A DNA stretch of 64,000 bases from Rhodosorus marinus CCMP1338 (GCA_029953675.1 JAMWBK010000008.1:744001-808000); one strand, 5' to 3'; shown: positions 1 to 64,000, counted from the first letter of the stretch. Notes: generated by a model from the sequence alone, not told the origin. Numbers and translations: made by a program.

Positions 1-1431
1 TGTCGGCGGTGATCCAAAGTTCGAACAGGTACAGAGCAACGGACTGCAAAGCCTACTAGTCTGGTCCCCCACTTGTCACTGGCAGCCGGTAAAGCCTTGC
101 TTGGGGAGTTAATCCGCGCGTGACTGGATCTCGCTGACAGTCTGCTCATGCTTTTTTCCATAGTTTAAAGCCTTACGCGACGGGGGAGCGGAGATTGTTG
201 TCGGCACCCCCGGAAGGCTTTTGGACATGGTGAAGATGAAGGCATGCACTTTCAAGCGGTGTACATATCTGGTGCTTGACGAAGCGGACCGAATGTTTGA
301 TATGGGTTTCGAGCCTCAGGTTAGGTCGGTAATAGGACAGATTCGACCAGATCGGCAGACAGTGCTATTCTCCGCTACCTTTAAGCCAATGGTGGAGCGC
401 CTTGCAAGCTCCGCTCTGCAGAATCCAGTGAGTACTTCGTTCGTGTCTTCACGTGCAAAAGCGCATGAGTAGCTGCGCGGCTAATTATGGACCGGGGTTG
501 TACCTGTTTCATCGCTTAGGTCCGAATCGTCGTCGGATCGGTTGGTGCTGTGAACGAAAACGTTAAGCAGATTGTTGAGGTTTTCGGAAATGATGATCAA
601 AAGTTTCAATGGCTCAAACAGAGGATTCCGCAGCTGTCGAGTGAAGGTGGAGTTGTGTGAGTTGCAGCTCAGTCAGCGATTTCTGCCCGCTTGCTTTACA
701 TGCGGATTCGTAGAGCTTCACCCGCTAGTTTTTTCTTTAACCTCAAGTTTCTCAAGCTTTGTCAACTTTTTACGCTTCTTTTCGACCTCAGAATTTTTTC
801 GCTCACCAGAGGAGGCTGTGCTGAGCTGGCAAATAATTTGAGAGCGGCTGGGTTCCCCACTTGTTCAATTCATGGAGAAACAGATCAAGCTGATCGTGAA
901 GGTATGATGAGGATGTTCAAGAGACAAGAGGTCAAACTGCTTGTTGCAACGGATATAGCTGCAAGAGGACTGGACATTAAACATGTAAGTACAAGTCCCT
1001 CATTAGCAGTTCTGTCCTCTCGGCAATTGAGGGGACGTCCATTCATTGACGCCCTTGGTCCTTCACTTGATCTCTCCTCTGCGCAGGTGAAGAACGTTAT
1101 CAACTACGAACCGGCGAAGAATATCGATTGGCACACTCATAGGATTGGTCGAACCGGTCGTGCTGGACAGAAAGGGACTGCATACACGCTCCTTACGGCG
1201 AGAAACTCAAACTTCGCTGAGCTTTTGATGCGGAGTTTTCAAAAAAGCGATCAACCCGTGCCCCCAGCCCTTGCGGCTTTGGCCTCCAGAAAAAGCGGAG
1301 CTCCCCGCGGGGGTCGCGGTCGTGGTTTTACCTTCGACAAAAGGGGTCGAGGTCACAGGGGTGGCAGAGGTGGTCGGGATGGAAATGCCGGCTCCCGGAC
1401 GAACATAAGTTTCGTTAGAAGTTCCGAATAA
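1..1431 (+). CDS. DDX42: DEAD-box RNA helicase, DDX42/RH24-like (5'-truncated; exons 1-28, 164-427, 520-656, 792-984, 1087-1431)
   Basis: Spliced translation gives [42 protein letters not shown] and [12 protein letters not shown] plus an RGG-rich tail. ELANNL and AYTLLT..NSNFA are typical of DDX42. Four GT-AG introns keep the frame. Confidence 0.9.
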
Positions 1432-1635
1432 ATGTTTTATTTTTTCCCGCTTCGTTACGGATTCCTCCATGTCCTTCGGTAAGGGGCACTTCCCCAACAT
1501 GCGCTCTAGTAAGAAAAGCGCCTGTGAAACAGAAAGTACCCAATGGTGTTGCTAATAACCAAGTTCGGAAACGAAAGAGAAAAAAGAGAGTGGCAAACTA
1601 TGGTGAAGGTCACATATGCACGTCCCGGCCACCCT

Positions 1636-3771
1636 TCAGCCTTTCGGCTCTCTGCTCGCCTTCTTCAATCGGGACTTCAGATCATCATCTAATTGAATGT
1701 CCATTTCAATTGCGTTCCTCGCGAGTTCTCGCGCACCGTCAAATCGGTTCTTCTTTAAAAGTGCGATGATAAGAGCTGTGAAAGTAACCTCGTTTGGTTC
1801 TGTTTCATCCGTTCGAAGGTCATGAAACGCCATGATAGCTTCGTCCAGTTCATCAGCGCGAATCAGAGCATTGACAAGTGCGGTATATGTATGCGTGTTC
1901 CTTCGTATTCCTCTCGCTTCCATCTGAAAGAAAGCTTCCTTCGCTCCATCGCCGTCGCCCGCCCGACCTAGGGCGTGTATCAACACCGCATACGTATGTG
2001 CAGTTGGCTTCTTTATGCGTGAGAAACTGTTCCTGACCTTTCCTATGCTTCCCACCACCGAGTAAAGTTTCATCAAGGTCGTGTGCGAGACGTCCGAGGC
2101 CCTAATCCCTTTTCCTGAAAGCGAGGCGATAACTTTCTCCGCGCCTTTGACGTCTCCTCGGCGAGCCATCGCATCCAGAATTATATTGTACGTGCGGTCA
2201 GTCCGATCAATTCCCATTCGATCAAATATCTCAAGAATCTCGTCCACTTTTTCGACGTCTCCAGAACTCGCATAATGCTGAAGAAGTGGATTGAAAACCG
2301 CGGCGTCTAACTTGTCTCCTTTTCTGTCGCCAATGGCTGCCTTCAGTTCCCTTTCCGCACCATTAATATCCCCGGAGTGTACGTAGGAAGCAATCACCGT
2401 GGCTCGAGTGTACTTGCTGACTCGCGCACCGGCATCTTTCATTTCTTCAAGAATTTTTGAAAACTGTGCAGAATTATCTGACCTTGCAAACGCATGCAAG
2501 AGCGAGTCAAACGTTTGAGTGTCGGGTTTGATTTTTGCAGCTTTCATATCCGAAAACACTGCCATCGCTGCGTGGGGCAATCCGGCTTTTCCCAAAGCGT
2601 GTATAATTGCTGAATATGTCTTTGTTGATGGTATTAACCGAGATGTCTTCATTTCCCCAAGGACGGCCTCTACTCGTTTCACATCCCCCACAGAGGCAAA
2701 CGCACATAGAAGAGTGCGATACGCAGACTCAGAAAGCACTCTTTTTCCTTTCCTCGCGGTCTCCAAGACCTCCTCTAGTCTATCCAGTTCACCAGCTTTG
2801 GCATAAGCTCCAAGAAGAATACTGTAGGAAAAGGGATTCAGCCGAATGCCGTCATTTTCCATATCCTCCCTTGTCTTCTCGAGTTTCTCCCACTCTTTAC
2901 TTTCAGCGTACACATTCATCAAGGTATTGTACGTCACAACGTTCGGTCGTATTCCAGTCGACTTCATGTCAGTCAGAGCAGTCTCAGCAGCTCGTATATA
3001 GCCTTTCTTACCAAGAGCGTCGATGATGATACTGTAAGTGACGACATCCGGCGAAAGATCAAACCGCTTCATGAGCCGGAAGTAGTTTTGCATTTTCTTC
3101 ACCATCCCATGGTCGCGAAGGACGCTGAGCAGTATGTTGAAAGTGACATTGTTTGGGTAGATTTTGAGTTCTCGCAGTTCCTGGAACGCCTTTTCTGCAC
3201 CATCAATGTTCCCCGACTTCCCCCGCGCGTTGATGAGTGAGTTGAAAGCAGAGCGGTTGGGATCGAAACCGGATTTCTTGATGGCGGTGAACATGTTCTC
3301 CGCTTTTTCCCATCGCCCCTCCGCAACGTAATACTTCATGAGGATACTGAACGTTTGCACCGACGGCGGGACATGCCGTCGCAAGATTTCTTGATAAACT
3401 TGCTCAGCCGCACTGGATGAGAAGGCATCCCCAAACATCGTCAAAAGCTTATTATAAAATCGAGTTTCTTGTCTGTCACAATCCAAGTTAACCACCATGT
3501 CAAGAGCTCGAGCTTCATCCCCTGTCTTGACCGCCTCAATCAGGGACAACAGCCGGTTTGTAGACGACGAACCCCCGCCAACTCCCGACCCAAGGCCGGC
3601 CCCTGCAGAAAATTCAGCATGTTCCATAGCCTCCGAATGCACCATCAAGACAGTTCTCAACCTGCCCTGTTCGAGGCCGAAATCGCGACCTCGAGTACAC
3701 ACACGAGGCCGTTTTCCGACAACCCCACTTCGCCCGTGGAACAGGCCAACATATGCCATTTCCCCTGCCAT
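1636..3771 (-). CDS. P-class pentatricopeptide repeat protein (PPR1), single exon, probable plastid presequence
   Basis: Long tandem array of 35-aa motifs (e.g. DVVTYSIIIDALGKKGYIRAAETALTDMKSTGIRP, NVVTYNTLMNVYAESK). N-terminus MAGEMAYVG. No E/DYW tail. Confidence 0.93.
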   Translation of the reverse strand: MAGEMAYVGLFHGRSGVVGKRPRVCTRGRDFGLEQGRLRTVLMVHSEAMEHAEFSAGAGLGSGVGGGSSSTNRLLSLIEAVKTGDEARALDMVVNLDCDRQETRFYNKLLTMFGDAFSSSAAEQVYQEILRRHVPPSVQTFSILMKYYVAEGRWEKAENMFTAIKKSGFDPNRSAFNSLINARGKSGNIDGAEKAFQELRELKIYPNNVTFNILLSVLRDHGMVKKMQNYFRLMKRFDLSPDVVTYSIIIDALGKKGYIRAAETALTDMKSTGIRPNVVTYNTLMNVYAESKEWEKLEKTREDMENDGIRLNPFSYSILLGAYAKAGELDRLEEVLETARKGKRVLSESAYRTLLCAFASVGDVKRVEAVLGEMKTSRLIPSTKTYSAIIHALGKAGLPHAAMAVFSDMKAAKIKPDTQTFDSLLHAFARSDNSAQFSKILEEMKDAGARVSKYTRATVIASYVHSGDINGAERELKAAIGDRKGDKLDAAVFNPLLQHYASSGDVEKVDEILEIFDRMGIDRTDRTYNIILDAMARRGDVKGAEKVIASLSGKGIRASDVSHTTLMKLYSVVGSIGKVRNSFSRIKKPTAHTYAVLIHALGRAGDGDGAKEAFFQMEARGIRRNTHTYTALVNALIRADELDEAIMAFHDLRTDETEPNEVTFTALIIALLKKNRFDGARELARNAIEMDIQLDDDLKSRLKKASREPKG

Positions 3772-4385
3772 CACACGGTCAGTCCTCAGCTATCCCGGAA
3801 TCAAGCCATCATCCCTAGCGACCCCCTGAAAAAGTTCAGAGATGGAACCCCACCCAAACCACAGACTTTCCCCTCCAACACCAACCCTCCACACTCCACC
3901 TAAGACGTCCAAGCCAGCCCCCGTCGGTTAAGTACCGCCTCCCCGCTCGTAGGTTAATAGCAAATGTTCTTCAAACCTGCCGGCCAAATATCAAGTTCTC
4001 TCATAAACAGGCTTCAAAAACTATTCTCAAAAGAGGCGATTGCTCTGCATTCGGGCCAAGTTTCCGTTCTTTCGCATACCAATGTTTCTTTTTCCCGGAA
4101 ATATCCAATGTTCCTTGGCCCGAACTTGTATTGTTTCTACCTAAAACGTATGTGTGACCACGAAGAGGGGAAAATCCCCATTTTCATGCAAACAAGAAGA
4201 AGATCCATCTCTCATCATTTCGAGAAAAAAATTAGTGTAAAGGAAAAAATATCTACCAAGGAACGGCAATCTTGGGGACATTCGCGGTCGAGATCGGACT
4301 TACTGGCATATGGATGGCTTTCGTACTCCCGGAGATTTGCGATGGACTACAAATTTTTCTTTAAGGGTCTCAACAAAAATGGGGG

Positions 4386-4720
4386 TATAGTGACTGAATA
4401 GGTCTTAAGTTATTTGGTAACGAGACAAAAATATATTTTGATTGATATATGTATGACTCTTAAAACACTTCGTCCATCTACGACAGAAGACTGCTGGGAC
4501 ATGCGTTTTGGGCTAGTCCGGGTTTCTCCGGAACAAATTTGCTTTAAGTGTCTCCACAAAATTTCTGTGTATAATGACTGAATATACCATAAATTATTTG
4601 GTAACAAGATAAAAATATTTTTTGATTGATATCTATCCGACTCTTAAAATACTTCGTCCATCCCTGCAAGAAAGCTGGTGGGACATGGCTTTCTGGTAGA
4701 CTGGGGTTCTCTGGTATAGA
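4386..4720. repeat. Imperfect AT-rich direct tandem repeat, two copies, period about 184 bp
   Basis: tgactgaata...ttatttggtaacgagacaaaaatatattttgattgatat...cttcgtccatc...gggacatg (from about 4391) recurs as tgactgaata...ttatttggtaacaagataaaaatattttttgattgatat...cttcgtccatc...gggacatg (from about 4575). Confidence 0.8.
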
Positions 4721-7700
4721 GAATGTTGGGGCTTGTCGCCTTTTGACTTTCTTTCGGCTGCGGGAGAGGCGCGGTACGAGAGTCGGGCTTCAAGAGATTG
4801 TTTGACTTACATCAACCTGAAGCGATTGGAAGATGTCCATGTTGCGACATATGCGTCCACCGGGAAGATGAGCCTGAGGCGGGGTTGTCGATCGTGCGAA
4901 GTAGTCATTTTCCAGTGTCTGGTTGGTCGGCCGGAAGCGGACGTACTGATGAGACTCTTCCGTAGAGAAGACTATCTCGCGGGAAGTACAAGCTCCCTGC
5001 GCATATTCCTTCATTGCGTTTTTGCAGTCAAGCCCTCTTCAAGTTGGAAAGAGCATATCTCGCGGAACATTAGACAGCAGTTTTTAGCTGGTACAGGCAA
5101 GGGTTTGTCTGCTTTGTCATTTTTGAAGGTTGTATCCGAAACTTGAGGATACACCTGCAACTGGGTGGGAGCATTCCGCAGCGCCACAGCTGACAAACCT
5201 ACCGACTGCTCGTGAAGAGAATGAGCATCGCCACCGACTACTCGACCTGGTTGCTTTTCCACTTAAGCTGATACTTTAGCCTCTGGCAGCTCGCCTCAAT
5301 GCTACCCTTCTTAAATGACACAATATCGGTAAGTATGAGCTCGTGCAAGTGAGCGACTTACACGGCAACCAAGGGAAACCCGGTGTTTCCCATACATCGC
5401 GGTCCTGAGAAACCGGTCATTTCAGAAACTTTCTATGTGCTGAAGTGAGGGGAACGCGAATCCTACTCTCAAGGCCCTTGGCGGTCAGAGGCCAACAGAA
5501 AACACACCAAAAAATAAGAACAGAGAAAACACAACAGAACGCGAACAGAAAAACACACTACGCTGCTTCAATATGCGGTGCATCGGTTCCAGCCATTAAG
5601 CCGACTGAATACCAGTTCTCATCTGCGCAAAGGTGCGTAAGAGCCTGCTCAAAAAGTATGGAGCAATAGATAGTACGTTTCCGTTCGAGAGTCCACACGC
5701 AAACGGAAGATCAACGCAGGTGCGTCCCCGCCACATATCCTCGGATTCAGATGAATCTATATTTCACACAACCAAAGTTTGCTGAAAAATCAGTAGTGGC
5801 TTTCCACGAATTCACACAGCCAAGTGATATAGGCGAAACACAAGCACGCGCCCAAAAATATTCGTGAATCGAAGTGCGCATCTTTTTTTTTCAGCTTCCA
5901 ACGAGGTTTCCTCAGCTACCAGTTGCCGCACCAACATTAAAGACACTTTGAGACCTTTAGATCCAAATCTAGAATATCAAGCTTCATCAGCTCATCACGA
6001 TCCTGAATTCGCTTTCAACCGTCCTTTATATAGGTAGTATATCCGTCAGAAAACCCACCTACAATAATTAGTCCGGCTCAGCGCGCCCAATGTTCACCTT
6101 GAACCGTTCGCCTGAACGATATGACTCTGTCGCCGTTGCCTGATGGAGCTGTTTTGAGCCGTGCTATTGTAAAATCGTTCCTTGGACTGGATATATCCAT
6201 AAGCAAGAAGCGAGAATGGCCTGGCTTTCGATTCCGCTGAACGGTACACATTGTATAACGAGGACGGTCGCTTATGGGGCAGACTGTTGGAATGTAGGGG
6301 CACGGCAGACCACCGGATAGTGTGTTACGTTTCTGTACATAATTGTTTTTACATTTCAGCTGATTTGTTTTCTCCCAAGGAGCCATCCCCCTCCCTACAC
6401 TACATGTTGGGGCAAACCGGGAAGCCCATTTGTGATCTGTGTTAGTCCGCCGTTCAGAACGGGCCTACAGTTGGCCAGCCGCTTTCCTAGATTTCTGGAA
6501 GCAATTAGAATCGTGTATTTCGTGGAGCAAATTCCTAGATGGATTTCTTTCGGAAAACGTAAGATTTAAGCACGGGCAGGACACGCGGAGAGCTGCAATC
6601 GTCTGAGCGCTCCGTTTCTACCCCTCGTCCGGAGAGAAAGCCCGTCCGTCGTCACGTAGGAATTTGTTACGTAGTGTTAAGCGTTCCTCACGGGGGACCG
6701 TTCATCTGGTAAAATCCAATGTAGTCACTATCTCAGTCTTTTTTGAAAGAGCAGCTGTATTTTTTTCACCGTAAGAATTTCTAAACTAGAGTCAATCAAT
6801 CAGCTAGTCACTTTCATATCGCCCCATTTCGCCCCCTCCCGTTCTGCTCTAGAAAGCGTTAATTCAATGCCGGAATTCCAACACAGTCCGAACGCCTCGA
6901 GAATCACTATTGATCTCTGTAAGCGAAGAAACTGTGATTTCCGTCTTTCCCTGTTCCATACGCAGTATCGGTTGAAACCGGCGATATTTTCTTTGGCCAC
7001 ACCGATTCCCCCCCCCCCTCGCACCACCTGGCCGTGCGCTTGGAGGCGAGAACCCTATTTCAGGAGCAAAATTCAACCTTCAATTGAATTCTAGAACCTC
7101 CCGGAATATGCCAAGTATACAAGGACCTGTTCGGAATTTGATGAATCCGTCCATCAGGACCAAGATCAGTGAAATCTTTGTCCTTAGTTTTAGCAAAAAG
7201 GACTAGAAAATGAATTACGATACATCTATCGCCCCCTCTCCCCCGCCTCAGCCCAGCCGAATCCCTTGACTTTGTACACAGTATGACTAGCCTCCAGGGC
7301 TGTCGGCGGAAAAAGTGTACTTTTGACGGCTTAATGGCTGAGTTTCTCGACAGCCCAGTAAACAGCCTCCTTACAGCACGTCTGATCAATACAAGAGTTT
7401 TTGTAGAGAAATAGGCACATAGGGTGTTTTGAAGGTGAAATTAAGGAGAATTTTTTTTTGGGGGGGGAGGAGCCTTGAGCATGAATCGTTCTAGATGGAG
7501 ACAGTGAGGCGGTGAGAGACTTAGCATTTAGCCAATTCGTTCGAAGTTTGGAAATGGAGGAGGCGTTGCTTCCTACTCCTTAACGAATTTGTTTTCCAGA
7601 TTTTCTGAAGAAATATTTTTCTTTTTTTTTCTTTTCTTTGCGCCAGGGGGGACAAGGAAATCGATCAAAATCGACATCCTAAAGGTGGGGGCCAACGCCA

Positions 7701-8086
7701 AGGGTAGTGCTGGTTTCAAGTTTTTTTCTTCAATTTTTTAAATTGGGTATCTAGTTTTGGGCAATTAAGCAGCGCCAGTGTAATGAGTGGTTGGACAATG
7801 GAATGGGTACGTACGTAGAGGGTCAAAACATTATGATCGAAAATCTGGTTGTGCTGACGAATAACTCTCCAAAAGTAAATTTTAAACTTGGGAATTGAGT
7901 GTCCCACCAAGCTGTGGAAATTGCAACTCTGGTTGTTACAGTTGCGAATGGGGCTTGAGTTTAGAGATTATATAACAGAAACCAGTGGAGCTTGTGGATG
8001 AGTGGGGAGGAGAGACAGTCTTCTCGCAATGGATAGTTGACAGGAGAAGGATTGTGCTTGAAAGTTAGCTTGTCTGTTAATGCGGA

Positions 8087-8665
8087 ATGATGATGGAGCC
8101 CGTAGCGTGCTTTGAGGATGAGGAGTTCATGCCTATGAATGAGGAGGACTTGGTTGCAGCAGTTGGGGAGGCGCTGGATACGAACTGCAGCGATGAAGAC
8201 CTGGTGGTTGGAACAACGATTCCGCGATCCTTCTTCGGAACTAGGAGGCAGGGGTTCTCGTTGAAGTCCTATGTAAAGAGATTGTACCAGTACCTTGAGT
8301 GTTCCAAGTCTGTCTTCGTCACGGCTTTGATATATCTGGAGAGGATTCAGCTGGCGAACCCAAGCAACAAATTGACGGATTTCAACGTGCACAGAATGTT
8401 CTCCACTGCCATCTTGTTGGCACTGAAGTATCATGATGATGAACATTATGCAAATTCTTATTATGCGGAAGTTTTTGGAATGCGAGGATTGAATGAGATT
8501 AACCATCTCGAAGCAAGAATGCTCACCATGTTGGATTTCCGCCTCGGCGTGACTGAGAAGGAGTACACTTACTGCAAGAACCATTTGATGCAGACGCAGA
8601 TAAGATTACCGGCTCACTCTGTCGTTGAATTCAACACGACCAACATGGTTATCTCCGCTGCATAG
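8087..8665 (+). CDS. P/U-type (PHO80-like) cyclin
   Basis: SLKSYVKRLYQYLECSKSVFVTALIYLER, FNVHRMFSTAILLALKYHDDEHYANSYYAEVFG and EINHLEARML..LDFRL match the cyclin-P/U box. Confidence 0.92.
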   Translation: MMMEPVACFEDEEFMPMNEEDLVAAVGEALDTNCSDEDLVVGTTIPRSFFGTRRQGFSLKSYVKRLYQYLECSKSVFVTALIYLERIQLANPSNKLTDFNVHRMFSTAILLALKYHDDEHYANSYYAEVFGMRGLNEINHLEARMLTMLDFRLGVTEKEYTYCKNHLMQTQIRLPAHSVVEFNTTNMVISAA

Positions 8666-10379
8666 GTTTGTGAATATGCATGCATACCTTGTATATTGTG
8701 CATAGTGTTAAGTTATTACATATGATTATTAAACAAGAAGAGCTTGATGAAAACTCAGTCCTCACCATGACTTAAGCGAATGAGATGCTTGGGATTATCG
8801 AAATGTGCAGGTCGCACCCCTTCTGAGTTCCCAATCTTCCATGTTCTCCAGACAGTGATCCTGTTCTATACGATCGTGTTGGTGAGGTCACATCGGAACA
8901 CTCGGCAACAGAGCGTTGCGCAGTCCAGCTCGTATCGAGCGGAAACGGAAAGGTGAGGATCCAAGGAGTTTTCTGCGACTGAGAATTGGCTTCTGGTCGC
9001 ATCGCAGGCGTTCGCGGACCGCGGAAATTTTGAGAAGGAACGGAATCGTGACACTGAACATATGCAGCTTATTTCTAATACATCCTGCTGTTGTGGAAAT
9101 CGTGTGAGGGTTGCCATGAGAGGATCCTGTGAAAGAGCCGAAGAAACGTGGTCGTGAATACGCGGGAAAGGGGGCTTCGCGGATCTGCACAATATTGAAG
9201 ACGCTTGCTTTTCTTTGATGAACCTAGCACGAAAGATTTTCCGCCAAAACAAGACATCTCAAAATACGTGTACAGCTGATTGAGAATGGCAACCCATGCG
9301 AAGCTTTTGGGACAAAAGGCAGGGCCCCATCTCCCTGAGGGCTGACATGCACTCTACATATCTGCGACGTAAGAGCAGACGATCACCAAAACCCTCCAAA
9401 CCGTGTGCGCGATAAAGGGAGTCAACAGGACGGCTTATTCACACCTACGTATATAATGCTGCCGTTAGCAATCGAGAAAAATGTATGCACTTTGACAGGA
9501 AATTGTTCAATGGAAACCCACAACACGCAACAAATCAGGACATTTTAAAGAGCCTGCATAGCCTCCAAAAGCGTCCAAATCGATTCGGGGTTAGGTAGAT
9601 TCCCACTTCTTAATGTAAAAATTAAACAATTACAAGATAATCAGTATTCTTCCGTTGGGTCTACGGTATTGCTAATTTTCCGCAATTCATTATAGCGGGA
9701 TATCGTCCTCGACCCATCTTCCAACTACGACGTACTTTTTTCTTTAAAACTTCCTCTTCGTCAGATGAAAATACGATTTTTGATTGCGAAATGACTGTAC
9801 ATGGCCGGGTACACGAACATTACTCTTGATAAAGAAAAAGCAACAAAAACAAAAGGTCGAAGAAGAATCTGGTCCTCATCGATGTGCTTGCTGGGACGGG
9901 CCCTTCTTACTAGCTAATTTCATGGTTTCCATCAAACTCCTGCCGTAGCGAACAAATTTTCAAGCTTCTATGGAGTTCCAAGCGCCTGCCTATAAATCCA
10001 CCTCAAAATATTATCTTGTACTTAAAAATTTTAATACCTTGGATTCCAACCTGTTCCCCATGTTACAGATTGACTTTCCGGCCCGGATTGAGACTCAACA
10101 CTCTGAGGTCGATTTTTTTTTGGACTCTCTGATTGGTAAACTGGTCTAGGTCGGCAGTCCCCCCCCCCGGATAGCCAAGCCTTGTGGAGTTAATTGGGTA
10201 AGTATATATTTTCGTAGAAATTCATCAATAAAAACTGGAACAGCGAATCAGAGAAATGCTTCTCCAGCCCGTAGTCAACTGGAATACCTATTGGTTGCTC
10301 GGAAACGCGTTTGCTGTCCGTGCATGTGAAATTTCAAGGGCGAGGAGGGGCATGAAGTGGGGAGGTTTCCTTATTGATG

Positions 10380-10870
10380 CTACGCGTGTGCGTGTCCACT
10401 GATACGATGTAGGGGATGAAAGTTGTGAGGACAGCCCGTGAGACTCCTCTCGAGTAGCGGACGACATTCTGTGATTTTCGGCGTCTGCCCTGTCTCGTGG
10501 TTTTTGATGAGGATAGCGTATGATTTTCTGTATCTGGCGAGAATCAGGGGTTCTTGCTCAAAAGCTTCGGAACGCATTCGACGGCTGCCTCAGGCAATGG
10601 GTAAGAGTACGGAGAAGCGATCGGAACAAATCGGAAAACTTTGTTTTGGCTTCGATGGCTAATACGTGACATTCCCAACCCATCCAGTGAAAAACCCGTC
10701 GGTCGAGACATTTTCCTCTCAGGGTTGTGGTCTCTAAGTACACGGATGATGACTATGACACAATTTGAGTCTAGGTAGATAATAGAATAAAAACGAGACC
10801 TCTTGAAGTGTGGACCCCAATTCCCTCTCCCAAGCAAACGAAAAAACTTCCCGTCATTACATTTGCACCT
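10380..10870 (-). pseudogene. Putative decayed Ser/Thr kinase relic
   Basis: Kinase-like motifs in order across two frames: FFRLLGRGNWG (Gly loop), SQNKVFRFVPIAS (beta5/hinge), LPEAAVECVPKLLS (alphaE), AILIKNHETGQTPKITE (beta7-8), SLTGCPHNFHP (activation segment end). Catalytic residues are lost. Confidence 0.45.
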
Positions 10871-11656
10871 TCGGCCCACAAACCACAATTTAGGTTCATC
10901 GACCACTGTTTTGACTGCTCGCTGCTCTTTCAGAGGAGAACCCAATTCCAGCCAGACATAAGTCTGTCCATTCGTCCATTCAAGGCTTGAGGAGTGCAAA
11001 GTTTGCACGCCACGCAGACTGCCTCTTAAGTTTCCAGCCTGTCCCACAGGACGACTCTCTGCTCCCCGACTATTTTGTACCAACGTCCAAATTTCTTTAT
11101 TCAAACTAAAAAACCTCCCCTGTCAAGCAAACGGGTTTGGAAAACAAGGGTCCTGAATTGGCGCATCTCGCGATCTCCTCTTTACCCCCAAAAAGGACAT
11201 CTGTTCAAAATTAATGTTGGACATCTGTATTATTCTGCTATTTCTAAAATTCTGTTTTCTAACTTGGTCTAAATTTGTGAACCGTTGCCGCTGGAGATTT
11301 ATTTTCGATAGGGTCGATTGCAGTCGATGTTTGTAGCGTATATCTCATATAATATAGGTCTTGTAAATATTTTAAGAGTAATTATTTACTGTATAGATGG
11401 TTGATAACATTGTGAGCAAGGTGCTAAAAAAAATTCGGTTTGGTTATTGCTATTGGGGGCTTGGGGATGGAGCTCTGGGTGATCGGGCTGGGAATGTTTT
11501 TGGGCAGGAGCCGACTGAAGTACTCCGCAACTCGTGCTTTTGCCACGGTAGAAATGTGAGAGAAACTTGTGTTGATGTTGCAGATGTGCTAAAAGAAAAA
11601 TGGAGGTGGCTCTCGTTTGGCAGGGGAATTGGGTAGCATGGTTTGGTGAAAAGTAG

Positions 11657-13444
11657 ATGCAGGACTACAGCAAAGGAGTTTCGCCAGGTCGGATCTTTTC
11701 GGCCTGGGTGACCTGCTCTCCATGTTTCGATGGATTAAAGGCAGGTGGTGGTTTATGTATACGACGGGGAGGTGTGTCCCTTGGTTTCTCAGTGAACACA
11801 CAGTGTCGAAAGCGAGCGAGGATCGTTGCTAGATGGGACCGAAACGAAGGATTTGTCGAAGATGAAAGCTTCGACTGCGCGCCTGGAGCTAATGAGCTGC
11901 TCAAAGTTTTTTGTGAAAGGCCCAGCTCAGAAGCAGTGGCGCTTTTCAATGTATCATATCCAACTCTCACCAGGGGCGAGCTTGATGGCTTGTTTTCATG
12001 TCTATGCCGAGCATCGGTTGGAAGGGCACGACAGGTGCTTGAAGATGTACTAGGAGGTGGAGGGGAAGTACCAGTGGCAATGGTCAATTCCATGCTCAAG
12101 TCGTACTCTGTGAATCATCAATGTGATCAAGTGGATAGACTTTTGAACAGAGTGTGTAGTATGGGTGCTCAGCTCGACATGAGGTCCTACAACATTGCGA
12201 TTGATGCGTTTGGCGAAGCTGGGGATCTCGGCAAGGTTGGTGAATACATGGATCGTCTTCTGCGAGAGGGCCTGAAGCCGGATCATTACACGATGAACAC
12301 GTTGTTGAAGATGCATGCCAAGCGCAAGGAAATGGAGCAGGTGGATAAGGTGATTTTCGATATGCAAAAGTTTGATGTCTATCCCGATACCGTTACGTAC
12401 AACACCCTTATGTACCACTTGGCGAGGTCAGGGGCTTACGAAGCGGCAGAAAAAGTTCGAGAAGACATGCAATCGGGTGGAATACCAGCGGACGCTTTCA
12501 CGTATAATACTTTGATCAAGATTTGCGACCGTCAAAACAACCTAACCCGCCTCATATCCACGTTTCATGAGATGAAGGAGGCGAAGGTATCACCAAACCT
12601 CATTACCTACAACTCTCTTATCGACGCGTTCGCCCGGAGGCGAAATGTTGAAGCTGCGGAGCTTGCGTACAAATCCCTCCGCTCCACGGACTTGGAGCCT
12701 ACTGTTGTGATCTTTAACACACTTTTGAAGCTCCGGGCACATCAAGGTGACCTGAAGGCCATAGACTCGACGGTGAAGGAAATGGAGGATTTAGGAGTAA
12801 GACCCAACGAGACAACTTTCAACACCAGACTTGACGCGTTTGGGCGACTTGGGAAACTAGGCCTTGCGAAGAAAACGTACGATGAGATGATCGAGTGTGA
12901 TTGTCAGCCCACAACAATAACATTCAACACGTTGATGAAAGCGCACGCGAGGCGGTCTGACATAGAGGGTGTCCGATCCTGGTATGAGGTCATGTACGCT
13001 CTGGATCTTCGGCCAGATGCGTTCACTCTGGGGATATTGATTGACTGCTACGGGAAGGAGGGAAATGTCGAAGAAGCGGAGAGGGTGTTCTTCCTTTTGA
13101 AGGACGAAGAGAAAGTTAGAATCGACAGGGTCGTGTTCAACTCTATGCTTTCCATGTATGCAGCAAACGGATCTATGGATAAGCTCCTTTTCTGTTTGGA
13201 AGAGATGAAGAGGATGAACGTCAGTTGGGATATTTATACACATAACATTGTAATTGATGCCTGGCGAAGGTTTGCTGAGTACGAGCTAGCATGGAATGCC
13301 GTGAGCGACCTGCTCGACTCTCCCATACGCCCAGATGCGACTACAACAAGGATTGTGAAAAAACTGTCGTCGACAGCCGAGCATAGACAGGAGAACGTGG
13401 TGGAAAGGTTTGGTAAGCAGAAGTTGAAGCAGAGTGCCGCTTGA
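11657..13444 (+). CDS. P-class PPR protein (PPR2), single exon
   Basis: Tandem PPR motifs (DMRSYNIAIDAFGEAG, DHYTMNTLLKMHAKRK, DTVTYNTLMYHLARSG, NLITYNSLIDAFARRR). N-terminal presequence-like region. Confidence 0.94.
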   Translation: MQDYSKGVSPGRIFSAWVTCSPCFDGLKAGGGLCIRRGGVSLGFSVNTQCRKRARIVARWDRNEGFVEDESFDCAPGANELLKVFCERPSSEAVALFNVSYPTLTRGELDGLFSCLCRASVGRARQVLEDVLGGGGEVPVAMVNSMLKSYSVNHQCDQVDRLLNRVCSMGAQLDMRSYNIAIDAFGEAGDLGKVGEYMDRLLREGLKPDHYTMNTLLKMHAKRKEMEQVDKVIFDMQKFDVYPDTVTYNTLMYHLARSGAYEAAEKVREDMQSGGIPADAFTYNTLIKICDRQNNLTRLISTFHEMKEAKVSPNLITYNSLIDAFARRRNVEAAELAYKSLRSTDLEPTVVIFNTLLKLRAHQGDLKAIDSTVKEMEDLGVRPNETTFNTRLDAFGRLGKLGLAKKTYDEMIECDCQPTTITFNTLMKAHARRSDIEGVRSWYEVMYALDLRPDAFTLGILIDCYGKEGNVEEAERVFFLLKDEEKVRIDRVVFNSMLSMYAANGSMDKLLFCLEEMKRMNVSWDIYTHNIVIDAWRRFAEYELAWNAVSDLLDSPIRPDATTTRIVKKLSSTAEHRQENVVERFGKQKLKQSAA

Positions 13445-13852
13445 GGGCTCCTCCTGTTCTGTCTTGTAGTATTTGTAATTCCTTTATTTTGTAGTTCTTC
13501 TTCGGCCGCCAGTCGGAAATTCTTCCGCCCCTTCCTGGTCCGAATTTTAACAGACTTTCCTGTGTAGACGATAGAGTCGCTTTCTTGTTTTATTCCAGCT
13601 TTCCGGTATATAGATGACAAGTGGTAAATACGTATTCATACCAATCTACCCTCGGCCCCCCTTCCTCGTCGTGCCCATGCGGAAAACGCCGCAGTCAGCT
13701 CAACACCAGCACACCGCTTTGACCACGCACGCAGTTTCTTTTGGTGTACACTCTTCACGCACACATCAGATCCGTCCCTCTAAAGCCCAGAAGCCCAACC
13801 CAAAACGCACCACCTCACGCCCACACTGTTCCTTCCCTGCCTTGTCCCTTCT

Positions 13853-13894
13853 GGTATTGATGCAGAGTGAGTACACTCACCCTGCATCAATACC
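13853..13894. repeat. 42-nt near-perfect palindrome / hairpin
   Basis: ggtattgatgcagagtgagtacactcaccctgcatcaatacc: 19 of 20 positions pair. The one mismatch becomes G-U on the minus strand. Confidence 0.9.
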
Positions 13895-14430
13895 ATAAAA
13901 TCAATATAACCGTCACTTCCTCCGGTTTCTGTTTCGCAAATATATTGTGCAGTTATAAAATTTACTCCATATGACATCTATCCAAAGACTTAATACAGAA
14001 ATCTAAGCGTTACTTCCTAGAACTCCGTTCTCCATCGATTTAATAGTTAAAAGAATAAATAATTTGGTGTCGACAGAAAAATGAGGTGACGCTTAAGAAG
14101 ATTCTATCTTGTCGTCATCTGAGCAGAATTGACCTTTTTGGATATGTATGCGGAGTGTAGGTGATGCTTAGAAAGGAACGTTTTTCGCTTACTGAGCGAG
14201 ATGCCGATAGGATTTTCTTTTTGTATTTCGCCATTGAAACGTTCTTGGATGAGAACCAAAAGAGTGACTGAAATGACAAAATGGCAATGGTGCACTGGGG
14301 CATTTGGCGGAGAGTGGAGGAGGCGAAGAAGAGGAGGAGGATGTGTTTTTGTTTTTGTTTTGCATTTGTCAAGCATTGAAATGGTTTTAGGGTGCAACGG
14401 GTAGGGAGAGAAACCTAAAGTGGATGAGAC

Positions 14431-16185
14431 ATGGATTTAAGCTTTGTGGCCAGTGGTCCGTTTGGGTGTAGGGGTAGGAACTGCTGTAGAAGCTCAGCTG
14501 TTTGTCTGGCAAAGTCTTCTCAGAGATCACGGAAGAAACCTTTGAGTCCTGATGAAAGGCGAAGCAAATTGCTCACGGATCGAATCGTACAGAATTTTCG
14601 GGTTGGGAAGAGAAGGGAGGCGAGGCAGCTGTTGAGAGAGCTTGGTGACCGGGGAGGACCTGCATGCGTTGTTGGTTTCAACAGGATCATGAAAGAGGTG
14701 GGAGGCTCGGCCTTGGCGGAGGAGGTTTATCAGGCTCTTGTTAAGGCTGGACTAATTGGTGACGTCGTTACATTCAACACGAGGCTCAAGTTGCTATCCG
14801 CCGATGACGATCTAAACGGCCTACGAAAAACGCTCACTGAAATGAAGCGGGTGGGAGTTGCTCCTGACATTGTGACCTACACAACTGTTCTGAACGCGTT
14901 TGGTGATGCGGGAGACTTCGTCAGCGCTGAGAATACGTTTGCAGAGATGAGAGAGCAACAACTAGAACCCGATTTGTTCCTCCTCAATACAATAATGAAA
15001 CTACACTGCAAAAACTCTGATGTGGATGCAGTCCAGGAGGCATTCGACCAGATCGCGGATAAGGGCTTCAAGCCAGATAATGTGAGCTTCACGCTTCTTA
15101 TGAAGGCATACGATGCAGATGGCCAGTACGAAGCTGTGGAAAGGGTTTTCCAACTTGCAATGACCGAAACACAAACTCCTAATGTACAGATCCTATGCTA
15201 CGCCGCCCGCGCCAAGGCAGCTCGAGGAGATCCGCTTGGAGTTCAACAGGTAATGATGATCGCCGACCGACTGGGCTTGCACCTTCGAATATTCTTCTAC
15301 AACAAAGTCCTTGATGCGTACGCGGAGAACGGATTCGTGATCGCAGCGGAGGAACTCGTCAGAGAAATGAAATCCGCGGCTGAAATAGAACCTAGCATTG
15401 TGACATTTAATACCCTGCTTAAGATGTACTGCCGCCTTGAAGATATGGCGTCCGTCAACGCTTGCGTGAAAGCCATGAATGAGGCTGGAATTGAACTGGA
15501 TGTGGTCACATATACGACGATCATGTCCTGCTACATCCGCCTTGAGAATGTAGAGAGTGCAGAGAAACTGATAGAGGATAATATAAGAAGCGGACTGAGA
15601 CCGAACAACTTCCAGTATACTTGTTTGATCAAGATGTATGGCGTCGCTGGTGAATTTGCTAAGGCCAAAGAGATTTTCCGCGATCTAGAAGAGCGCGGAG
15701 TCGATCTCGACGTCTACACGTACAATACCATGATCGATTTGGCGGCAAAATACGAAGGATTAGAGCAAGCCGAGAAGATTTTCAAGGATCTACTGAAGCG
15801 AAATGTGAAACCTGACGTTGCCACGATGAACACATTGATGGCTGCCGGTGCGAGGCGACGATCAACTAGGGTCGTTCTTAACTACTTTGTGATGCTGAGC
15901 GAAGTTGGAGTACGCCCTGATCGAGTGACCTATAATATTCTCATCATGTTTTTCGGGTCCGTGGGCAGCACCCAGAAGGCCAACCAGATATATCAGGATA
16001 TGCTGTCGGTCGGCATTAAGCCGGATCGTGTGACTTTCACAACTCTGGTCAAGATTAACACACCTGTGGATCTCCAACATGAGATCACAAGACGGCTGAA
16101 GGTGATCTGGAAGAAACCGTCATCCTTTGAGGCCAAGATTGGACAGTTTTTCTCCACAATAGAGGTCTTAAAGCCCGAGAAATGA
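14431..16185 (+). CDS. P-class PPR protein (PPR3), single exon, probable plastid presequence
   Basis: MDLSFVASG start. Motifs DIVTYTTVLNAFGDAG, SIVTFNTLLKMYCRLE, DVYTYNTMIDLAAKYE, DRVTYNILIMFFGSVG. Confidence 0.94.
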   Translation: MDLSFVASGPFGCRGRNCCRSSAVCLAKSSQRSRKKPLSPDERRSKLLTDRIVQNFRVGKRREARQLLRELGDRGGPACVVGFNRIMKEVGGSALAEEVYQALVKAGLIGDVVTFNTRLKLLSADDDLNGLRKTLTEMKRVGVAPDIVTYTTVLNAFGDAGDFVSAENTFAEMREQQLEPDLFLLNTIMKLHCKNSDVDAVQEAFDQIADKGFKPDNVSFTLLMKAYDADGQYEAVERVFQLAMTETQTPNVQILCYAARAKAARGDPLGVQQVMMIADRLGLHLRIFFYNKVLDAYAENGFVIAAEELVREMKSAAEIEPSIVTFNTLLKMYCRLEDMASVNACVKAMNEAGIELDVVTYTTIMSCYIRLENVESAEKLIEDNIRSGLRPNNFQYTCLIKMYGVAGEFAKAKEIFRDLEERGVDLDVYTYNTMIDLAAKYEGLEQAEKIFKDLLKRNVKPDVATMNTLMAAGARRRSTRVVLNYFVMLSEVGVRPDRVTYNILIMFFGSVGSTQKANQIYQDMLSVGIKPDRVTFTTLVKINTPVDLQHEITRRLKVIWKKPSSFEAKIGQFFSTIEVLKPEK

Positions 16186-16769
16186 AAGCGGGTAGCTCCC
16201 TCGCGCGCATGAACAAAAGCCTGAGCTGTCCTGCATATGTCCACGACCACAGCAACTCGGCTTGCGCTAGCTGTCGTCCTTCGAAGACGATGCAGCGTGA
16301 AGGAGTACAAATACAGTCCGGGAGACCTGCTCGGAGGGAGGCCCCGTTTGTATTCCTGTTTGAGTTTGTCAATGTTTCTTTATGATATGAAGACTTGTAT
16401 ACCAACGAATCCCTTCCCTCTCTCTCGGCAGAGGGTACCGGAAACAATCACTAACGAAAGAACTTTTTGATTATAAACAACTATTATTTTACAGCCTAAA
16501 ATACCTAACTGCAGCGCGCCACGCCGAACCACCCTGAAACAGATGCGGGTGCTCACTCTCGGAGGGGAACCTCTAGGGAACAGAGTGTTCTACACAGACG
16601 CCATCAAAAAAGCTTCGAGGAGCGGCATCTTACACTGCTTCTCTCGATTGGAAAAGGTGGATGCCCCCAGTTCTACAGAAGTGTTCGTCAATTCTCATCG
16701 GGGAAGACCAGCCAAATTGGCTCTACCGTTATATACATCCAGCTTGGATCAAGCTTTCTAGGGCTTTCT

Positions 16770-18758
16770 CTAAAGCTGCTCTGGATCCTTATCCGCGATT
16801 TTCCAGTCGTGTTCGTGCGCCCGGCCATCGAGCAGCTCCCTAGCCCGTTCCGGTATCTCCACCCCATAAATCTCAGCTTCCCTCACAATATGCTCGGCCC
16901 CCTCAAACATTCCTGCTCTGAAGAGATTCACAGCCAGTGTCGTATACGAAAAAGAATTGGGGTCCAACCCGTCCAAGCGCATCTCATCCAGAAATCTGTG
17001 GGCCCTTCTGAATTCCTGGTTCTTGGCAAGGGCATCCACCAGCGCGCCGGCAACGACAAGGTTGGGTTCCACCTGCTCCTTCTTCATGTTCTCGTACGCC
17101 TCCACTGCAGCGTGCACCTCTCCAGAGTTTCCCAACGCAGATATGAGCGTGCTGTACACGATTTCGTTCCGTTTAAGACCTGCCTTTTCGATATCGCAGA
17201 ATAATTCCTTGACGAGGTCGACCTCACCACACTCGCGGTGAAGCTTCATAAGGGTCGCGTAGCCAATAAGCCCCAGCGTGGATTTGCATCGTCGCAGTTT
17301 CACGGACAGCGCCGATGCCTTGTCCAGCTCTTTGGCTCGAATGTAGGCATCCAACAACGTGCAGAGCGTCGTTTCGTTGGGGCGCATTCCCATTCGCAGC
17401 ATTTCGCTAACGAGGCTCTCAGCCTTTCGCGGATCGCTCCGAAACGCCTTCAAGAGCGCATTCCAGGCAGGTACTGTGACGGGAACATCCGTCTTGGTGC
17501 TGGCCTTCTGCAGCAGAGCGTGTGCAGCGTCTACACATCCGCAAGTCGTGAGCGCGTTCACTGCTGCGCAAACTTGCTCCTCACGCAGCCCCGACTCATC
17601 CTGTCTGAGCTTGGCGAGACACTTCAAAACTTCCATCGCGTCTCCTCGCAGGGCATAGAACTTGATCGCCGTTAACAGAATAACTTCATTGGGCTTCACC
17701 CCATCCGAAATCATGTTCGCCATCGCCGTCCCAGCTTCTTCCATTTTCCGTTCCTCAACGAGGGCGCCAATTAGAATGGCATAGACGTACGCATCGGGAC
17801 GAACCCTCATCCGTCTCATAACTTGGTAGTTTCGTTGGATCTCAGCTACGTTCTTCTCATCTGCGCATGCTGACATTATCGTCGCAAACGTTGCCGCTGT
17901 TGGTATGACTTCATCTTCCTCCATCGCCTTCAGAACTAGATGTGTCTCAGAAACCATACCCGCCTTGCAGTAAGCGTTGAGAACGGTGTTGTACGTAGCC
18001 GCGATCCTCGGTATCTCCCGCTCCTTCATGGTATCGAGCAAGTCCTCAACCTCAGCGACATTTCCGCTCCTCGCGTGTACCTTCATTACCTCAAGGAAGG
18101 TCACAGCATTTGGTCGCACTGCCATGGTGTCGATGATCTCTCTCGCCCTATCCAACTGCCCGTTCGATGCGTAAGTGCCGATCAAAATCGAAAAGCTAAT
18201 CACGGATGGCTCCATATCAGCGCTTGCAAACCGCTCAAAAGTATGGACGACCTGATCCAAATCATTTCTCGCTGCGTAGAGCTTCATCATCGTGTTAAGG
18301 GTGACCACATCCCACCGACGCATACCCGCAAAAAGCTTCTCTGCTTTGTCGCCCCGATCCTGCTTTACGAGATGATTCAATCTTCTGTTCATGTTCACAA
18401 TACCCATATCAGTTGAAGTCCTAACCTTTGCGTTTGATGATTTCCGAACTTCAGCTTTAGTTTTTGATGATTCCCTGCCCTTCCCATCACTAGATTTTCC
18501 AAGTTTTGAATCTGGCAAGGTCCTAACATCCGCGTCAGCGGGAGATACAGCCTTTGGTTTTTGGGGGCCTCGAACTTTGGCGTCCGTGGAGGTTCTAGTC
18601 TTGGCATCCGCCGTGGTCGAGCTCCAAACCCTCGCATCCTTCCGAGCGACAATTGGCCTGGAGCTAGCCGTCACCATGCAAACCGTCCTATTCCATATCG
18701 AATACCTCACCGGACTCCACGGACAAGAGACAGTCACATAAACCAACTCACCCCTCAT
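16770..18758 (-). CDS. P-class PPR protein (PPR4), single exon, with low-complexity 8-aa repeats in the N-terminal region
   Basis: Motifs DVVTLNTMMKLYAARN, SVISFSILIGTYASNG, ATYNTVLNAYCKAG, NEIVYSTLISALGNSG. Confidence 0.93.
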   Translation of the reverse strand: MRGELVYVTVSCPWSPVRYSIWNRTVCMVTASSRPIVARKDARVWSSTTADAKTRTSTDAKVRGPQKPKAVSPADADVRTLPDSKLGKSSDGKGRESSKTKAEVRKSSNAKVRTSTDMGIVNMNRRLNHLVKQDRGDKAEKLFAGMRRWDVVTLNTMMKLYAARNDLDQVVHTFERFASADMEPSVISFSILIGTYASNGQLDRAREIIDTMAVRPNAVTFLEVMKVHARSGNVAEVEDLLDTMKEREIPRIAATYNTVLNAYCKAGMVSETHLVLKAMEEDEVIPTAATFATIMSACADEKNVAEIQRNYQVMRRMRVRPDAYVYAILIGALVEERKMEEAGTAMANMISDGVKPNEVILLTAIKFYALRGDAMEVLKCLAKLRQDESGLREEQVCAAVNALTTCGCVDAAHALLQKASTKTDVPVTVPAWNALLKAFRSDPRKAESLVSEMLRMGMRPNETTLCTLLDAYIRAKELDKASALSVKLRRCKSTLGLIGYATLMKLHRECGEVDLVKELFCDIEKAGLKRNEIVYSTLISALGNSGEVHAAVEAYENMKKEQVEPNLVVAGALVDALAKNQEFRRAHRFLDEMRLDGLDPNSFSYTTLAVNLFRAGMFEGAEHIVREAEIYGVEIPERARELLDGRAHEHDWKIADKDPEQL

Positions 18759-20785
18759 CGTCTTTCTTCCTCAAAAGGAAAACCACACCTCCTCTATCCC
18801 CCTACACCTCCCTCCATAACCCTCCCCCTCCAAAACAGTAAAACAACTTATCCACTCAAAACATCATCAAAACCCACCAGACCTGGCACAAAACCTAGAC
18901 CTTATCGATCCCCATCCCACCCCATCCACCCCCGACCCCCCCAAAAAACCGCTCACAAAACACCTTTCCCATTCACAGCTCCTTCACCAACAGAATCAAT
19001 ACCTTCTTCACTGTCATCGAAAAACAGAATCCTGCCGTCAAGTCCACCTCCACACAGGTTCTACCAGCGCCTTAATACATCAACTAGACAAGAAGGAAAA
19101 AGGCGAAAGCAAAAACCCCTTCTGAGCTCCTTTACCGTGCTCATCAAACCTAAATTAAAAAAAATGAGTCCACGCCGTCCTTTCTAACTCCTCAAAGACC
19201 TCTTTCCATTGACTCACACCATTCATCGAGAGGGAGTTTTCACGGTAAGAGCCAAACCCCTCCCCCTACACCACCCAAGAAATCCATGGCTTCAAGTTTT
19301 TCCACAATATGATTAATATATCTATTTTTCCTATAGAGTTACCGTTTATATTATAATCTTGATCCACTCCTCCCACAAAACAATCTCATCCACATTCGTG
19401 GATGTACGTTTTTGTTTTCATAATTCAAGCAAACGTGGTGGCATTGAGGAATCGCTTTTGCGGCTATTAGTCCCTGTTTTCGAACTTAATGAAGGACACG
19501 TGTCTCATTTTTTTGACACACGTATAGATTTGTGTTGTGAATAATTATCGGTTTTTCTTGTTGAGGAGTTTTTGGTTCATATCAGATGGAAATTTTCGAC
19601 GTTGAGATGAAGAGGGCGGGGGCGGGGGGGAGAAGTTTTCTTGAATAGTACTTCTTGTACGGTTGGTTAGAAGCGGGAATGGGTGAGGTAAAAAACTATT
19701 TATTGAAATCTTTTAGTTTATAATAGATAATTTTCTAGGTGTAGTTGGTTTTGTAACCCGTAAAGATTGGCGTGGAAACGGGTTGTAGGTGTTGGACTGG
19801 ATGGCTAGGCACGGGGTGGGTTTGATCAAATCAGCCGTAGGCTCGATGACCTACCCTGCAAAACATGCAAAATTTGATGGTAAGAATTTGTTCGGTGATA
19901 ATTGGATTATAATCTGTCCAGATTTCAGGGAAGAGTTATAATTGGTGAGTTTTGGTCTCCACGTTGCTTACCGCCGAATAAAGTATCGGTTATCGTGTAA
20001 ATCGATATTGTCTTGCTTTTAATTTTAAAGACCCATCTACGAGCCGAGGATTCTACTGTGATCACTGAATGCCATTGCCGAGAAGGAAGCTCCAGCGATG
20101 GCAATAAAACAAATCCGACGCTACTAGCTCTAGAGCAGAAAAGAGTGCTGAGCATTGTTTTTGTTGAAAGAGGAGTTTTCTGAATCAGCGCGGACCCGAT
20201 GCCAATGACATAGGGTGAGCACCTCGCTCTGTGCACGTCCTGTTCGTGTCGGAAAGTTTCGCCGAGGAAGTACAACGAAGTGAAGTGTTCCCAGGGAGTT
20301 GGCAGCCCATCCGCTCTCTGTTTATTCCGCTCGGGCTAGGCTAAACGTGTAGTCTGCGGCCTTCTTAGCCTGTAGCGTGGGTAGTTGGGTTCTAAATATG
20401 ATCATCAGCAGGCCATGGATAACCTGCTTGATTAGCTGTGGTCAATGTTTCCACGCTAAGCACAGGTTTTCCAACACCATCTGGGCCGTTTCCAGACCTG
20501 TGTCACGCGTTCCGATCAGCCCGCTAGCACTTTTCTGAAGCCGGTAAGAGATGTTAATTTCCCAGAAGGTGACAGTAAAGACGTAGCGCCCGTGAGCTGG
20601 ATATGTCATCCGCCTTTTAGCAAGGTTGTTTTTAAGTTTATCCCTATCCGTTGGTTCATCCGATTTCCTATGTTTCCCTAAAAATCTATTAACACGGTTG
20701 AACGTTGACTGCAAAACGACAACAGTCCAACACGTTGTAATAAGTTACGGCCCGCAACCCCAGACCGCCTAGTAGCTTCTTACCA

Positions 20786-22696
20786 TCACTGCGAACTCTC
20801 CCTCCTTTTCTTGTTCGTTTCCGCAGATAAGTTAGTGTCGCCTGGAACTTTTATACGAATCTTAAGCCCCTTGCGTCGTGCTTCCTTCTTGTAGCAACGG
20901 GCATCATCGAAAAGCCCGTGTCCAACTAGAAAGGTGATTATGGTCTTGTAGGTCACGGAGTCGAACCTGAGCTTTGATTCTCTCATCGTGTGCATATACC
21001 GCAACACTTTCTCCACATTGTTATCCTTAACATACCCGTGAAGCATACAATTGAGCGCCACAACATCAGGCTGCAGCTTGTACTCCCGAAAGTATGAGAA
21101 TGCTTTTTCCGCTGAGACGAGATTTCCGACCTTCACGTAAGCAGATATGAGGATGTTGATTCCGTAGTTGTCAGGCTTCAAACGATCCCTAACAATCATC
21201 TGCTCCCATGTCCTCTCCAGTCTATCTATCATTTTATGGGTTTTGTACACGTTCATCATCTGATTGTAGGAAAAAATAGTCGGCTCAACGCCGGACCTCT
21301 CCATCTCGTTGAACGTCGCCTCCGCAGCCCCTACTGACACTTTTCCCAGGGCGAAGATCAGAGCATCGTATGTATAGACCGTAGGCTTTAGCTTGTCTGT
21401 TTTCATCTCCTCCACCAGGTCGATTACCCGACGAAGGGAGCCCGCCTTGGCATGAGCCCTGATCAGAGTGGCATACGTTGTTGTGCAAGGGGAGATTTGG
21501 GCGTTTTCTCTCATGTCCTCTAGCACGGCCTCGGCCGCTTGGATATCCCCCAGCCCAGCATACGCTTGAATTGCGTAGTTAAAGGCCATATTGTTGTCAA
21601 AGTCCCAGTTGTATGACCCCATAGACCGGAAGAGCTTAATTGCTCCAGCGTAGTCTTGACACTGAACCAACGCGGCAATTGTGGCCGCATAGGAAATGTA
21701 GCTCAGTGATTCCGTCGGAAATGACTTGTAGAATTCCCACACCTGCTCTGATTTCTGCAATTTGCCAAGACTGGCCATTAGCAAGGTCACGCAGTGTTCG
21801 CTTGGCTCGACCCCAAGTCCTCTCATCTTCCGCACAGTTTTTACAACATCCTTATGCTGACCCTTCGCTCGCTGCGCCTTCATAATTACAGACCACAAAT
21901 ATACAGAAGGCGTCAAGTTCCTTGCCACCATTTCCTTCAGGGTTTTCCTGATTCCTCTCCAATCGTAGATCTCGCAAAGAGATCTTACATATACAGTATA
22001 AGTGTAGTCCGTCGGCTCAAGCTTTCGCCTGTGGACTATTTCCATCGTCTCCGCAACTAGGCCATACTGCTTGTCCAGTAAATATTGATTCATCAGCGTT
22101 GTGAAAGTCACTATATCCGGCACCAGCCCATGTTCCTGTAGGATCCTGAATTCTTCATCAACAGCCTTCGTGTGATTGTTTCGCGCGAAAAGATCCAGGT
22201 ACATGTTCGCTGCCCAGGGGTCGGGTACTTGACCCTGCGCCAACAGTGACTTAACCAAAGCCTGCAGCGGACCCAGATTTCCCTTTGTAAAGTACCAGTG
22301 AATCATGATCTGGACACTCTCCTTCTCGATTGAGTCTGCGACAGCGGTGAAGGTATCCTCCGCCTCCTGGTGCGGGCTATCGCAGTGCAAGATGTTGACC
22401 ACGTCCCGGTGGAGCTTTTGATCATCCACACTCGCGGAATTGGCCTTCTGCAATATTCTCGCAGCATCCTGAACATTTCCAGAGTCCAAGAGCTCCATAA
22501 ACCGAGCACTTCGCTCCTTGTTCTCCTTCTTCCCGACTTCCGCCTTCAACCGCACCTCCAGGCAGCATCGTGGTGCTGCCTGGCACCTACGTTGGGGCAT
22601 CACGCCAGGCCCTCCACATACAACCCAGGCCATCGCAAAGCTACCCAAACCCCCCCCCCCGGCCCCCCCCACCCCCCGAAAAGCCAGCTGTTCCAC
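20786..22696 (-). CDS. P-class PPR protein (PPR5), single exon; start uncertain (GTG 22696 or ATG 22633; G-homopolymer region)
   Basis: Motifs DIVTFTTLMNQYLLDK, TTTYATLIRAHAKAG, TVYTYDALIFALGK, DVVALNCMLHGYVKDN. Confidence 0.92.
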   Translation of the reverse strand: MEQLAFRGVGGAGGGGLGSFAMAWVVCGGPGVMPQRRCQAAPRCCLEVRLKAEVGKKENKERSARFMELLDSGNVQDAARILQKANSASVDDQKLHRDVVNILHCDSPHQEAEDTFTAVADSIEKESVQIMIHWYFTKGNLGPLQALVKSLLAQGQVPDPWAANMYLDLFARNNHTKAVDEEFRILQEHGLVPDIVTFTTLMNQYLLDKQYGLVAETMEIVHRRKLEPTDYTYTVYVRSLCEIYDWRGIRKTLKEMVARNLTPSVYLWSVIMKAQRAKGQHKDVVKTVRKMRGLGVEPSEHCVTLLMASLGKLQKSEQVWEFYKSFPTESLSYISYAATIAALVQCQDYAGAIKLFRSMGSYNWDFDNNMAFNYAIQAYAGLGDIQAAEAVLEDMRENAQISPCTTTYATLIRAHAKAGSLRRVIDLVEEMKTDKLKPTVYTYDALIFALGKVSVGAAEATFNEMERSGVEPTIFSYNQMMNVYKTHKMIDRLERTWEQMIVRDRLKPDNYGINILISAYVKVGNLVSAEKAFSYFREYKLQPDVVALNCMLHGYVKDNNVEKVLRYMHTMRESKLRFDSVTYKTIITFLVGHGLFDDARCYKKEARRKGLKIRIKVPGDTNLSAETNKKRRESSQ

Positions 22697-24176
22697 CTCA
22701 CATGACAGTCCACAGCTACAGCCTAAACCCCACCAGCAATCCCAACGACGATCTCAAACCGAAAATGATCCAGTCATCCACCTAAGCATGTAACCACCCC
22801 TCCACCTCGGCTTCTCCACTCTAATCAATACTTCCTCCAGCTTCTAGTCTTGACCAGAAAAAAAGTGCCATCTACCATCAAGCTCTTTCACAATAGAACC
22901 CCCTACTCATGAACATAACCTAACCCCAAAAACCCATCCCCGCCACCCAACCCCCAAACTACCTACTCTCACTAAAAGGGTTTACCCCCACCCTCCTTGT
23001 CAAACTGCTTAACATTTTCATGGAAAAAAAAAACGCGCGATGCTTAGGATCTGCTTTTCACAATGACTCCACGGACGATCTCCCACCCCTCGGCGATCTA
23101 ATTCCTAACATTTCAGTAAAAACAGCCAACATCTTTTTGTAAAAACAGAAAGTGGCCCAACGAAGGAAGGGGGGTGGCCCGGCCAATGTTCCTGCCCCTT
23201 TCTAAATCTGCTTGAAAAGTAATTGCTAAAAACAACTTGGCCTCCCTATATGGGCCATTTTTTTTTTTTTTTTTTGTTTTGCTTTTGTGCTCACAGGGTT
23301 CGTGGCCAAGGGACTGTTTTTTACTTTTGTGCCAATGTTCTTTTTGGCCCTGTGGTTTTTTTTGGTTTTGTTTTTTTTCCCATTCTCAATGGCCAATGTT
23401 CCTTTTGGGCCAATGGTTTCGAAATTATCGGTGATGTTCTTACGTTCCAAGTGCTTGCTAAGCAGCTTTTGGGCTTTTCCGGCATCGCGAGTTGTTCAAG
23501 GACTACTCCATGCTACCATGGTCTGCACGGATATCCGTGCATCCTTTTTACGAGGAGCTGCAAATTTTTCCAGCTGACGGTATCGCTTTCCATACCAGTG
23601 GCCCACACTCTGTGCAGCTGCTGTAGGCTGGAATGATTCTCGTGAGGAACAGAGATAGTCGTACTCTTCTGAACAAAGACGAAACGTTGTGAACATTTTC
23701 GTCATCAATTTATTCAGAGCCGATCTACCCGGGCCTTTTTCCAGATGCAGCTTCGGTTGTGCATGTGAACAAGGACGGGGGCAGACTTGCTGGCACAGCC
23801 CTGGATCCTGAGGTCCCGAAATTAACCATGCAGGCGTTCCGCGTCCGCGCGTGGCATGTTAACTGGTTTGTTTTCTCCACGACTGTCACGCTGTATTCTG
23901 CAGCGCCGGCAGGTCCCCCATGGCAAGAGCTTCAACTCCTTAACATTCTACGGGCAGCTCGTAAGTTGCGCGCACGGTGCTTTCATGTGGTACTTCGCGA
24001 GGCCAAGCACGGGCGTGTAGCTGTCAAATTAAGAGCCAGTGATGGGGTTGACTACAAATTCAATGTGTTAATTTTGTGGCTGGTTTATTCAATCGACAGA
24101 AGCCAGGCTACAGCAGGAGATGGTTGAACTGTACAAATGAGTTTGAATAATGTGCAATTAGCCAAACAACATAATC

Positions 24177-26237
24177 TCACCTAGGGCGTCTCCTTGACCT
24201 CGGAGTTGCCGTCAAGTCAGTGTATAAATGCATCGGGAGGTATATTTTCTGACTAAGAGCTTCTTCGTAGAGCATATTCGCCTGTTCCGTCTTCCCAGCT
24301 TTCAGTAGCGCATAAATAAGCGTCATGTAGCAAATTCTGTTTGGAGGGGTTCCCTCCTCGAGCATGGTCTTGTAAACGTTCAAGGCGCCTTCGATATCCA
24401 AACGCTTCACGTGTATTGCTATCAAGGTTCCGTATATTACAACTGTTGGACGAATCCTCGACTGCTTCATTCGCTTCAGGACCTTCTGGGCACCTTTATA
24501 GTTGTGCGTCCGTTTGCAGGACTCCAATAGGACACCGTAGGTTTTTGCATTCGGAGCAACTTCAGCGTCTAACATTCTCAAGAACACGGCCTCTGCGGCC
24601 TGAGGAGTCCCACCTCTTACGTGTGCGCTCATCAGAGTTGTGAACGAGATGACATTGGGCTCCACTTCCATAGATGAGAACAGGGCCTCGGCGTTCCCAA
24701 CCATTCCCTCCCTTGAGTATCCGTCGAGGAGGATGTTGTAAATAACAATATTCGGAGTAACTCCCTTTCGGGTCATGGCCTCCATAACCGACAGCGCCTC
24801 AGCTAGCTCGTTCCTACTCACGTGGGCCTTAATGATTGCCGCGTATCCGTGCTGACTCGGGGGAAGGTCCAATCGGGACATTTCCCTAAGCACAGCTTTG
24901 GCACCCTCAATATTCCCAGTTCTAGCCCAAGCTACGCACATGGAACCCAACGCCCGAGACGAAGGAGCGAAGCCGTCTCTTGCCATCATCCTCAGGTACT
25001 TTCGTACTGCAAATGGCTTCCCCTTGCGGGAGTGCGCATCCATCATCGTGTGGTAGGTGACCTCGTTAGGTGCAACCCCACTGTCAATCATCCTTTGGAA
25101 CATCTTCTCGCAGGCATACACCCGGCCCTCCTTTGCGTAGCCAGCGAGCATCGAGTTGTAGGTGTAGTGATCACGCGTATGCTTGTAGTCTCGTCTGGTC
25201 ATCGCCTCAAACAAGTTTCTACCCCGCTGTAGCTCACCCTTGTCTGTGTATAGTTTTATAAGTCTGTTGTAGGTTCCGGTATTGGGATACACTCCGAGCG
25301 CTTCAGTCTCTCGAAGGATCTTCTCCGAATCTTCCATTCTGCCCAACCTTGCAAGGGAGAACACGGCTGCGTTCAAAGTTGAAACATTGGGCCGAATACG
25401 GGCATCTTTCATCGCCTGGTAAGTTTTGAGCAGCAAATCTGCTTCTCCCCTTCGTCCATAGAGCGTAATTAGGGTTGTGAAGGAGACAACATCAGGCTTC
25501 AATCCAGCCGCAGACATTTCATTCAAAAGTCTCTCCGCTTTAGCCGGGTCTTTCTGGAAACTGAGCAAGACGTTGTATGTACGCACATCTCGAGAGAGCT
25601 TTCTGGAGCTGTCAATACGGGCTAAGACTCTCTGAAGTGCCTGGGACTCCTCATGCTCCGCGTACACATGGAGCAAAGTATTAATGCACCTCATATCCTC
25701 GACCACATATCTCTCCGCTTCAAGAAATCTGCCGTCTAGGCCCAGAGCTTTTATCACAGTGCAGCGGCAGGCAGTTGATGGCGCTGGGATCCTCCCGTAG
25801 GCGTCCAACATGTCCTCAATCCTTCCGGCTTTCGCGTATACTTTGAGCAAAGAATTGTCAAGAACGCTAGTGGGATCATCTGAGCGCCATTTGGCCAAGC
25901 TGTGTATCTTCTCGGCGGACTCAACCGAGTCAAACGATCCAAACGCAGTAACAAGTCTCGAGTACGTTCCCAACCGCAGGCTCTTGTCTCTGAGCCTGTC
26001 CACAAATCTCTGTTTCGCATAGTCAACCTCTCCGTTTCTCAAAAGCGTAAAAATGAAGGCCACCTGGTCGTTGGTTGACACGTTTGATATTGGTGGGGCC
26101 TCCATGTCCGGTTCCGTTTGATCATACTGTACGTAATACTTCGAAAGGACAACTCTTGACCTATCGAAACCGCAAATTCCATCATTCCCCTTAGCGCTGC
26201 GGCCAACGACTACGTTTGGTGCAACGAACCCAATCAT
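24177..26237 (-). CDS. P-class PPR protein (PPR6), single exon, probable plastid presequence
   Basis: First in-frame ATG gives MIGFVAPN. Motifs DVVSFTTLITLYGRRG, DHYTYNSMLAGYAKEG, NIVIYNILLDGYSREG, NVISFTTLMSAHVRGG. Confidence 0.94.
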   Translation of the reverse strand: MIGFVAPNVVVGRSAKGNDGICGFDRSRVVLSKYYVQYDQTEPDMEAPPISNVSTNDQVAFIFTLLRNGEVDYAKQRFVDRLRDKSLRLGTYSRLVTAFGSFDSVESAEKIHSLAKWRSDDPTSVLDNSLLKVYAKAGRIEDMLDAYGRIPAPSTACRCTVIKALGLDGRFLEAERYVVEDMRCINTLLHVYAEHEESQALQRVLARIDSSRKLSRDVRTYNVLLSFQKDPAKAERLLNEMSAAGLKPDVVSFTTLITLYGRRGEADLLLKTYQAMKDARIRPNVSTLNAAVFSLARLGRMEDSEKILRETEALGVYPNTGTYNRLIKLYTDKGELQRGRNLFEAMTRRDYKHTRDHYTYNSMLAGYAKEGRVYACEKMFQRMIDSGVAPNEVTYHTMMDAHSRKGKPFAVRKYLRMMARDGFAPSSRALGSMCVAWARTGNIEGAKAVLREMSRLDLPPSQHGYAAIIKAHVSRNELAEALSVMEAMTRKGVTPNIVIYNILLDGYSREGMVGNAEALFSSMEVEPNVISFTTLMSAHVRGGTPQAAEAVFLRMLDAEVAPNAKTYGVLLESCKRTHNYKGAQKVLKRMKQSRIRPTVVIYGTLIAIHVKRLDIEGALNVYKTMLEEGTPPNRICYMTLIYALLKAGKTEQANMLYEEALSQKIYLPMHLYTDLTATPRSRRRPR

Positions 26238-26812
26238 GTCTGCAAATGACTCTCCCACTAAAAATCCTTGTCCACTAGATGCGTCCAAAGCTGACCTCCA
26301 AGGACCCTCTCATGGTCTCCCTCTACAGTCCATACAAAAAGGCACTCCGGCCCTCTGCCAACGAACTGTCAGCTGCAGCTAAACTCCGCCCGGGTACCCA
26401 TTAAGTACTGCTCCATTGCTATTCTCAGCTCTTTCCACTACCGAAGCCCCTCACCTTCCAAGTTAGCACAAATGACTTCATGCATCACCGAAAACCCCAT
26501 CCGCCTTCCCCCCAAACAAAAAGCTCTCCCTCCTCGCGTCCAGCCGCACCCGAACACACCTCGAAATGCCTTGCAAAACCTAAACGAAACCTAAACAAGG
26601 CAACTTGCTTACCAGCCCTTTATATCACATTCTCATATCTCTCCATCCTCTCCGAACGAGCTTCACCGACCCACTCGCTATGTCTCCCTCCGGCTATTTT
26701 TTGGTTGAGGTCTCGATGACCATCGCATCTGTCGCCGAGTATTATCAAAATATAAATATATTCATTAGAACACTTGGTATTTAATAATTGGTAGATACTT
26801 CGTCCGTGACAC

Positions 26813-27235
26813 GTGGGAACAAATGATTGTTCTTTTCGAAATATTGGCCGGTGGTTTCCAAATAGACTGATAGAAATGATATTGACTGAATTCGGATATT
26901 TTCTTTCTCCCACCCTTTTTGAGGGGTTTGGAGACGCGCATCATGAACGGGGCTACTTTTCGGAGGCTGAGGGGGAGGAAGTGAAGATGTATGCAGTTTC
27001 GCTGGGGCCTCCTTTGGTTCATGGTGGCTCTGCTCTGGAAGCTGAATTTGTGCGTTCAATTTACGAGGGCAACTTGCCGTATTCACCCGAAATAAGTGGG
27101 GAAAATTGGGATGTCCGATGGGTGGTTGTGTGGATCAAACTTTCGGCGGCAGGGGTCGTTTACGAATTGAACCCCACTGTGAGGGATGCGCGTGTGAGGA
27201 TTTGTCAAGATCTCTATAAAACTTTCGCTTCCTGA
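26813..27235 (+). pseudogene. Putative decayed CAMK-type kinase relic
   Basis: One frame reads, in order, HHERGYFSEAE (cf. CAMK ERGHYSEAEA), SLGPPLVHGG (degenerate catalytic loop), GNLPYSPEI (cf. GT..Y.SPEI) and SAAGVVYEL (cf. WSAGVILYEL). Internal deletions are implied. Confidence 0.5.
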
Positions 27236-27512
27236 TTGCTCCGTCAGCATATAGCCCAAATCAAATGGGTGATCTGGCCAGCTCGATGTTGCTTTTGTGA
27301 AAACGAGCTTTTGCATTTACAAAACCTTCAACCTTTGTGAGAGGCCGGCAGTGAATCGTTACCCACGACAACTGTTTCGTTCATTGGTAGGCAATTACGC
27401 CAATAAGTGTCTCCAGCAGTTCTCGGAGCAGGTTGTACAACTCCCGGACGCATTCATCTTGATTATCTTTTTATCCGTTGGTTAATTTCCTCCAAGTTAG
27501 TTCTTCCTTTCC

Positions 27513-29084
27513 CTAATTGTTCACTCTTTTGTCCAATGTATGTACACGGGTAACAAGGTCAGCCGCGTGCTCATCGCACCCTTGCGCAATGCATGCCTCG
27601 GTGCCACAATAATTCTGCACTCTCATCATTAGAAACTGACGCAAAAGATCAGAAGCAACGCCCGGATCCTCGCACTCCGCACACGCCTGGCGAACGATCC
27701 TGCACTCTGTCTTCGTCGCGTCGTAGCTGCTGTTGAGGAGGTCAGAGAACGCCGCCGCTACTCCAGCATAGTCTCTGAGTTCAAGGTGCAACTCCATCAT
27801 CAAAGGATAACTCCACGGAGGAAGCAGCAATGTACTCTTTCGAATTCGATTAAGTATGAGTTTCGCCCCCGCCAGGTCACCGACTCTTTTGCAGAACTTC
27901 AAAATTTTGCGGTAGAGATCCACCTCCGGAGTCATTCTTCTGTTGAACATCTCTTGCATTGTCTTCGCTACGTTTTGTTTATCCGATTTGTCGCAGTACC
28001 CTTCCACCAGATGCGTAAATGTTTCTGGGGTCGGATTCACACCCGCCTTTTGCATCTTCCTCTTCACTTCCTCTGCCTGCTCCATGTTCCCCACGGCTAT
28101 GTGGTATATGATCTCCGAATTATATGCGTACGCATTGTACGGTACCCCTGAATCATTCATGGCGGCAGCGCGCCATTTTTCCATCCCTTTTTGATCACCA
28201 TTGTAGGCGCTGACACGCATTAAAGCCTGAAGAAAAAGGGCCCTGTGTTCCACAGTCATCCATCCATCTCCACGGATATTGTTGTACAACTTTTCTGCGC
28301 TGTCCACGCCAATTCTTCTCCCTAGTATGAACATGACGTCGAGCATAGTTCGAGCCGACCCTCTCCTGTCGGAACCACGAAAATTGTTGATCGCGTTATG
28401 AACAGCCACGTCCTCTCTCCCCTTGTCCAGAAAGCCGTTTATTCTCTTGCCGAGAGGCGCTCGTTGAAACGGGTTGGGTATACCGGGCAACGCTGGTCCA
28501 TATTCGCTCGTTATCGAATGTCCGCCGCCACCTGTTCTGATTTTCTCAAATTTCGCCATCTCTTTCGCATGGTCTTCCAGACTAAACGAGAAATCGACCT
28601 TGAACTGATTTCTCATTGCATCGGGCTCTCTCTTCTTCCTGGTTCGCCGAACACGTCTTCCCATTTTCGCCAGCTTCGCCTCGCTCCACATCTCCTTAGA
28701 CTGAAGGTGCCTTAGCACTTTCATGTTGTATTTCAACGCTTGCTCCCACAGCTCATGAAGTTTATCTCGATCATGACGACGTCTTCCGCTTGGCATGGTT
28801 CCAGCGCTATCTTTATTGTCAGGATTCGCGGCTCTCAAAACCGCTGAATCTCGATCCTTGGAAGCACTTTCCACGATGCCCCCATCGCTTTGGCGTTCTT
28901 CCACAGGCGCAGGTGCGTTGGCCGTACTGACTCGATCCCCACCGAGTTCCGTGCTCAATCCTCTAACAACAGTTCCTCCATGCAACCATGAGCCTCGCAT
29001 GCCAACAGCCATCCCAACCGCAGAATCAAATCTGAGGATCCTTCGGCTCAGCATTGCTGATATCATTATCCCAGACCCAGCCAC
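27513..29084 (-). CDS. PPR-containing protein (PPR7), about 4-5 C-terminal motifs, probable mitochondrial presequence
   Basis: NAYAYNSEIIYHIAVGNMEQAEEVKRKMQKAGVNP / TPETFTHLVEGYCDKSD... The Arg/Ser-rich N-terminus ends VVRGLSTE. Confidence 0.82.
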   Translation of the reverse strand: MAGSGIMISAMLSRRILRFDSAVGMAVGMRGSWLHGGTVVRGLSTELGGDRVSTANAPAPVEERQSDGGIVESASKDRDSAVLRAANPDNKDSAGTMPSGRRRHDRDKLHELWEQALKYNMKVLRHLQSKEMWSEAKLAKMGRRVRRTRKKREPDAMRNQFKVDFSFSLEDHAKEMAKFEKIRTGGGGHSITSEYGPALPGIPNPFQRAPLGKRINGFLDKGREDVAVHNAINNFRGSDRRGSARTMLDVMFILGRRIGVDSAEKLYNNIRGDGWMTVEHRALFLQALMRVSAYNGDQKGMEKWRAAAMNDSGVPYNAYAYNSEIIYHIAVGNMEQAEEVKRKMQKAGVNPTPETFTHLVEGYCDKSDKQNVAKTMQEMFNRRMTPEVDLYRKILKFCKRVGDLAGAKLILNRIRKSTLLLPPWSYPLMMELHLELRDYAGVAAAFSDLLNSSYDATKTECRIVRQACAECEDPGVASDLLRQFLMMRVQNYCGTEACIAQGCDEHAADLVTRVHTLDKRVNN

Positions 29085-30834
29085 GGCCGAGGTTGATGCT
29101 TCTCTCGTCTTGCTTCACTGTCAACCTCCCAAGAAACACTAAAAAGACAAGATCCGAGTCTTACTATTCCAATTTTGCGTTCATTTCTCTCACCGTGGTA
29201 CACCGCAACCTTGGCTGGAAAGCCAGTGTTCCCACCCCGGCGCTCATACAAGGCGATTGTCATCCAGCTTTTTTGTTGACAAATGGGATTCCCAAGCACC
29301 GGTGTAGGCCAAGCTCGACTTTCCAGGTCAATCTCGATTGGCAGAAGTCCCAGTGATTCAGAGATCCGAGACGATAGAAAAGTAGCGTGGATCCAGCAGG
29401 TCCACGCGAGCGATCCCAACGGCAGCTTTGAGGAGTGGGTTCTTCAAGCTGCGCCGCGGGTCCAGCAAGTTATTCACGACTGAAGAGGTGTCCGGTGGGG
29501 TTGTCGTGCGCGGAGAAAATGCGGGCTGTCGGCGAACAATTCCGCGTCGCTCAAGGGGAAAACGCAATCAACTGCTTCAACCATATAAAGATAGATATGT
29601 ATAACAAACAGGAATCGGATTGCACAAGAGGAAAATTTTCCGACAATGCACCCCACTCCCAACTAAACTTCACCGAACAGGGGGGAAGAAGGGCAGGGCT
29701 TGGTGTGTAGGAGCCCGGACATGGAACAGTTCTTCCTTCGTCCGTCCAAACCAAAGCGCAGACAGGCCTAAACTCCGCCCGACAGCACCTCAACCACCGC
29801 TCAAACCCAAAACCGACCGAGAACTAGAAAAATGTAAGAAAAACGTCACTCCTCTGAAACGCCATCCATACCCATCAAAACCGCTTCGACGACCTCGAAG
29901 ACATCAAAAAATCATTCAATTAAATAAATAAAAAGGCTCTAAGCAACAGCAATGGACGCGAACAACAACAGTGCCCGCTCTACATAGAAAAGGACGCGTG
30001 TGAATTTATGAGTTGTCCTTATCAATAAGCATGAAGAAATAAAATTATTCCAGTCATTTTGTTCCTTGATTTTCTAGTATTTTTATACAGTCCAGAAGAT
30101 GATTTTCTCTATTTCCTTTATTCGTAGTTTTTTGTATAGGAAACGTAGTTTCTTTTTCTCAGTGGGAAAATGATTTTTCTTTATTTTATGAAAGAAGGAG
30201 TGAAAAATCAGTGGGTTTTTTTTTGTTTTCCTGTTGGTGAAATTTTCTTAGTTTGTGGAATTGTCGTTGGTTCATGGGATATGATTTGCGGAGGGTCGAG
30301 GGGGGTGTAGGGGTTGGATGAATTTTGGGGAGGAGTTTTTCGGGTGTTTTTTTTTTTCGTCGGTAGCGGTTTGATTTCCTTTCTTCGATTCGGAGCAGTG
30401 AATTGGGGCCGGGGGGTTTTCGGTTGGCTGAGGTGAGCGGCTGTGCCTTTTCTTTTTTTTTTGATGATACGGTTGTATCTTTGATGCGAATGGTGATCGA
30501 TCATTTTGTCAACAGATTTTCCGTTTCTGATCTTCCTGGACTTGTGCTCCTGTGTGTGGGTGTTGTGTTTGGCTTTTTTTGATGACCCGCGCTTTTGTGG
30601 ACCCGCTCTTCTTCTTTTTTTTGTTGGTCTCCTGATTGAGCTGGTCAGCTCGTATATAGATGGATCCACTACTAGCCGAATTGGGTTAGGGGAGAAGGGC
30701 AGAGAAGATATTCGCTTTGAGCATTTTGGCGTGCGGGTTGGGCATTTGTCTTTGGTGTTGGGGAGACTATCGTAGTGTATTGTTTGTCTTGACATCGCCG
30801 TGCTTAGTACGTGTTCAGGGAATCTGGAGACAAG

Positions 30835-31354
30835 ATGGTAAACTGGTTGCTGATGGCCCTGCCACTCTCGACAATTGCAGGGCTTCTTCCTACGATCAAC
30901 AAGCTAACGCTTTGCCTGAAAGGTGGTAACTTTGACCCGAAGCTGGGCCGAGACAACCTCCAAGCGTCGAAAGCTGGACTGGACACGGAGAATTTCGCCA
31001 AGATAATTCGATGTGCGAATGCCGAATCCAACTTTTACGAAAATTGGCCAGTTTATGCCGCGGGAGTGGTGAGGAAACCCCCATACATGCCGTTATCGCA
31101 GAAGCAGGGTGCCATGTTTCTCATAGGTTGCTTTGGCAAATCTTCCTCTTCACGTACAGCTTGCCGTCAACTTCACCCCTGGAGTCCCAAGACTTGCCTG
31201 CTTGGGCCTGGCGTATGGGTGGATCGGCGCTCGTATTTTTTACAATGGTTTCTATATCTACGACAAGGCCCGACTTCGTACCCCAGCCTTCATGGTCGCA
31301 ACTACTATCTCCTACGCCCTGCTTGTTACTGCGGGTCTGAACTCCACATTCTGA
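30835..31354 (+). CDS. MAPEG-family membrane protein (exons 30835-31068, 31160-31354; about 142 aa)
   Basis: RCANAESNFYENWPVYAAGV spliced (gtgagg...cacgtacag, 91 nt) to LAVNFTPGVPRLACLGLAYGWIGARIFYNGFYI...RLRT. This matches the MAPEG pattern R..NAH.N..E.FP.FAAAV...AR..Y...Y. An alternative acceptor at 31126 is possible. Confidence 0.8.
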
Positions 31355-32288
31355 AGCGACCGGTATCCCTCGGACGGGCACCACCATTACAACTGATCTG
31401 CACGTTCCCCAAGAGTGCACTGTTGATATGTCTTAACAAGACATGGAGAACTAAACAACTCTCTCTAGAATTCTACCAGAAAAGGTCCTGCCACTTCACA
31501 CAAGCTACCCAACCCTCTCTCGGTCACTCGCCAATGAACTCGAGCTTCTTTCCGGATCTCAATATGCCAACTGAAATGGAATCTTGAAGAAAACCAAAAA
31601 TTCAGCATTCCGCGCAAAAAAAAATATCGGAAGCATCTACCCCCTTCCAGAATGTCCAACTTCGATGAACTATCTTTTAACTAAAAGATTTCGCATGGCG
31701 GAATGTCGGTGGTTATCCACCCCATCCCTTCTTATTGTTTTGACTTGGGCATTGTGGCATCTGTCATGCTTTGATTCGACTAAAAAAGATATATTTTAAA
31801 TAAATTATTGTAGACAGTTGTCCCGCTTTCATTCGAATAGAGAATATAGATTTTAGTTTAGTTTTTAAACTGTGAGCCGCCGATGGGGTTTTACCATTCA
31901 ACAATCATCTGCCAAGCTGTTCGGCTGTGTTAGTTGTTCGCTGCGGCGCGTCTTTTTGGAGTAGTGAGCCCAGTGCAGCTCAGATGGACCTGTTAAAAGA
32001 GCTGGGCTACTTATTGCACCCTCCTCTTCAGATGGACGCTTTGAGGACCTACTCAGCACCTGAGGAGGAAGATATTTTTCGATTCATGAATTTCAATTGA
32101 TCTGCCTCTGGTCATTCATCCCAAGCCTGTTTGCGTCGATCGTCTCCAGTTGGACGTGTTCGGCAGCATTGCTCGAGGCATCCGGACCGAATGAGCCCTG
32201 AGGTTTTGCAGCGCGTATGGTATTGAAGGTCTCCGAAAATAGCGTAAGGCGAGAAGGGAAATGCTAGTTCTGCTCAATTCTTTGCCTG

Positions 32289-33010
32289 TTGTGGTCTATG
32301 CTGTTGACTCGGGGAGGAATAGGAGAAGTTCTGTCGAAAATTCTGTATTGGAAAACCGGAACCAAAATTCCACGTAAGTATCGCCACAAGTTTATGGGTG
32401 GGTCTGTGTTCGCGTGGGTGCACACAGGTGCAAGCAGCATTAACCAGCAGACCTGCGATGTACCGTATAACTCGAGAGCGTGTCTCGTTTGCACTATCGC
32501 TGATGTGAACGGCGAAAGAGCGAACGTTAACCTTTCAGAACACGCGTAGCTGCCTCACTTGTTTCACACACTGTGAACGGTACACAGCAGTTCATAACCC
32601 CTGGTCCACGACGTTTCCGCACCAACCATAGCCTCGTTCCCCATCTGACACCCTACCCAAAGAAGGACCAGCCACGACACACATACACAGTCCCAACTCA
32701 TTCCAAACTTCAGCTACGAGCAAAGACTATCATTCTGGGCCTCCACCCAGTCAACTTCCAAAAACGAAGGGTCAGTATTGCGGCTGCCAATCATCTTCGC
32801 CGTCGCGGGAAAACATGTTATTACCGTTCCGGTCACCATCCATACCACCGTCGCACTACTGAAACAAAAAGCTCGCTGAGGATCAACTTATGATCAAGAG
32901 TCGTAGGTCTACAACCCCGAACCAGGTTTCTTGAAGGATACACGCAGTCCAGTCCTGCAGTCCATGCACTCTGTCCTTTCGCACAAACAAAAAAAATGCC
33001 TTTGCAAATG
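32289..33010 (+). pseudogene. Putative decayed Ser/Thr kinase relic
   Basis: LLTRGGIGEVLSKILYWKTGTKIPRK (cf. LGRGGFGEV....KTG.KVAIK). Later SIAAANHLRRRG (alphaE-like) and GYTQSSPAVHAL...KKMPLQ in other frames. Confidence 0.4.
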
Positions 33011-33286
33011 TATGAAATGAAGACCAACCTCACGAGATCAAATCTCGGTAATAATTTCTGAAGACGGTCGTGGAGGTATTTTGTTGGGACGTTTGTGGTG
33101 AGAACTGGCCTTCTTGAGGGTGGGGAGAGATAGGGACCATGTATGAACTGGAGAATTTTGTATTTTTTACTTTTGACTTGGTCTAAGTATATCGAAGATT
33201 AGCCTTTGATTGTATGTAGTGCACAGGTGTGTTCTGGTTAGTTTCTGTTGTTGGGTTTTTTTTTGGTAGAGGATGTGAGATCTTCA

Positions 33287-35437
33287 ATGGAGGGATTTGA
33301 GATGGAAGGTTTGGGTTTTGTGGGAGGTGCTCGGTTACCGGGCAAGCGTGTGGATGTCTTGCGGAGTGTTTGTTCGAGGAGACATCGTGTTCGATCTCAT
33401 TCAAAGGGGCTGTGGGTAGCGAAGCTGAGGTATGGTACGCGGTTTGGTGTCACGCCTGAAGAAGAGGAGGAGGTGGAGGTTGAGCAGCATATGCGATCGG
33501 TTGAAGGCCTGCTGAGAGCTGGATATCACGATCAGTCGTTCAAGAGGTATAGACATCTGAACGAGACAAATCGGCTTCGACCGCGGCAGTATGACAAGTC
33601 GATGAAGCTCTTCGGGGAGTTGGACAGTCTTCGTGTTGCTTGGATGATATTTGACGATTTTTGCAGTGAGGATTGTTGGCAAGAGCCCCAGCTTTCCTCC
33701 TACAATACAATCATGCACCAATGCATGCTGCGAAAGGACACGGCGAAAATTAAGGTCGCTTACTCCAGACTCATGAAAAGTGATCATTCACCGAATCTGT
33801 TTTCCTTCAAAACCTATATTCAGTGCCTATCCGAGGTCGGGGAAGTCCGGGAAATTGAGGATGCTCTGAAGGATATGGAAGCCTTCCAGATAAAACCGGA
33901 CGTCCACCTGCTTCGCAGCAACTTGAAAATGTACGCGAATTTGAAGGACGTGGAAGGCGTCAAATCATCCTACAACCGCATCCTCTCTCTGGGATTGAAG
34001 CCAGATAAGAGCACCTACAACCTGTACATCAACGCAGTTGGCAGGCAAGGAACTCTTGAGGAAGCTGAAAAAGCCTTCGACACTATGGAAAAGTCCAGAG
34101 GTATGAAGCCGGACGTGGTTACATTCAACACCCTTATAAAGCTGCAAATTCGAAACGGGAGGCTTGATCGTGCCAAGCACTACTACCAGCTCATGATTGC
34201 CCGTGGAGTAACGCCTAGCGAAGTAACCTTCTCAATACTTCTCAGCGCACTGGTGAGGTCTGGTGATGCCCGGAGCGTGAAATCTGCATTCCGAGAGATG
34301 GAGAAGTATGGCATTACTCCACAGGTCTATCACTTCAATTCGTTGATGGACATTCACCTTAAGAGCAGGAACCACGAAGAAGTTTTTGATCTGTTCCTTG
34401 AGATTCGTCGCCTTGGTTATAGAGCGGATAGGAGCACGTACAACTTGGTGCTTACGGCGTACGTCCGGGAGAGAAGGGAAATAGATGCGCTCGCAACTTT
34501 CGAGGACATGATGATGAAACATGTACGACCCGACCGCAACACATTTGCGCTCCTGATGCGGTTGTACAGCTCCGCTGAGGATGTGGAAAAGTGCCGGAGT
34601 TGGTTCCAGCGAATGATCAAAGACGGAGTCGCTCCTGGGGAGATAAACTATGCCCTGCTGATCGAGGCTTTCTTGCGAGCAGGGCTTGTGGAGGACGCTA
34701 AAGTTGCAGCGCTTGAAGTGGAAGCAAAGGATATCACACCTCGGACCCGACTGAGCATATGTAATATGAGACTGGCACTTGTCTTGAAAGATAGGATGCG
34801 CGCGCGGAAGATGGCAGAAGACCTATGGCTAAATAGAAAGGACTGGCGCTTCGAGCTGAATGATGTGGAGAACATTATCCAGATTCTCTCTCACGCGAAC
34901 GAGAACGAAATTGTTCTTAAGTTTGAGGAATTCCTGTACGAAAGGGGATGGGAGCCCTCTGTTCGGACAAGAAGAATTGTCAAGCGCATCAAGCACCCCG
35001 ATTTGATGAGGAATGAAACGCAGAATGAGCAGTCTGCTGCGTTCGTCGAAATGATAGATCGCTTCGCTCGGGCCAGTGACCTGATTCGTGCGAAGCGAGC
35101 GTTCAACAGAATGCTGGAGGAGGGAGTCAACCCTACGACCGAAGTTTACAACGCCATGATTCGCGCTTATTGTTTCTCCGGAGAGATCGGTATGGCATTG
35201 CGAACTCTGGGGGAGTTACGGACGTCTCTGTTCCTTGAGCCGGACGCTCTCAGCTACAAGCCAGTTGTGCTAGCCTTGGTTCGAGAAAAGCAATTGGACA
35301 AGGCAAAATCGCTGATAGAAGAAGCGAGGGCAATCGGCTTGACGGTCAGCCTCAGCTCGAAGCAACCGAATCCAAGCTCTGCTTCCGGTGACTCAGTTCC
35401 AGCAGCCTCGTCGCCAAGGGAACAGGAGAGCGTTTAA
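33287..35437 (+). CDS. P-class PPR protein (PPR8), single exon, probable plastid presequence
   Basis: MEGFEMEGLGFVGG start. Motifs DKSTYNLYINAVGRQG, DVVTFNTLIKLQIRNG, SEVTFSILLSALVRSG, TTEVYNAMIRAYCFSG. Confidence 0.93.
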   Translation: MEGFEMEGLGFVGGARLPGKRVDVLRSVCSRRHRVRSHSKGLWVAKLRYGTRFGVTPEEEEEVEVEQHMRSVEGLLRAGYHDQSFKRYRHLNETNRLRPRQYDKSMKLFGELDSLRVAWMIFDDFCSEDCWQEPQLSSYNTIMHQCMLRKDTAKIKVAYSRLMKSDHSPNLFSFKTYIQCLSEVGEVREIEDALKDMEAFQIKPDVHLLRSNLKMYANLKDVEGVKSSYNRILSLGLKPDKSTYNLYINAVGRQGTLEEAEKAFDTMEKSRGMKPDVVTFNTLIKLQIRNGRLDRAKHYYQLMIARGVTPSEVTFSILLSALVRSGDARSVKSAFREMEKYGITPQVYHFNSLMDIHLKSRNHEEVFDLFLEIRRLGYRADRSTYNLVLTAYVRERREIDALATFEDMMMKHVRPDRNTFALLMRLYSSAEDVEKCRSWFQRMIKDGVAPGEINYALLIEAFLRAGLVEDAKVAALEVEAKDITPRTRLSICNMRLALVLKDRMRARKMAEDLWLNRKDWRFELNDVENIIQILSHANENEIVLKFEEFLYERGWEPSVRTRRIVKRIKHPDLMRNETQNEQSAAFVEMIDRFARASDLIRAKRAFNRMLEEGVNPTTEVYNAMIRAYCFSGEIGMALRTLGELRTSLFLEPDALSYKPVVLALVREKQLDKAKSLIEEARAIGLTVSLSSKQPNPSSASGDSVPAASSPREQESV

Positions 35438-35704
35438 AAATCTCGAAACCGGAGCAAGTATGTTATGGAAGAGACTGTGTTAAGGCGGGACACAGTATAG
35501 GATAGGACACAACAGCATTGCTCGAGCTAAAAGCCACTCGTGTGGTATCTTCTGTAGATATGTTTCCTTTTACTAGACTGACAACAGAGTAGTGCTGAAA
35601 ATTTTTCTTAACAAAAACGACATCAGACCGTATGATCGTGAACTCTGTCACGAAGCTCGCTTGTCATCATCCTCAAAACGAGCGAGTAGATTCCCCACGA
35701 GGAG

Positions 35705-36713
35705 TCAGCCGAAGCCGTAAAGTTGGGTAAGGTAGTCAAAAGTCCGTTTTTGGATCCAGGCGACGACCTTGGGTTCCGGGAACTTTCTCCTTGGCTCGTA
35801 CAAGCCTTCCAGTTCGTATTCCCGGAACAAACAAGCGTGGTTGACGTTTGGGTGAAGGGTTTGTTTCAGCCTTGCTGAGAGAGGATTGTGACCGCGGGAA
35901 GGAAGGCTCAAGCTTTCCAAGCGGTGCTGACTCCTGCACTGGCAAACCACCAAGGCCATATCTATATTAAAAGGCGTATGAGATGGGAAGGCACAACTGA
36001 TCTTGAAAAAAAGAGAGCCAGACCATCAGATATCTATCTTTCCAACACCGCTTCTCCAGTCTAGCAGCCTCAACACAGACGGACGAGACGGGCCTAAATG
36101 AAATTTGCCCAACCTTTCGATTGCCTCGGGACAAATTCCTAAAACCAGTCCTGATGTGGAAAGATCGATACGAAATTCTCTGCGAAAGTCCAAAGCTCAT
36201 ACAATCTCTGATCATAGTATAATCCACAACACGTAGTGAAAGCGACGGTCTGCGGACGTAGAACCAGATCTTCACTTCAGAAGAGATCAGGGATATTAGC
36301 GAACTGCGGGGTTTCGAGTTCACTGGGAAGAGGATAGAAGGAGTTGAGGAATAGAACACAGAACAATCAAACCCAGTCGCTCACTAATATCCCCGATCTC
36401 CATTGTGGGACTGTTCACATCCGTATCAAACATTCAAACCTGAACAACGAAACACGGTTTGTTGGGGAAAGCAAAAATCCCCCCAAAAAAGTATTCCATA
36501 GATTCGTAGACTAACATGAGCAAGTCTAAGCACTTGGAAAATAGAAAGTAAATCGCCTGATACATACATCACTGCCATCACCAAAACACGCCCCAATCCA
36601 AAAGTCACCCTGTAGGAGCTATCCTCCACTTCACGCTTCATCCAACGAACAATCAAGTATTTGACTAATTTTGGAGCTGTTTTTAATTTTCCGGTCGTTA
36701 TGAAGGGTTTCAA
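35705..36713 (-). pseudogene. Putative decayed Ser/Thr kinase relic(s)
   Basis: In order: RWMKREVE (alphaC), LVMAVMYVSGDLLS (hinge, cf. LVMEYVSGGDLL), NSKPRSSLISLISSEVKIW (cf. DLKPENLLI...VKI), MSFGLSQ (cf. DFGLS). Further downstream LHPNV..FREY...KFPEPKVVAWIQ. Confidence 0.42.
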
Positions 36714-37367
36714 TTGACTCGTTTTCTGACGAGGAAGAAGAGGTCGCCGTCATGGTGTCGGAAAAGCATTGAAATTCGATCCGAATTCCCCTTTTGGGGG
36801 GAGTGAGGATGGGGAAGGGTTTTAAGGGGTTGGTTTCTCGTAATTGTTGAGGTGGGAGGGAGGTTTGGAAGGGAGAGAAGACAGATCCGTTTGAGGAGAG
36901 GGAGGAAGGCGTTTTTTTGGTGAGTTAGGGATTTTATTGGTTGTTGTGAAGGCTTCTATGGTTGAGGAGAAACGCTGGGGTGTGTGTTTATTTTCTTTTG
37001 GCGATGAAGTAATGGGTTTCGTTTTTGAAATGAGACGGACGAAGGGGCTTTTAGGCTGTTGCTAGCTGCTCGTTCACTGATTTTGGGCCTTTGGAGAAAA
37101 TGGAGGAAGAGTAGTCTATTTGTATGTTTCTGTGGAATTTTTTTTGCTGTGGTCAAGGAGTTGTGGCAAGGGGTGCTCGGGTGCGGAATCGTGGTTTGAA
37201 GGAAGTCCAGAGGCGCTGACCTGAAGGCAGTTGGTAGTTTTATGTTAACATGTAGGATATAGAGTTGAAGAGAATTGCGTTTTTGAGGGGTGCTTGCAAG
37301 AGCAGTAGGAAGCTGTTTGTATTGCTTGGTTGTTGTGAAGGCTTGTATATGTAACCGTTGCGGCGAA

Positions 37368-39446
37368 ATGATGCTTTCGCGTGTCTACAGTGCTTGGCCC
37401 CGTCGGCGCCTCGTTTTCGGGAGCATTTCCCGGAGCTGCGCGTCTTGGGAGGGTGGCGACCATGCAAAGAGGCGAGCAAGGGCGGATCGAAGTTCCAGAG
37501 CAAGCCCGATCTATTCAACACGGGGTGGAGATAGGGACGAAATACTGGGAACAGTGAGGAGGGTCATGCAAAATGATCCGAAGCTGCCCGACGTGCTTGA
37601 TGTGCTGAAGCTGCTGTTTAGGAATAGGATGATCAGAGAAGCAGAAGAAAATTTTGAGGACATGTTGAAAAAGTTTGACTCAGGAGCTGATCGGAGACGA
37701 CGAAAAAGTGATATCAGCTCGCTCTTCGGGGAGATGCTACGCCTCTACTCGGAGATCGGAATGGAATCGCAAACTTCGTGGCTCTTAAAGCGCCTGAAAG
37801 CCATGGGAATCCCTGCGCGACTGGAATTCTACGTGATGCACTTGAAAGCTGCGCTTCAACGCAGATCATACGGCGAAGTGCGCAGAACTTACGAACGTAT
37901 CTTAGAAGCTGGATACAAGCCTCCTCAAGAGGCGGCGATTGCCGTATTGAAGACACGTTTATATGAAGGAGATGTTTTGAGATCTCATGAATGCCTCCGG
38001 CATATAAGACAGATGAAATTCCCTCCGGATAGGGCTCAGGCGAAGGTCCTCAACGGGATGATCTTTTACTTGTTCAAACTGGAGGGAAATCTGGGCAAGG
38101 CAAGGGAGTACTTTAACAAGCTCATGAATGATCCAGAGCCTCACGAATGCGTTAATCGAGTTGTGTTCAGGGAAATGATGTCGCTGCTGGGATGCGCGAG
38201 CTACTGGGGCGAAGCTGTGAAGCTCTTTGACATGATGGAGGGCAAATTTCTAATTGAACGCGATGCGTCTGTCGTGAGGGTACTAGTGTTGGCACTGAGC
38301 CAGGTGGGGGATCAGGAACGGCTATTTGAAGTTTTGAAGGACGCAGCGAGAGCTCACCTGGATGTCCAAGTAAGCAACGTACTCCTGACTAAACTCGTGA
38401 CAGAGTCGCAGGGCGATTCTGCCAAACTCCGCATCATCTACGAGCTATTTCTAACCGGCGGACGACGAAGACGAACGTCGGACTGGTATTTTAAGCAGAC
38501 GATGCGGTATGCTCTGAATCTTGAGGATGTGGAGTTGTCAATGGAGATCTTGGAGGCTTCGCTTCGTGCCAAGTCCACGCCGGCTTACTCTCAAACGAAG
38601 CACCTACTAGTAGTATCCGGAAGAAAAGGCCTGATCGATGAGGCGCGACGGGCTGCGGAGGTGCTTCAAGAGGTTTTCCGAGACAAGAACTTTCATACCT
38701 TTTACTGGTTGATCAACGCATGCGCGAACGCCGATCAACCCGCTTTGAGCGAACAGTATCTAAAGGAAGCAGTAGATTTTGGACTTAAACAGAAGACGAT
38801 TCTGTGGGATAGGGTACTTCACGTACACGCCCGCCGAGGTGATTTCGATAGAGTTCGAGAGCTGCTGGTGGAAATGAGGCACATGGGAGCCGCTCTTAGC
38901 GCACAGAGTTTCTGCATTCTTGCACTTGGACACGCACAGAATGGCGACTCCGAAGGCGTAGAACAAGCAATAGCAGACATGAGAGCGGAGGGATTCCCAA
39001 ATAACAGAGTTTCGTACAATACGCTGTTGAAGGTCTACACTAAGAAAAGGGACATTGAGGCTATTACTGAGTGTTGGAACGCGATGAGGAAGGAGAACAT
39101 TAAGCCAAACGTCTACACGTATTCCACGCTGATTGCCGCGCTCGCGTACTGTGGAAGGATTGATCAAGCGCGTGAGCTCTTGCATGAGGTGATCGCGGCA
39201 GGAATAAAGCCGATTGCGGGTACGTTCGACCCTGTTGTTCGGGTCTACATTGAAGAAGGCAGACACCAAGAAGCTATGGAGATTTACCAGAAGCTTCGGG
39301 AGACTGGCGTTCAACCGGATGCCAGGTTGTACGACGTTCTCCTCCCGAAGCTCTGCGAATCGGTGTCCCCAGCGCAGTTGGACGTTTTCCAGGATACAGC
39401 AGTAGAACTGTTCGGTGCAGCTGATGCGGATGGCCAGCGAGGCTAG
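37368..39446 (+). CDS. PPR protein (PPR9), single exon, degenerate N-terminal repeats, probable mitochondrial presequence
   Basis: MMLSRVYSAWPRRRLVFGSISRSCAS start. Canonical C-terminal motifs NRVSYNTLLKVYTKKR and NVYTYSTLIAALAYCG. Confidence 0.9.
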   Translation: MMLSRVYSAWPRRRLVFGSISRSCASWEGGDHAKRRARADRSSRASPIYSTRGGDRDEILGTVRRVMQNDPKLPDVLDVLKLLFRNRMIREAEENFEDMLKKFDSGADRRRRKSDISSLFGEMLRLYSEIGMESQTSWLLKRLKAMGIPARLEFYVMHLKAALQRRSYGEVRRTYERILEAGYKPPQEAAIAVLKTRLYEGDVLRSHECLRHIRQMKFPPDRAQAKVLNGMIFYLFKLEGNLGKAREYFNKLMNDPEPHECVNRVVFREMMSLLGCASYWGEAVKLFDMMEGKFLIERDASVVRVLVLALSQVGDQERLFEVLKDAARAHLDVQVSNVLLTKLVTESQGDSAKLRIIYELFLTGGRRRRTSDWYFKQTMRYALNLEDVELSMEILEASLRAKSTPAYSQTKHLLVVSGRKGLIDEARRAAEVLQEVFRDKNFHTFYWLINACANADQPALSEQYLKEAVDFGLKQKTILWDRVLHVHARRGDFDRVRELLVEMRHMGAALSAQSFCILALGHAQNGDSEGVEQAIADMRAEGFPNNRVSYNTLLKVYTKKRDIEAITECWNAMRKENIKPNVYTYSTLIAALAYCGRIDQARELLHEVIAAGIKPIAGTFDPVVRVYIEEGRHQEAMEIYQKLRETGVQPDARLYDVLLPKLCESVSPAQLDVFQDTAVELFGAADADGQRG

Positions 39447-39959
39447 TTTCAGAATAGGGCTACCGTATTGACTAACCACTCTGCACCTCGGTTCATCGGG
39501 ATCGTCCAGAGATGAAGCAGAGCAACGAAACAACCGGAGAATCCCGTAGCAGCCATTCTCCGAACTGTTCGGACTCGGTGGACGCTAAGATGGTCACCTG
39601 TTTTGTCCTATTATTATTATCTTTTAACTGTGAATAATCCTGAATTCCTCCCACACTCCAAGGCAAAAGGGTGTCCAGCATCCCTGGTGGAGCTTTGTAA
39701 GATAGGGGGGAGGTCGGACGTTGCCAAGTGAAATCGATTCACATACTAAATATACATCTTCTCAAATCTTGATGAGTCGCCTGAGTCAATATCATCATCA
39801 TGCTGCAAATATCTAGGAGCTGCTCCGCACTGCGCATTGGTGAGAAGCATCGCTACCGCTGACACTGCCCATTAGCTGCAGGGGGAGCCACGTCCCAGCG
39901 GAACATAATTACATACTGTCTGTGCGCGCTCCGCGAGCATTTGACTTCCAACAGCGGGG

Positions 39960-40416
39960 ACGAGCCCGGTTCTTAGCCCGTGGTCCAGTTGCTGGGGAGG
40001 TTGCCGAGTCCAATTGGTGAACGAAAACCGCAAATGAAGAAGAAGAGGTCTTGACCGTTGCACGCAACGACACTCTTTCATGAAACAAGTCTGGTTTGCA
40101 TTATTGTAATCCCCGTAGCTGTCTCGGTCTTAAGACCAAGGAGTGCCTTTCAGTCTATATAGCAAAGAACTAGCTCTTCATAAGCTCCCGGATTGCGAAG
40201 AAGTATTACATTCAGATGGAGTTTCATGTGACAGATCCAATTCCTCTGCAGAGCCTCTAGCAGATCAGTGAGAATCCCGTGGCTAGCGGTTAACGCACTT
40301 CGGGGTTGCGGACAGAACTTCGAGAGCGGGGTCATGATAAACTCGAGGAGTTTGCTCAAACCAATCGCTCCTACTGGCTTTTCATACGCGGAACTGATCC
40401 TCCCAAAATACCCCAA
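39960..40416 (-). pseudogene. Putative decayed Ser/Thr kinase relic (C-lobe), clearest example
   Basis: One frame through two stops: SKLLEFIM, ILTDLLEALQRNWICHMKLHLNVILL (cf. LEYLHRNGICHRDLKPENILL), LVLCYID*, LKTETATG, *KSVVACNGQDLFFFICGF (cf. DVWSCGVILF..LCGF). Confidence 0.55.
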
Positions 40417-40576
40417 AAGTTGAAGTCATGTCTAGTTGGAACCTCCTTGAATGCAAAGCAGGCATAGGCTCTCACAACAGTGTCGTGGAGTGGGACCGTC
40501 AGGACCTAAGCTTCTTCATCTGCGGCTTTCGTTCACGACTTGGAAGGGGCAACCGCCCCAGCTACTTGTACTACGG
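39978..40576. repeat. Diverged inverted repeat, arms about 39978-40102 and 40450-40576
   Basis: The reverse complement of the left arm (agtgtcgttgcgtgcaacggtcaagacctcttcttcttcatttgcggttttcgttcacc...ggcaacctccccagc) aligns without gaps to the right arm (agtgtcgtggagtgggaccgtcaggacctaagcttcttcatctgcggctttcgttcacg...ggcaaccgccccagc). Roughly three quarters identical over about 97 nt, by eye. Confidence 0.85.
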
Positions 40577-40813
40577 TGCTGGCTCAAACGTGAAGAGAAG
40601 CAGAGAACAGCGGTTGTGTCAAAGACCATCAACCGTACCAAAGCAGCCTCAATGCAGCACCAGTTTTGGCTGGGAGATTCCTAGGGATTTAGTTGTGCTT
40701 GACAGAGCCTTGGTTTCTTATCGCTTTGCTTTCGAGTGGACTTGGGAGGGGTCAATTACGGAGGATTTGTTCTGAACGATGGGAAGTAGCTTAGCACCCA
40801 AATCTTTGCGAGG

Positions 40814-42907
40814 ATGAGAGGGCGTGAGGAAGATTCGTGTGGGTTCGTTTGCCCCTCGGGACTCTTCGCTGAACGATGTTTTAGGTTTAGGAGGAAAAAA
40901 ACGGCGGTTTGCGCAAAGGCAAAGTCAAGTGGATATGAGGAGTATGAAGACGAGCGTGGTAAAGGTTTCCTCGTTGGTCGGGAGGATGAGGGTCGCATGT
41001 CGTGGAGAGTTCTCGGGTCCTCGTTTTCCGAGGACGCGAGAAGAAGGAGAAATGAGGATCCCGCTCCAGGAATGGAAGAAGGAGGCGTTCTTTGGGAGAT
41101 ACGAGACTTCTTAGAGGCAGGAGATGCTACCGGTGCTTGGATCGTGTACAGACAGAATGTTGGAGATTTCTCGCTTAATCTATTTAACTGTTTGGTGAAC
41201 TTGTTTGGAAATTTCGATTCCCTGGATTCTGCCGATCGAGTTTTTAGCGACCTCTGTGACAATTACGAGCCCGATCACGTCACGTACAATACGCTTCTCA
41301 CCTTGCAGAGCAAACGAGGCGAATACAAAACTCTCTGGTGGACGTACGAAAAGATGATAGAAAATGGAATCGTCCCAACTCTACATACCTACACCATTCT
41401 CATCACGGCAGCGTGTCGTCAGGGCAATATGGAACTGGCGGAAAATCTGTTTCTGCGGATGGCCTTGCAGAAAGAACAGCCGCTTTCGCCGAATATTCTT
41501 ACCTTCAACGCGCTACTAAGTGGATATGCTAAGCTCGGAGATGAAGAAGCCGCCGAAGAAGTTGCCGACCGCATGGTTAGGGCGAGAGTTGGTCCAGATC
41601 ATGTAACTTTGACCAGTCTCATGCTGATGTACTTGGAGAAAAGGAATTTTCCCGCTGCCAGAAGGTTCTTTCTGCAGCTTCGGAGCGGCAACTGGATATT
41701 TTCCAAAGGAACTTATGCCGCGCAAGTCAAGTACTGCGCCCTCACCAACAACCACTGGCAGCTTGGTAAGATCAGCGAAGAAATTTTGGTCAACCGGGTC
41801 GAGTTGGATGGTCCTGCTGCTGTTCAGCTGGTTACTACTATGATTCGACTGGGCCGGTTCGATGATTTGGCTGAGATGGTTGAGTACTGCAACAAATCCT
41901 CGAACAGCAAGCCTGTGTATGGTAAGCATGTACTGGAAGCTGTTCTCAGAAGGACTTTGGATGTGGGTGGAGGGTGCAAGGACGCTGTGGACGCGATGGA
42001 GGCACTGCCATTCTTTGAGCACTTGTGGACAACAAAATACTTCAATGCTGTTTTGAAGGGTGCACAGCGAAATGGTGAACTCGACCTCGTTCGCCTGAGT
42101 GCCCAGGTCATGAGAGGCATCGGTGTTAAGCCATCGGTCGCTACGTTCACAATTCTGCTGGAAACCACGGAGGCGGGCAACATCTCGGATGAAGCAGAGC
42201 GCTTGATCAAGTACATGCACCGCTATGGGGTACGCCCTGATCTTGTGTTCTTCAGAACGTGGCTCAAACTGGAGCAGAGACAAGGGAACATCAACGCTGC
42301 GGAGAGAACCCTGGAGCTAATGGAGAAGTTCAACTTGCATCCTGAGGCGCCGGACTACTCAGCATTGATGTGTGAGTGCGTTCGACAGAAAAACTTTCGG
42401 CGTTTGCGGCAACTCCTAGACGAGATGGATCGACGCGGGCTGCAACCTGACCTCGTGTTTGTCAACGAGCTGCTCAACGCCTTCGCTGCAATTGGAGCAG
42501 TCAGAGAGGCAGAGGACTTCCTCCAACAGGTTCAACGAACGTCCCTGAAACCGGACAGGATTACTTACAACACCATAATCAAGCTTCACGCGAGACGAGG
42601 CAACCTGGACAGCGCCGAGAGACTCCTGAAGAATATGCCGAGTCCTGACCGCATTTCATACAACACCTTAGTGGCTGCCTCGGCGTTTCACAACGACTTC
42701 CATCGAGTACATCGACTGCTCCGCAACATGGAAGCTCGCCACAATACAAAGCCCGACGTCGCCACCTACACGTCGATCGTTGGCGCGCTAACCCGAGCGG
42801 GTGAAACATCAAAAGCGAAACTGTATTTGAAGAGGATGCAGGACAGCGGCATTCAACCCAACAAGGAGACGCAACGCTACCTGCAAGAGCTCAAGGAAGG
42901 CGATTAA
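40814..42907 (+). CDS. P-class PPR protein (PPR10), single exon, probable plastid presequence
   Basis: MRGREEDSCGFVCPSG start. Motifs DHVTYNTLLTLQSKRG, NILTFNALLSGYAKLG, DRITYNTIIKLHARRG, DVATYTSIVGALTRAG. Confidence 0.94.
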   Translation: MRGREEDSCGFVCPSGLFAERCFRFRRKKTAVCAKAKSSGYEEYEDERGKGFLVGREDEGRMSWRVLGSSFSEDARRRRNEDPAPGMEEGGVLWEIRDFLEAGDATGAWIVYRQNVGDFSLNLFNCLVNLFGNFDSLDSADRVFSDLCDNYEPDHVTYNTLLTLQSKRGEYKTLWWTYEKMIENGIVPTLHTYTILITAACRQGNMELAENLFLRMALQKEQPLSPNILTFNALLSGYAKLGDEEAAEEVADRMVRARVGPDHVTLTSLMLMYLEKRNFPAARRFFLQLRSGNWIFSKGTYAAQVKYCALTNNHWQLGKISEEILVNRVELDGPAAVQLVTTMIRLGRFDDLAEMVEYCNKSSNSKPVYGKHVLEAVLRRTLDVGGGCKDAVDAMEALPFFEHLWTTKYFNAVLKGAQRNGELDLVRLSAQVMRGIGVKPSVATFTILLETTEAGNISDEAERLIKYMHRYGVRPDLVFFRTWLKLEQRQGNINAAERTLELMEKFNLHPEAPDYSALMCECVRQKNFRRLRQLLDEMDRRGLQPDLVFVNELLNAFAAIGAVREAEDFLQQVQRTSLKPDRITYNTIIKLHARRGNLDSAERLLKNMPSPDRISYNTLVAASAFHNDFHRVHRLLRNMEARHNTKPDVATYTSIVGALTRAGETSKAKLYLKRMQDSGIQPNKETQRYLQELKEGD

Positions 42908-44257
42908 TCCCCCACAGGCCGTAAAAGCTTGTAAAACCTCGCAATCCCGTGGTATTCATGTGAATTCCGATGTAGATGATTAGTAGGGATGTATTAAGCT
43001 GATCAGACCACTGCCAAGCAGTAACCAGGATTGGCTTTGGTCCGAGTAGGAACTCAGCACATAGGATGTAAGAGTAGCACAAAACAAAAGAAGAAATCTG
43101 GCAAATCAATTTATACTAAAAACTAAAGCATCTTCTTAGTATATTGATATTTATTTTCAATACATGATAGTCGCCGTTGATTGATGAAAGAAACATAACT
43201 AGTATTTATCCGCTTGCTCGTAGAACTACGATTTTTGAGTAAATTTGTTCACTCCGAAGACATTTTTGTCCCAAAACGAAAACGGCTTCTGTGAATTGTT
43301 TTCTAAATACTCTGCTTTTGTGGAGATTGGACTGGGTTTTGGAAGAATTGGTTCCGGGACGGCGTAATTTATTAGGAAAAACAGTTTTATTCTGGCCGGG
43401 GGGATTGGCATGATAATATTTGCTTTCGTGCCGGTATGGCGGACTCCTTGAGCAAGCCAGCTTAATGAAGGAGTCGATTGCGTGTCTGGAAAATCTAAGA
43501 GAAGCCGATCATTTGCTCAACAGGACAGAGCTCTGGACAAGATGCGGGTCCTCTTCAAGGGACCAACTCAAATACCCTCGCGCTCTCGTCCCACTTTACC
43601 AACGTTGGTGCTGATTCCTCGCCATACATGCGAAGCACAGAAGACATTCAAGAAGAGACAACAGCAGTGTTAGCTGGTAAATAACGGTGCTTCATGCCAA
43701 CTTCCCCATTCGTTTAGTTGTTCAGTTCACATCGACGTACAAGCTCGCCACCGTACAAAACCTAAACCGCAGTCGTAACGGAGATGGTGCACAAATCATA
43801 TGGAGCTTTCAAATCATTCAGAGTGAAAAGACAATCTTCATGAATCACGTCCTGCCCAAGTCTGCGTGAGCGGTTTAGACGGAATCTCAACGTCCCGGCG
43901 CTCGTCACAACACTGACGGCAAAAACCGTCTCCCCGGCAGGATAAAGTTTACAAGGTAAATTTATCTATAATTCTTTTAGTCCGAATTATATGAGCAGAA
44001 GGCTCAAATCGCCTACAGAAGTCGAAGTAATCTCGATTTGTATTGAAATTATTTTCATAATTTTTGTTTTTCGGTTGCCGTTGCGGTGGTCATGGAGGAA
44101 ATGGATGTGTGAGAAGGGGGAAGCAGATGAACGATGGGGAGATGGAAATCTCTTTAGGAATGATGGGTGTCGAGCAGTTCTGACAGGTTTTATTCGTTTG
44201 ATAAGACTAAGGTTATAAAGTGATTCTTCCAAATTTGACTGAGCCTAGGGATGTAAA

Positions 44258-46525
44258 ATGATGGAGCTGAGGGAAACTGGTATTGGGTTCGCTGGCACTG
44301 TCAGGGTTGGTGGTTTGTGTGAGAATGGCAAGGCCGTCGGAGTTTGCAGGGAAAGGAGGAGGTGGAAGGTGGATGTTAGAAGAGGTGATAGGTCCCGGCT
44401 AATGATGGCGATCAGTGAAGATAGAAAGATGGAGTTGCTGATGAGGAAGAAGCCAAAGTCATCGTTTGTTGAGATAAAGGAGATTCTGAACCTGTTGAGA
44501 CAGGGATATAACAAGTCTGCGTATGTGGCATACATGCAACTTCGAAGAGCGAAGCGTAAGGTGATCACCCGTCCTCAGTATATCTACCTCACCGACCAAC
44601 TGGGACGTCACCACGGACTGCATACAGCTAGAGTTGTCTTTGATGACATGCACCGCAAACACAAGGCATGCGCTCATGGGTTTAACACGCTTTTGAAGGT
44701 TTACGCCGATTCTGGTCATCCCAGAAAGTGCAGAAACTTGTTGGATGAGATGGAAACGAGGTTTGTCACTCCCGATGCGACGTCGTATACGATCCTCATG
44801 CAAGCGTGGTTGCAGAGAGGTGAAATGGATGAGGCATTGGGTGTCTACGATGAGATGGTAGCAGCCAGCATAGAGCCAAACTCCATGACTCTGGAAGTGC
44901 TAATGAAAGGTTTCCTTGCACAGAAGAGATACAAGGCTGTTTTAGCAGTCGACGAGAGCCGCCACGAGTACACGGGCCTTCATGCAAACACTGACGCCCT
45001 CGCTGTTCTCATTCGTGCAAATGCGGCCCTCAAGAACGTTGACAAAGTCCGCGAGAGCTACGAGCTGATGCTGGCCAACTTCGAGGAGTATCGAGTTTGG
45101 AAAGTCGAGGAGGATGCGAGGATTGCCGCCGAAAAGGAAGAGCAGGCACTTCTCGCCGAGAAGGAGGCGGCTGCAGCTGCAGAAGCACTCGCCCAAGCAG
45201 CGGCTGCTGGTGACGTAGGGAACGAAGACTGGGAGTCTGAGGACAGCCTCGAGGAAGTGAAATTGCCGGAAAGCCGCAAGCCCTTTGTTGTGAAGAAGGA
45301 GAAGCAAGCAGAGCGACCTCCGCCTCTGGTGAGCACCATATTCGGAGACGTGGATGACAGTGAGTTGGAAGAGGACTTTGAAGCGCTTGATGACGAGGAG
45401 GCCGCAGACGAATTTTACGAAGAGGATGATGAGGGTTATGAATTCGATGAAGACCAGGACGAAGAATCACGGAGTGCCACGAAGAGAAAGCCTAGACCAG
45501 AATGGCCAGCAACCGTCAAGCTCAACGACAGTGGATTCATTGCCGTGTTAGAAGCGTTCAGCGGGAGACCCGAGGAAATCCACCAAGTCCTCTCAGATAT
45601 GGCGAACAGCCCCGTCCCGCTAACCATCGAAGTGCTGAACGCCGCCATGCTGGGATTCGTGGACGGAGAAGACCTAAACGGCGTCCGTTGGATCTTCGAC
45701 AAAATTGCTGAAGATGATTTAGAGTACCCCGCTCTGGAGGTGCTCAAGCTGAAACTTCGCGGGTTCAGTGCTCTCAACGACCCTGAAGGTGTCTCCCAGG
45801 TGCATCAGATCATGATCAACGGGAATGAGAAACCCGACAAGTACCTCATGAACCTGTTAGTTGACTCCTACAGGCTCTTGGAGCTTCCGACTATGGCAGA
45901 AAAGGCCTTCGAAGAGCTTCGTGGTCTCGGCCTGAAAGGGAACTTGGGAACGTACAACATACTTCTTCAAATGTATGCTGATCGAGGAGCTCCCGAGGAT
46001 GCTGAAGGGGTCATAGACAGAATGACTCGACGCAAGCTTCGAGGAAACACGAGGTCCTACAATCTACTCCTGCAGGCCTATGCCAATGCGGGGGACAGAG
46101 ACCAGTTGATTCCACTATTCCAGAGAATGCACAGCTCAGAAGTTCCCGCAAACGAGCTCACCATGGGAATCCTACTGGACACCATTCTAGAAGGCGGAGA
46201 TGACGAACTTATTGACAATTTGAAGGACGAATTTGATCGAATGGGGGTGGAATGGTCTGAAGCCATGCTGGAAAAGGCTGCGAAATACTACAGTTCCAAA
46301 CCAAACCCAGTAGACGGTCTCGCCGACATGTCTGAACGATTAGCCCTGAGGGAGGAACTCCAGTTGGAAAGCCTTGGACCATTGCTCTCCGCACTGATTG
46401 CGAGCGGCAATCAGACGAGGGCCGAGATATTCATCGAAACCTTGGAAGAGAAGGACCCAGACGACGAAATGTACCAGCAGAAAATCGATGAGCTGTTGAG
46501 AACACAACTAGTAGGAAAACAATAG
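44258..46525 (+). CDS. PPR protein (PPR11), single exon, with a central acidic insertion; probable plastid presequence
   Basis: GIGFAGT near the start. Motifs DATSYTILMQAWLQRG, NLGTYNILLQMYADRG, NTRSYNLLLQAYANAG. A D/E-rich block splits the array. Confidence 0.9.
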   Translation: MMELRETGIGFAGTVRVGGLCENGKAVGVCRERRRWKVDVRRGDRSRLMMAISEDRKMELLMRKKPKSSFVEIKEILNLLRQGYNKSAYVAYMQLRRAKRKVITRPQYIYLTDQLGRHHGLHTARVVFDDMHRKHKACAHGFNTLLKVYADSGHPRKCRNLLDEMETRFVTPDATSYTILMQAWLQRGEMDEALGVYDEMVAASIEPNSMTLEVLMKGFLAQKRYKAVLAVDESRHEYTGLHANTDALAVLIRANAALKNVDKVRESYELMLANFEEYRVWKVEEDARIAAEKEEQALLAEKEAAAAAEALAQAAAAGDVGNEDWESEDSLEEVKLPESRKPFVVKKEKQAERPPPLVSTIFGDVDDSELEEDFEALDDEEAADEFYEEDDEGYEFDEDQDEESRSATKRKPRPEWPATVKLNDSGFIAVLEAFSGRPEEIHQVLSDMANSPVPLTIEVLNAAMLGFVDGEDLNGVRWIFDKIAEDDLEYPALEVLKLKLRGFSALNDPEGVSQVHQIMINGNEKPDKYLMNLLVDSYRLLELPTMAEKAFEELRGLGLKGNLGTYNILLQMYADRGAPEDAEGVIDRMTRRKLRGNTRSYNLLLQAYANAGDRDQLIPLFQRMHSSEVPANELTMGILLDTILEGGDDELIDNLKDEFDRMGVEWSEAMLEKAAKYYSSKPNPVDGLADMSERLALREELQLESLGPLLSALIASGNQTRAEIFIETLEEKDPDDEMYQQKIDELLRTQLVGKQ

Positions 46526-46683
46526 GATCTCGAAGGGGGAAGCAGATTGCGCACATCTGGTTCTTCAGTTTTGGGGATAAAAATCAATAATTAACTCGTG
46601 CTTTCAAAGGTTTCCAGATGAACAGTGGTTCAGTACGAAAAACTGTTTGACCTGCTCGCTTCGGTGGAACTATTCCTGTATCG

Positions 46684-47484
46684 TCACACCTTATCAATAG
46701 CAGGTTCTTTTGCACTTACTTCCTCTGTCCACGTCAACGGCTTGGCGTGGGGCAGGTTTGGTTTCGACATTCTGAAAGCACCGAAGACCCTCTCCGGAAG
46801 TTCGTTTGCTTCCGTGGCCTCAATGAGGAAACCGAGGTCAATAGTCAGCCTGGACGCCTGGTCCATGCACGCCTGAGTAATTCTACTGGCGAAGGATGAT
46901 GTTGCCGTATCACAAATAACGAGCAGGTGTGTATCCGTTTGACGATATCGGAAGTTAAGCCTCTTCCCCAGTAGCCCGGGCTTCTCTCCGACCAGGCGCT
47001 TCAATGAACCGGCGCCATCAACGATTCTAGGAATCACCTTGAACCTTTTCGTACGGAACTCCTCGCTGCCGTTCAAATATTGTTCCCACAAGTCCTTCAT
47101 CACCAGATCGTCATCCAATACCTTGGGTTCAACTCTCCACGTCACAACTAGATGAATAGTCACGGTCTGAAATACTACCATGAGCATGAATCTCTCATCG
47201 CCATTCTTTCTCGCCCTAGCAATCGCCGACTCGGGACACGCTGCATAGTTTTCTACCTTCCCATTTGTCGACTTAAATACCTCAACTTCGACAAGATCGA
47301 AAGCGTTAGGAGCACTCTGCTGCTTCACTCGGTCTGACAAATAGTTCTTGCCTCTCACCCGAAAAGTTTCACCCCGAACGCCACTCCAAGCATTCTTCGA
47401 GTTATCCAAAGGCCCCTCCTGAAACGTCTCAAATTCCTTCGCAGGCGGCCGCAGAGTACTAACTCTCCGAAACCAGGACTTCAT
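46684..47484 (-). CDS. Stand-alone EDR2 C-terminal (DUF1336) domain protein, copy A
   Basis: FRVRGKNYLSDRVK, RFKVIPRIVDG, KPGLLGK and IDLGFLIEATEANELPERVFGAFRM. The ATG at 47484 gives 266 aa, the same length as its paralog. Confidence 0.88.
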   Translation of the reverse strand: MKSWFRRVSTLRPPAKEFETFQEGPLDNSKNAWSGVRGETFRVRGKNYLSDRVKQQSAPNAFDLVEVEVFKSTNGKVENYAACPESAIARARKNGDERFMLMVVFQTVTIHLVVTWRVEPKVLDDDLVMKDLWEQYLNGSEEFRTKRFKVIPRIVDGAGSLKRLVGEKPGLLGKRLNFRYRQTDTHLLVICDTATSSFASRITQACMDQASRLTIDLGFLIEATEANELPERVFGAFRMSKPNLPHAKPLTWTEEVSAKEPAIDKV

Positions 47485-47917
47485 CGAGTCCTTATTCCAA
47501 ACAAAACGAAACCGAAATATAAAAAAACCAGAGTCCGAATCTATACGTTTCTGTCTTTCATCCACCTCTTCTCTTCTGTATCCGCAGCTCCTGGAAACCA
47601 TTCTCACCTACCAATCCTCAACTTACCGTTAGCAGCAAATGGAGACCGTGTTGATGGGACAACACATGGCTGAACGGGACAGGTTTCGGTTTGGCATCTG
47701 TGGAGAGGAACCTGGAAGATTTAGAGTGGCCGTGAGGTTTCATTGAGGTTTCCAAGCGTTTGATAGTGTATGAAGGAGAGCACCCTACAACTTTCCTAAG
47801 TAATCTACCTATTCCCCGACTGCGTTTAACCGGCCAGGTTGGGTTTTCGCATCTGTGGAGAAGGGCCGAGGAGATTCAGAGCGGTTATGAGGTGGTGCTG
47901 AGGTTTCCGACGGATTT

Positions 47918-48630
47918 TTAGTGTAAAAGCGAGCTTCCAACAGCTTTGCTAAGCACTTGACCTCTTCCGCGGCTGGGCAGAATGCCACACCGAGTTTCTG
48001 GGACGCGGTTTGGTTTGCGTCTTGGACAAGCGAACTGAAAATTAGGAGAGATGGCTTGAGGTCTCATTGAAGTTTTCCGGCTATCGATTGTATGTATCGG
48101 AGGGCTTTCGACTGAAAAGCCCTTCACATTCGTCAAACTTGACCACTGAATTCCTAACTGACAGTACGGACGACGGGCGATCGGCTGGATGCGTTGCAAA
48201 GGTCTTGCAAAGAAGGATTCTTCCTGCTCATCCCAATTTCTACGCAAGTCATGGTTCTAGGACGCACTGGAGCAGCGGACCTGAACGAGACAAGAACGGG
48301 CTTGTAACCATCATTAGGCAACGCTTAACTCGCGATTGAGAATCCTCTCCGCTCAGGAGAACTTCAAATGGAGCCTGCTGAATCGGGTTTGCGCAGCATC
48401 GAATCATGGGCGGCCACCTAGCAACTGGTACCAAACTCTGTGGACATGAGGCAAGCGGACGTTCTTTTAAGACGTATCTCCTTCGAATTGAGATAGCCGG
48501 AAGAAAATTTGGATCTTCCTTAGGATATTTAATTGCTAAAAGCAGGTCAGTGTCAATTTTCCATCGCCATGTTGGCAAACTATTCCGGAAACTAGTTACG
48601 AAAACTCGTATTAACTTAGAACAATAATCA
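47918..48630 (-). pseudogene. Putative decayed Ser/Thr kinase relic between the DUF1336 paralogs
   Basis: KIDTDLLLAIKYPKEDPNFLPAISIRRRYVLKE (cf. beta3 VAIK plus the CDK-type P.S.IRE..LLKE helix), then EQEESFFARPLQ...YCQLGIQWSSL (cf. EDEARFFFQQL...YCHSLGIVHRDL). Confidence 0.45.
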
Positions 48631-48887
48631 CCAGACGTCAGCCCGCGACGTCTTCAAGGGGCCGGGAGTTGCGGGAAAGGAGTAAAACGTGTCACCATAA
48701 TTCTACCCTTCCCCAAGAAAGGCATGGTCGTCCGAGGTTTGCCAGAGAGAGCCTAGCAGTCCCGAAAAATGGCAGCTGAGCTCACTGTTGCATCACAAGC
48801 GCGCAAGCAGTCGAATGATTTGTGATGCATTAGGCAAAGATAGAGACAAATCGTGCCCCTGAGAAAATAGGCAGCGGACTCGCTTGC

Positions 48888-49688
48888 TTAAGCCTTGACT
48901 GTTTTCGTCCCGTTCTTTGGTATGTCCTCCGTCCATGTCAGAGGTTTTGCTCCATCCAAGTCTGGTTTCGACATTCTGAACGCACCGAAAAGTCTTTCCG
49001 GAAGCTCCTTCGTAGCTGTGGCCTCAATGAGAAAACCGAGGTCAATCGTCAGTTTTGATGCCTGATCCATGCAGGCTAAGGTAATTCTGCTCGCGAAAGA
49101 AGACGTTACGGTATCACAAACCACCAGCAGATGCGATTCAGTTTGATGGTACCGGAAGCTGAGTCTCTTCCCGAGCAAGCCTGGTTTCTCTCCAACCAAG
49201 CGCCTCAAAAAGAAGCCACCATCTGCAATTCTTGGAATCACCTTAAACCTCTCAGTACGAAACTGCTCACTCCCGTTGAGGTACCGTTCCCACAAGTCCT
49301 TCATCACCGGATCCTCATCCATCACCCTTGGCTCTACCGCCCATGTTACAACCAAATGAATGGTCATGGTTTGAAAAACGACCATTAGCATAAACCTCTT
49401 ATCCCCATTCTTTCTCGCCCTCTGAATAGCCGACTCGGGACACATCGCATAGTTTTCCACTTTTCCAGTGGTCGACTTGAATATTTCCACTTCGACAAGA
49501 TCGAAAGCGTTTGGAGCACTTGGTTCCTTCACTTTGTCGGTTAAATAATCCTTTCCTCTCACTCGGAAAGTCTCCCCTGCGCAACAAGTCCAAGCATTCT
49601 TCGATCCTTCCAAAGGCCCCTCCTGGAACGTCTCAAACTCGAACTCCTTCAACGTCCTCGTACTCACTCTACGAAGGAGGGCCTTCAT
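48888..49688 (-). CDS. Stand-alone EDR2 C-terminal (DUF1336) domain protein, copy B
   Basis: Collinear with copy A over the full length (ETFQEGPL..SKNAW, FRVRGK.YL.D.VK, ELPER.FGAFRMSKP). Confidence 0.9.
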   Translation of the reverse strand: MKALLRRVSTRTLKEFEFETFQEGPLEGSKNAWTCCAGETFRVRGKDYLTDKVKEPSAPNAFDLVEVEIFKSTTGKVENYAMCPESAIQRARKNGDKRFMLMVVFQTMTIHLVVTWAVEPRVMDEDPVMKDLWERYLNGSEQFRTERFKVIPRIADGGFFLRRLVGEKPGLLGKRLSFRYHQTESHLLVVCDTVTSSFASRITLACMDQASKLTIDLGFLIEATATKELPERLFGAFRMSKPDLDGAKPLTWTEDIPKNGTKTVKA

Positions 49689-50617
49689 TTTCGCCCTCTC
49701 CTCTTTTCAACCACCACCACCACCACCACCTCCCACAAAGAACAGAAAGTCTAAATCAATCTACCCTGCTTCCCATAACCACCCTCCACATTCACGATTC
49801 CGCTCTCATCCAGCAGCCCAAACAGTCCCTCAGACTCAGCCTCCCCGGAAACACCCTCACCTCCGAAACGAAACGATCGACCCTTCACCCCTTCCCCACC
49901 ACCAAAAATATGCCCAAATTACTTAACAGTCTCTACGCGTATTCCTCTAACATCCTTATCCAACAATCCATTACCCCACCTCCCATCCCATCCAGGTCAC
50001 TCCTCCCTATGATCTCAGAGGCTTATATGCACTTCTTCCCTCTTCTTCCACCTTCCAAAAGCAACCTTTACGAAAGCCAACCTTTTCAACAACGTAATCA
50101 GAATTTCATTTTTCTCATTTAATTTAACGTTTTAACGATATAATAGTTTCCAAAAAAGGTTAATATATTCTCAATTATTTGATAAGATAGGGTAATATAT
50201 TATCTGTCAGCCCAGCGGAGAACCAACCACAACGTGGCTGCTCAACCAAATCTGATATCGAGCCCCTTACCCCTCTTGCGAGCGTAATTGATAATAGTTT
50301 TTTTATCCCTGAAAAAAATTGCCAATTTTTATGGATTTCGTCCACCCCTAAGTAAAATTCCATTGTATAAGCGCTAAAAGAAGAGATAGTATCAAGGGGT
50401 AGTTAGAAGTATATTCTTGTAAAGTGATAATTTATCCTGTCGACGTTGGGTTAGGGGGGGTAAAGAAGGATTCGGCTCCAGTCCCACCAAAAACGTTGTT
50501 TTCGGGTAGAAATTGGTTTTGGGTTGGAGACCATGTTTAAGTGAAGAACTTTTCCTCTTCAGGGTGGGAAGGTAAGCTTTTTGGCAGTTCTGGAAGTGGT
50601 ATTTGCAAGATGTCAGC

Positions 50618-50830
50618 TCACATCACATTGGAAATGGGAAAAAGTGTCCCGAGAAGGATGCTCTCGTCACAGTATCGCACTGTTTTGCTGACATTTTGCA
50701 TCGCGTGGTTTCTGGTTTGCTCGCGATCGGAGAAGTCTAGAGGATCTTCCGGATTTGATGGGTTGGTCTCGTCTTCTCTTTTGGATAGCAAGCCCTTAGC
50801 GGGCTTTTAATGTGTCGATTGAAGGCTTGA
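50618..50830 (-). pseudogene. Putative decayed kinase fragment (alphaE to catalytic loop)
   Basis: FSDREQTRNHAMQNVSKTVRYCDESILLGTLFPISNVM* (cf. FSEREAR..M.QIVSAVRYCHE..I.HRDLKPENVL). Confidence 0.4.
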
Positions 50831-51755
50831 ATTCTCTCGCATAGTCCGAGCCTCCTTGGCTAAGAAGTCCAGCTTGAAGCAGGTAATATTCCAATAGTAT
50901 TCAGACGTGCAGGTTACCAGAGGGGAAAACATGCTGCGAGGTAAGGATGCTCTGATTACGCTCTACCCAGGGCTATGCACATGGTTCTCCTTGAAAGATT
51001 AGCTTTGCACATATCAGCGTACTCGTCAAACCCATTGGCTTCTCAATTTCGCACAATCCCAGCGATCGCCGGCTGGAACATACCCTCTACAGCATCGGAG
51101 TACCCTAATGACCTCCAAAAAATTGGTTAACACAACTACCTGCTTACCCTGCCTAGCTCTCAGTGCTTCATGCAAACATCGCGCAGCACTGGCATTGATA
51201 CGAAGAGGCCGCGAAAAAAAAAAAAAAAACCGGCAGAAAAGCATAAGACCTGACTGCTGCTACCAGTCAGAGCCTGTTGTGGAACTGACGATCCGTCTTT
51301 TCCCCTCAGGCAAACCGTGAGAGGAGACGATCGTAGGTACATTCACACCATACCTTGGCCAACCACCTCACACTTGGCTAGCCTTTGCTCGGACTGAAGG
51401 TCTCCACATCAAAACTCACTTCAAACATATCAATCAAAACATACATATAAGTGATTGATATCAATCAGTTCTCAGCTGGTTTATCTCCTCCATCGCCGAC
51501 GGCGTCGACCTGTCGCTTTTTAAACAAAAAACAAAAACGAGGGTTTATAGGACAGCTGTCTATTCCCAGGAAAGGCGAAAGTGGCCGCCAAGGCATTTTT
51601 CTTAGCGAAAGTTGCGGACGGGGAAGTAATTGCATCTCTGTTGACTTGGGGTTGGAAAAGGTGAGTGGGGTCTGAGGTGGTTGGAGAGTGCTGAGAAGAG
51701 CTTGTTTTGTCTAAAGATACTTGGTACATACATAAATATATATATATAACTCGAA

Positions 51756-52635
51756 ATGGGTGATAGTCGTGTTGTATTGAGAAGAAGGGGTACCTACAGG
51801 ACCAGGTGCAACCGGATCAGGAAGTGAGTTTTTGTTGTTGCCTCCGTGTTTCGTCTGTTGTGCTGGTGAATGTGTTTTGTTATTGACTTTGTTGGTTGTG
51901 TTGTTTTATGGCTTGTTTCTACTTAGGGTGAAAACTCCGGGTGGTAAGCTCGTTGTCCAATACATCAAGAAGACTGGGAAGATCCCTCGATGTGGTGATA
52001 CAGGCCACCTGCTCAACGGAGTTGCTGCAGTTCGCCCGAAGGAGCTGGCCAAGCTGTCCAAGCCGAAGAAGTCTGTAACTAGAATATACGGAGGATGTTT
52101 GAGCGCCGGGGCTGTGCGATCTAGGTAAGCTTGTTGTGCCCAAGTTCTATGGCATGAACTACCATCTTTGGGAAAGGTTGTTTGTACATATGATTTGCGT
52201 AATTTGCGATGAGAAAAGCATGTGGTTAGCATGAGAGCGTTAGTTTGGGCTTAAGAACGCTCCTCAGCGGCTCAAGAATGATGAAGAGGCGATTCCCCCG
52301 TATTAGTGAAGCCGGATTCTTCCGTCTTCGTGCTATGAAATATTCGCTCACTCGGAGAGTCAGTCCTCTCCACTCTGACTGCTACAACTCGCTCTATTTC
52401 AAAAATGCCTTTCGCATTTGAGGTTAACCGATTAGAATTTGGTCTCACTGCTGCGTCAATGTTTCAACCTAGTAATTCTTGTGTGAGATATTTGCCATGC
52501 TCATTGTGGAGTAAGTAACCTGACGTCGTGTTTTTCCACCTTTTTTTCGTTGTTGACAGAATTATTAGAGCTTTCTTGATTGAGGAGAAGCAGATTGTGA
52601 AGAAGGCTCTCAAGAGCCAGAAGGGAGGGAAATAA
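51756..52635 (+). CDS. RPL34: 60S ribosomal protein L34/eL34 (exons 51756-51823, 51927-52124, 52560-52635)
   Basis: RIRKVKTPGGKLVVQY...RPKEL..[42 protein letters not shown] after removal of two GT-AG introns. Confidence 0.96.
52278..52378 (+). ncRNA. Candidate intronic box C/D snoRNA in RPL34 intron 2
   Basis: Box C ATGATGA at 52278, C'-like ATGAAA, and box D CTGA at 52375, inside a 435-nt intron. No rRNA guide was confirmed. Confidence 0.3.
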
Positions 52636-53021
52636 GTAACGAAACTGAATAAAGCTGTATTCCTCTTACGCTTCTGAGCGAAACCCAGTCGGGTGTCTCC
52701 TGCCACTTGAGTTGTATTGTGCTTGTCCGTGCAGTGGTTAGCACGCATGCAGTCGTAGAAAATCAAGAGGGTCGAACATTGTAGAAGGGCCAATAATATT
52801 CTCTATTGTTAGCGAGGGATTTCTAGTGATGCACTAGAAAAAGTGGCAGCATGAGGGGATGATGCACATTCCTCGTTTCCAACTCAGGCGATCTTCTGAT
52901 CTGGAGCATCTGTTTAAACTCCTATCCAGAATCTAACATTTTCCATGGGTTTGCTCCCGCATATGCTAATCCGTCCTCTATAAAACCTAGTTTCGTTCTA
53001 TGTGACACAACCCAGCAGCGC

Positions 53022-54677
53022 TTATGGGACGCGGAAAAATACCGCTCCCGCAAGCATGAAGTAGCCACAAACCAACACCATACCTTCCAACCAGTTGGTG
53101 GTGAAATCACGCAGCATTGTGTTAACGATGAAGACTGCCATAAAAACGCACATCGATTCGAGAATATGAAAATCTAAAGTTAGGCGGGGAGATCCGCCGA
53201 TTATCCAGGAGATGAGTACCATCAGCGGAGAGACAAACGCGGCGATCTGAACACTGGACCCACACGCGATTCCAATGCTAAGATCCAGCTTATCCTTCAT
53301 AGCCACAGTCACGGCGCTCATGTGCTCGGCTGCATTTCCTACCAGTGGAAGGAGCATCAGCGAGACGAAGGTAGATCCCAAGTTGAGTTGTTCCGAGAAT
53401 CCTGCAACGCTGTCCACCAAGTAGTCCGAATTAACTGCCACGAGAAGGACAGAAACCTACGTGAAATCAAGCCGGATCGTGATGTCAGTACACGGTCAAC
53501 TCGGCGAGGATGAGAACAAAAGACTTTCTTCGAGTGGACTGCTGAAGCCTCCAGGACTTACAACCAGAACTGCCATAGCGGTGAGCAAGCTCGGAGAGTC
53601 TTCGCCCGCGCCCTCCCCTTCCACTTCTTCGTTGGCAAACTGTGATGCATGTGTAAACAGCTGAAAGAAAAGGTAGCTGAAGTAGAGGACCAACAAGCAA
53701 ATGGAGATCACGAGAGAAACATTCTCATCAAGGTGCAACTTTTTCTCGGTCGATGACATCGTAGAAGTGAAGGCAGTTGGGAGAAGAAAGCCAAAGGAAG
53801 CCATGACTAGCAATCCAGCATTTGCCTCTGAGACTACAGGGTTCACTTTCTGTTCCATGTAGACGTAGCCTGGGACAGTACGGAATTGGGACAGGGTTGG
53901 TGGTCATCGATCCTGCTCCAATAGTGTCCCTTGCGGATTTCAGATTGATCTATGCGCTACTTACCACCACAGAGAAGACTCATCCCAAGGACGAGGAACA
54001 GGTTGGACAAGATCGATCCAACCAAAGTAGCCTTGATAACATCAAGTAGGCCTGCTCTCAGCGCGTTTATCGACAGGATAAGCTCCACGGCATTTCCGAA
54101 TGTTGCATTAAGCAATCCTCCAATAGTTTCGTTTGTGTGCAGAGCGATGTCCTCCGTGGCTTTCCCGAGGATCATAGCGAGCGGCAGGATAGCCAGAAAG
54201 TTAAACGTGAACACGAGGTAGTCCTGCCATCCAAAATATCCCGAAACAAGTCCCAGTGGCACGAAGACTAGCAGAATATTCAGCCAGGACATAGCATATG
54301 TTTCTGTTGCGTAACGCCAGAATTAGGACGAGTCGGAAACAAGAGAAAGAGGTAGGAGTCTTTAAATCAGAAAAAGTAGGACTGGTACGTCAACGAGATC
54401 CAAAGCGCGGTAGGGGGAGAGCAGGACGACAATCGTTGCAGAGAATGCTAGCTGTACTAGAATTGAGATTGAAGACTGCATTTAGCATACCTAAGCCGAG
54501 ATGCATTCCCATCCGCCGCGTCTGAATGAACGACGGGGTAGCTCGACCAGAATCATTATTTCCCCATGGCAGACTGCGGGTTTCCCTCACAAGATTAGTC
54601 TTCGCCGTCGGGGCAGAAATCGAATCATATCCCCGAGAACCTCCCGCTGCTCCCCTCTCGCGGGCGTCAATATCCAT
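53022..54677 (-). CDS. CAX: Vacuolar Ca2+(cation)/H+ exchanger, CAX family (exons 54677-54491, 54303-53965, 53869-53562, 53456-53022)
   Basis: alpha-1 repeat [22 protein letters not shown], acidic loop EEVEGEG, alpha-2 repeat [11 protein letters not shown] and SSVQIA. All introns are GT-AG and in frame. Confidence 0.94.
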
Positions 54678-57288
54678 CTGTGCTTAGCCTATGCCTCTCA
54701 AAACTTCAAAACCTCACAGCGCTCCGCTAACCCCTCCCTCTCTCTCCCCTAGATCAGCTTTTTTCTCGAGGAGTGGTTCGTCTCAAAATATAACCCACCC
54801 GCTCATGAAGTGCGAACCTACACATGTCAATCAGCCTTGCCCTTGAGAATCAGCGCATCACTCCTACGACAATCGCCCAGTTCCCAAAGCAAAAGGGAAA
54901 GTCGAAACCCTCATCCGTAACCGACACAAACCCCTTAAAAGTTTCCGTCTACCTCCTCTTTCCATACCCAGACGATATATACCCACCCCTTTCAGATAAG
55001 CTAAATTCTAATGATATGAATTATTAAACTTTACTGAGGCCTTGCCAGGTTATACCTCAAAGGCCAACGTTGTTCACTAGAGATTTTACCCTGTAGGCTA
55101 TCAAAATCCGATCACCAGGGAATCTGGTCGAAGATTGGTGTATTACAATGATAGCGTTCGGATTGGCTACAATGGTATCGTGGAAAGTTTTGTATTTTGG
55201 TAATAATTAAATTATTTTTGAGGTTTGATCTTGATTTATTGGATGAGATCTTCAGATGGGTGTAAGGGAGACTTGATGTTGACTTGCTCGTTGGACGAGG
55301 CCTGGGCAAGCGCAATAAGCACACATTCGTGTATAGGATGTCTCTTGATGAAGGACGGGTTTTGATGACATGGCGGGGTTATACTACGCCAACCGAGTCT
55401 CTGGTGAGGAGTAGGCGGGATGAAGCCTCGTGTTCGTCCTCTGATGTTCCTGGTGTCCGCAGCTAGGGATGGTCATGCCATCCAAAATAGGCCGTTCTGA
55501 GCACAGTGGACTTGGCTGCACTTGGCTTGTTTTGTGATTCTTGTCGGAGGCGCAGATCTGGAGAATTTTGGACTGCTTTGGACAGTAGGATGGCCTGGGA
55601 TGTGCTAGAAATAGTTCTGAAGAATGGGACAGCTCCTCTCAGCAGGACCCTATGATTAGCTAGATCGGGGACCACGGCGCTGAGAAAACAAAACCGCAGC
55701 CTCAAGCGCTGAGGCGGAAGGCTTCGTGGACTATCCTATTCTGAACTCAACTTTTCAGGTACAATCAAACCGATTCTCTACCCTTAGTTCATGGCGTACG
55801 GAAATGGTTCTGACAACAGCAAAAGTCAATATGTTGAGGGACAGGACTTCGCAAACATACGTCCGAGGTCATTCCAGGCTCGGCACCCCTTAGCGTCCTC
55901 ACTCATCGTCGAGCACGAACAAAGAGGCTAATATGGTATTGCGTGGCTCGTCAAAAATGAACAAGGACTTTGCACAATTGGCCATGACGATGACTGCTTC
56001 CACTAGTACCAGAAATTACAATACAATCAAGGGGGCGCATTGTCAAGCCATTCACGGGCCTGGCGAAAACACGACGAAGCCAGGTGCGCTTCCGCGATCC
56101 CTGCCGCGATGCGGATATACAGCCGACGCAGAGGCAGTCGTTGGCCTTGAACCCCCCTCTGACTGCGGTTGGTGCACATCGACCACCGAAGCAAAAAAAT
56201 ACCACATTCCAAAACAGCGATTAAAAGGGAACACATTTGTTTGTCCTATTCCTGGAAGTGCCGCTCGGACATTGAATAGTGATTATTTCTGAAACTAACA
56301 GACTGTCATCTTCAATTTAATGATTTTCTGCCTGCACGATAAATACTAGCAGCCGTTGATTAGCAACAAGCGGACTCGGCATATATATCCGAAGTCCGAG
56401 TAGAGTGTAGCAGGGATGTAGTTGCTCTCTTTCGTAGCAACCCAGGGCATCGTGATAGTCGCTTCACGGAGCTGTCTTTGGCTCTCTGGTTTACTGGAAA
56501 ACTAGCAACCCCGGGTGTGGGTGTCCTACGAAAGGGAAAGCGGGGTCCCACGTGCGGGACAGCTCTCTGGAGTTCAGAAAGGCTGCTTTATTGTTGGACG
56601 CGCGTCATCAGCGTCTTGTTCCTCGCTTCTCAGGGTAGATTGGCTATGAGTAAACTGATGATGAAGGAGGAGAAGAGAAGAGAGGTAGTTTGGATTCGGG
56701 ATGAGGGTCGGATCAAATCGCCTCTATGTCAACGACACGCACTTCATTTTTAAGCTAAACAACATTTCCATTATTGCGGAATCACGTGCTTAATTGCGCC
56801 AACAAGTCCCAAGCACACATCGACCATTTAAGTGCCACTCATATCCTCAATCAAAACAATACGTTTTTCAATATTACCCACATGTTAATCCTTTGTTTTG
56901 ATATATATTGACTAGATTAAGGGATGACTCTTAAAGAATACATTGGCGCAATGTGAAGCCCTCACCCCCCGCTACTAAGCGGCTGAGCCAATGTGGACTG
57001 TAACTGTCATACTTCACACCCTCCCTAGTTGCCCTTAGAAAGATCAAAAATGCCATGATGTCTTGGTGACGATTAAATGGGATTCAATTTTTATTTTATT
57101 TTTCCTTTGAGCGTGTGGATACACGGTCTTGCGGGGATATATCGCGGGAGAACGGAGAGGATAGCTGCAGGTGGGCTTGCTTGATTTTGGTATAAGAAAT
57201 ATGGATTCTTGTTGAGTTTAGACGAAAACGAAAAGCGTTGTTGTCGGCGTAATTGGAAGGATTTGTATCCTGAGGACTCCAACTCGCG

Positions 57289-59764
57289 ATGGCGTTGGCA
57301 GCTGTTGAGTTGCTCGGGGCCGGACTGGCTGCCGTTGGAGCAGGATTGGTGATGAGCGGAGACTTCGTGAGGAATGAGGGTGTGATCTTGGCGCAAAAGG
57401 CTGCTGATGGGATCGTTCAGATAGGGCACAACTTTGTTGAATGGTGGATGGATGACTTGACTCCAATGCAGAGGGGACCGTTCATAATGGCGTTCACGAT
57501 TGTCGTTGTCTTCACGGCGTCTTTTGGCATCCCCATGCTGGTCAAATGGCATATGGGGGGAACTCTTCTCATCGATCGGGTTCCTCCTCCTCCGAAAGGT
57601 ATTTTTGTGGGAGACGTGCCACCTGCCAAGTTCAGGAAACTGGAATGCGTGAATCCCGCCACTGGCGAAATTCTTGGCTACGTTCCGGCAATGACCAAAG
57701 AGGAAGTTGCTAGACGCGTAGCTCGTGCACGGGAGGCCCAGAAAATATGGGTGAAGACCAGTTTCAAGGAGCGAAAGGAAGTTTTAATGCAGATCTCGAG
57801 ATACGTCCTTCAATATCAGGTAAGCAGCGCAAACTCTTTTGAGCAGACACTTACACTTATCCTGGTAGAGACGTTGACAAGAAGGGGTACTGATCTGGAG
57901 AGCATTTGGCGTGATACAAACGAAACGTTGTTCAGGATGAGATCGGAAGGATCTGTGCGGAAGACACTGGAAAATCGGAACTCGACGCGAAGTTCGGGGA
58001 GATTGGGAACACACTTGAAAAACTCCGATGGACCATGACCGAAGGGGAGAAGGTCCTACAGCCTGAGATCCGATCTTCTTCCCCCATAATGTTCTACCGA
58101 CGTGGAGAAGTTCAGTACCATCCGTTGGGAGTCCTTGGCGCAATCCAGCCATGGAACTATCCATTCCACAACTTCATGAATACTGTCATTTCGGGTATTT
58201 TCGCTGGTAGCGCGGTCGTGGTCAAGGCCTCAGAGCATTCGGGATGGTCAAGCATGTACTTTTGCCATATCATTCAAGAAATTTTACGACAATGCGGTCA
58301 TCCAATGGAACTCGTGGAAGTAAGTTACGCGGGCAAAGGATATGGAACCGGGCACTCAAGCTCACGGATCAATTCATCTCTCTGTGAAGTTGCAGCTTCA
58401 CCAGTAGAAGTCCGCAGTAAACTCAAGAGACTTCTCTAATATTTTCCTGTTTTTCCTCTATGTGCTAGGTCATTACCGGAGACGACGAAGCTGGCGAGGG
58501 CCTAGTGGAATCCAAGATTGACAAACTCTTCTTCACTGGTTCCACAAAGATAGGGAGAAAAGTTGCGGAGAAGGCAGCAAAGTACCTGCTTCCAGTAGAA
58601 CTTGAACTGGGGGGAAAAGATCCACTGGTTATTTGCGACGAATGCGATATTTCCACTGCCATGCACATGGTCATGAGAGGCGTTTTCCAGAATTCTGGCC
58701 AGAATTGCTTGGGAATCGAGAGGATATTTGTTCAAGAGGAAAACTACGACTACGTCGTGTCGGAACTCAAAGAACAAATAAGCCAACTCCGTGTAGGAGA
58801 TTACAGAGTAAGTTCACAGGATCACTTTCGTGCGCTTGAACGCAAAACTGAGACCGAGCAGTACTTCAGACGCTTGCCGCATGACCATCCGCTGTATAGC
58901 CCGCTAGTTTCGGAGAGGGTGAACTTGTCTATGTTTCTAAGCAAAAATTAGCACATCCTTGACGTTTGTTGACAAACTCGATTTTGTCCTACTCAGAATC
59001 TCGTGGGCGTTGTGGACATGGGAGGGGTGACGATGGGACAGTCGGCGCTTTTCAAAATCCAAGAGCTGGTCAACGATGCTGTTCAAAATGGGGCTGATCT
59101 TGTAGTTGGTGGATCACAGTTGAAATTCACTCCGAACGGCTTTTTCTACAAGCCAACGCTCCTCACCAAGATAAAACCAGACATGCGGATTGCGCAGGAG
59201 GAAGTTTTTGGACCTATTGCATGCGTGTACAAGTTTTCCAACGATGACGAGTGTCTGAGCATGATTAACAATTGCAAGATGGGCTTGGGTGCCACTGTGT
59301 TCGTGAACGACCACAGGAGAGCAAAAAAATACATTGACGGGATTGAGGCTGGTATTATCAGTATCAACGAGTTCGGGACCCACTACATGAACCAGGCGCT
59401 TCCATTCGGCGGCACAAAGGACTCAGGCTATGGCCGGTTTGGTGGCGTTGAGGGCTTGCGTTCATGCTGCTTGATGAAGACGGTGACAATGGACAAGAAC
59501 AGGTTCCTTAAGCCTTCGCTTCCTCGACATGTCGTCTATCCGATCTTGGAAAATTCGAAGTCGTATGTGAAGGAGCTGTTGTACTTGATGTATGCGAGGA
59601 CTTTCTTCTTAAAGTGGGAGGCGCTTCGGAACATTATGATTATGCACGTGTACCAAGCTTTCGAGCCTACTCCTCGTGCGATTGACAAGTATCTTGTTGA
59701 GTGTCTGGACCAAGAAGCTGTCCTGGCGGATGCCGAACATGATGATTCCGTGAGTCAGACCTGA
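57289..59764 (+). CDS. ALDH22: Aldehyde dehydrogenase, ALDH22A1/MSC7-like, with N-terminal hydrophobic anchor (exons 57289-57819, 57936-58319, 58469-58807, 58997-59764)
   Basis: PLGVLGAIQPWNYPFHN, VVVKASEH, FFTGSTKIG, ELELGGKD, GVFQNSGQNCLGIER, QEEVFGP and LPFGGTKDSGYGRFGGVEGLR. Confidence 0.9.
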
Positions 59765-61885
59765 GTAGTTCCAGGACCTTTTGTCGCGTATGGTGCACAG
59801 CTGTGGAGCCACCAAGAAAAACATGTCGGAAAAAATGAAGCAAGTTGTACAGGAAGAAGCCACTGACTTTTCATACAAGGTTGTTAATTAGGGACGAACA
59901 GAGCAAGAAGAAGAATTAGAATACGGCATAACAATGGCATTTAGCAACGAACTAAAAGAATCCGTTACAAGTTCATTGATAAAATTGGTTGACTCTTGAC
60001 ATACAAAACCGACATTTGGGCGGCAAGGAACACTTTCAAAGCGCTTCAAGGCTTTCCATGTTGGGACTGAACTTCTAGCAATGGCCGTCAACGAGGAGTG
60101 GTGTAGTGTACGACGAGCTCACTTACGAAGAACGCCCACGAGCGACTGATGAATGTATTGGCGCCTAGGAAAAATGGCTGTGTCTCAGCTCTCGTCAAAA
60201 TGCTGTTTGTTTTCCATGCGCAGCCCTAGTTCTCGGTTACTCTAGTACCAGTCTTACCATGCTGCCCCAGCTTTTTATTGCTATCAGATCAGGGCCTTGC
60301 CCTTTGATATCCACAAATTCCCATGTGAAATCGTCTGAACTGCTTTGTGCCTGATAGCTCCGTTTTTCAGTTCCTCCGATGCGCGGAGGAGTCCATGTCA
60401 TGCATTGGAGATGCCGAGGGTGGACAGTTGGCTACTGCTGTTAGTATGAAAATTCACACGACGGGGTCTCTTTTATCCTGGCTTCTCTGTATGTTGGGAA
60501 TATTCTTGCTGCAGAGTTCATGACCTATTCTAAGCGGTTCCTTCAAGAAAAAAAAGCGAATTTGACGAGCTTGAGTAGACCCTGGCAGTTTGCTGTCTCT
60601 CCTTTCGCGCAGTGGTCGCTTGCTGCTCCCCTGCGAAAGAAACTTGCAGTGTACAGATTTCACACTCTACCCCTCAGGGTAGGACTGATCAGAAGCTGAT
60701 CACGGAAACATCTCACACCACAAAATGGTAATCGGTTCATCGATGGATCATGGCTAGAGAACCGATTTCTTCCTTGGCAGCCCGTTGCTGAATCGATATT
60801 CAAAACAAAATTTCAATATCCATGCAATTTTACAAAAAACATTCCCGTTCAGCCAATGGAGTTGTGCAGCGTGTCGACAAAAATCTCAACTTCCGTTTAC
60901 CGTATAAACATTACATTCTATTTGTCGAATAGGGGCTTTTGCCTGTCTCAGGAACTTTTTGGGACGCTTTGCATCGGGTCAGTGGTCACCCCGCTGGAAA
61001 TCTTGAAATTAAGTTTAAAACCCGACCTTTTCCAAACTACGAGGTACATCAACAATGATTGGATATATATTTACATATTTCGGAAGATATTCGAGCAACG
61101 AGCTCCGCCGTGATTTTCAATTTCCGTAGTTTCCAAGAGGGAAATGGAAAATGAACGTTTAAAGGGGGGGGGGGCCAAACGATGATGGGGCTCCGGCCGT
61201 AAAACTGAGTTCTATGACAAAATAAGGAAGGGGGGTGTTGAATATCTGTTTAAAGGGGAAAATATGTGAAATCTACTTCAACAATTGCAAACAGTTCCCA
61301 GGACGAGTATGAACTTTCTAACCCGTCTTCTAGTCCTAAGAAAGCTATCCACCCGTTCAACGCACAAAATTTCTTCTTTTGCAGGAAGTTCAATTTAGCA
61401 AAAAACCTCAACCCTAAGCAAAATCTTCAATCAAGAAAATCCTTCACAACAAGATAACGGGGGTACACCCATGAAATCCTTGTTTTTAGTCTAAAAAAAC
61501 TTTTTGCACGTGAACACATGAAGTTGAATCATAGGGGTAAGAACATAAACTTTCCGATTTTACCAGGAAACATCATAAGGGGGAGGGGTGGGGTGGAGTA
61601 GGACTAGCCTGTCTAATGGCAATTATTCAATTGCGTGAGATTACGCATATACCTTGACCATTTTTGATAGTTTATTCCCCCCCACTCCCCCATACCGCCT
61701 CGAACTCAACATTCTGCTCCATGAAGAGACAAATCCAGAGTTTTATTAATAATTTAAGAATCTCCGCATGACCGCCAAGCCCATAGGAAACCGTGATTGT
61801 GTTTTTTTGTTCTTTTATTTGGGTTTAGGAATTTTTCCAACCCGCCGCAGGGGGTTGGGAAAATTCCTAATCCTCAAAAGGGAGA

Positions 61886-61914
61886 GGGGGGGAGGGGTGG
61901 GGGGGTTACGGGGG
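61886..61914 (+). promoter_or_regulatory. Canonical G-quadruplex-forming motif upstream of rps1
   Basis: G7-A-G4-T-G7-TTAC-G5. Function is not shown. Confidence 0.45.
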
Positions 61915-62060
61915 TTACGACATTATGAGGTGTTAGGGTGTTTGCGTGGGGAGGGAGGGTTTCTGGGATAGAGTGTGGTTGGTGGGTTTTGTTTGGGTAA
62001 GGAGTGAGGGTTTGTCGGGTTTGAGTAGATTTGGTGAGGTTTGGGTTTTCGTTTTGTTTC

Positions 62061-62080
62061 TGTGTGTGTGTGTGTGTGTG
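62061..62080 (+). repeat. (TG)10 microsatellite upstream of rps1
   Basis: Read directly from the sequence. Confidence 0.95.
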
Positions 62081-62135
62081 GAATTTTTGTTTTGTCGCTA
62101 CGTGTTTGCCAGGTTTTGTGAGGATTTGAGAAAGG

Positions 62136-63477
62136 ATGGAGGGGGTTGGGTTTGTGTCGGGATCTGGCGCTTTGGGGGTGGTGAGAAACGCTGGTGTGAG
62201 GAAGTGCCAGGTTCCGACGATGGTCGCGACGAAGGCCACCGGGAAGCAGTCCAAGTTTGAGGCAATGAGAAAGAAGTATGGCGTGGCTGCGAAGGATCTT
62301 GAGGAAGTTGGGTTTTCGTAAGTCTTATTCGCCGTGGAATTACGAGCGGAATTGGCTCCAGGAGGGCACTTGGAAAAACTTCTTCATTTGTTTTTCAGAG
62401 GCCCTACCTAGTAGAGTAGCACAACTCGAGAAGTAGCTGACTCTGAAACTGTTGCTTGTTTGCGTTTCTCAGGTACGACGAATTCGACGCGGCTGTGGCA
62501 GACTACGAATACAACCTGACTATGGGGGAGACAGTGGTCGGAAAGATTTTTGAGTGCACTGCTCGCGGGGCGTTGGTTGACATTGGCGCCAAGGCCGCAG
62601 GATGGCTCCCGGCTGATGAGTTCGCAACAGCCCCTGTAGAAATTCCGTCTGAGTATTTCGCTCCGGAAACCGCAATCGAGCTAATTATTGCTTCGCGGGA
62701 GGATAGTAATGGACAGCTGACTTTGTCGCTCCGCCGACTGGAGTTCCAGAGGTGCTGGGATCGTGTTATTCAGCTCCAGTCCGAGGACGTGCCAGTATTC
62801 TGTGAAGTGATCTCCATAAACCGAGGAGGAGTTCTCGTCAAGATTCAGGGACTCCGGGGCTTCATTCCCCAGTCTCACGCCGGTGATCTGAACATGGAGA
62901 ATGCTGAGGTTGGGAGGCAGGTACGTTGCTGAGTGTTTCGCAATTTATGGACGGGACAGACCCTTTTGCCATCATGTTTCTCACCAGTGTATCTTCCATT
63001 GTGCAGATTTCGGTCAAGTTCCTTGAAGTCGACCCTGCGAAGAACCGACTAGTCCTGTCGAAGAAGCTTGCCTCAGCTTCGAGGAAGATGAACAATTTCG
63101 CTCCTGGACAGGTCGTCGAGGGTGTTGTGAGCGGCGTCAAGCCTTACGGACTTTTCGTCGATGTTGACGGAGTTTCCGGGTTGTTGCATATCTCACAGAT
63201 TAGTCACAGCCATATCCCGGACGTTAGCGCGTTGGTTGGTGTTGGACAACCGATTAAGTGCATGGTTTTAAATCAAGACAAGAACAAGGGTAGGATGTCG
63301 TTGTCCACGAAGGTGCTCGAGAATGAGCCTGGAGACATGGTGAAGGACGCTGAGAAGGTGTTTGCGGGAGCCGAAGAGGTGGCACAACGGTACAGGGAGA
63401 AATTGGAGGCAGAGAAGAAGGCATCGGCTGAGGTTGCGGAGGAAATTGTTTCCGCGCTCGACTTTGCCCGTGTCTAA
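62136..63477 (+). CDS. rps1: Nucleus-encoded plastid 30S ribosomal protein S1 (exons 62136-62317, 62473-62920, 63007-63477)
   Basis: MEGVGFVSG presequence followed by three S1 domains (GALVDIGAKAAG, NRGGVLVKIQGLRGFIPQSH, VKPYGLFVDVDGVSGLLHISQISH), cyanobacterial type. Confidence 0.93.
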
Positions 63478-64000
63478 TTTGTAGATCTGCATTTATGTTT
63501 CACGCTAGTTAGGAACACGTTCTATGTGGATGGTTCTGAGATAAATCCTTCGTATTAGCCGAAACAACCCCCGCTCAGGCGGATATGATAATGTTTAATT
63601 GGCTTGTAGGGAAAAGAATAAAAACAACTTCTTTGAATCTGGCTGGTGAGGCTCCTCCGCCACTTTGTTAGGCCCGTCATGAACCCGAACAAACAATTCT
63701 TCTCTCTTTGTTTATCTCCGAAAAGTAGACACGCTGTGTCGCATTGGGGACTGAGACTGTGTTAAATCGATAGAGGTGCAGGGTCGGATTTTTAGAGCAT
63801 CCCAATTTTGCTTTGTTCACCGAGGAGGCCTGACATCCCGGACTCAGGGAGTCTGGGATGTTAGGGACTAAGATAGCTGGTGTAAAAAAAACAAACAGGC
63901 TCAAGCGCTATCCGCACCTAGGACGCTGGACTATTTATTCTCCTGCTTACGCTCCAGTTTACAGAGCTCTGCACGGGCTCTCCAAGCGAAATATGCGGTT

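Follow-up and report, generated by a model that had tools for sequence, protein, structure and literature searches.

A dense nuclear island of eleven divergent P-class PPR genes in the red alga Rhodosorus marinus

Red algae have been described as having few PPR proteins or other organellar factors of the helical-repeat type; hence, the suggestion that their organelles are regulated unlike those of green plants (PMC13126933). In five red algal proteomes, each species had under 10 PPR proteins (PMC13126933), and counts across algae range from 8 to 182 PPR genes (PMC13386178), which agrees with the small PPR sets that the initial annotation of this locus had stated for the model red algae. Why, then, do 11 PPR genes lie within ~45 kb of a single red algal nuclear contig, and what would their products do? 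The island occupies positions 1636-46525 of the window, which is the 64,000-nucleotide stretch of contig JAMWBK010000008.1 analysed here. The annotation, made from the sequence alone, had expected a probable red alga, and the source is indeed one, Rhodosorus marinus (Stylonematophyceae).

Gene content of the island

In the NCBI gene set, the region comprises exactly 13 genes, including the 11 PPR genes that had been claimed, in the order P1, cyclin, P2-P7, MAPEG, and P8-P11 (Table 1). The 11 long open reading frames all score above the curated cut-offs of the Pfam PPR clan (PF01535, PF13041, PF13812, PF12854, and PF17177), and the top PDB matches are PPR10 and designer PPR proteins. P7 is the weakest call, with 44.7 bits for PPR_3 (cut-off 25) and 36.6 bits for PPR_2 (cut-off 30); its matches to designer PPR proteins and PPR10 have E-values of 1e-30 to 1e-16. 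The annotated product of P4 starts at 18677 and has 635 residues, compared with 662 from the first ATG.

Table 1. Genes of the island, with positions counted from the first letter of the window.
Gene	Coordinates	Strand	Length (aa)	PPR motifs	N-terminus	Remarks
P1	1636..3771	-	711	~15-16	MAGEMAYVGLF	single exon, P-class; Pfam PPR_2 E = 2e-103
PHO80-type cyclin	8090..8665	+	191			interspersed, outside PPR family
P2	11657..13444	+	595	10, contiguous		single exon, P-class; predicted target UUUYCYCUGU
P3	14431..16185	+	584	11	MDLSFVASGP	single exon, P-class
P4	16770..18758	-	662 (first-ATG ORF)	12-13	MRGELVYVTV	P-class
P5	20786..22633	-	615	~10	MAWVVCGGPG	single exon, P-class
P6	24177..26237	-	686	14-15	MIGFVAPN	single exon, P-class
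P7	27513..29066	-	517	~3 clear, residues 312-416	MISAMLSRRILRF	single exon, short PPR protein
MAPEG-family protein	30835..31354	+	142			intron-bearing; interspersed, outside PPR family
P8	33302..35437	+	711	12, in two blocks	MEGLGFVGGA	single exon, P-class
P9	37368..39446	+	692	7-8 recognisable, C-terminal ones strongest	MMLSRVYSAWPRRRL	single exon
P10	40814..42907	+	697	11-12	...SCGFVCPSG	single exon, P-class
P11	44258..46525	+	755	two blocks	...GIGFAGTV	single exon

To delimit the island, we trained a PPR motif HMM on the window sequence and ran it across all six frames. The motifs are confined to the 11 open reading frames, and none was found in the spacers, in the 17.5 kb that follow the island on its right (46.5-64 kb), or in ~8.4 kb beyond the left end of the window. 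Open reading frames in the large spacers contain no Pfam domain, no remnants of retroelements or poly(A) tracts were noticed, and an Rfam scan of the window gave no match. The genes lie in mixed orientation, as had been noted, in the order - (+) + + - - - - (+) + + + +, where the brackets mark the two non-PPR genes. The clustering is real and far beyond chance: for 13 consecutive genes to include 11 or more PPR genes, the probability, corrected for ~8380 windows, is 2e-13 with an assumed genome total of 182 PPR genes and still 3e-5 with an assumed total of 1000.

The GC and GC3 contents of the PPR genes match those of the neighbouring genes, and the 11 are native nuclear genes. This neighbour-like composition, a contig of 2.1 Mb, and the existence of a related transcript make both horizontal transfer and an assembly artefact unlikely. 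Each of the 11 gene spans equals 3 x (aa + 1), so none contains an intron, against a genome average of ~3 introns per gene.

Repeat architecture, RNA code, and N-termini

All 11 proteins consist of tandem degenerate 35-residue helix-turn-helix motifs, with 3 to 16 motifs each according to our HMM. The spacing from one motif start to the next is 35 in nearly all adjacent pairs, with a few isolated spacings of 31-32 and no alternation of long and short motifs, and the P-class assignment made at the outset is thereby borne out. The same is true of the reported lack of E, DYW, and SMR tails: Pfam finds no DYW or SMR match, and the last motif is followed by 16-70 domain-free residues. The only E_motif match is marginal (27.9 bits, cut-off 27.3) and falls at residues 280-314 of P1, inside the repeat array; hence, it is not a tail. 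RNA-editing factors of the PLS-DYW type were ruled out, as both the P-L-S triplets and the DYW deaminase domain are absent. In P11, an acidic low-complexity insert (approximately residues 280-420) separates the two PPR blocks.

The residues at positions 5 and 35 of the motifs, which specify the RNA base in the established PPR mechanism, are dominated by the canonical pairs ND, NN, NS, NT, TD, TN, SN, and SD in P1, P2, P3, P6, and P10. Many non-canonical pairs occur in P4, P5, P8, P9, and P11, some tracts of which may bind protein, or RNA loosely. The RNA targets predicted by the PPR code differ among all the proteins.

The first 3-14 residues of P1, P3, P4, P5, P6, P8, P10, and P11, and arguably of P2, include an aromatic residue followed by Val or Ala, a motif that corresponds to the F-based plastid signal described for rhodophytes (PMC7038456). 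The motif is kept in the P1 and P10 counterparts P0008 and P0002 described below, and in the P6 orthologue P0042 it stands at an internal methionine. The N-termini of P7 and P9 are arginine-rich and mitochondrial-looking. From inspection of this short motif, and with the Porphyridium literature as a guide, we infer plastid import for eight or nine of the proteins and possible mitochondrial import for P7 and P9.

Divergence and orthologues

The best pairwise identities among the island paralogues are 20-26% over long alignments, apart from one match of 33% over 131 residues, and no DNA-level repeats were found between the genes. A recent tandem array is thus excluded, in line with the initial annotation, which had seen no near-identity. 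Adjacent genes show no greater similarity than genes farther apart (permutation p = 0.53), and the members are at least as close to plant PPR proteins as to one another. More than 90 unrelated representative proteins outscore the Bangiopsis orthologue of P1 when compared with P6. K-mers common to the 11 upstream regions were no better than in shuffled sequence, and co-regulation is unsupported.

P1 has a full-length orthologue, 49% identical, in Bangiopsis of the same class (P0008, starting MAVGFAAAAG), and P6 has one, 46% identical and also full-length, in a single sequencing run (P0042). An exhaustive HMMER search with P6 against 1.84 billion representatives returned no other ortholog-grade match. 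For P2, a search limited to shared five-residue words detected no homologue above 27% identity. Plant PPR proteins dominate the word-index searches with P1 and P2, where no R. marinus paralogue was among the matches listed, and the identities to plant proteins (22-28%) are at the level expected from the common repeat alone. A homology search with seven island proteins joined together (4375 aa) gave nothing at E <= 1e-40. Expression is indicated for P10, which is 90% identical to an MMETSP transcriptome transcript of the same 90% cluster (P0002), with the inspected position-5 residues unchanged in this one between-strain pair. The EDR2_C protein encoded nearby shares 94% identity with a Rhodosorus marinus protein from MMETSP. 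A scan of metagenomes for P6 orthologues with flanks yielded no confirmed match to assess synteny. The 3.4-kb contig that carries the P6 orthologue (L006) has nothing PPR-like in 1 kb upstream, a stretch shorter than the 1275 bp that separate P6 from P7, so it is uninformative on synteny.

This distribution fits a lineage-restricted set. The independence proposed earlier is partly supported by the orthologues of P1 and P6, found only in Bangiopsis and one run, and by the word-limited result for P2, but older genes that diverge fast would give the same picture. The expansion proposed with it is partly supported: the island alone exceeds the per-species figure for red algae (PMC13126933), but this is a single-island count, and detection criteria differ between studies. 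The R. marinus genome paper does not mention PPR genes, its supplements contain no PPR or Pfam entries, and our literature search found no paper tying PPR proteins to the Stylonematophyceae.

Probable role and origin of the array

The initial annotation had also pointed to organelle genomes rich in group II introns in some unicellular red algae. This holds for the plastid, as every plastid genome sequenced in the subphylum of R. marinus contains 27 introns or more, most of which lack an intron-encoded maturase (PMC8995046), but not for the mitochondrial genome of Stylonematophyceae, which is minicircular with 11 CDSs and about one intron. The latter consists of high-copy minicircles with very divergent, high-GC genes, and nad5 is apparently trans-spliced.

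We consider it probable that the 11 nuclear single-exon P-class genes of the island form an old array that was retained locally and encodes mostly plastid, sequence-specific RNA-binding PPR proteins. Each gene would encode an α-solenoid. In the established PPR mechanism, each 35-residue motif recognises a single RNA base by its residues 5 and 35, so that every protein would have a single-stranded RNA sequence of its own as its organellar target, eight or nine of them acting in the plastid and P7 and P9 possibly in the mitochondrion. Because no catalytic tail is present, they are expected to be passive binders. Their likely jobs would be the protection of transcript ends, the definition of processed ends, and the opening of RNA for translation; a further likely one would be keeping maturase-less group II introns in a splicing-competent form. 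The array would most likely have arisen by tandem duplication in the distant past, after which blocks were inverted and the copies diverged to saturation, although the sequences themselves carry no sign of local duplication, neighbours being no more alike than other pairs.

One of the closest known parallels is the land-plant P-class, such as maize PPR10, which shares the tandem 35-residue motifs, the canonical 5/35 pairs, an N-terminal extension, intronless genes, and the lack of a catalytic C-terminal domain. PPR10 stabilises plastid RNA and affects RNA processing and translation. In contrast to proteins of the PPR10 type, those of the island come from a red alga, a lineage with very small reported PPR families, are orthologous to no plant PPR protein (22-28% identity), bear an import signal of the aromatic rhodophyte type, and are encoded in one dense island instead of dispersed genes.

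An alternative that we regard as unlikely takes the island for one visible piece of a genome-wide PPR expansion in the Stylonematophyceae, driven by the aberrant mitochondrial genome and with most of the proteins mitochondrial, as a parallel to the PPR-rich dinoflagellates, kinetoplastids, and diplonemids. R. marinus itself is documented to have a minicircular mitochondrial genome that evolves fast and possibly involves trans-splicing, the 11 genes exceed the per-species counts reported for other red algae, the P1 and P6 orthologues were found only in close relatives (Bangiopsis and one sequencing run), and the P7 and P9 N-termini would suit a mitochondrial role. However, eight or nine of the 11 N-termini carry the plastid-type motif, which is conserved in orthologues, and the mitochondrial genome has no more than 11 CDSs and about one intron. 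The predicted targets, ~64% A+U in a tally over the code predictions, also differ from the GC-rich minicircle genes, a weak argument, since the PPR code is skewed towards pyrimidines. The gathering of dispersed PPR genes, for instance retrocopies, by rearrangement and their retention by a co-regulating chromatin domain is improbable in our judgement. It would account for intronless genes in an intron-bearing genome, for the missing adjacency signal, and for members that show no sign of a single clade; against it stand the upstream k-mers, shared no more than in shuffled sequence, the absence of noticed retroelement or poly(A) remnants, the spacer open reading frames without Pfam domains, and the parsimony of ancient tandem duplication, compared with which the chance assembly of eleven homologous genes is far less economical.

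We also give little credence to a fast birth-and-death cluster serving as a reservoir for selecting new RNA specificities against changing organellar transcripts, even though clustered helical-repeat RNA binders are the hallmark of the restorer-of-fertility-like, or RFL, (PMC5075784) and NCL (PMC8226300 and PMC8635915) systems. Like the angiosperm RFL clusters, the island has several adjoining P-class genes in mixed orientation (PMC5075784), but RFL clusters consist of closely related fast-turnover paralogues with pseudogenes, mitochondrial action, and diversifying selection. The island paralogues are only 20-26% identical and all intact, with no similar pairs, fragments, pseudogenes, inter-gene DNA repeats, or adjacency signal; at least two have a single full-length one-to-one orthologue (46-49% identity), and the targeting is mostly plastid-looking. 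The lack of a detectable P2 orthologue in the word-limited search would suit rapid turnover, as would the somewhat greater divergence of P10 (90%) than of its EDR2_C neighbour (94%) from the MMETSP counterparts, but the inspected position-5 residues of P10 have not changed. The Chlamydomonas NCL cluster on chromosome 15 is likewise an algal cluster of nuclear genes for helical-repeat organellar RNA binders (PMC8226300 and PMC8635915). Its OPR repeats have 38-40 residues, whereas those of the island have 35. NCL members are recent, similar paralogues, unlike the anciently diverged genes described here.

Returning to the plastid RNA-binding array, published whole-genome PPR counts of red algae are below 11, and the island therefore points to a set of RNA-handling factors, probably of the plastid, that has not been described. 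With eleven intact and divergent PPR genes at a single locus, the PPR-poor picture is incomplete for at least one mesophilic red lineage, one that combines intron-bearing plastid genomes with an aberrant minicircular mitochondrial genome. Tentatively, stylonematophycean red algae might possess an enlarged P-class PPR set, held in one or a few islands and independent of land plants, that supplies the missing trans-acting factors for plastid group II introns and minicircle transcripts; this is possible without being the likelier case, and, if true, organelle gene expression that relies heavily on PPR proteins would have arisen a second time, in the red lineage. If the genome has few PPR genes elsewhere, nearly the whole of a deeply diverged family would sit at a single locus, which would also be unusual. 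Either way, the island raises the question of why a family that diverged so long ago stays physically clustered, and its genes form a small, concrete candidate set for the handling of maturase-less plastid introns and organellar transcripts in red algae. The plastid introns of the subphylum, at least 27 and mostly without an intron-encoded protein, are candidate substrates.

Gene content and structure of the PPR island

We found that all 11 long open reading frames between 1636 and 46525 (P1–P11, numbered from left to right) score above the curated Pfam thresholds for PPR families. The public gene calls place exactly 13 genes in this interval, the other two being a cyclin and a MAPEG protein, which agrees with the 11 in 13 of the initial annotation. 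Ten of the frames give strong matches, with PPR_2 E-values of 1e-31 to 1e-103. P7 is a weak but real case: its PPR_3 score is 44.7 bits, where the cut-off is 25, and its matches to PDB entries for PPR proteins have E-values of 1e-30 to 1e-16. A PPR motif HMM made from the window, when run on the window and its flanks in all six frames, matched only the eleven ORFs. The edges of the island are sharp, because this HMM detected no motif in the spacers, at 46.5–64 kb or in the ~8.4 kb left of the window. A DEAD-box helicase gene forms the left edge, and two EDR2_C genes, RPL34e, a Na/Ca exchanger and an aldehyde dehydrogenase lie to the right. The corrected probability of at least 11 PPR genes in 13 consecutive genes is 2e-13 if 182 PPR genes are assumed genome-wide and 3e-5 if 1000 are assumed; the island is a solid observation and its clustering statistics are overwhelming.

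Positions of the island genes and neighbouring features. Motifs are those above 10 bits with the window-derived HMM
Feature	Position	Strand	Length (aa)	Motifs	N-terminus or remark
P1	1636-3771	-	711	15	MAGEMAYVG
Spacer	3775-8089			0	4.3 kb
Direct repeat	4349-4692				160 nt, 74% identity
PHO80-type cyclin	8090-8665	+			non-PPR, public gene call
Spacer	8666-11656			0	3.0 kb
P2	11657-13444	+	595	10	..RIFSAWVT
P3	14431-16185	+	584	11	MDLSFVASGP
P4	16770-18758 (annotated start 18677)	-	662 (annotated 635)	12	MRGELVYVT (first ATG)
P5	20786-22633	-	615	10	MAWVV
G-run	~22640-22700				GGGGGGGGCCGGGGGGGGGGG
P6	24177-26237	-	686	14	MIGFVAPN
P7	27513-29066	-	517	2-3	MISAMLSRRILRF
MAPEG protein	30835-31354	+			non-PPR, public gene call, with an intron
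P8	33302-35437	+	711	12	MEGLGFVGG
P9	37368-39446	+	692	7	MMLSRVYSAWPRRRL
P10	40814-42907	+	697	11	..SCGFVCPS
P11	44258-46525	+	755	5	..GIGFAGT
EDR2_C (DUF1336)	46684-47484	-			tandem pair
Direct repeat	47673-47925				98 nt
EDR2_C (DUF1336)	48888-49688	-			tandem pair

Rhodosorus marinus belongs to the Stylonematophyceae (Rhodophyta), and a protein neighbouring the island co-clusters with MMETSP and EukProt sequences of that name, bearing out the earlier supposition of a red alga. The paper that presents its genome also describes the discovery that mitochondrial genomes of Stylonematophyceae are minicircular (PMC10250338). The assembly GCA_029953675.1 spans 31.19 Mb on 17 contigs, 2.117 Mb of it in contig JAMWBK010000008.1, and holds 8392 genes and 24,821 introns, a mean of about three introns per gene. 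All 11 PPR genes are single-exon, since each spans 3 x (aa + 1) nucleotides; introns are present in the neighbouring helicase, MAPEG, RPL34e, exchanger and dehydrogenase genes. The GC and GC3 of the PPR genes equal those of neighbouring genes.

The strand order across the 13 genes, - (+) + + - - - - (+) + + + + with non-PPR genes in brackets, is mixed, as first described. Successive motifs begin 35 residues apart, a few isolated spacings of 31–32 excepted, and no P-L-S pattern occurs among them. DYW and SMR domains are absent from all eleven proteins by Pfam, and the sole E-motif match, a marginal one, sits within the repeat array of P1. The genes are P-class, and the absence of E, DYW or SMR tails noted initially holds.

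The annotated start of P4 bypasses an in-frame upstream ATG, which adds 27 residues beginning with MRGELVYVTV, of the aromatic plastid type. In P8 (33248-35437, plus strand), an alternative ATG lies five codons before the annotated start; the annotated N-termini of both may not be the real ones. P11 is unique among the members in having a long, acidic, Ala/Glu-rich low-complexity insert between two PPR blocks (residues ~280–420). The sense-strand upstream regions of several genes are G-rich, and a long G-run immediately precedes the annotated P5 start. The spacers on either side of the cyclin gene are unusually long and hold no called gene; their ORFs contain no Pfam domain or PPR motif, and the left one contains a direct repeat.

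Divergence, orthologues and the question of expansion

In all-against-all BLASTP, the best long alignments between island proteins reach 20–26% identity, and the highest pair identity, 33%, covers only 131 residues. No DNA repeats beyond short motif-level matches occur between the PPR genes, so the view that this is no recent tandem array is upheld; similarity among the PPR genes is also no higher for neighbours than for distant pairs (permutation p = 0.53). In contrast, the EDR2_C pair that directly adjoins the island is clearly a duplicate, with 75% nucleotide identity over 300 nt (52 nt at 88%), a spacing of 2204 nt and a direct repeat between the two genes.

P1 has one clear orthologue (P0008) in the stylonematophycean Bangiopsis sp. 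CCMP1999, with 49% identity over 89% of its length. An exhaustive HMMER search with P6 against 1.84 billion representatives gave a single ortholog-grade match, the full-length P0042 at 46% identity (Logan assembly, run SRR22824290), below which scores fall to generic PPR matches such as Closterium and Selaginella. Because more than 90 unrelated proteins rank above the Bangiopsis orthologue of P1 in this list, the island paralogues are as distant as any two P-class PPR proteins. For P2, no match exceeded 27% identity when the search was confined to shared words of five residues. Positions 1-20 of L006, the 3.4-kb Logan contig carrying P0042, are an Illumina adapter remnant (ACACGACGCTCTTCCGATCT).

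P10 shares 90% identity with an MMETSP transcript in its 90% cluster (P0002), so a related strain transcribes the gene. The neighbouring EDR2_C protein (48888-49688) and its MMETSP counterpart, which is named Rhodosorus marinus, share 94% identity, and thus P10 is evolving only slightly faster than its neighbour. At these protein identities the sequenced strains are quite diverged, possibly as cryptic species.

The island products are ordinary P-class PPR proteins, and PDB matches make maize PPR10 their closest structural and mechanistic model; in homology searches with P1, P2 and P6, no plant protein emerged as an orthologue. As a locus, the island has two near precedents, both of them clustered. 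One is the Chlamydomonas NCL cluster of OPR genes, in which the paralogues are young and similar and turn over rapidly. The other is the angiosperm restorer-of-fertility-like (RFL) clusters, likewise of young, similar paralogues with rapid turnover (PMC5075784). In the island, by comparison, the genes are intact and deeply diverged, and two or more of them have one-to-one orthologues; it shares the clustering of both systems but not their recent paralogues.

As the initial annotation stated, PPR sets are small in model red algae: one survey of five red algal reference proteomes puts each species below 10 PPR proteins (PMC13126933). Another reports 8–182 PPR genes for glaucophytes, rhodophytes and green algae (PMC13386178). 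Against the former survey the island alone exceeds the per-species figure, which speaks for the proposed expansion, although detection criteria differ between the studies and the count covers one locus. Orthologues were detected only in close relatives, which fits a lineage-specific set, but older genes diverging fast would look the same. Many more PPR genes genome-wide, or nearly the whole family at one locus, would be informative either way. PPR is nowhere mentioned in the genome paper (PMC10250338), and a literature search found no paper joining pentatricopeptide with Rhodosorus, Stylonematophyceae or Proteorhodophytina.

Predicted RNA recognition, targeting and candidate substrates

The residue pairs at positions 5 and 35, each reading one RNA base under the PPR code, are mostly canonical (ND, NN, NS, NT, TD, TN, SN, SD) in P1, P2, P3, P6 and P10; non-canonical pairs are commoner in P4, P5, P8, P9 and P11. 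The predicted targets differ for all proteins (UUUYCYCUGU for P2, UGUA..CUAGUUU for P3), the pattern expected if each protein binds single-stranded RNA sequence-specifically at a target of its own.

In rhodophytes and glaucophytes, plastid-targeted proteins bear such a motif, built on an aromatic residue that is usually phenylalanine, at the extreme N-terminus (PMC7038456). An aromatic residue with V or A lies near the start of P1, P3, P4, P5, P6, P8, P10 and P11; the motif is arguable in P2, and the N-termini of P7 and P9 look mitochondrial. Orthologues retain the aromatic motif (MAVGFAAAAG at the start of P0008, WGFVWP in P0002), and P0042 reads MMEAFCSGGG at an internal methionine.

The intron-rich organelle genomes invoked by the initial annotation are found in the plastid but not in the mitochondrion: every sequenced proteorhodophytine plastid genome has at least 27 introns, most of them small and without an intron-encoded protein, at positions largely common across Stylonematophyceae, whereas stylonematophycean mitochondrial genomes have about one (PMC8995046). 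The R. marinus mitochondrial genome carries 11 CDSs on minicircles (OK643888-OK643971), and its nad5 may be trans-spliced. Given the N-terminal motifs, the 5/35 pairs and this difference in introns, we favour as plausible roles plastid RNA stabilisation, processing, translation or intron splicing for most of the island proteins and mitochondrial roles for two.
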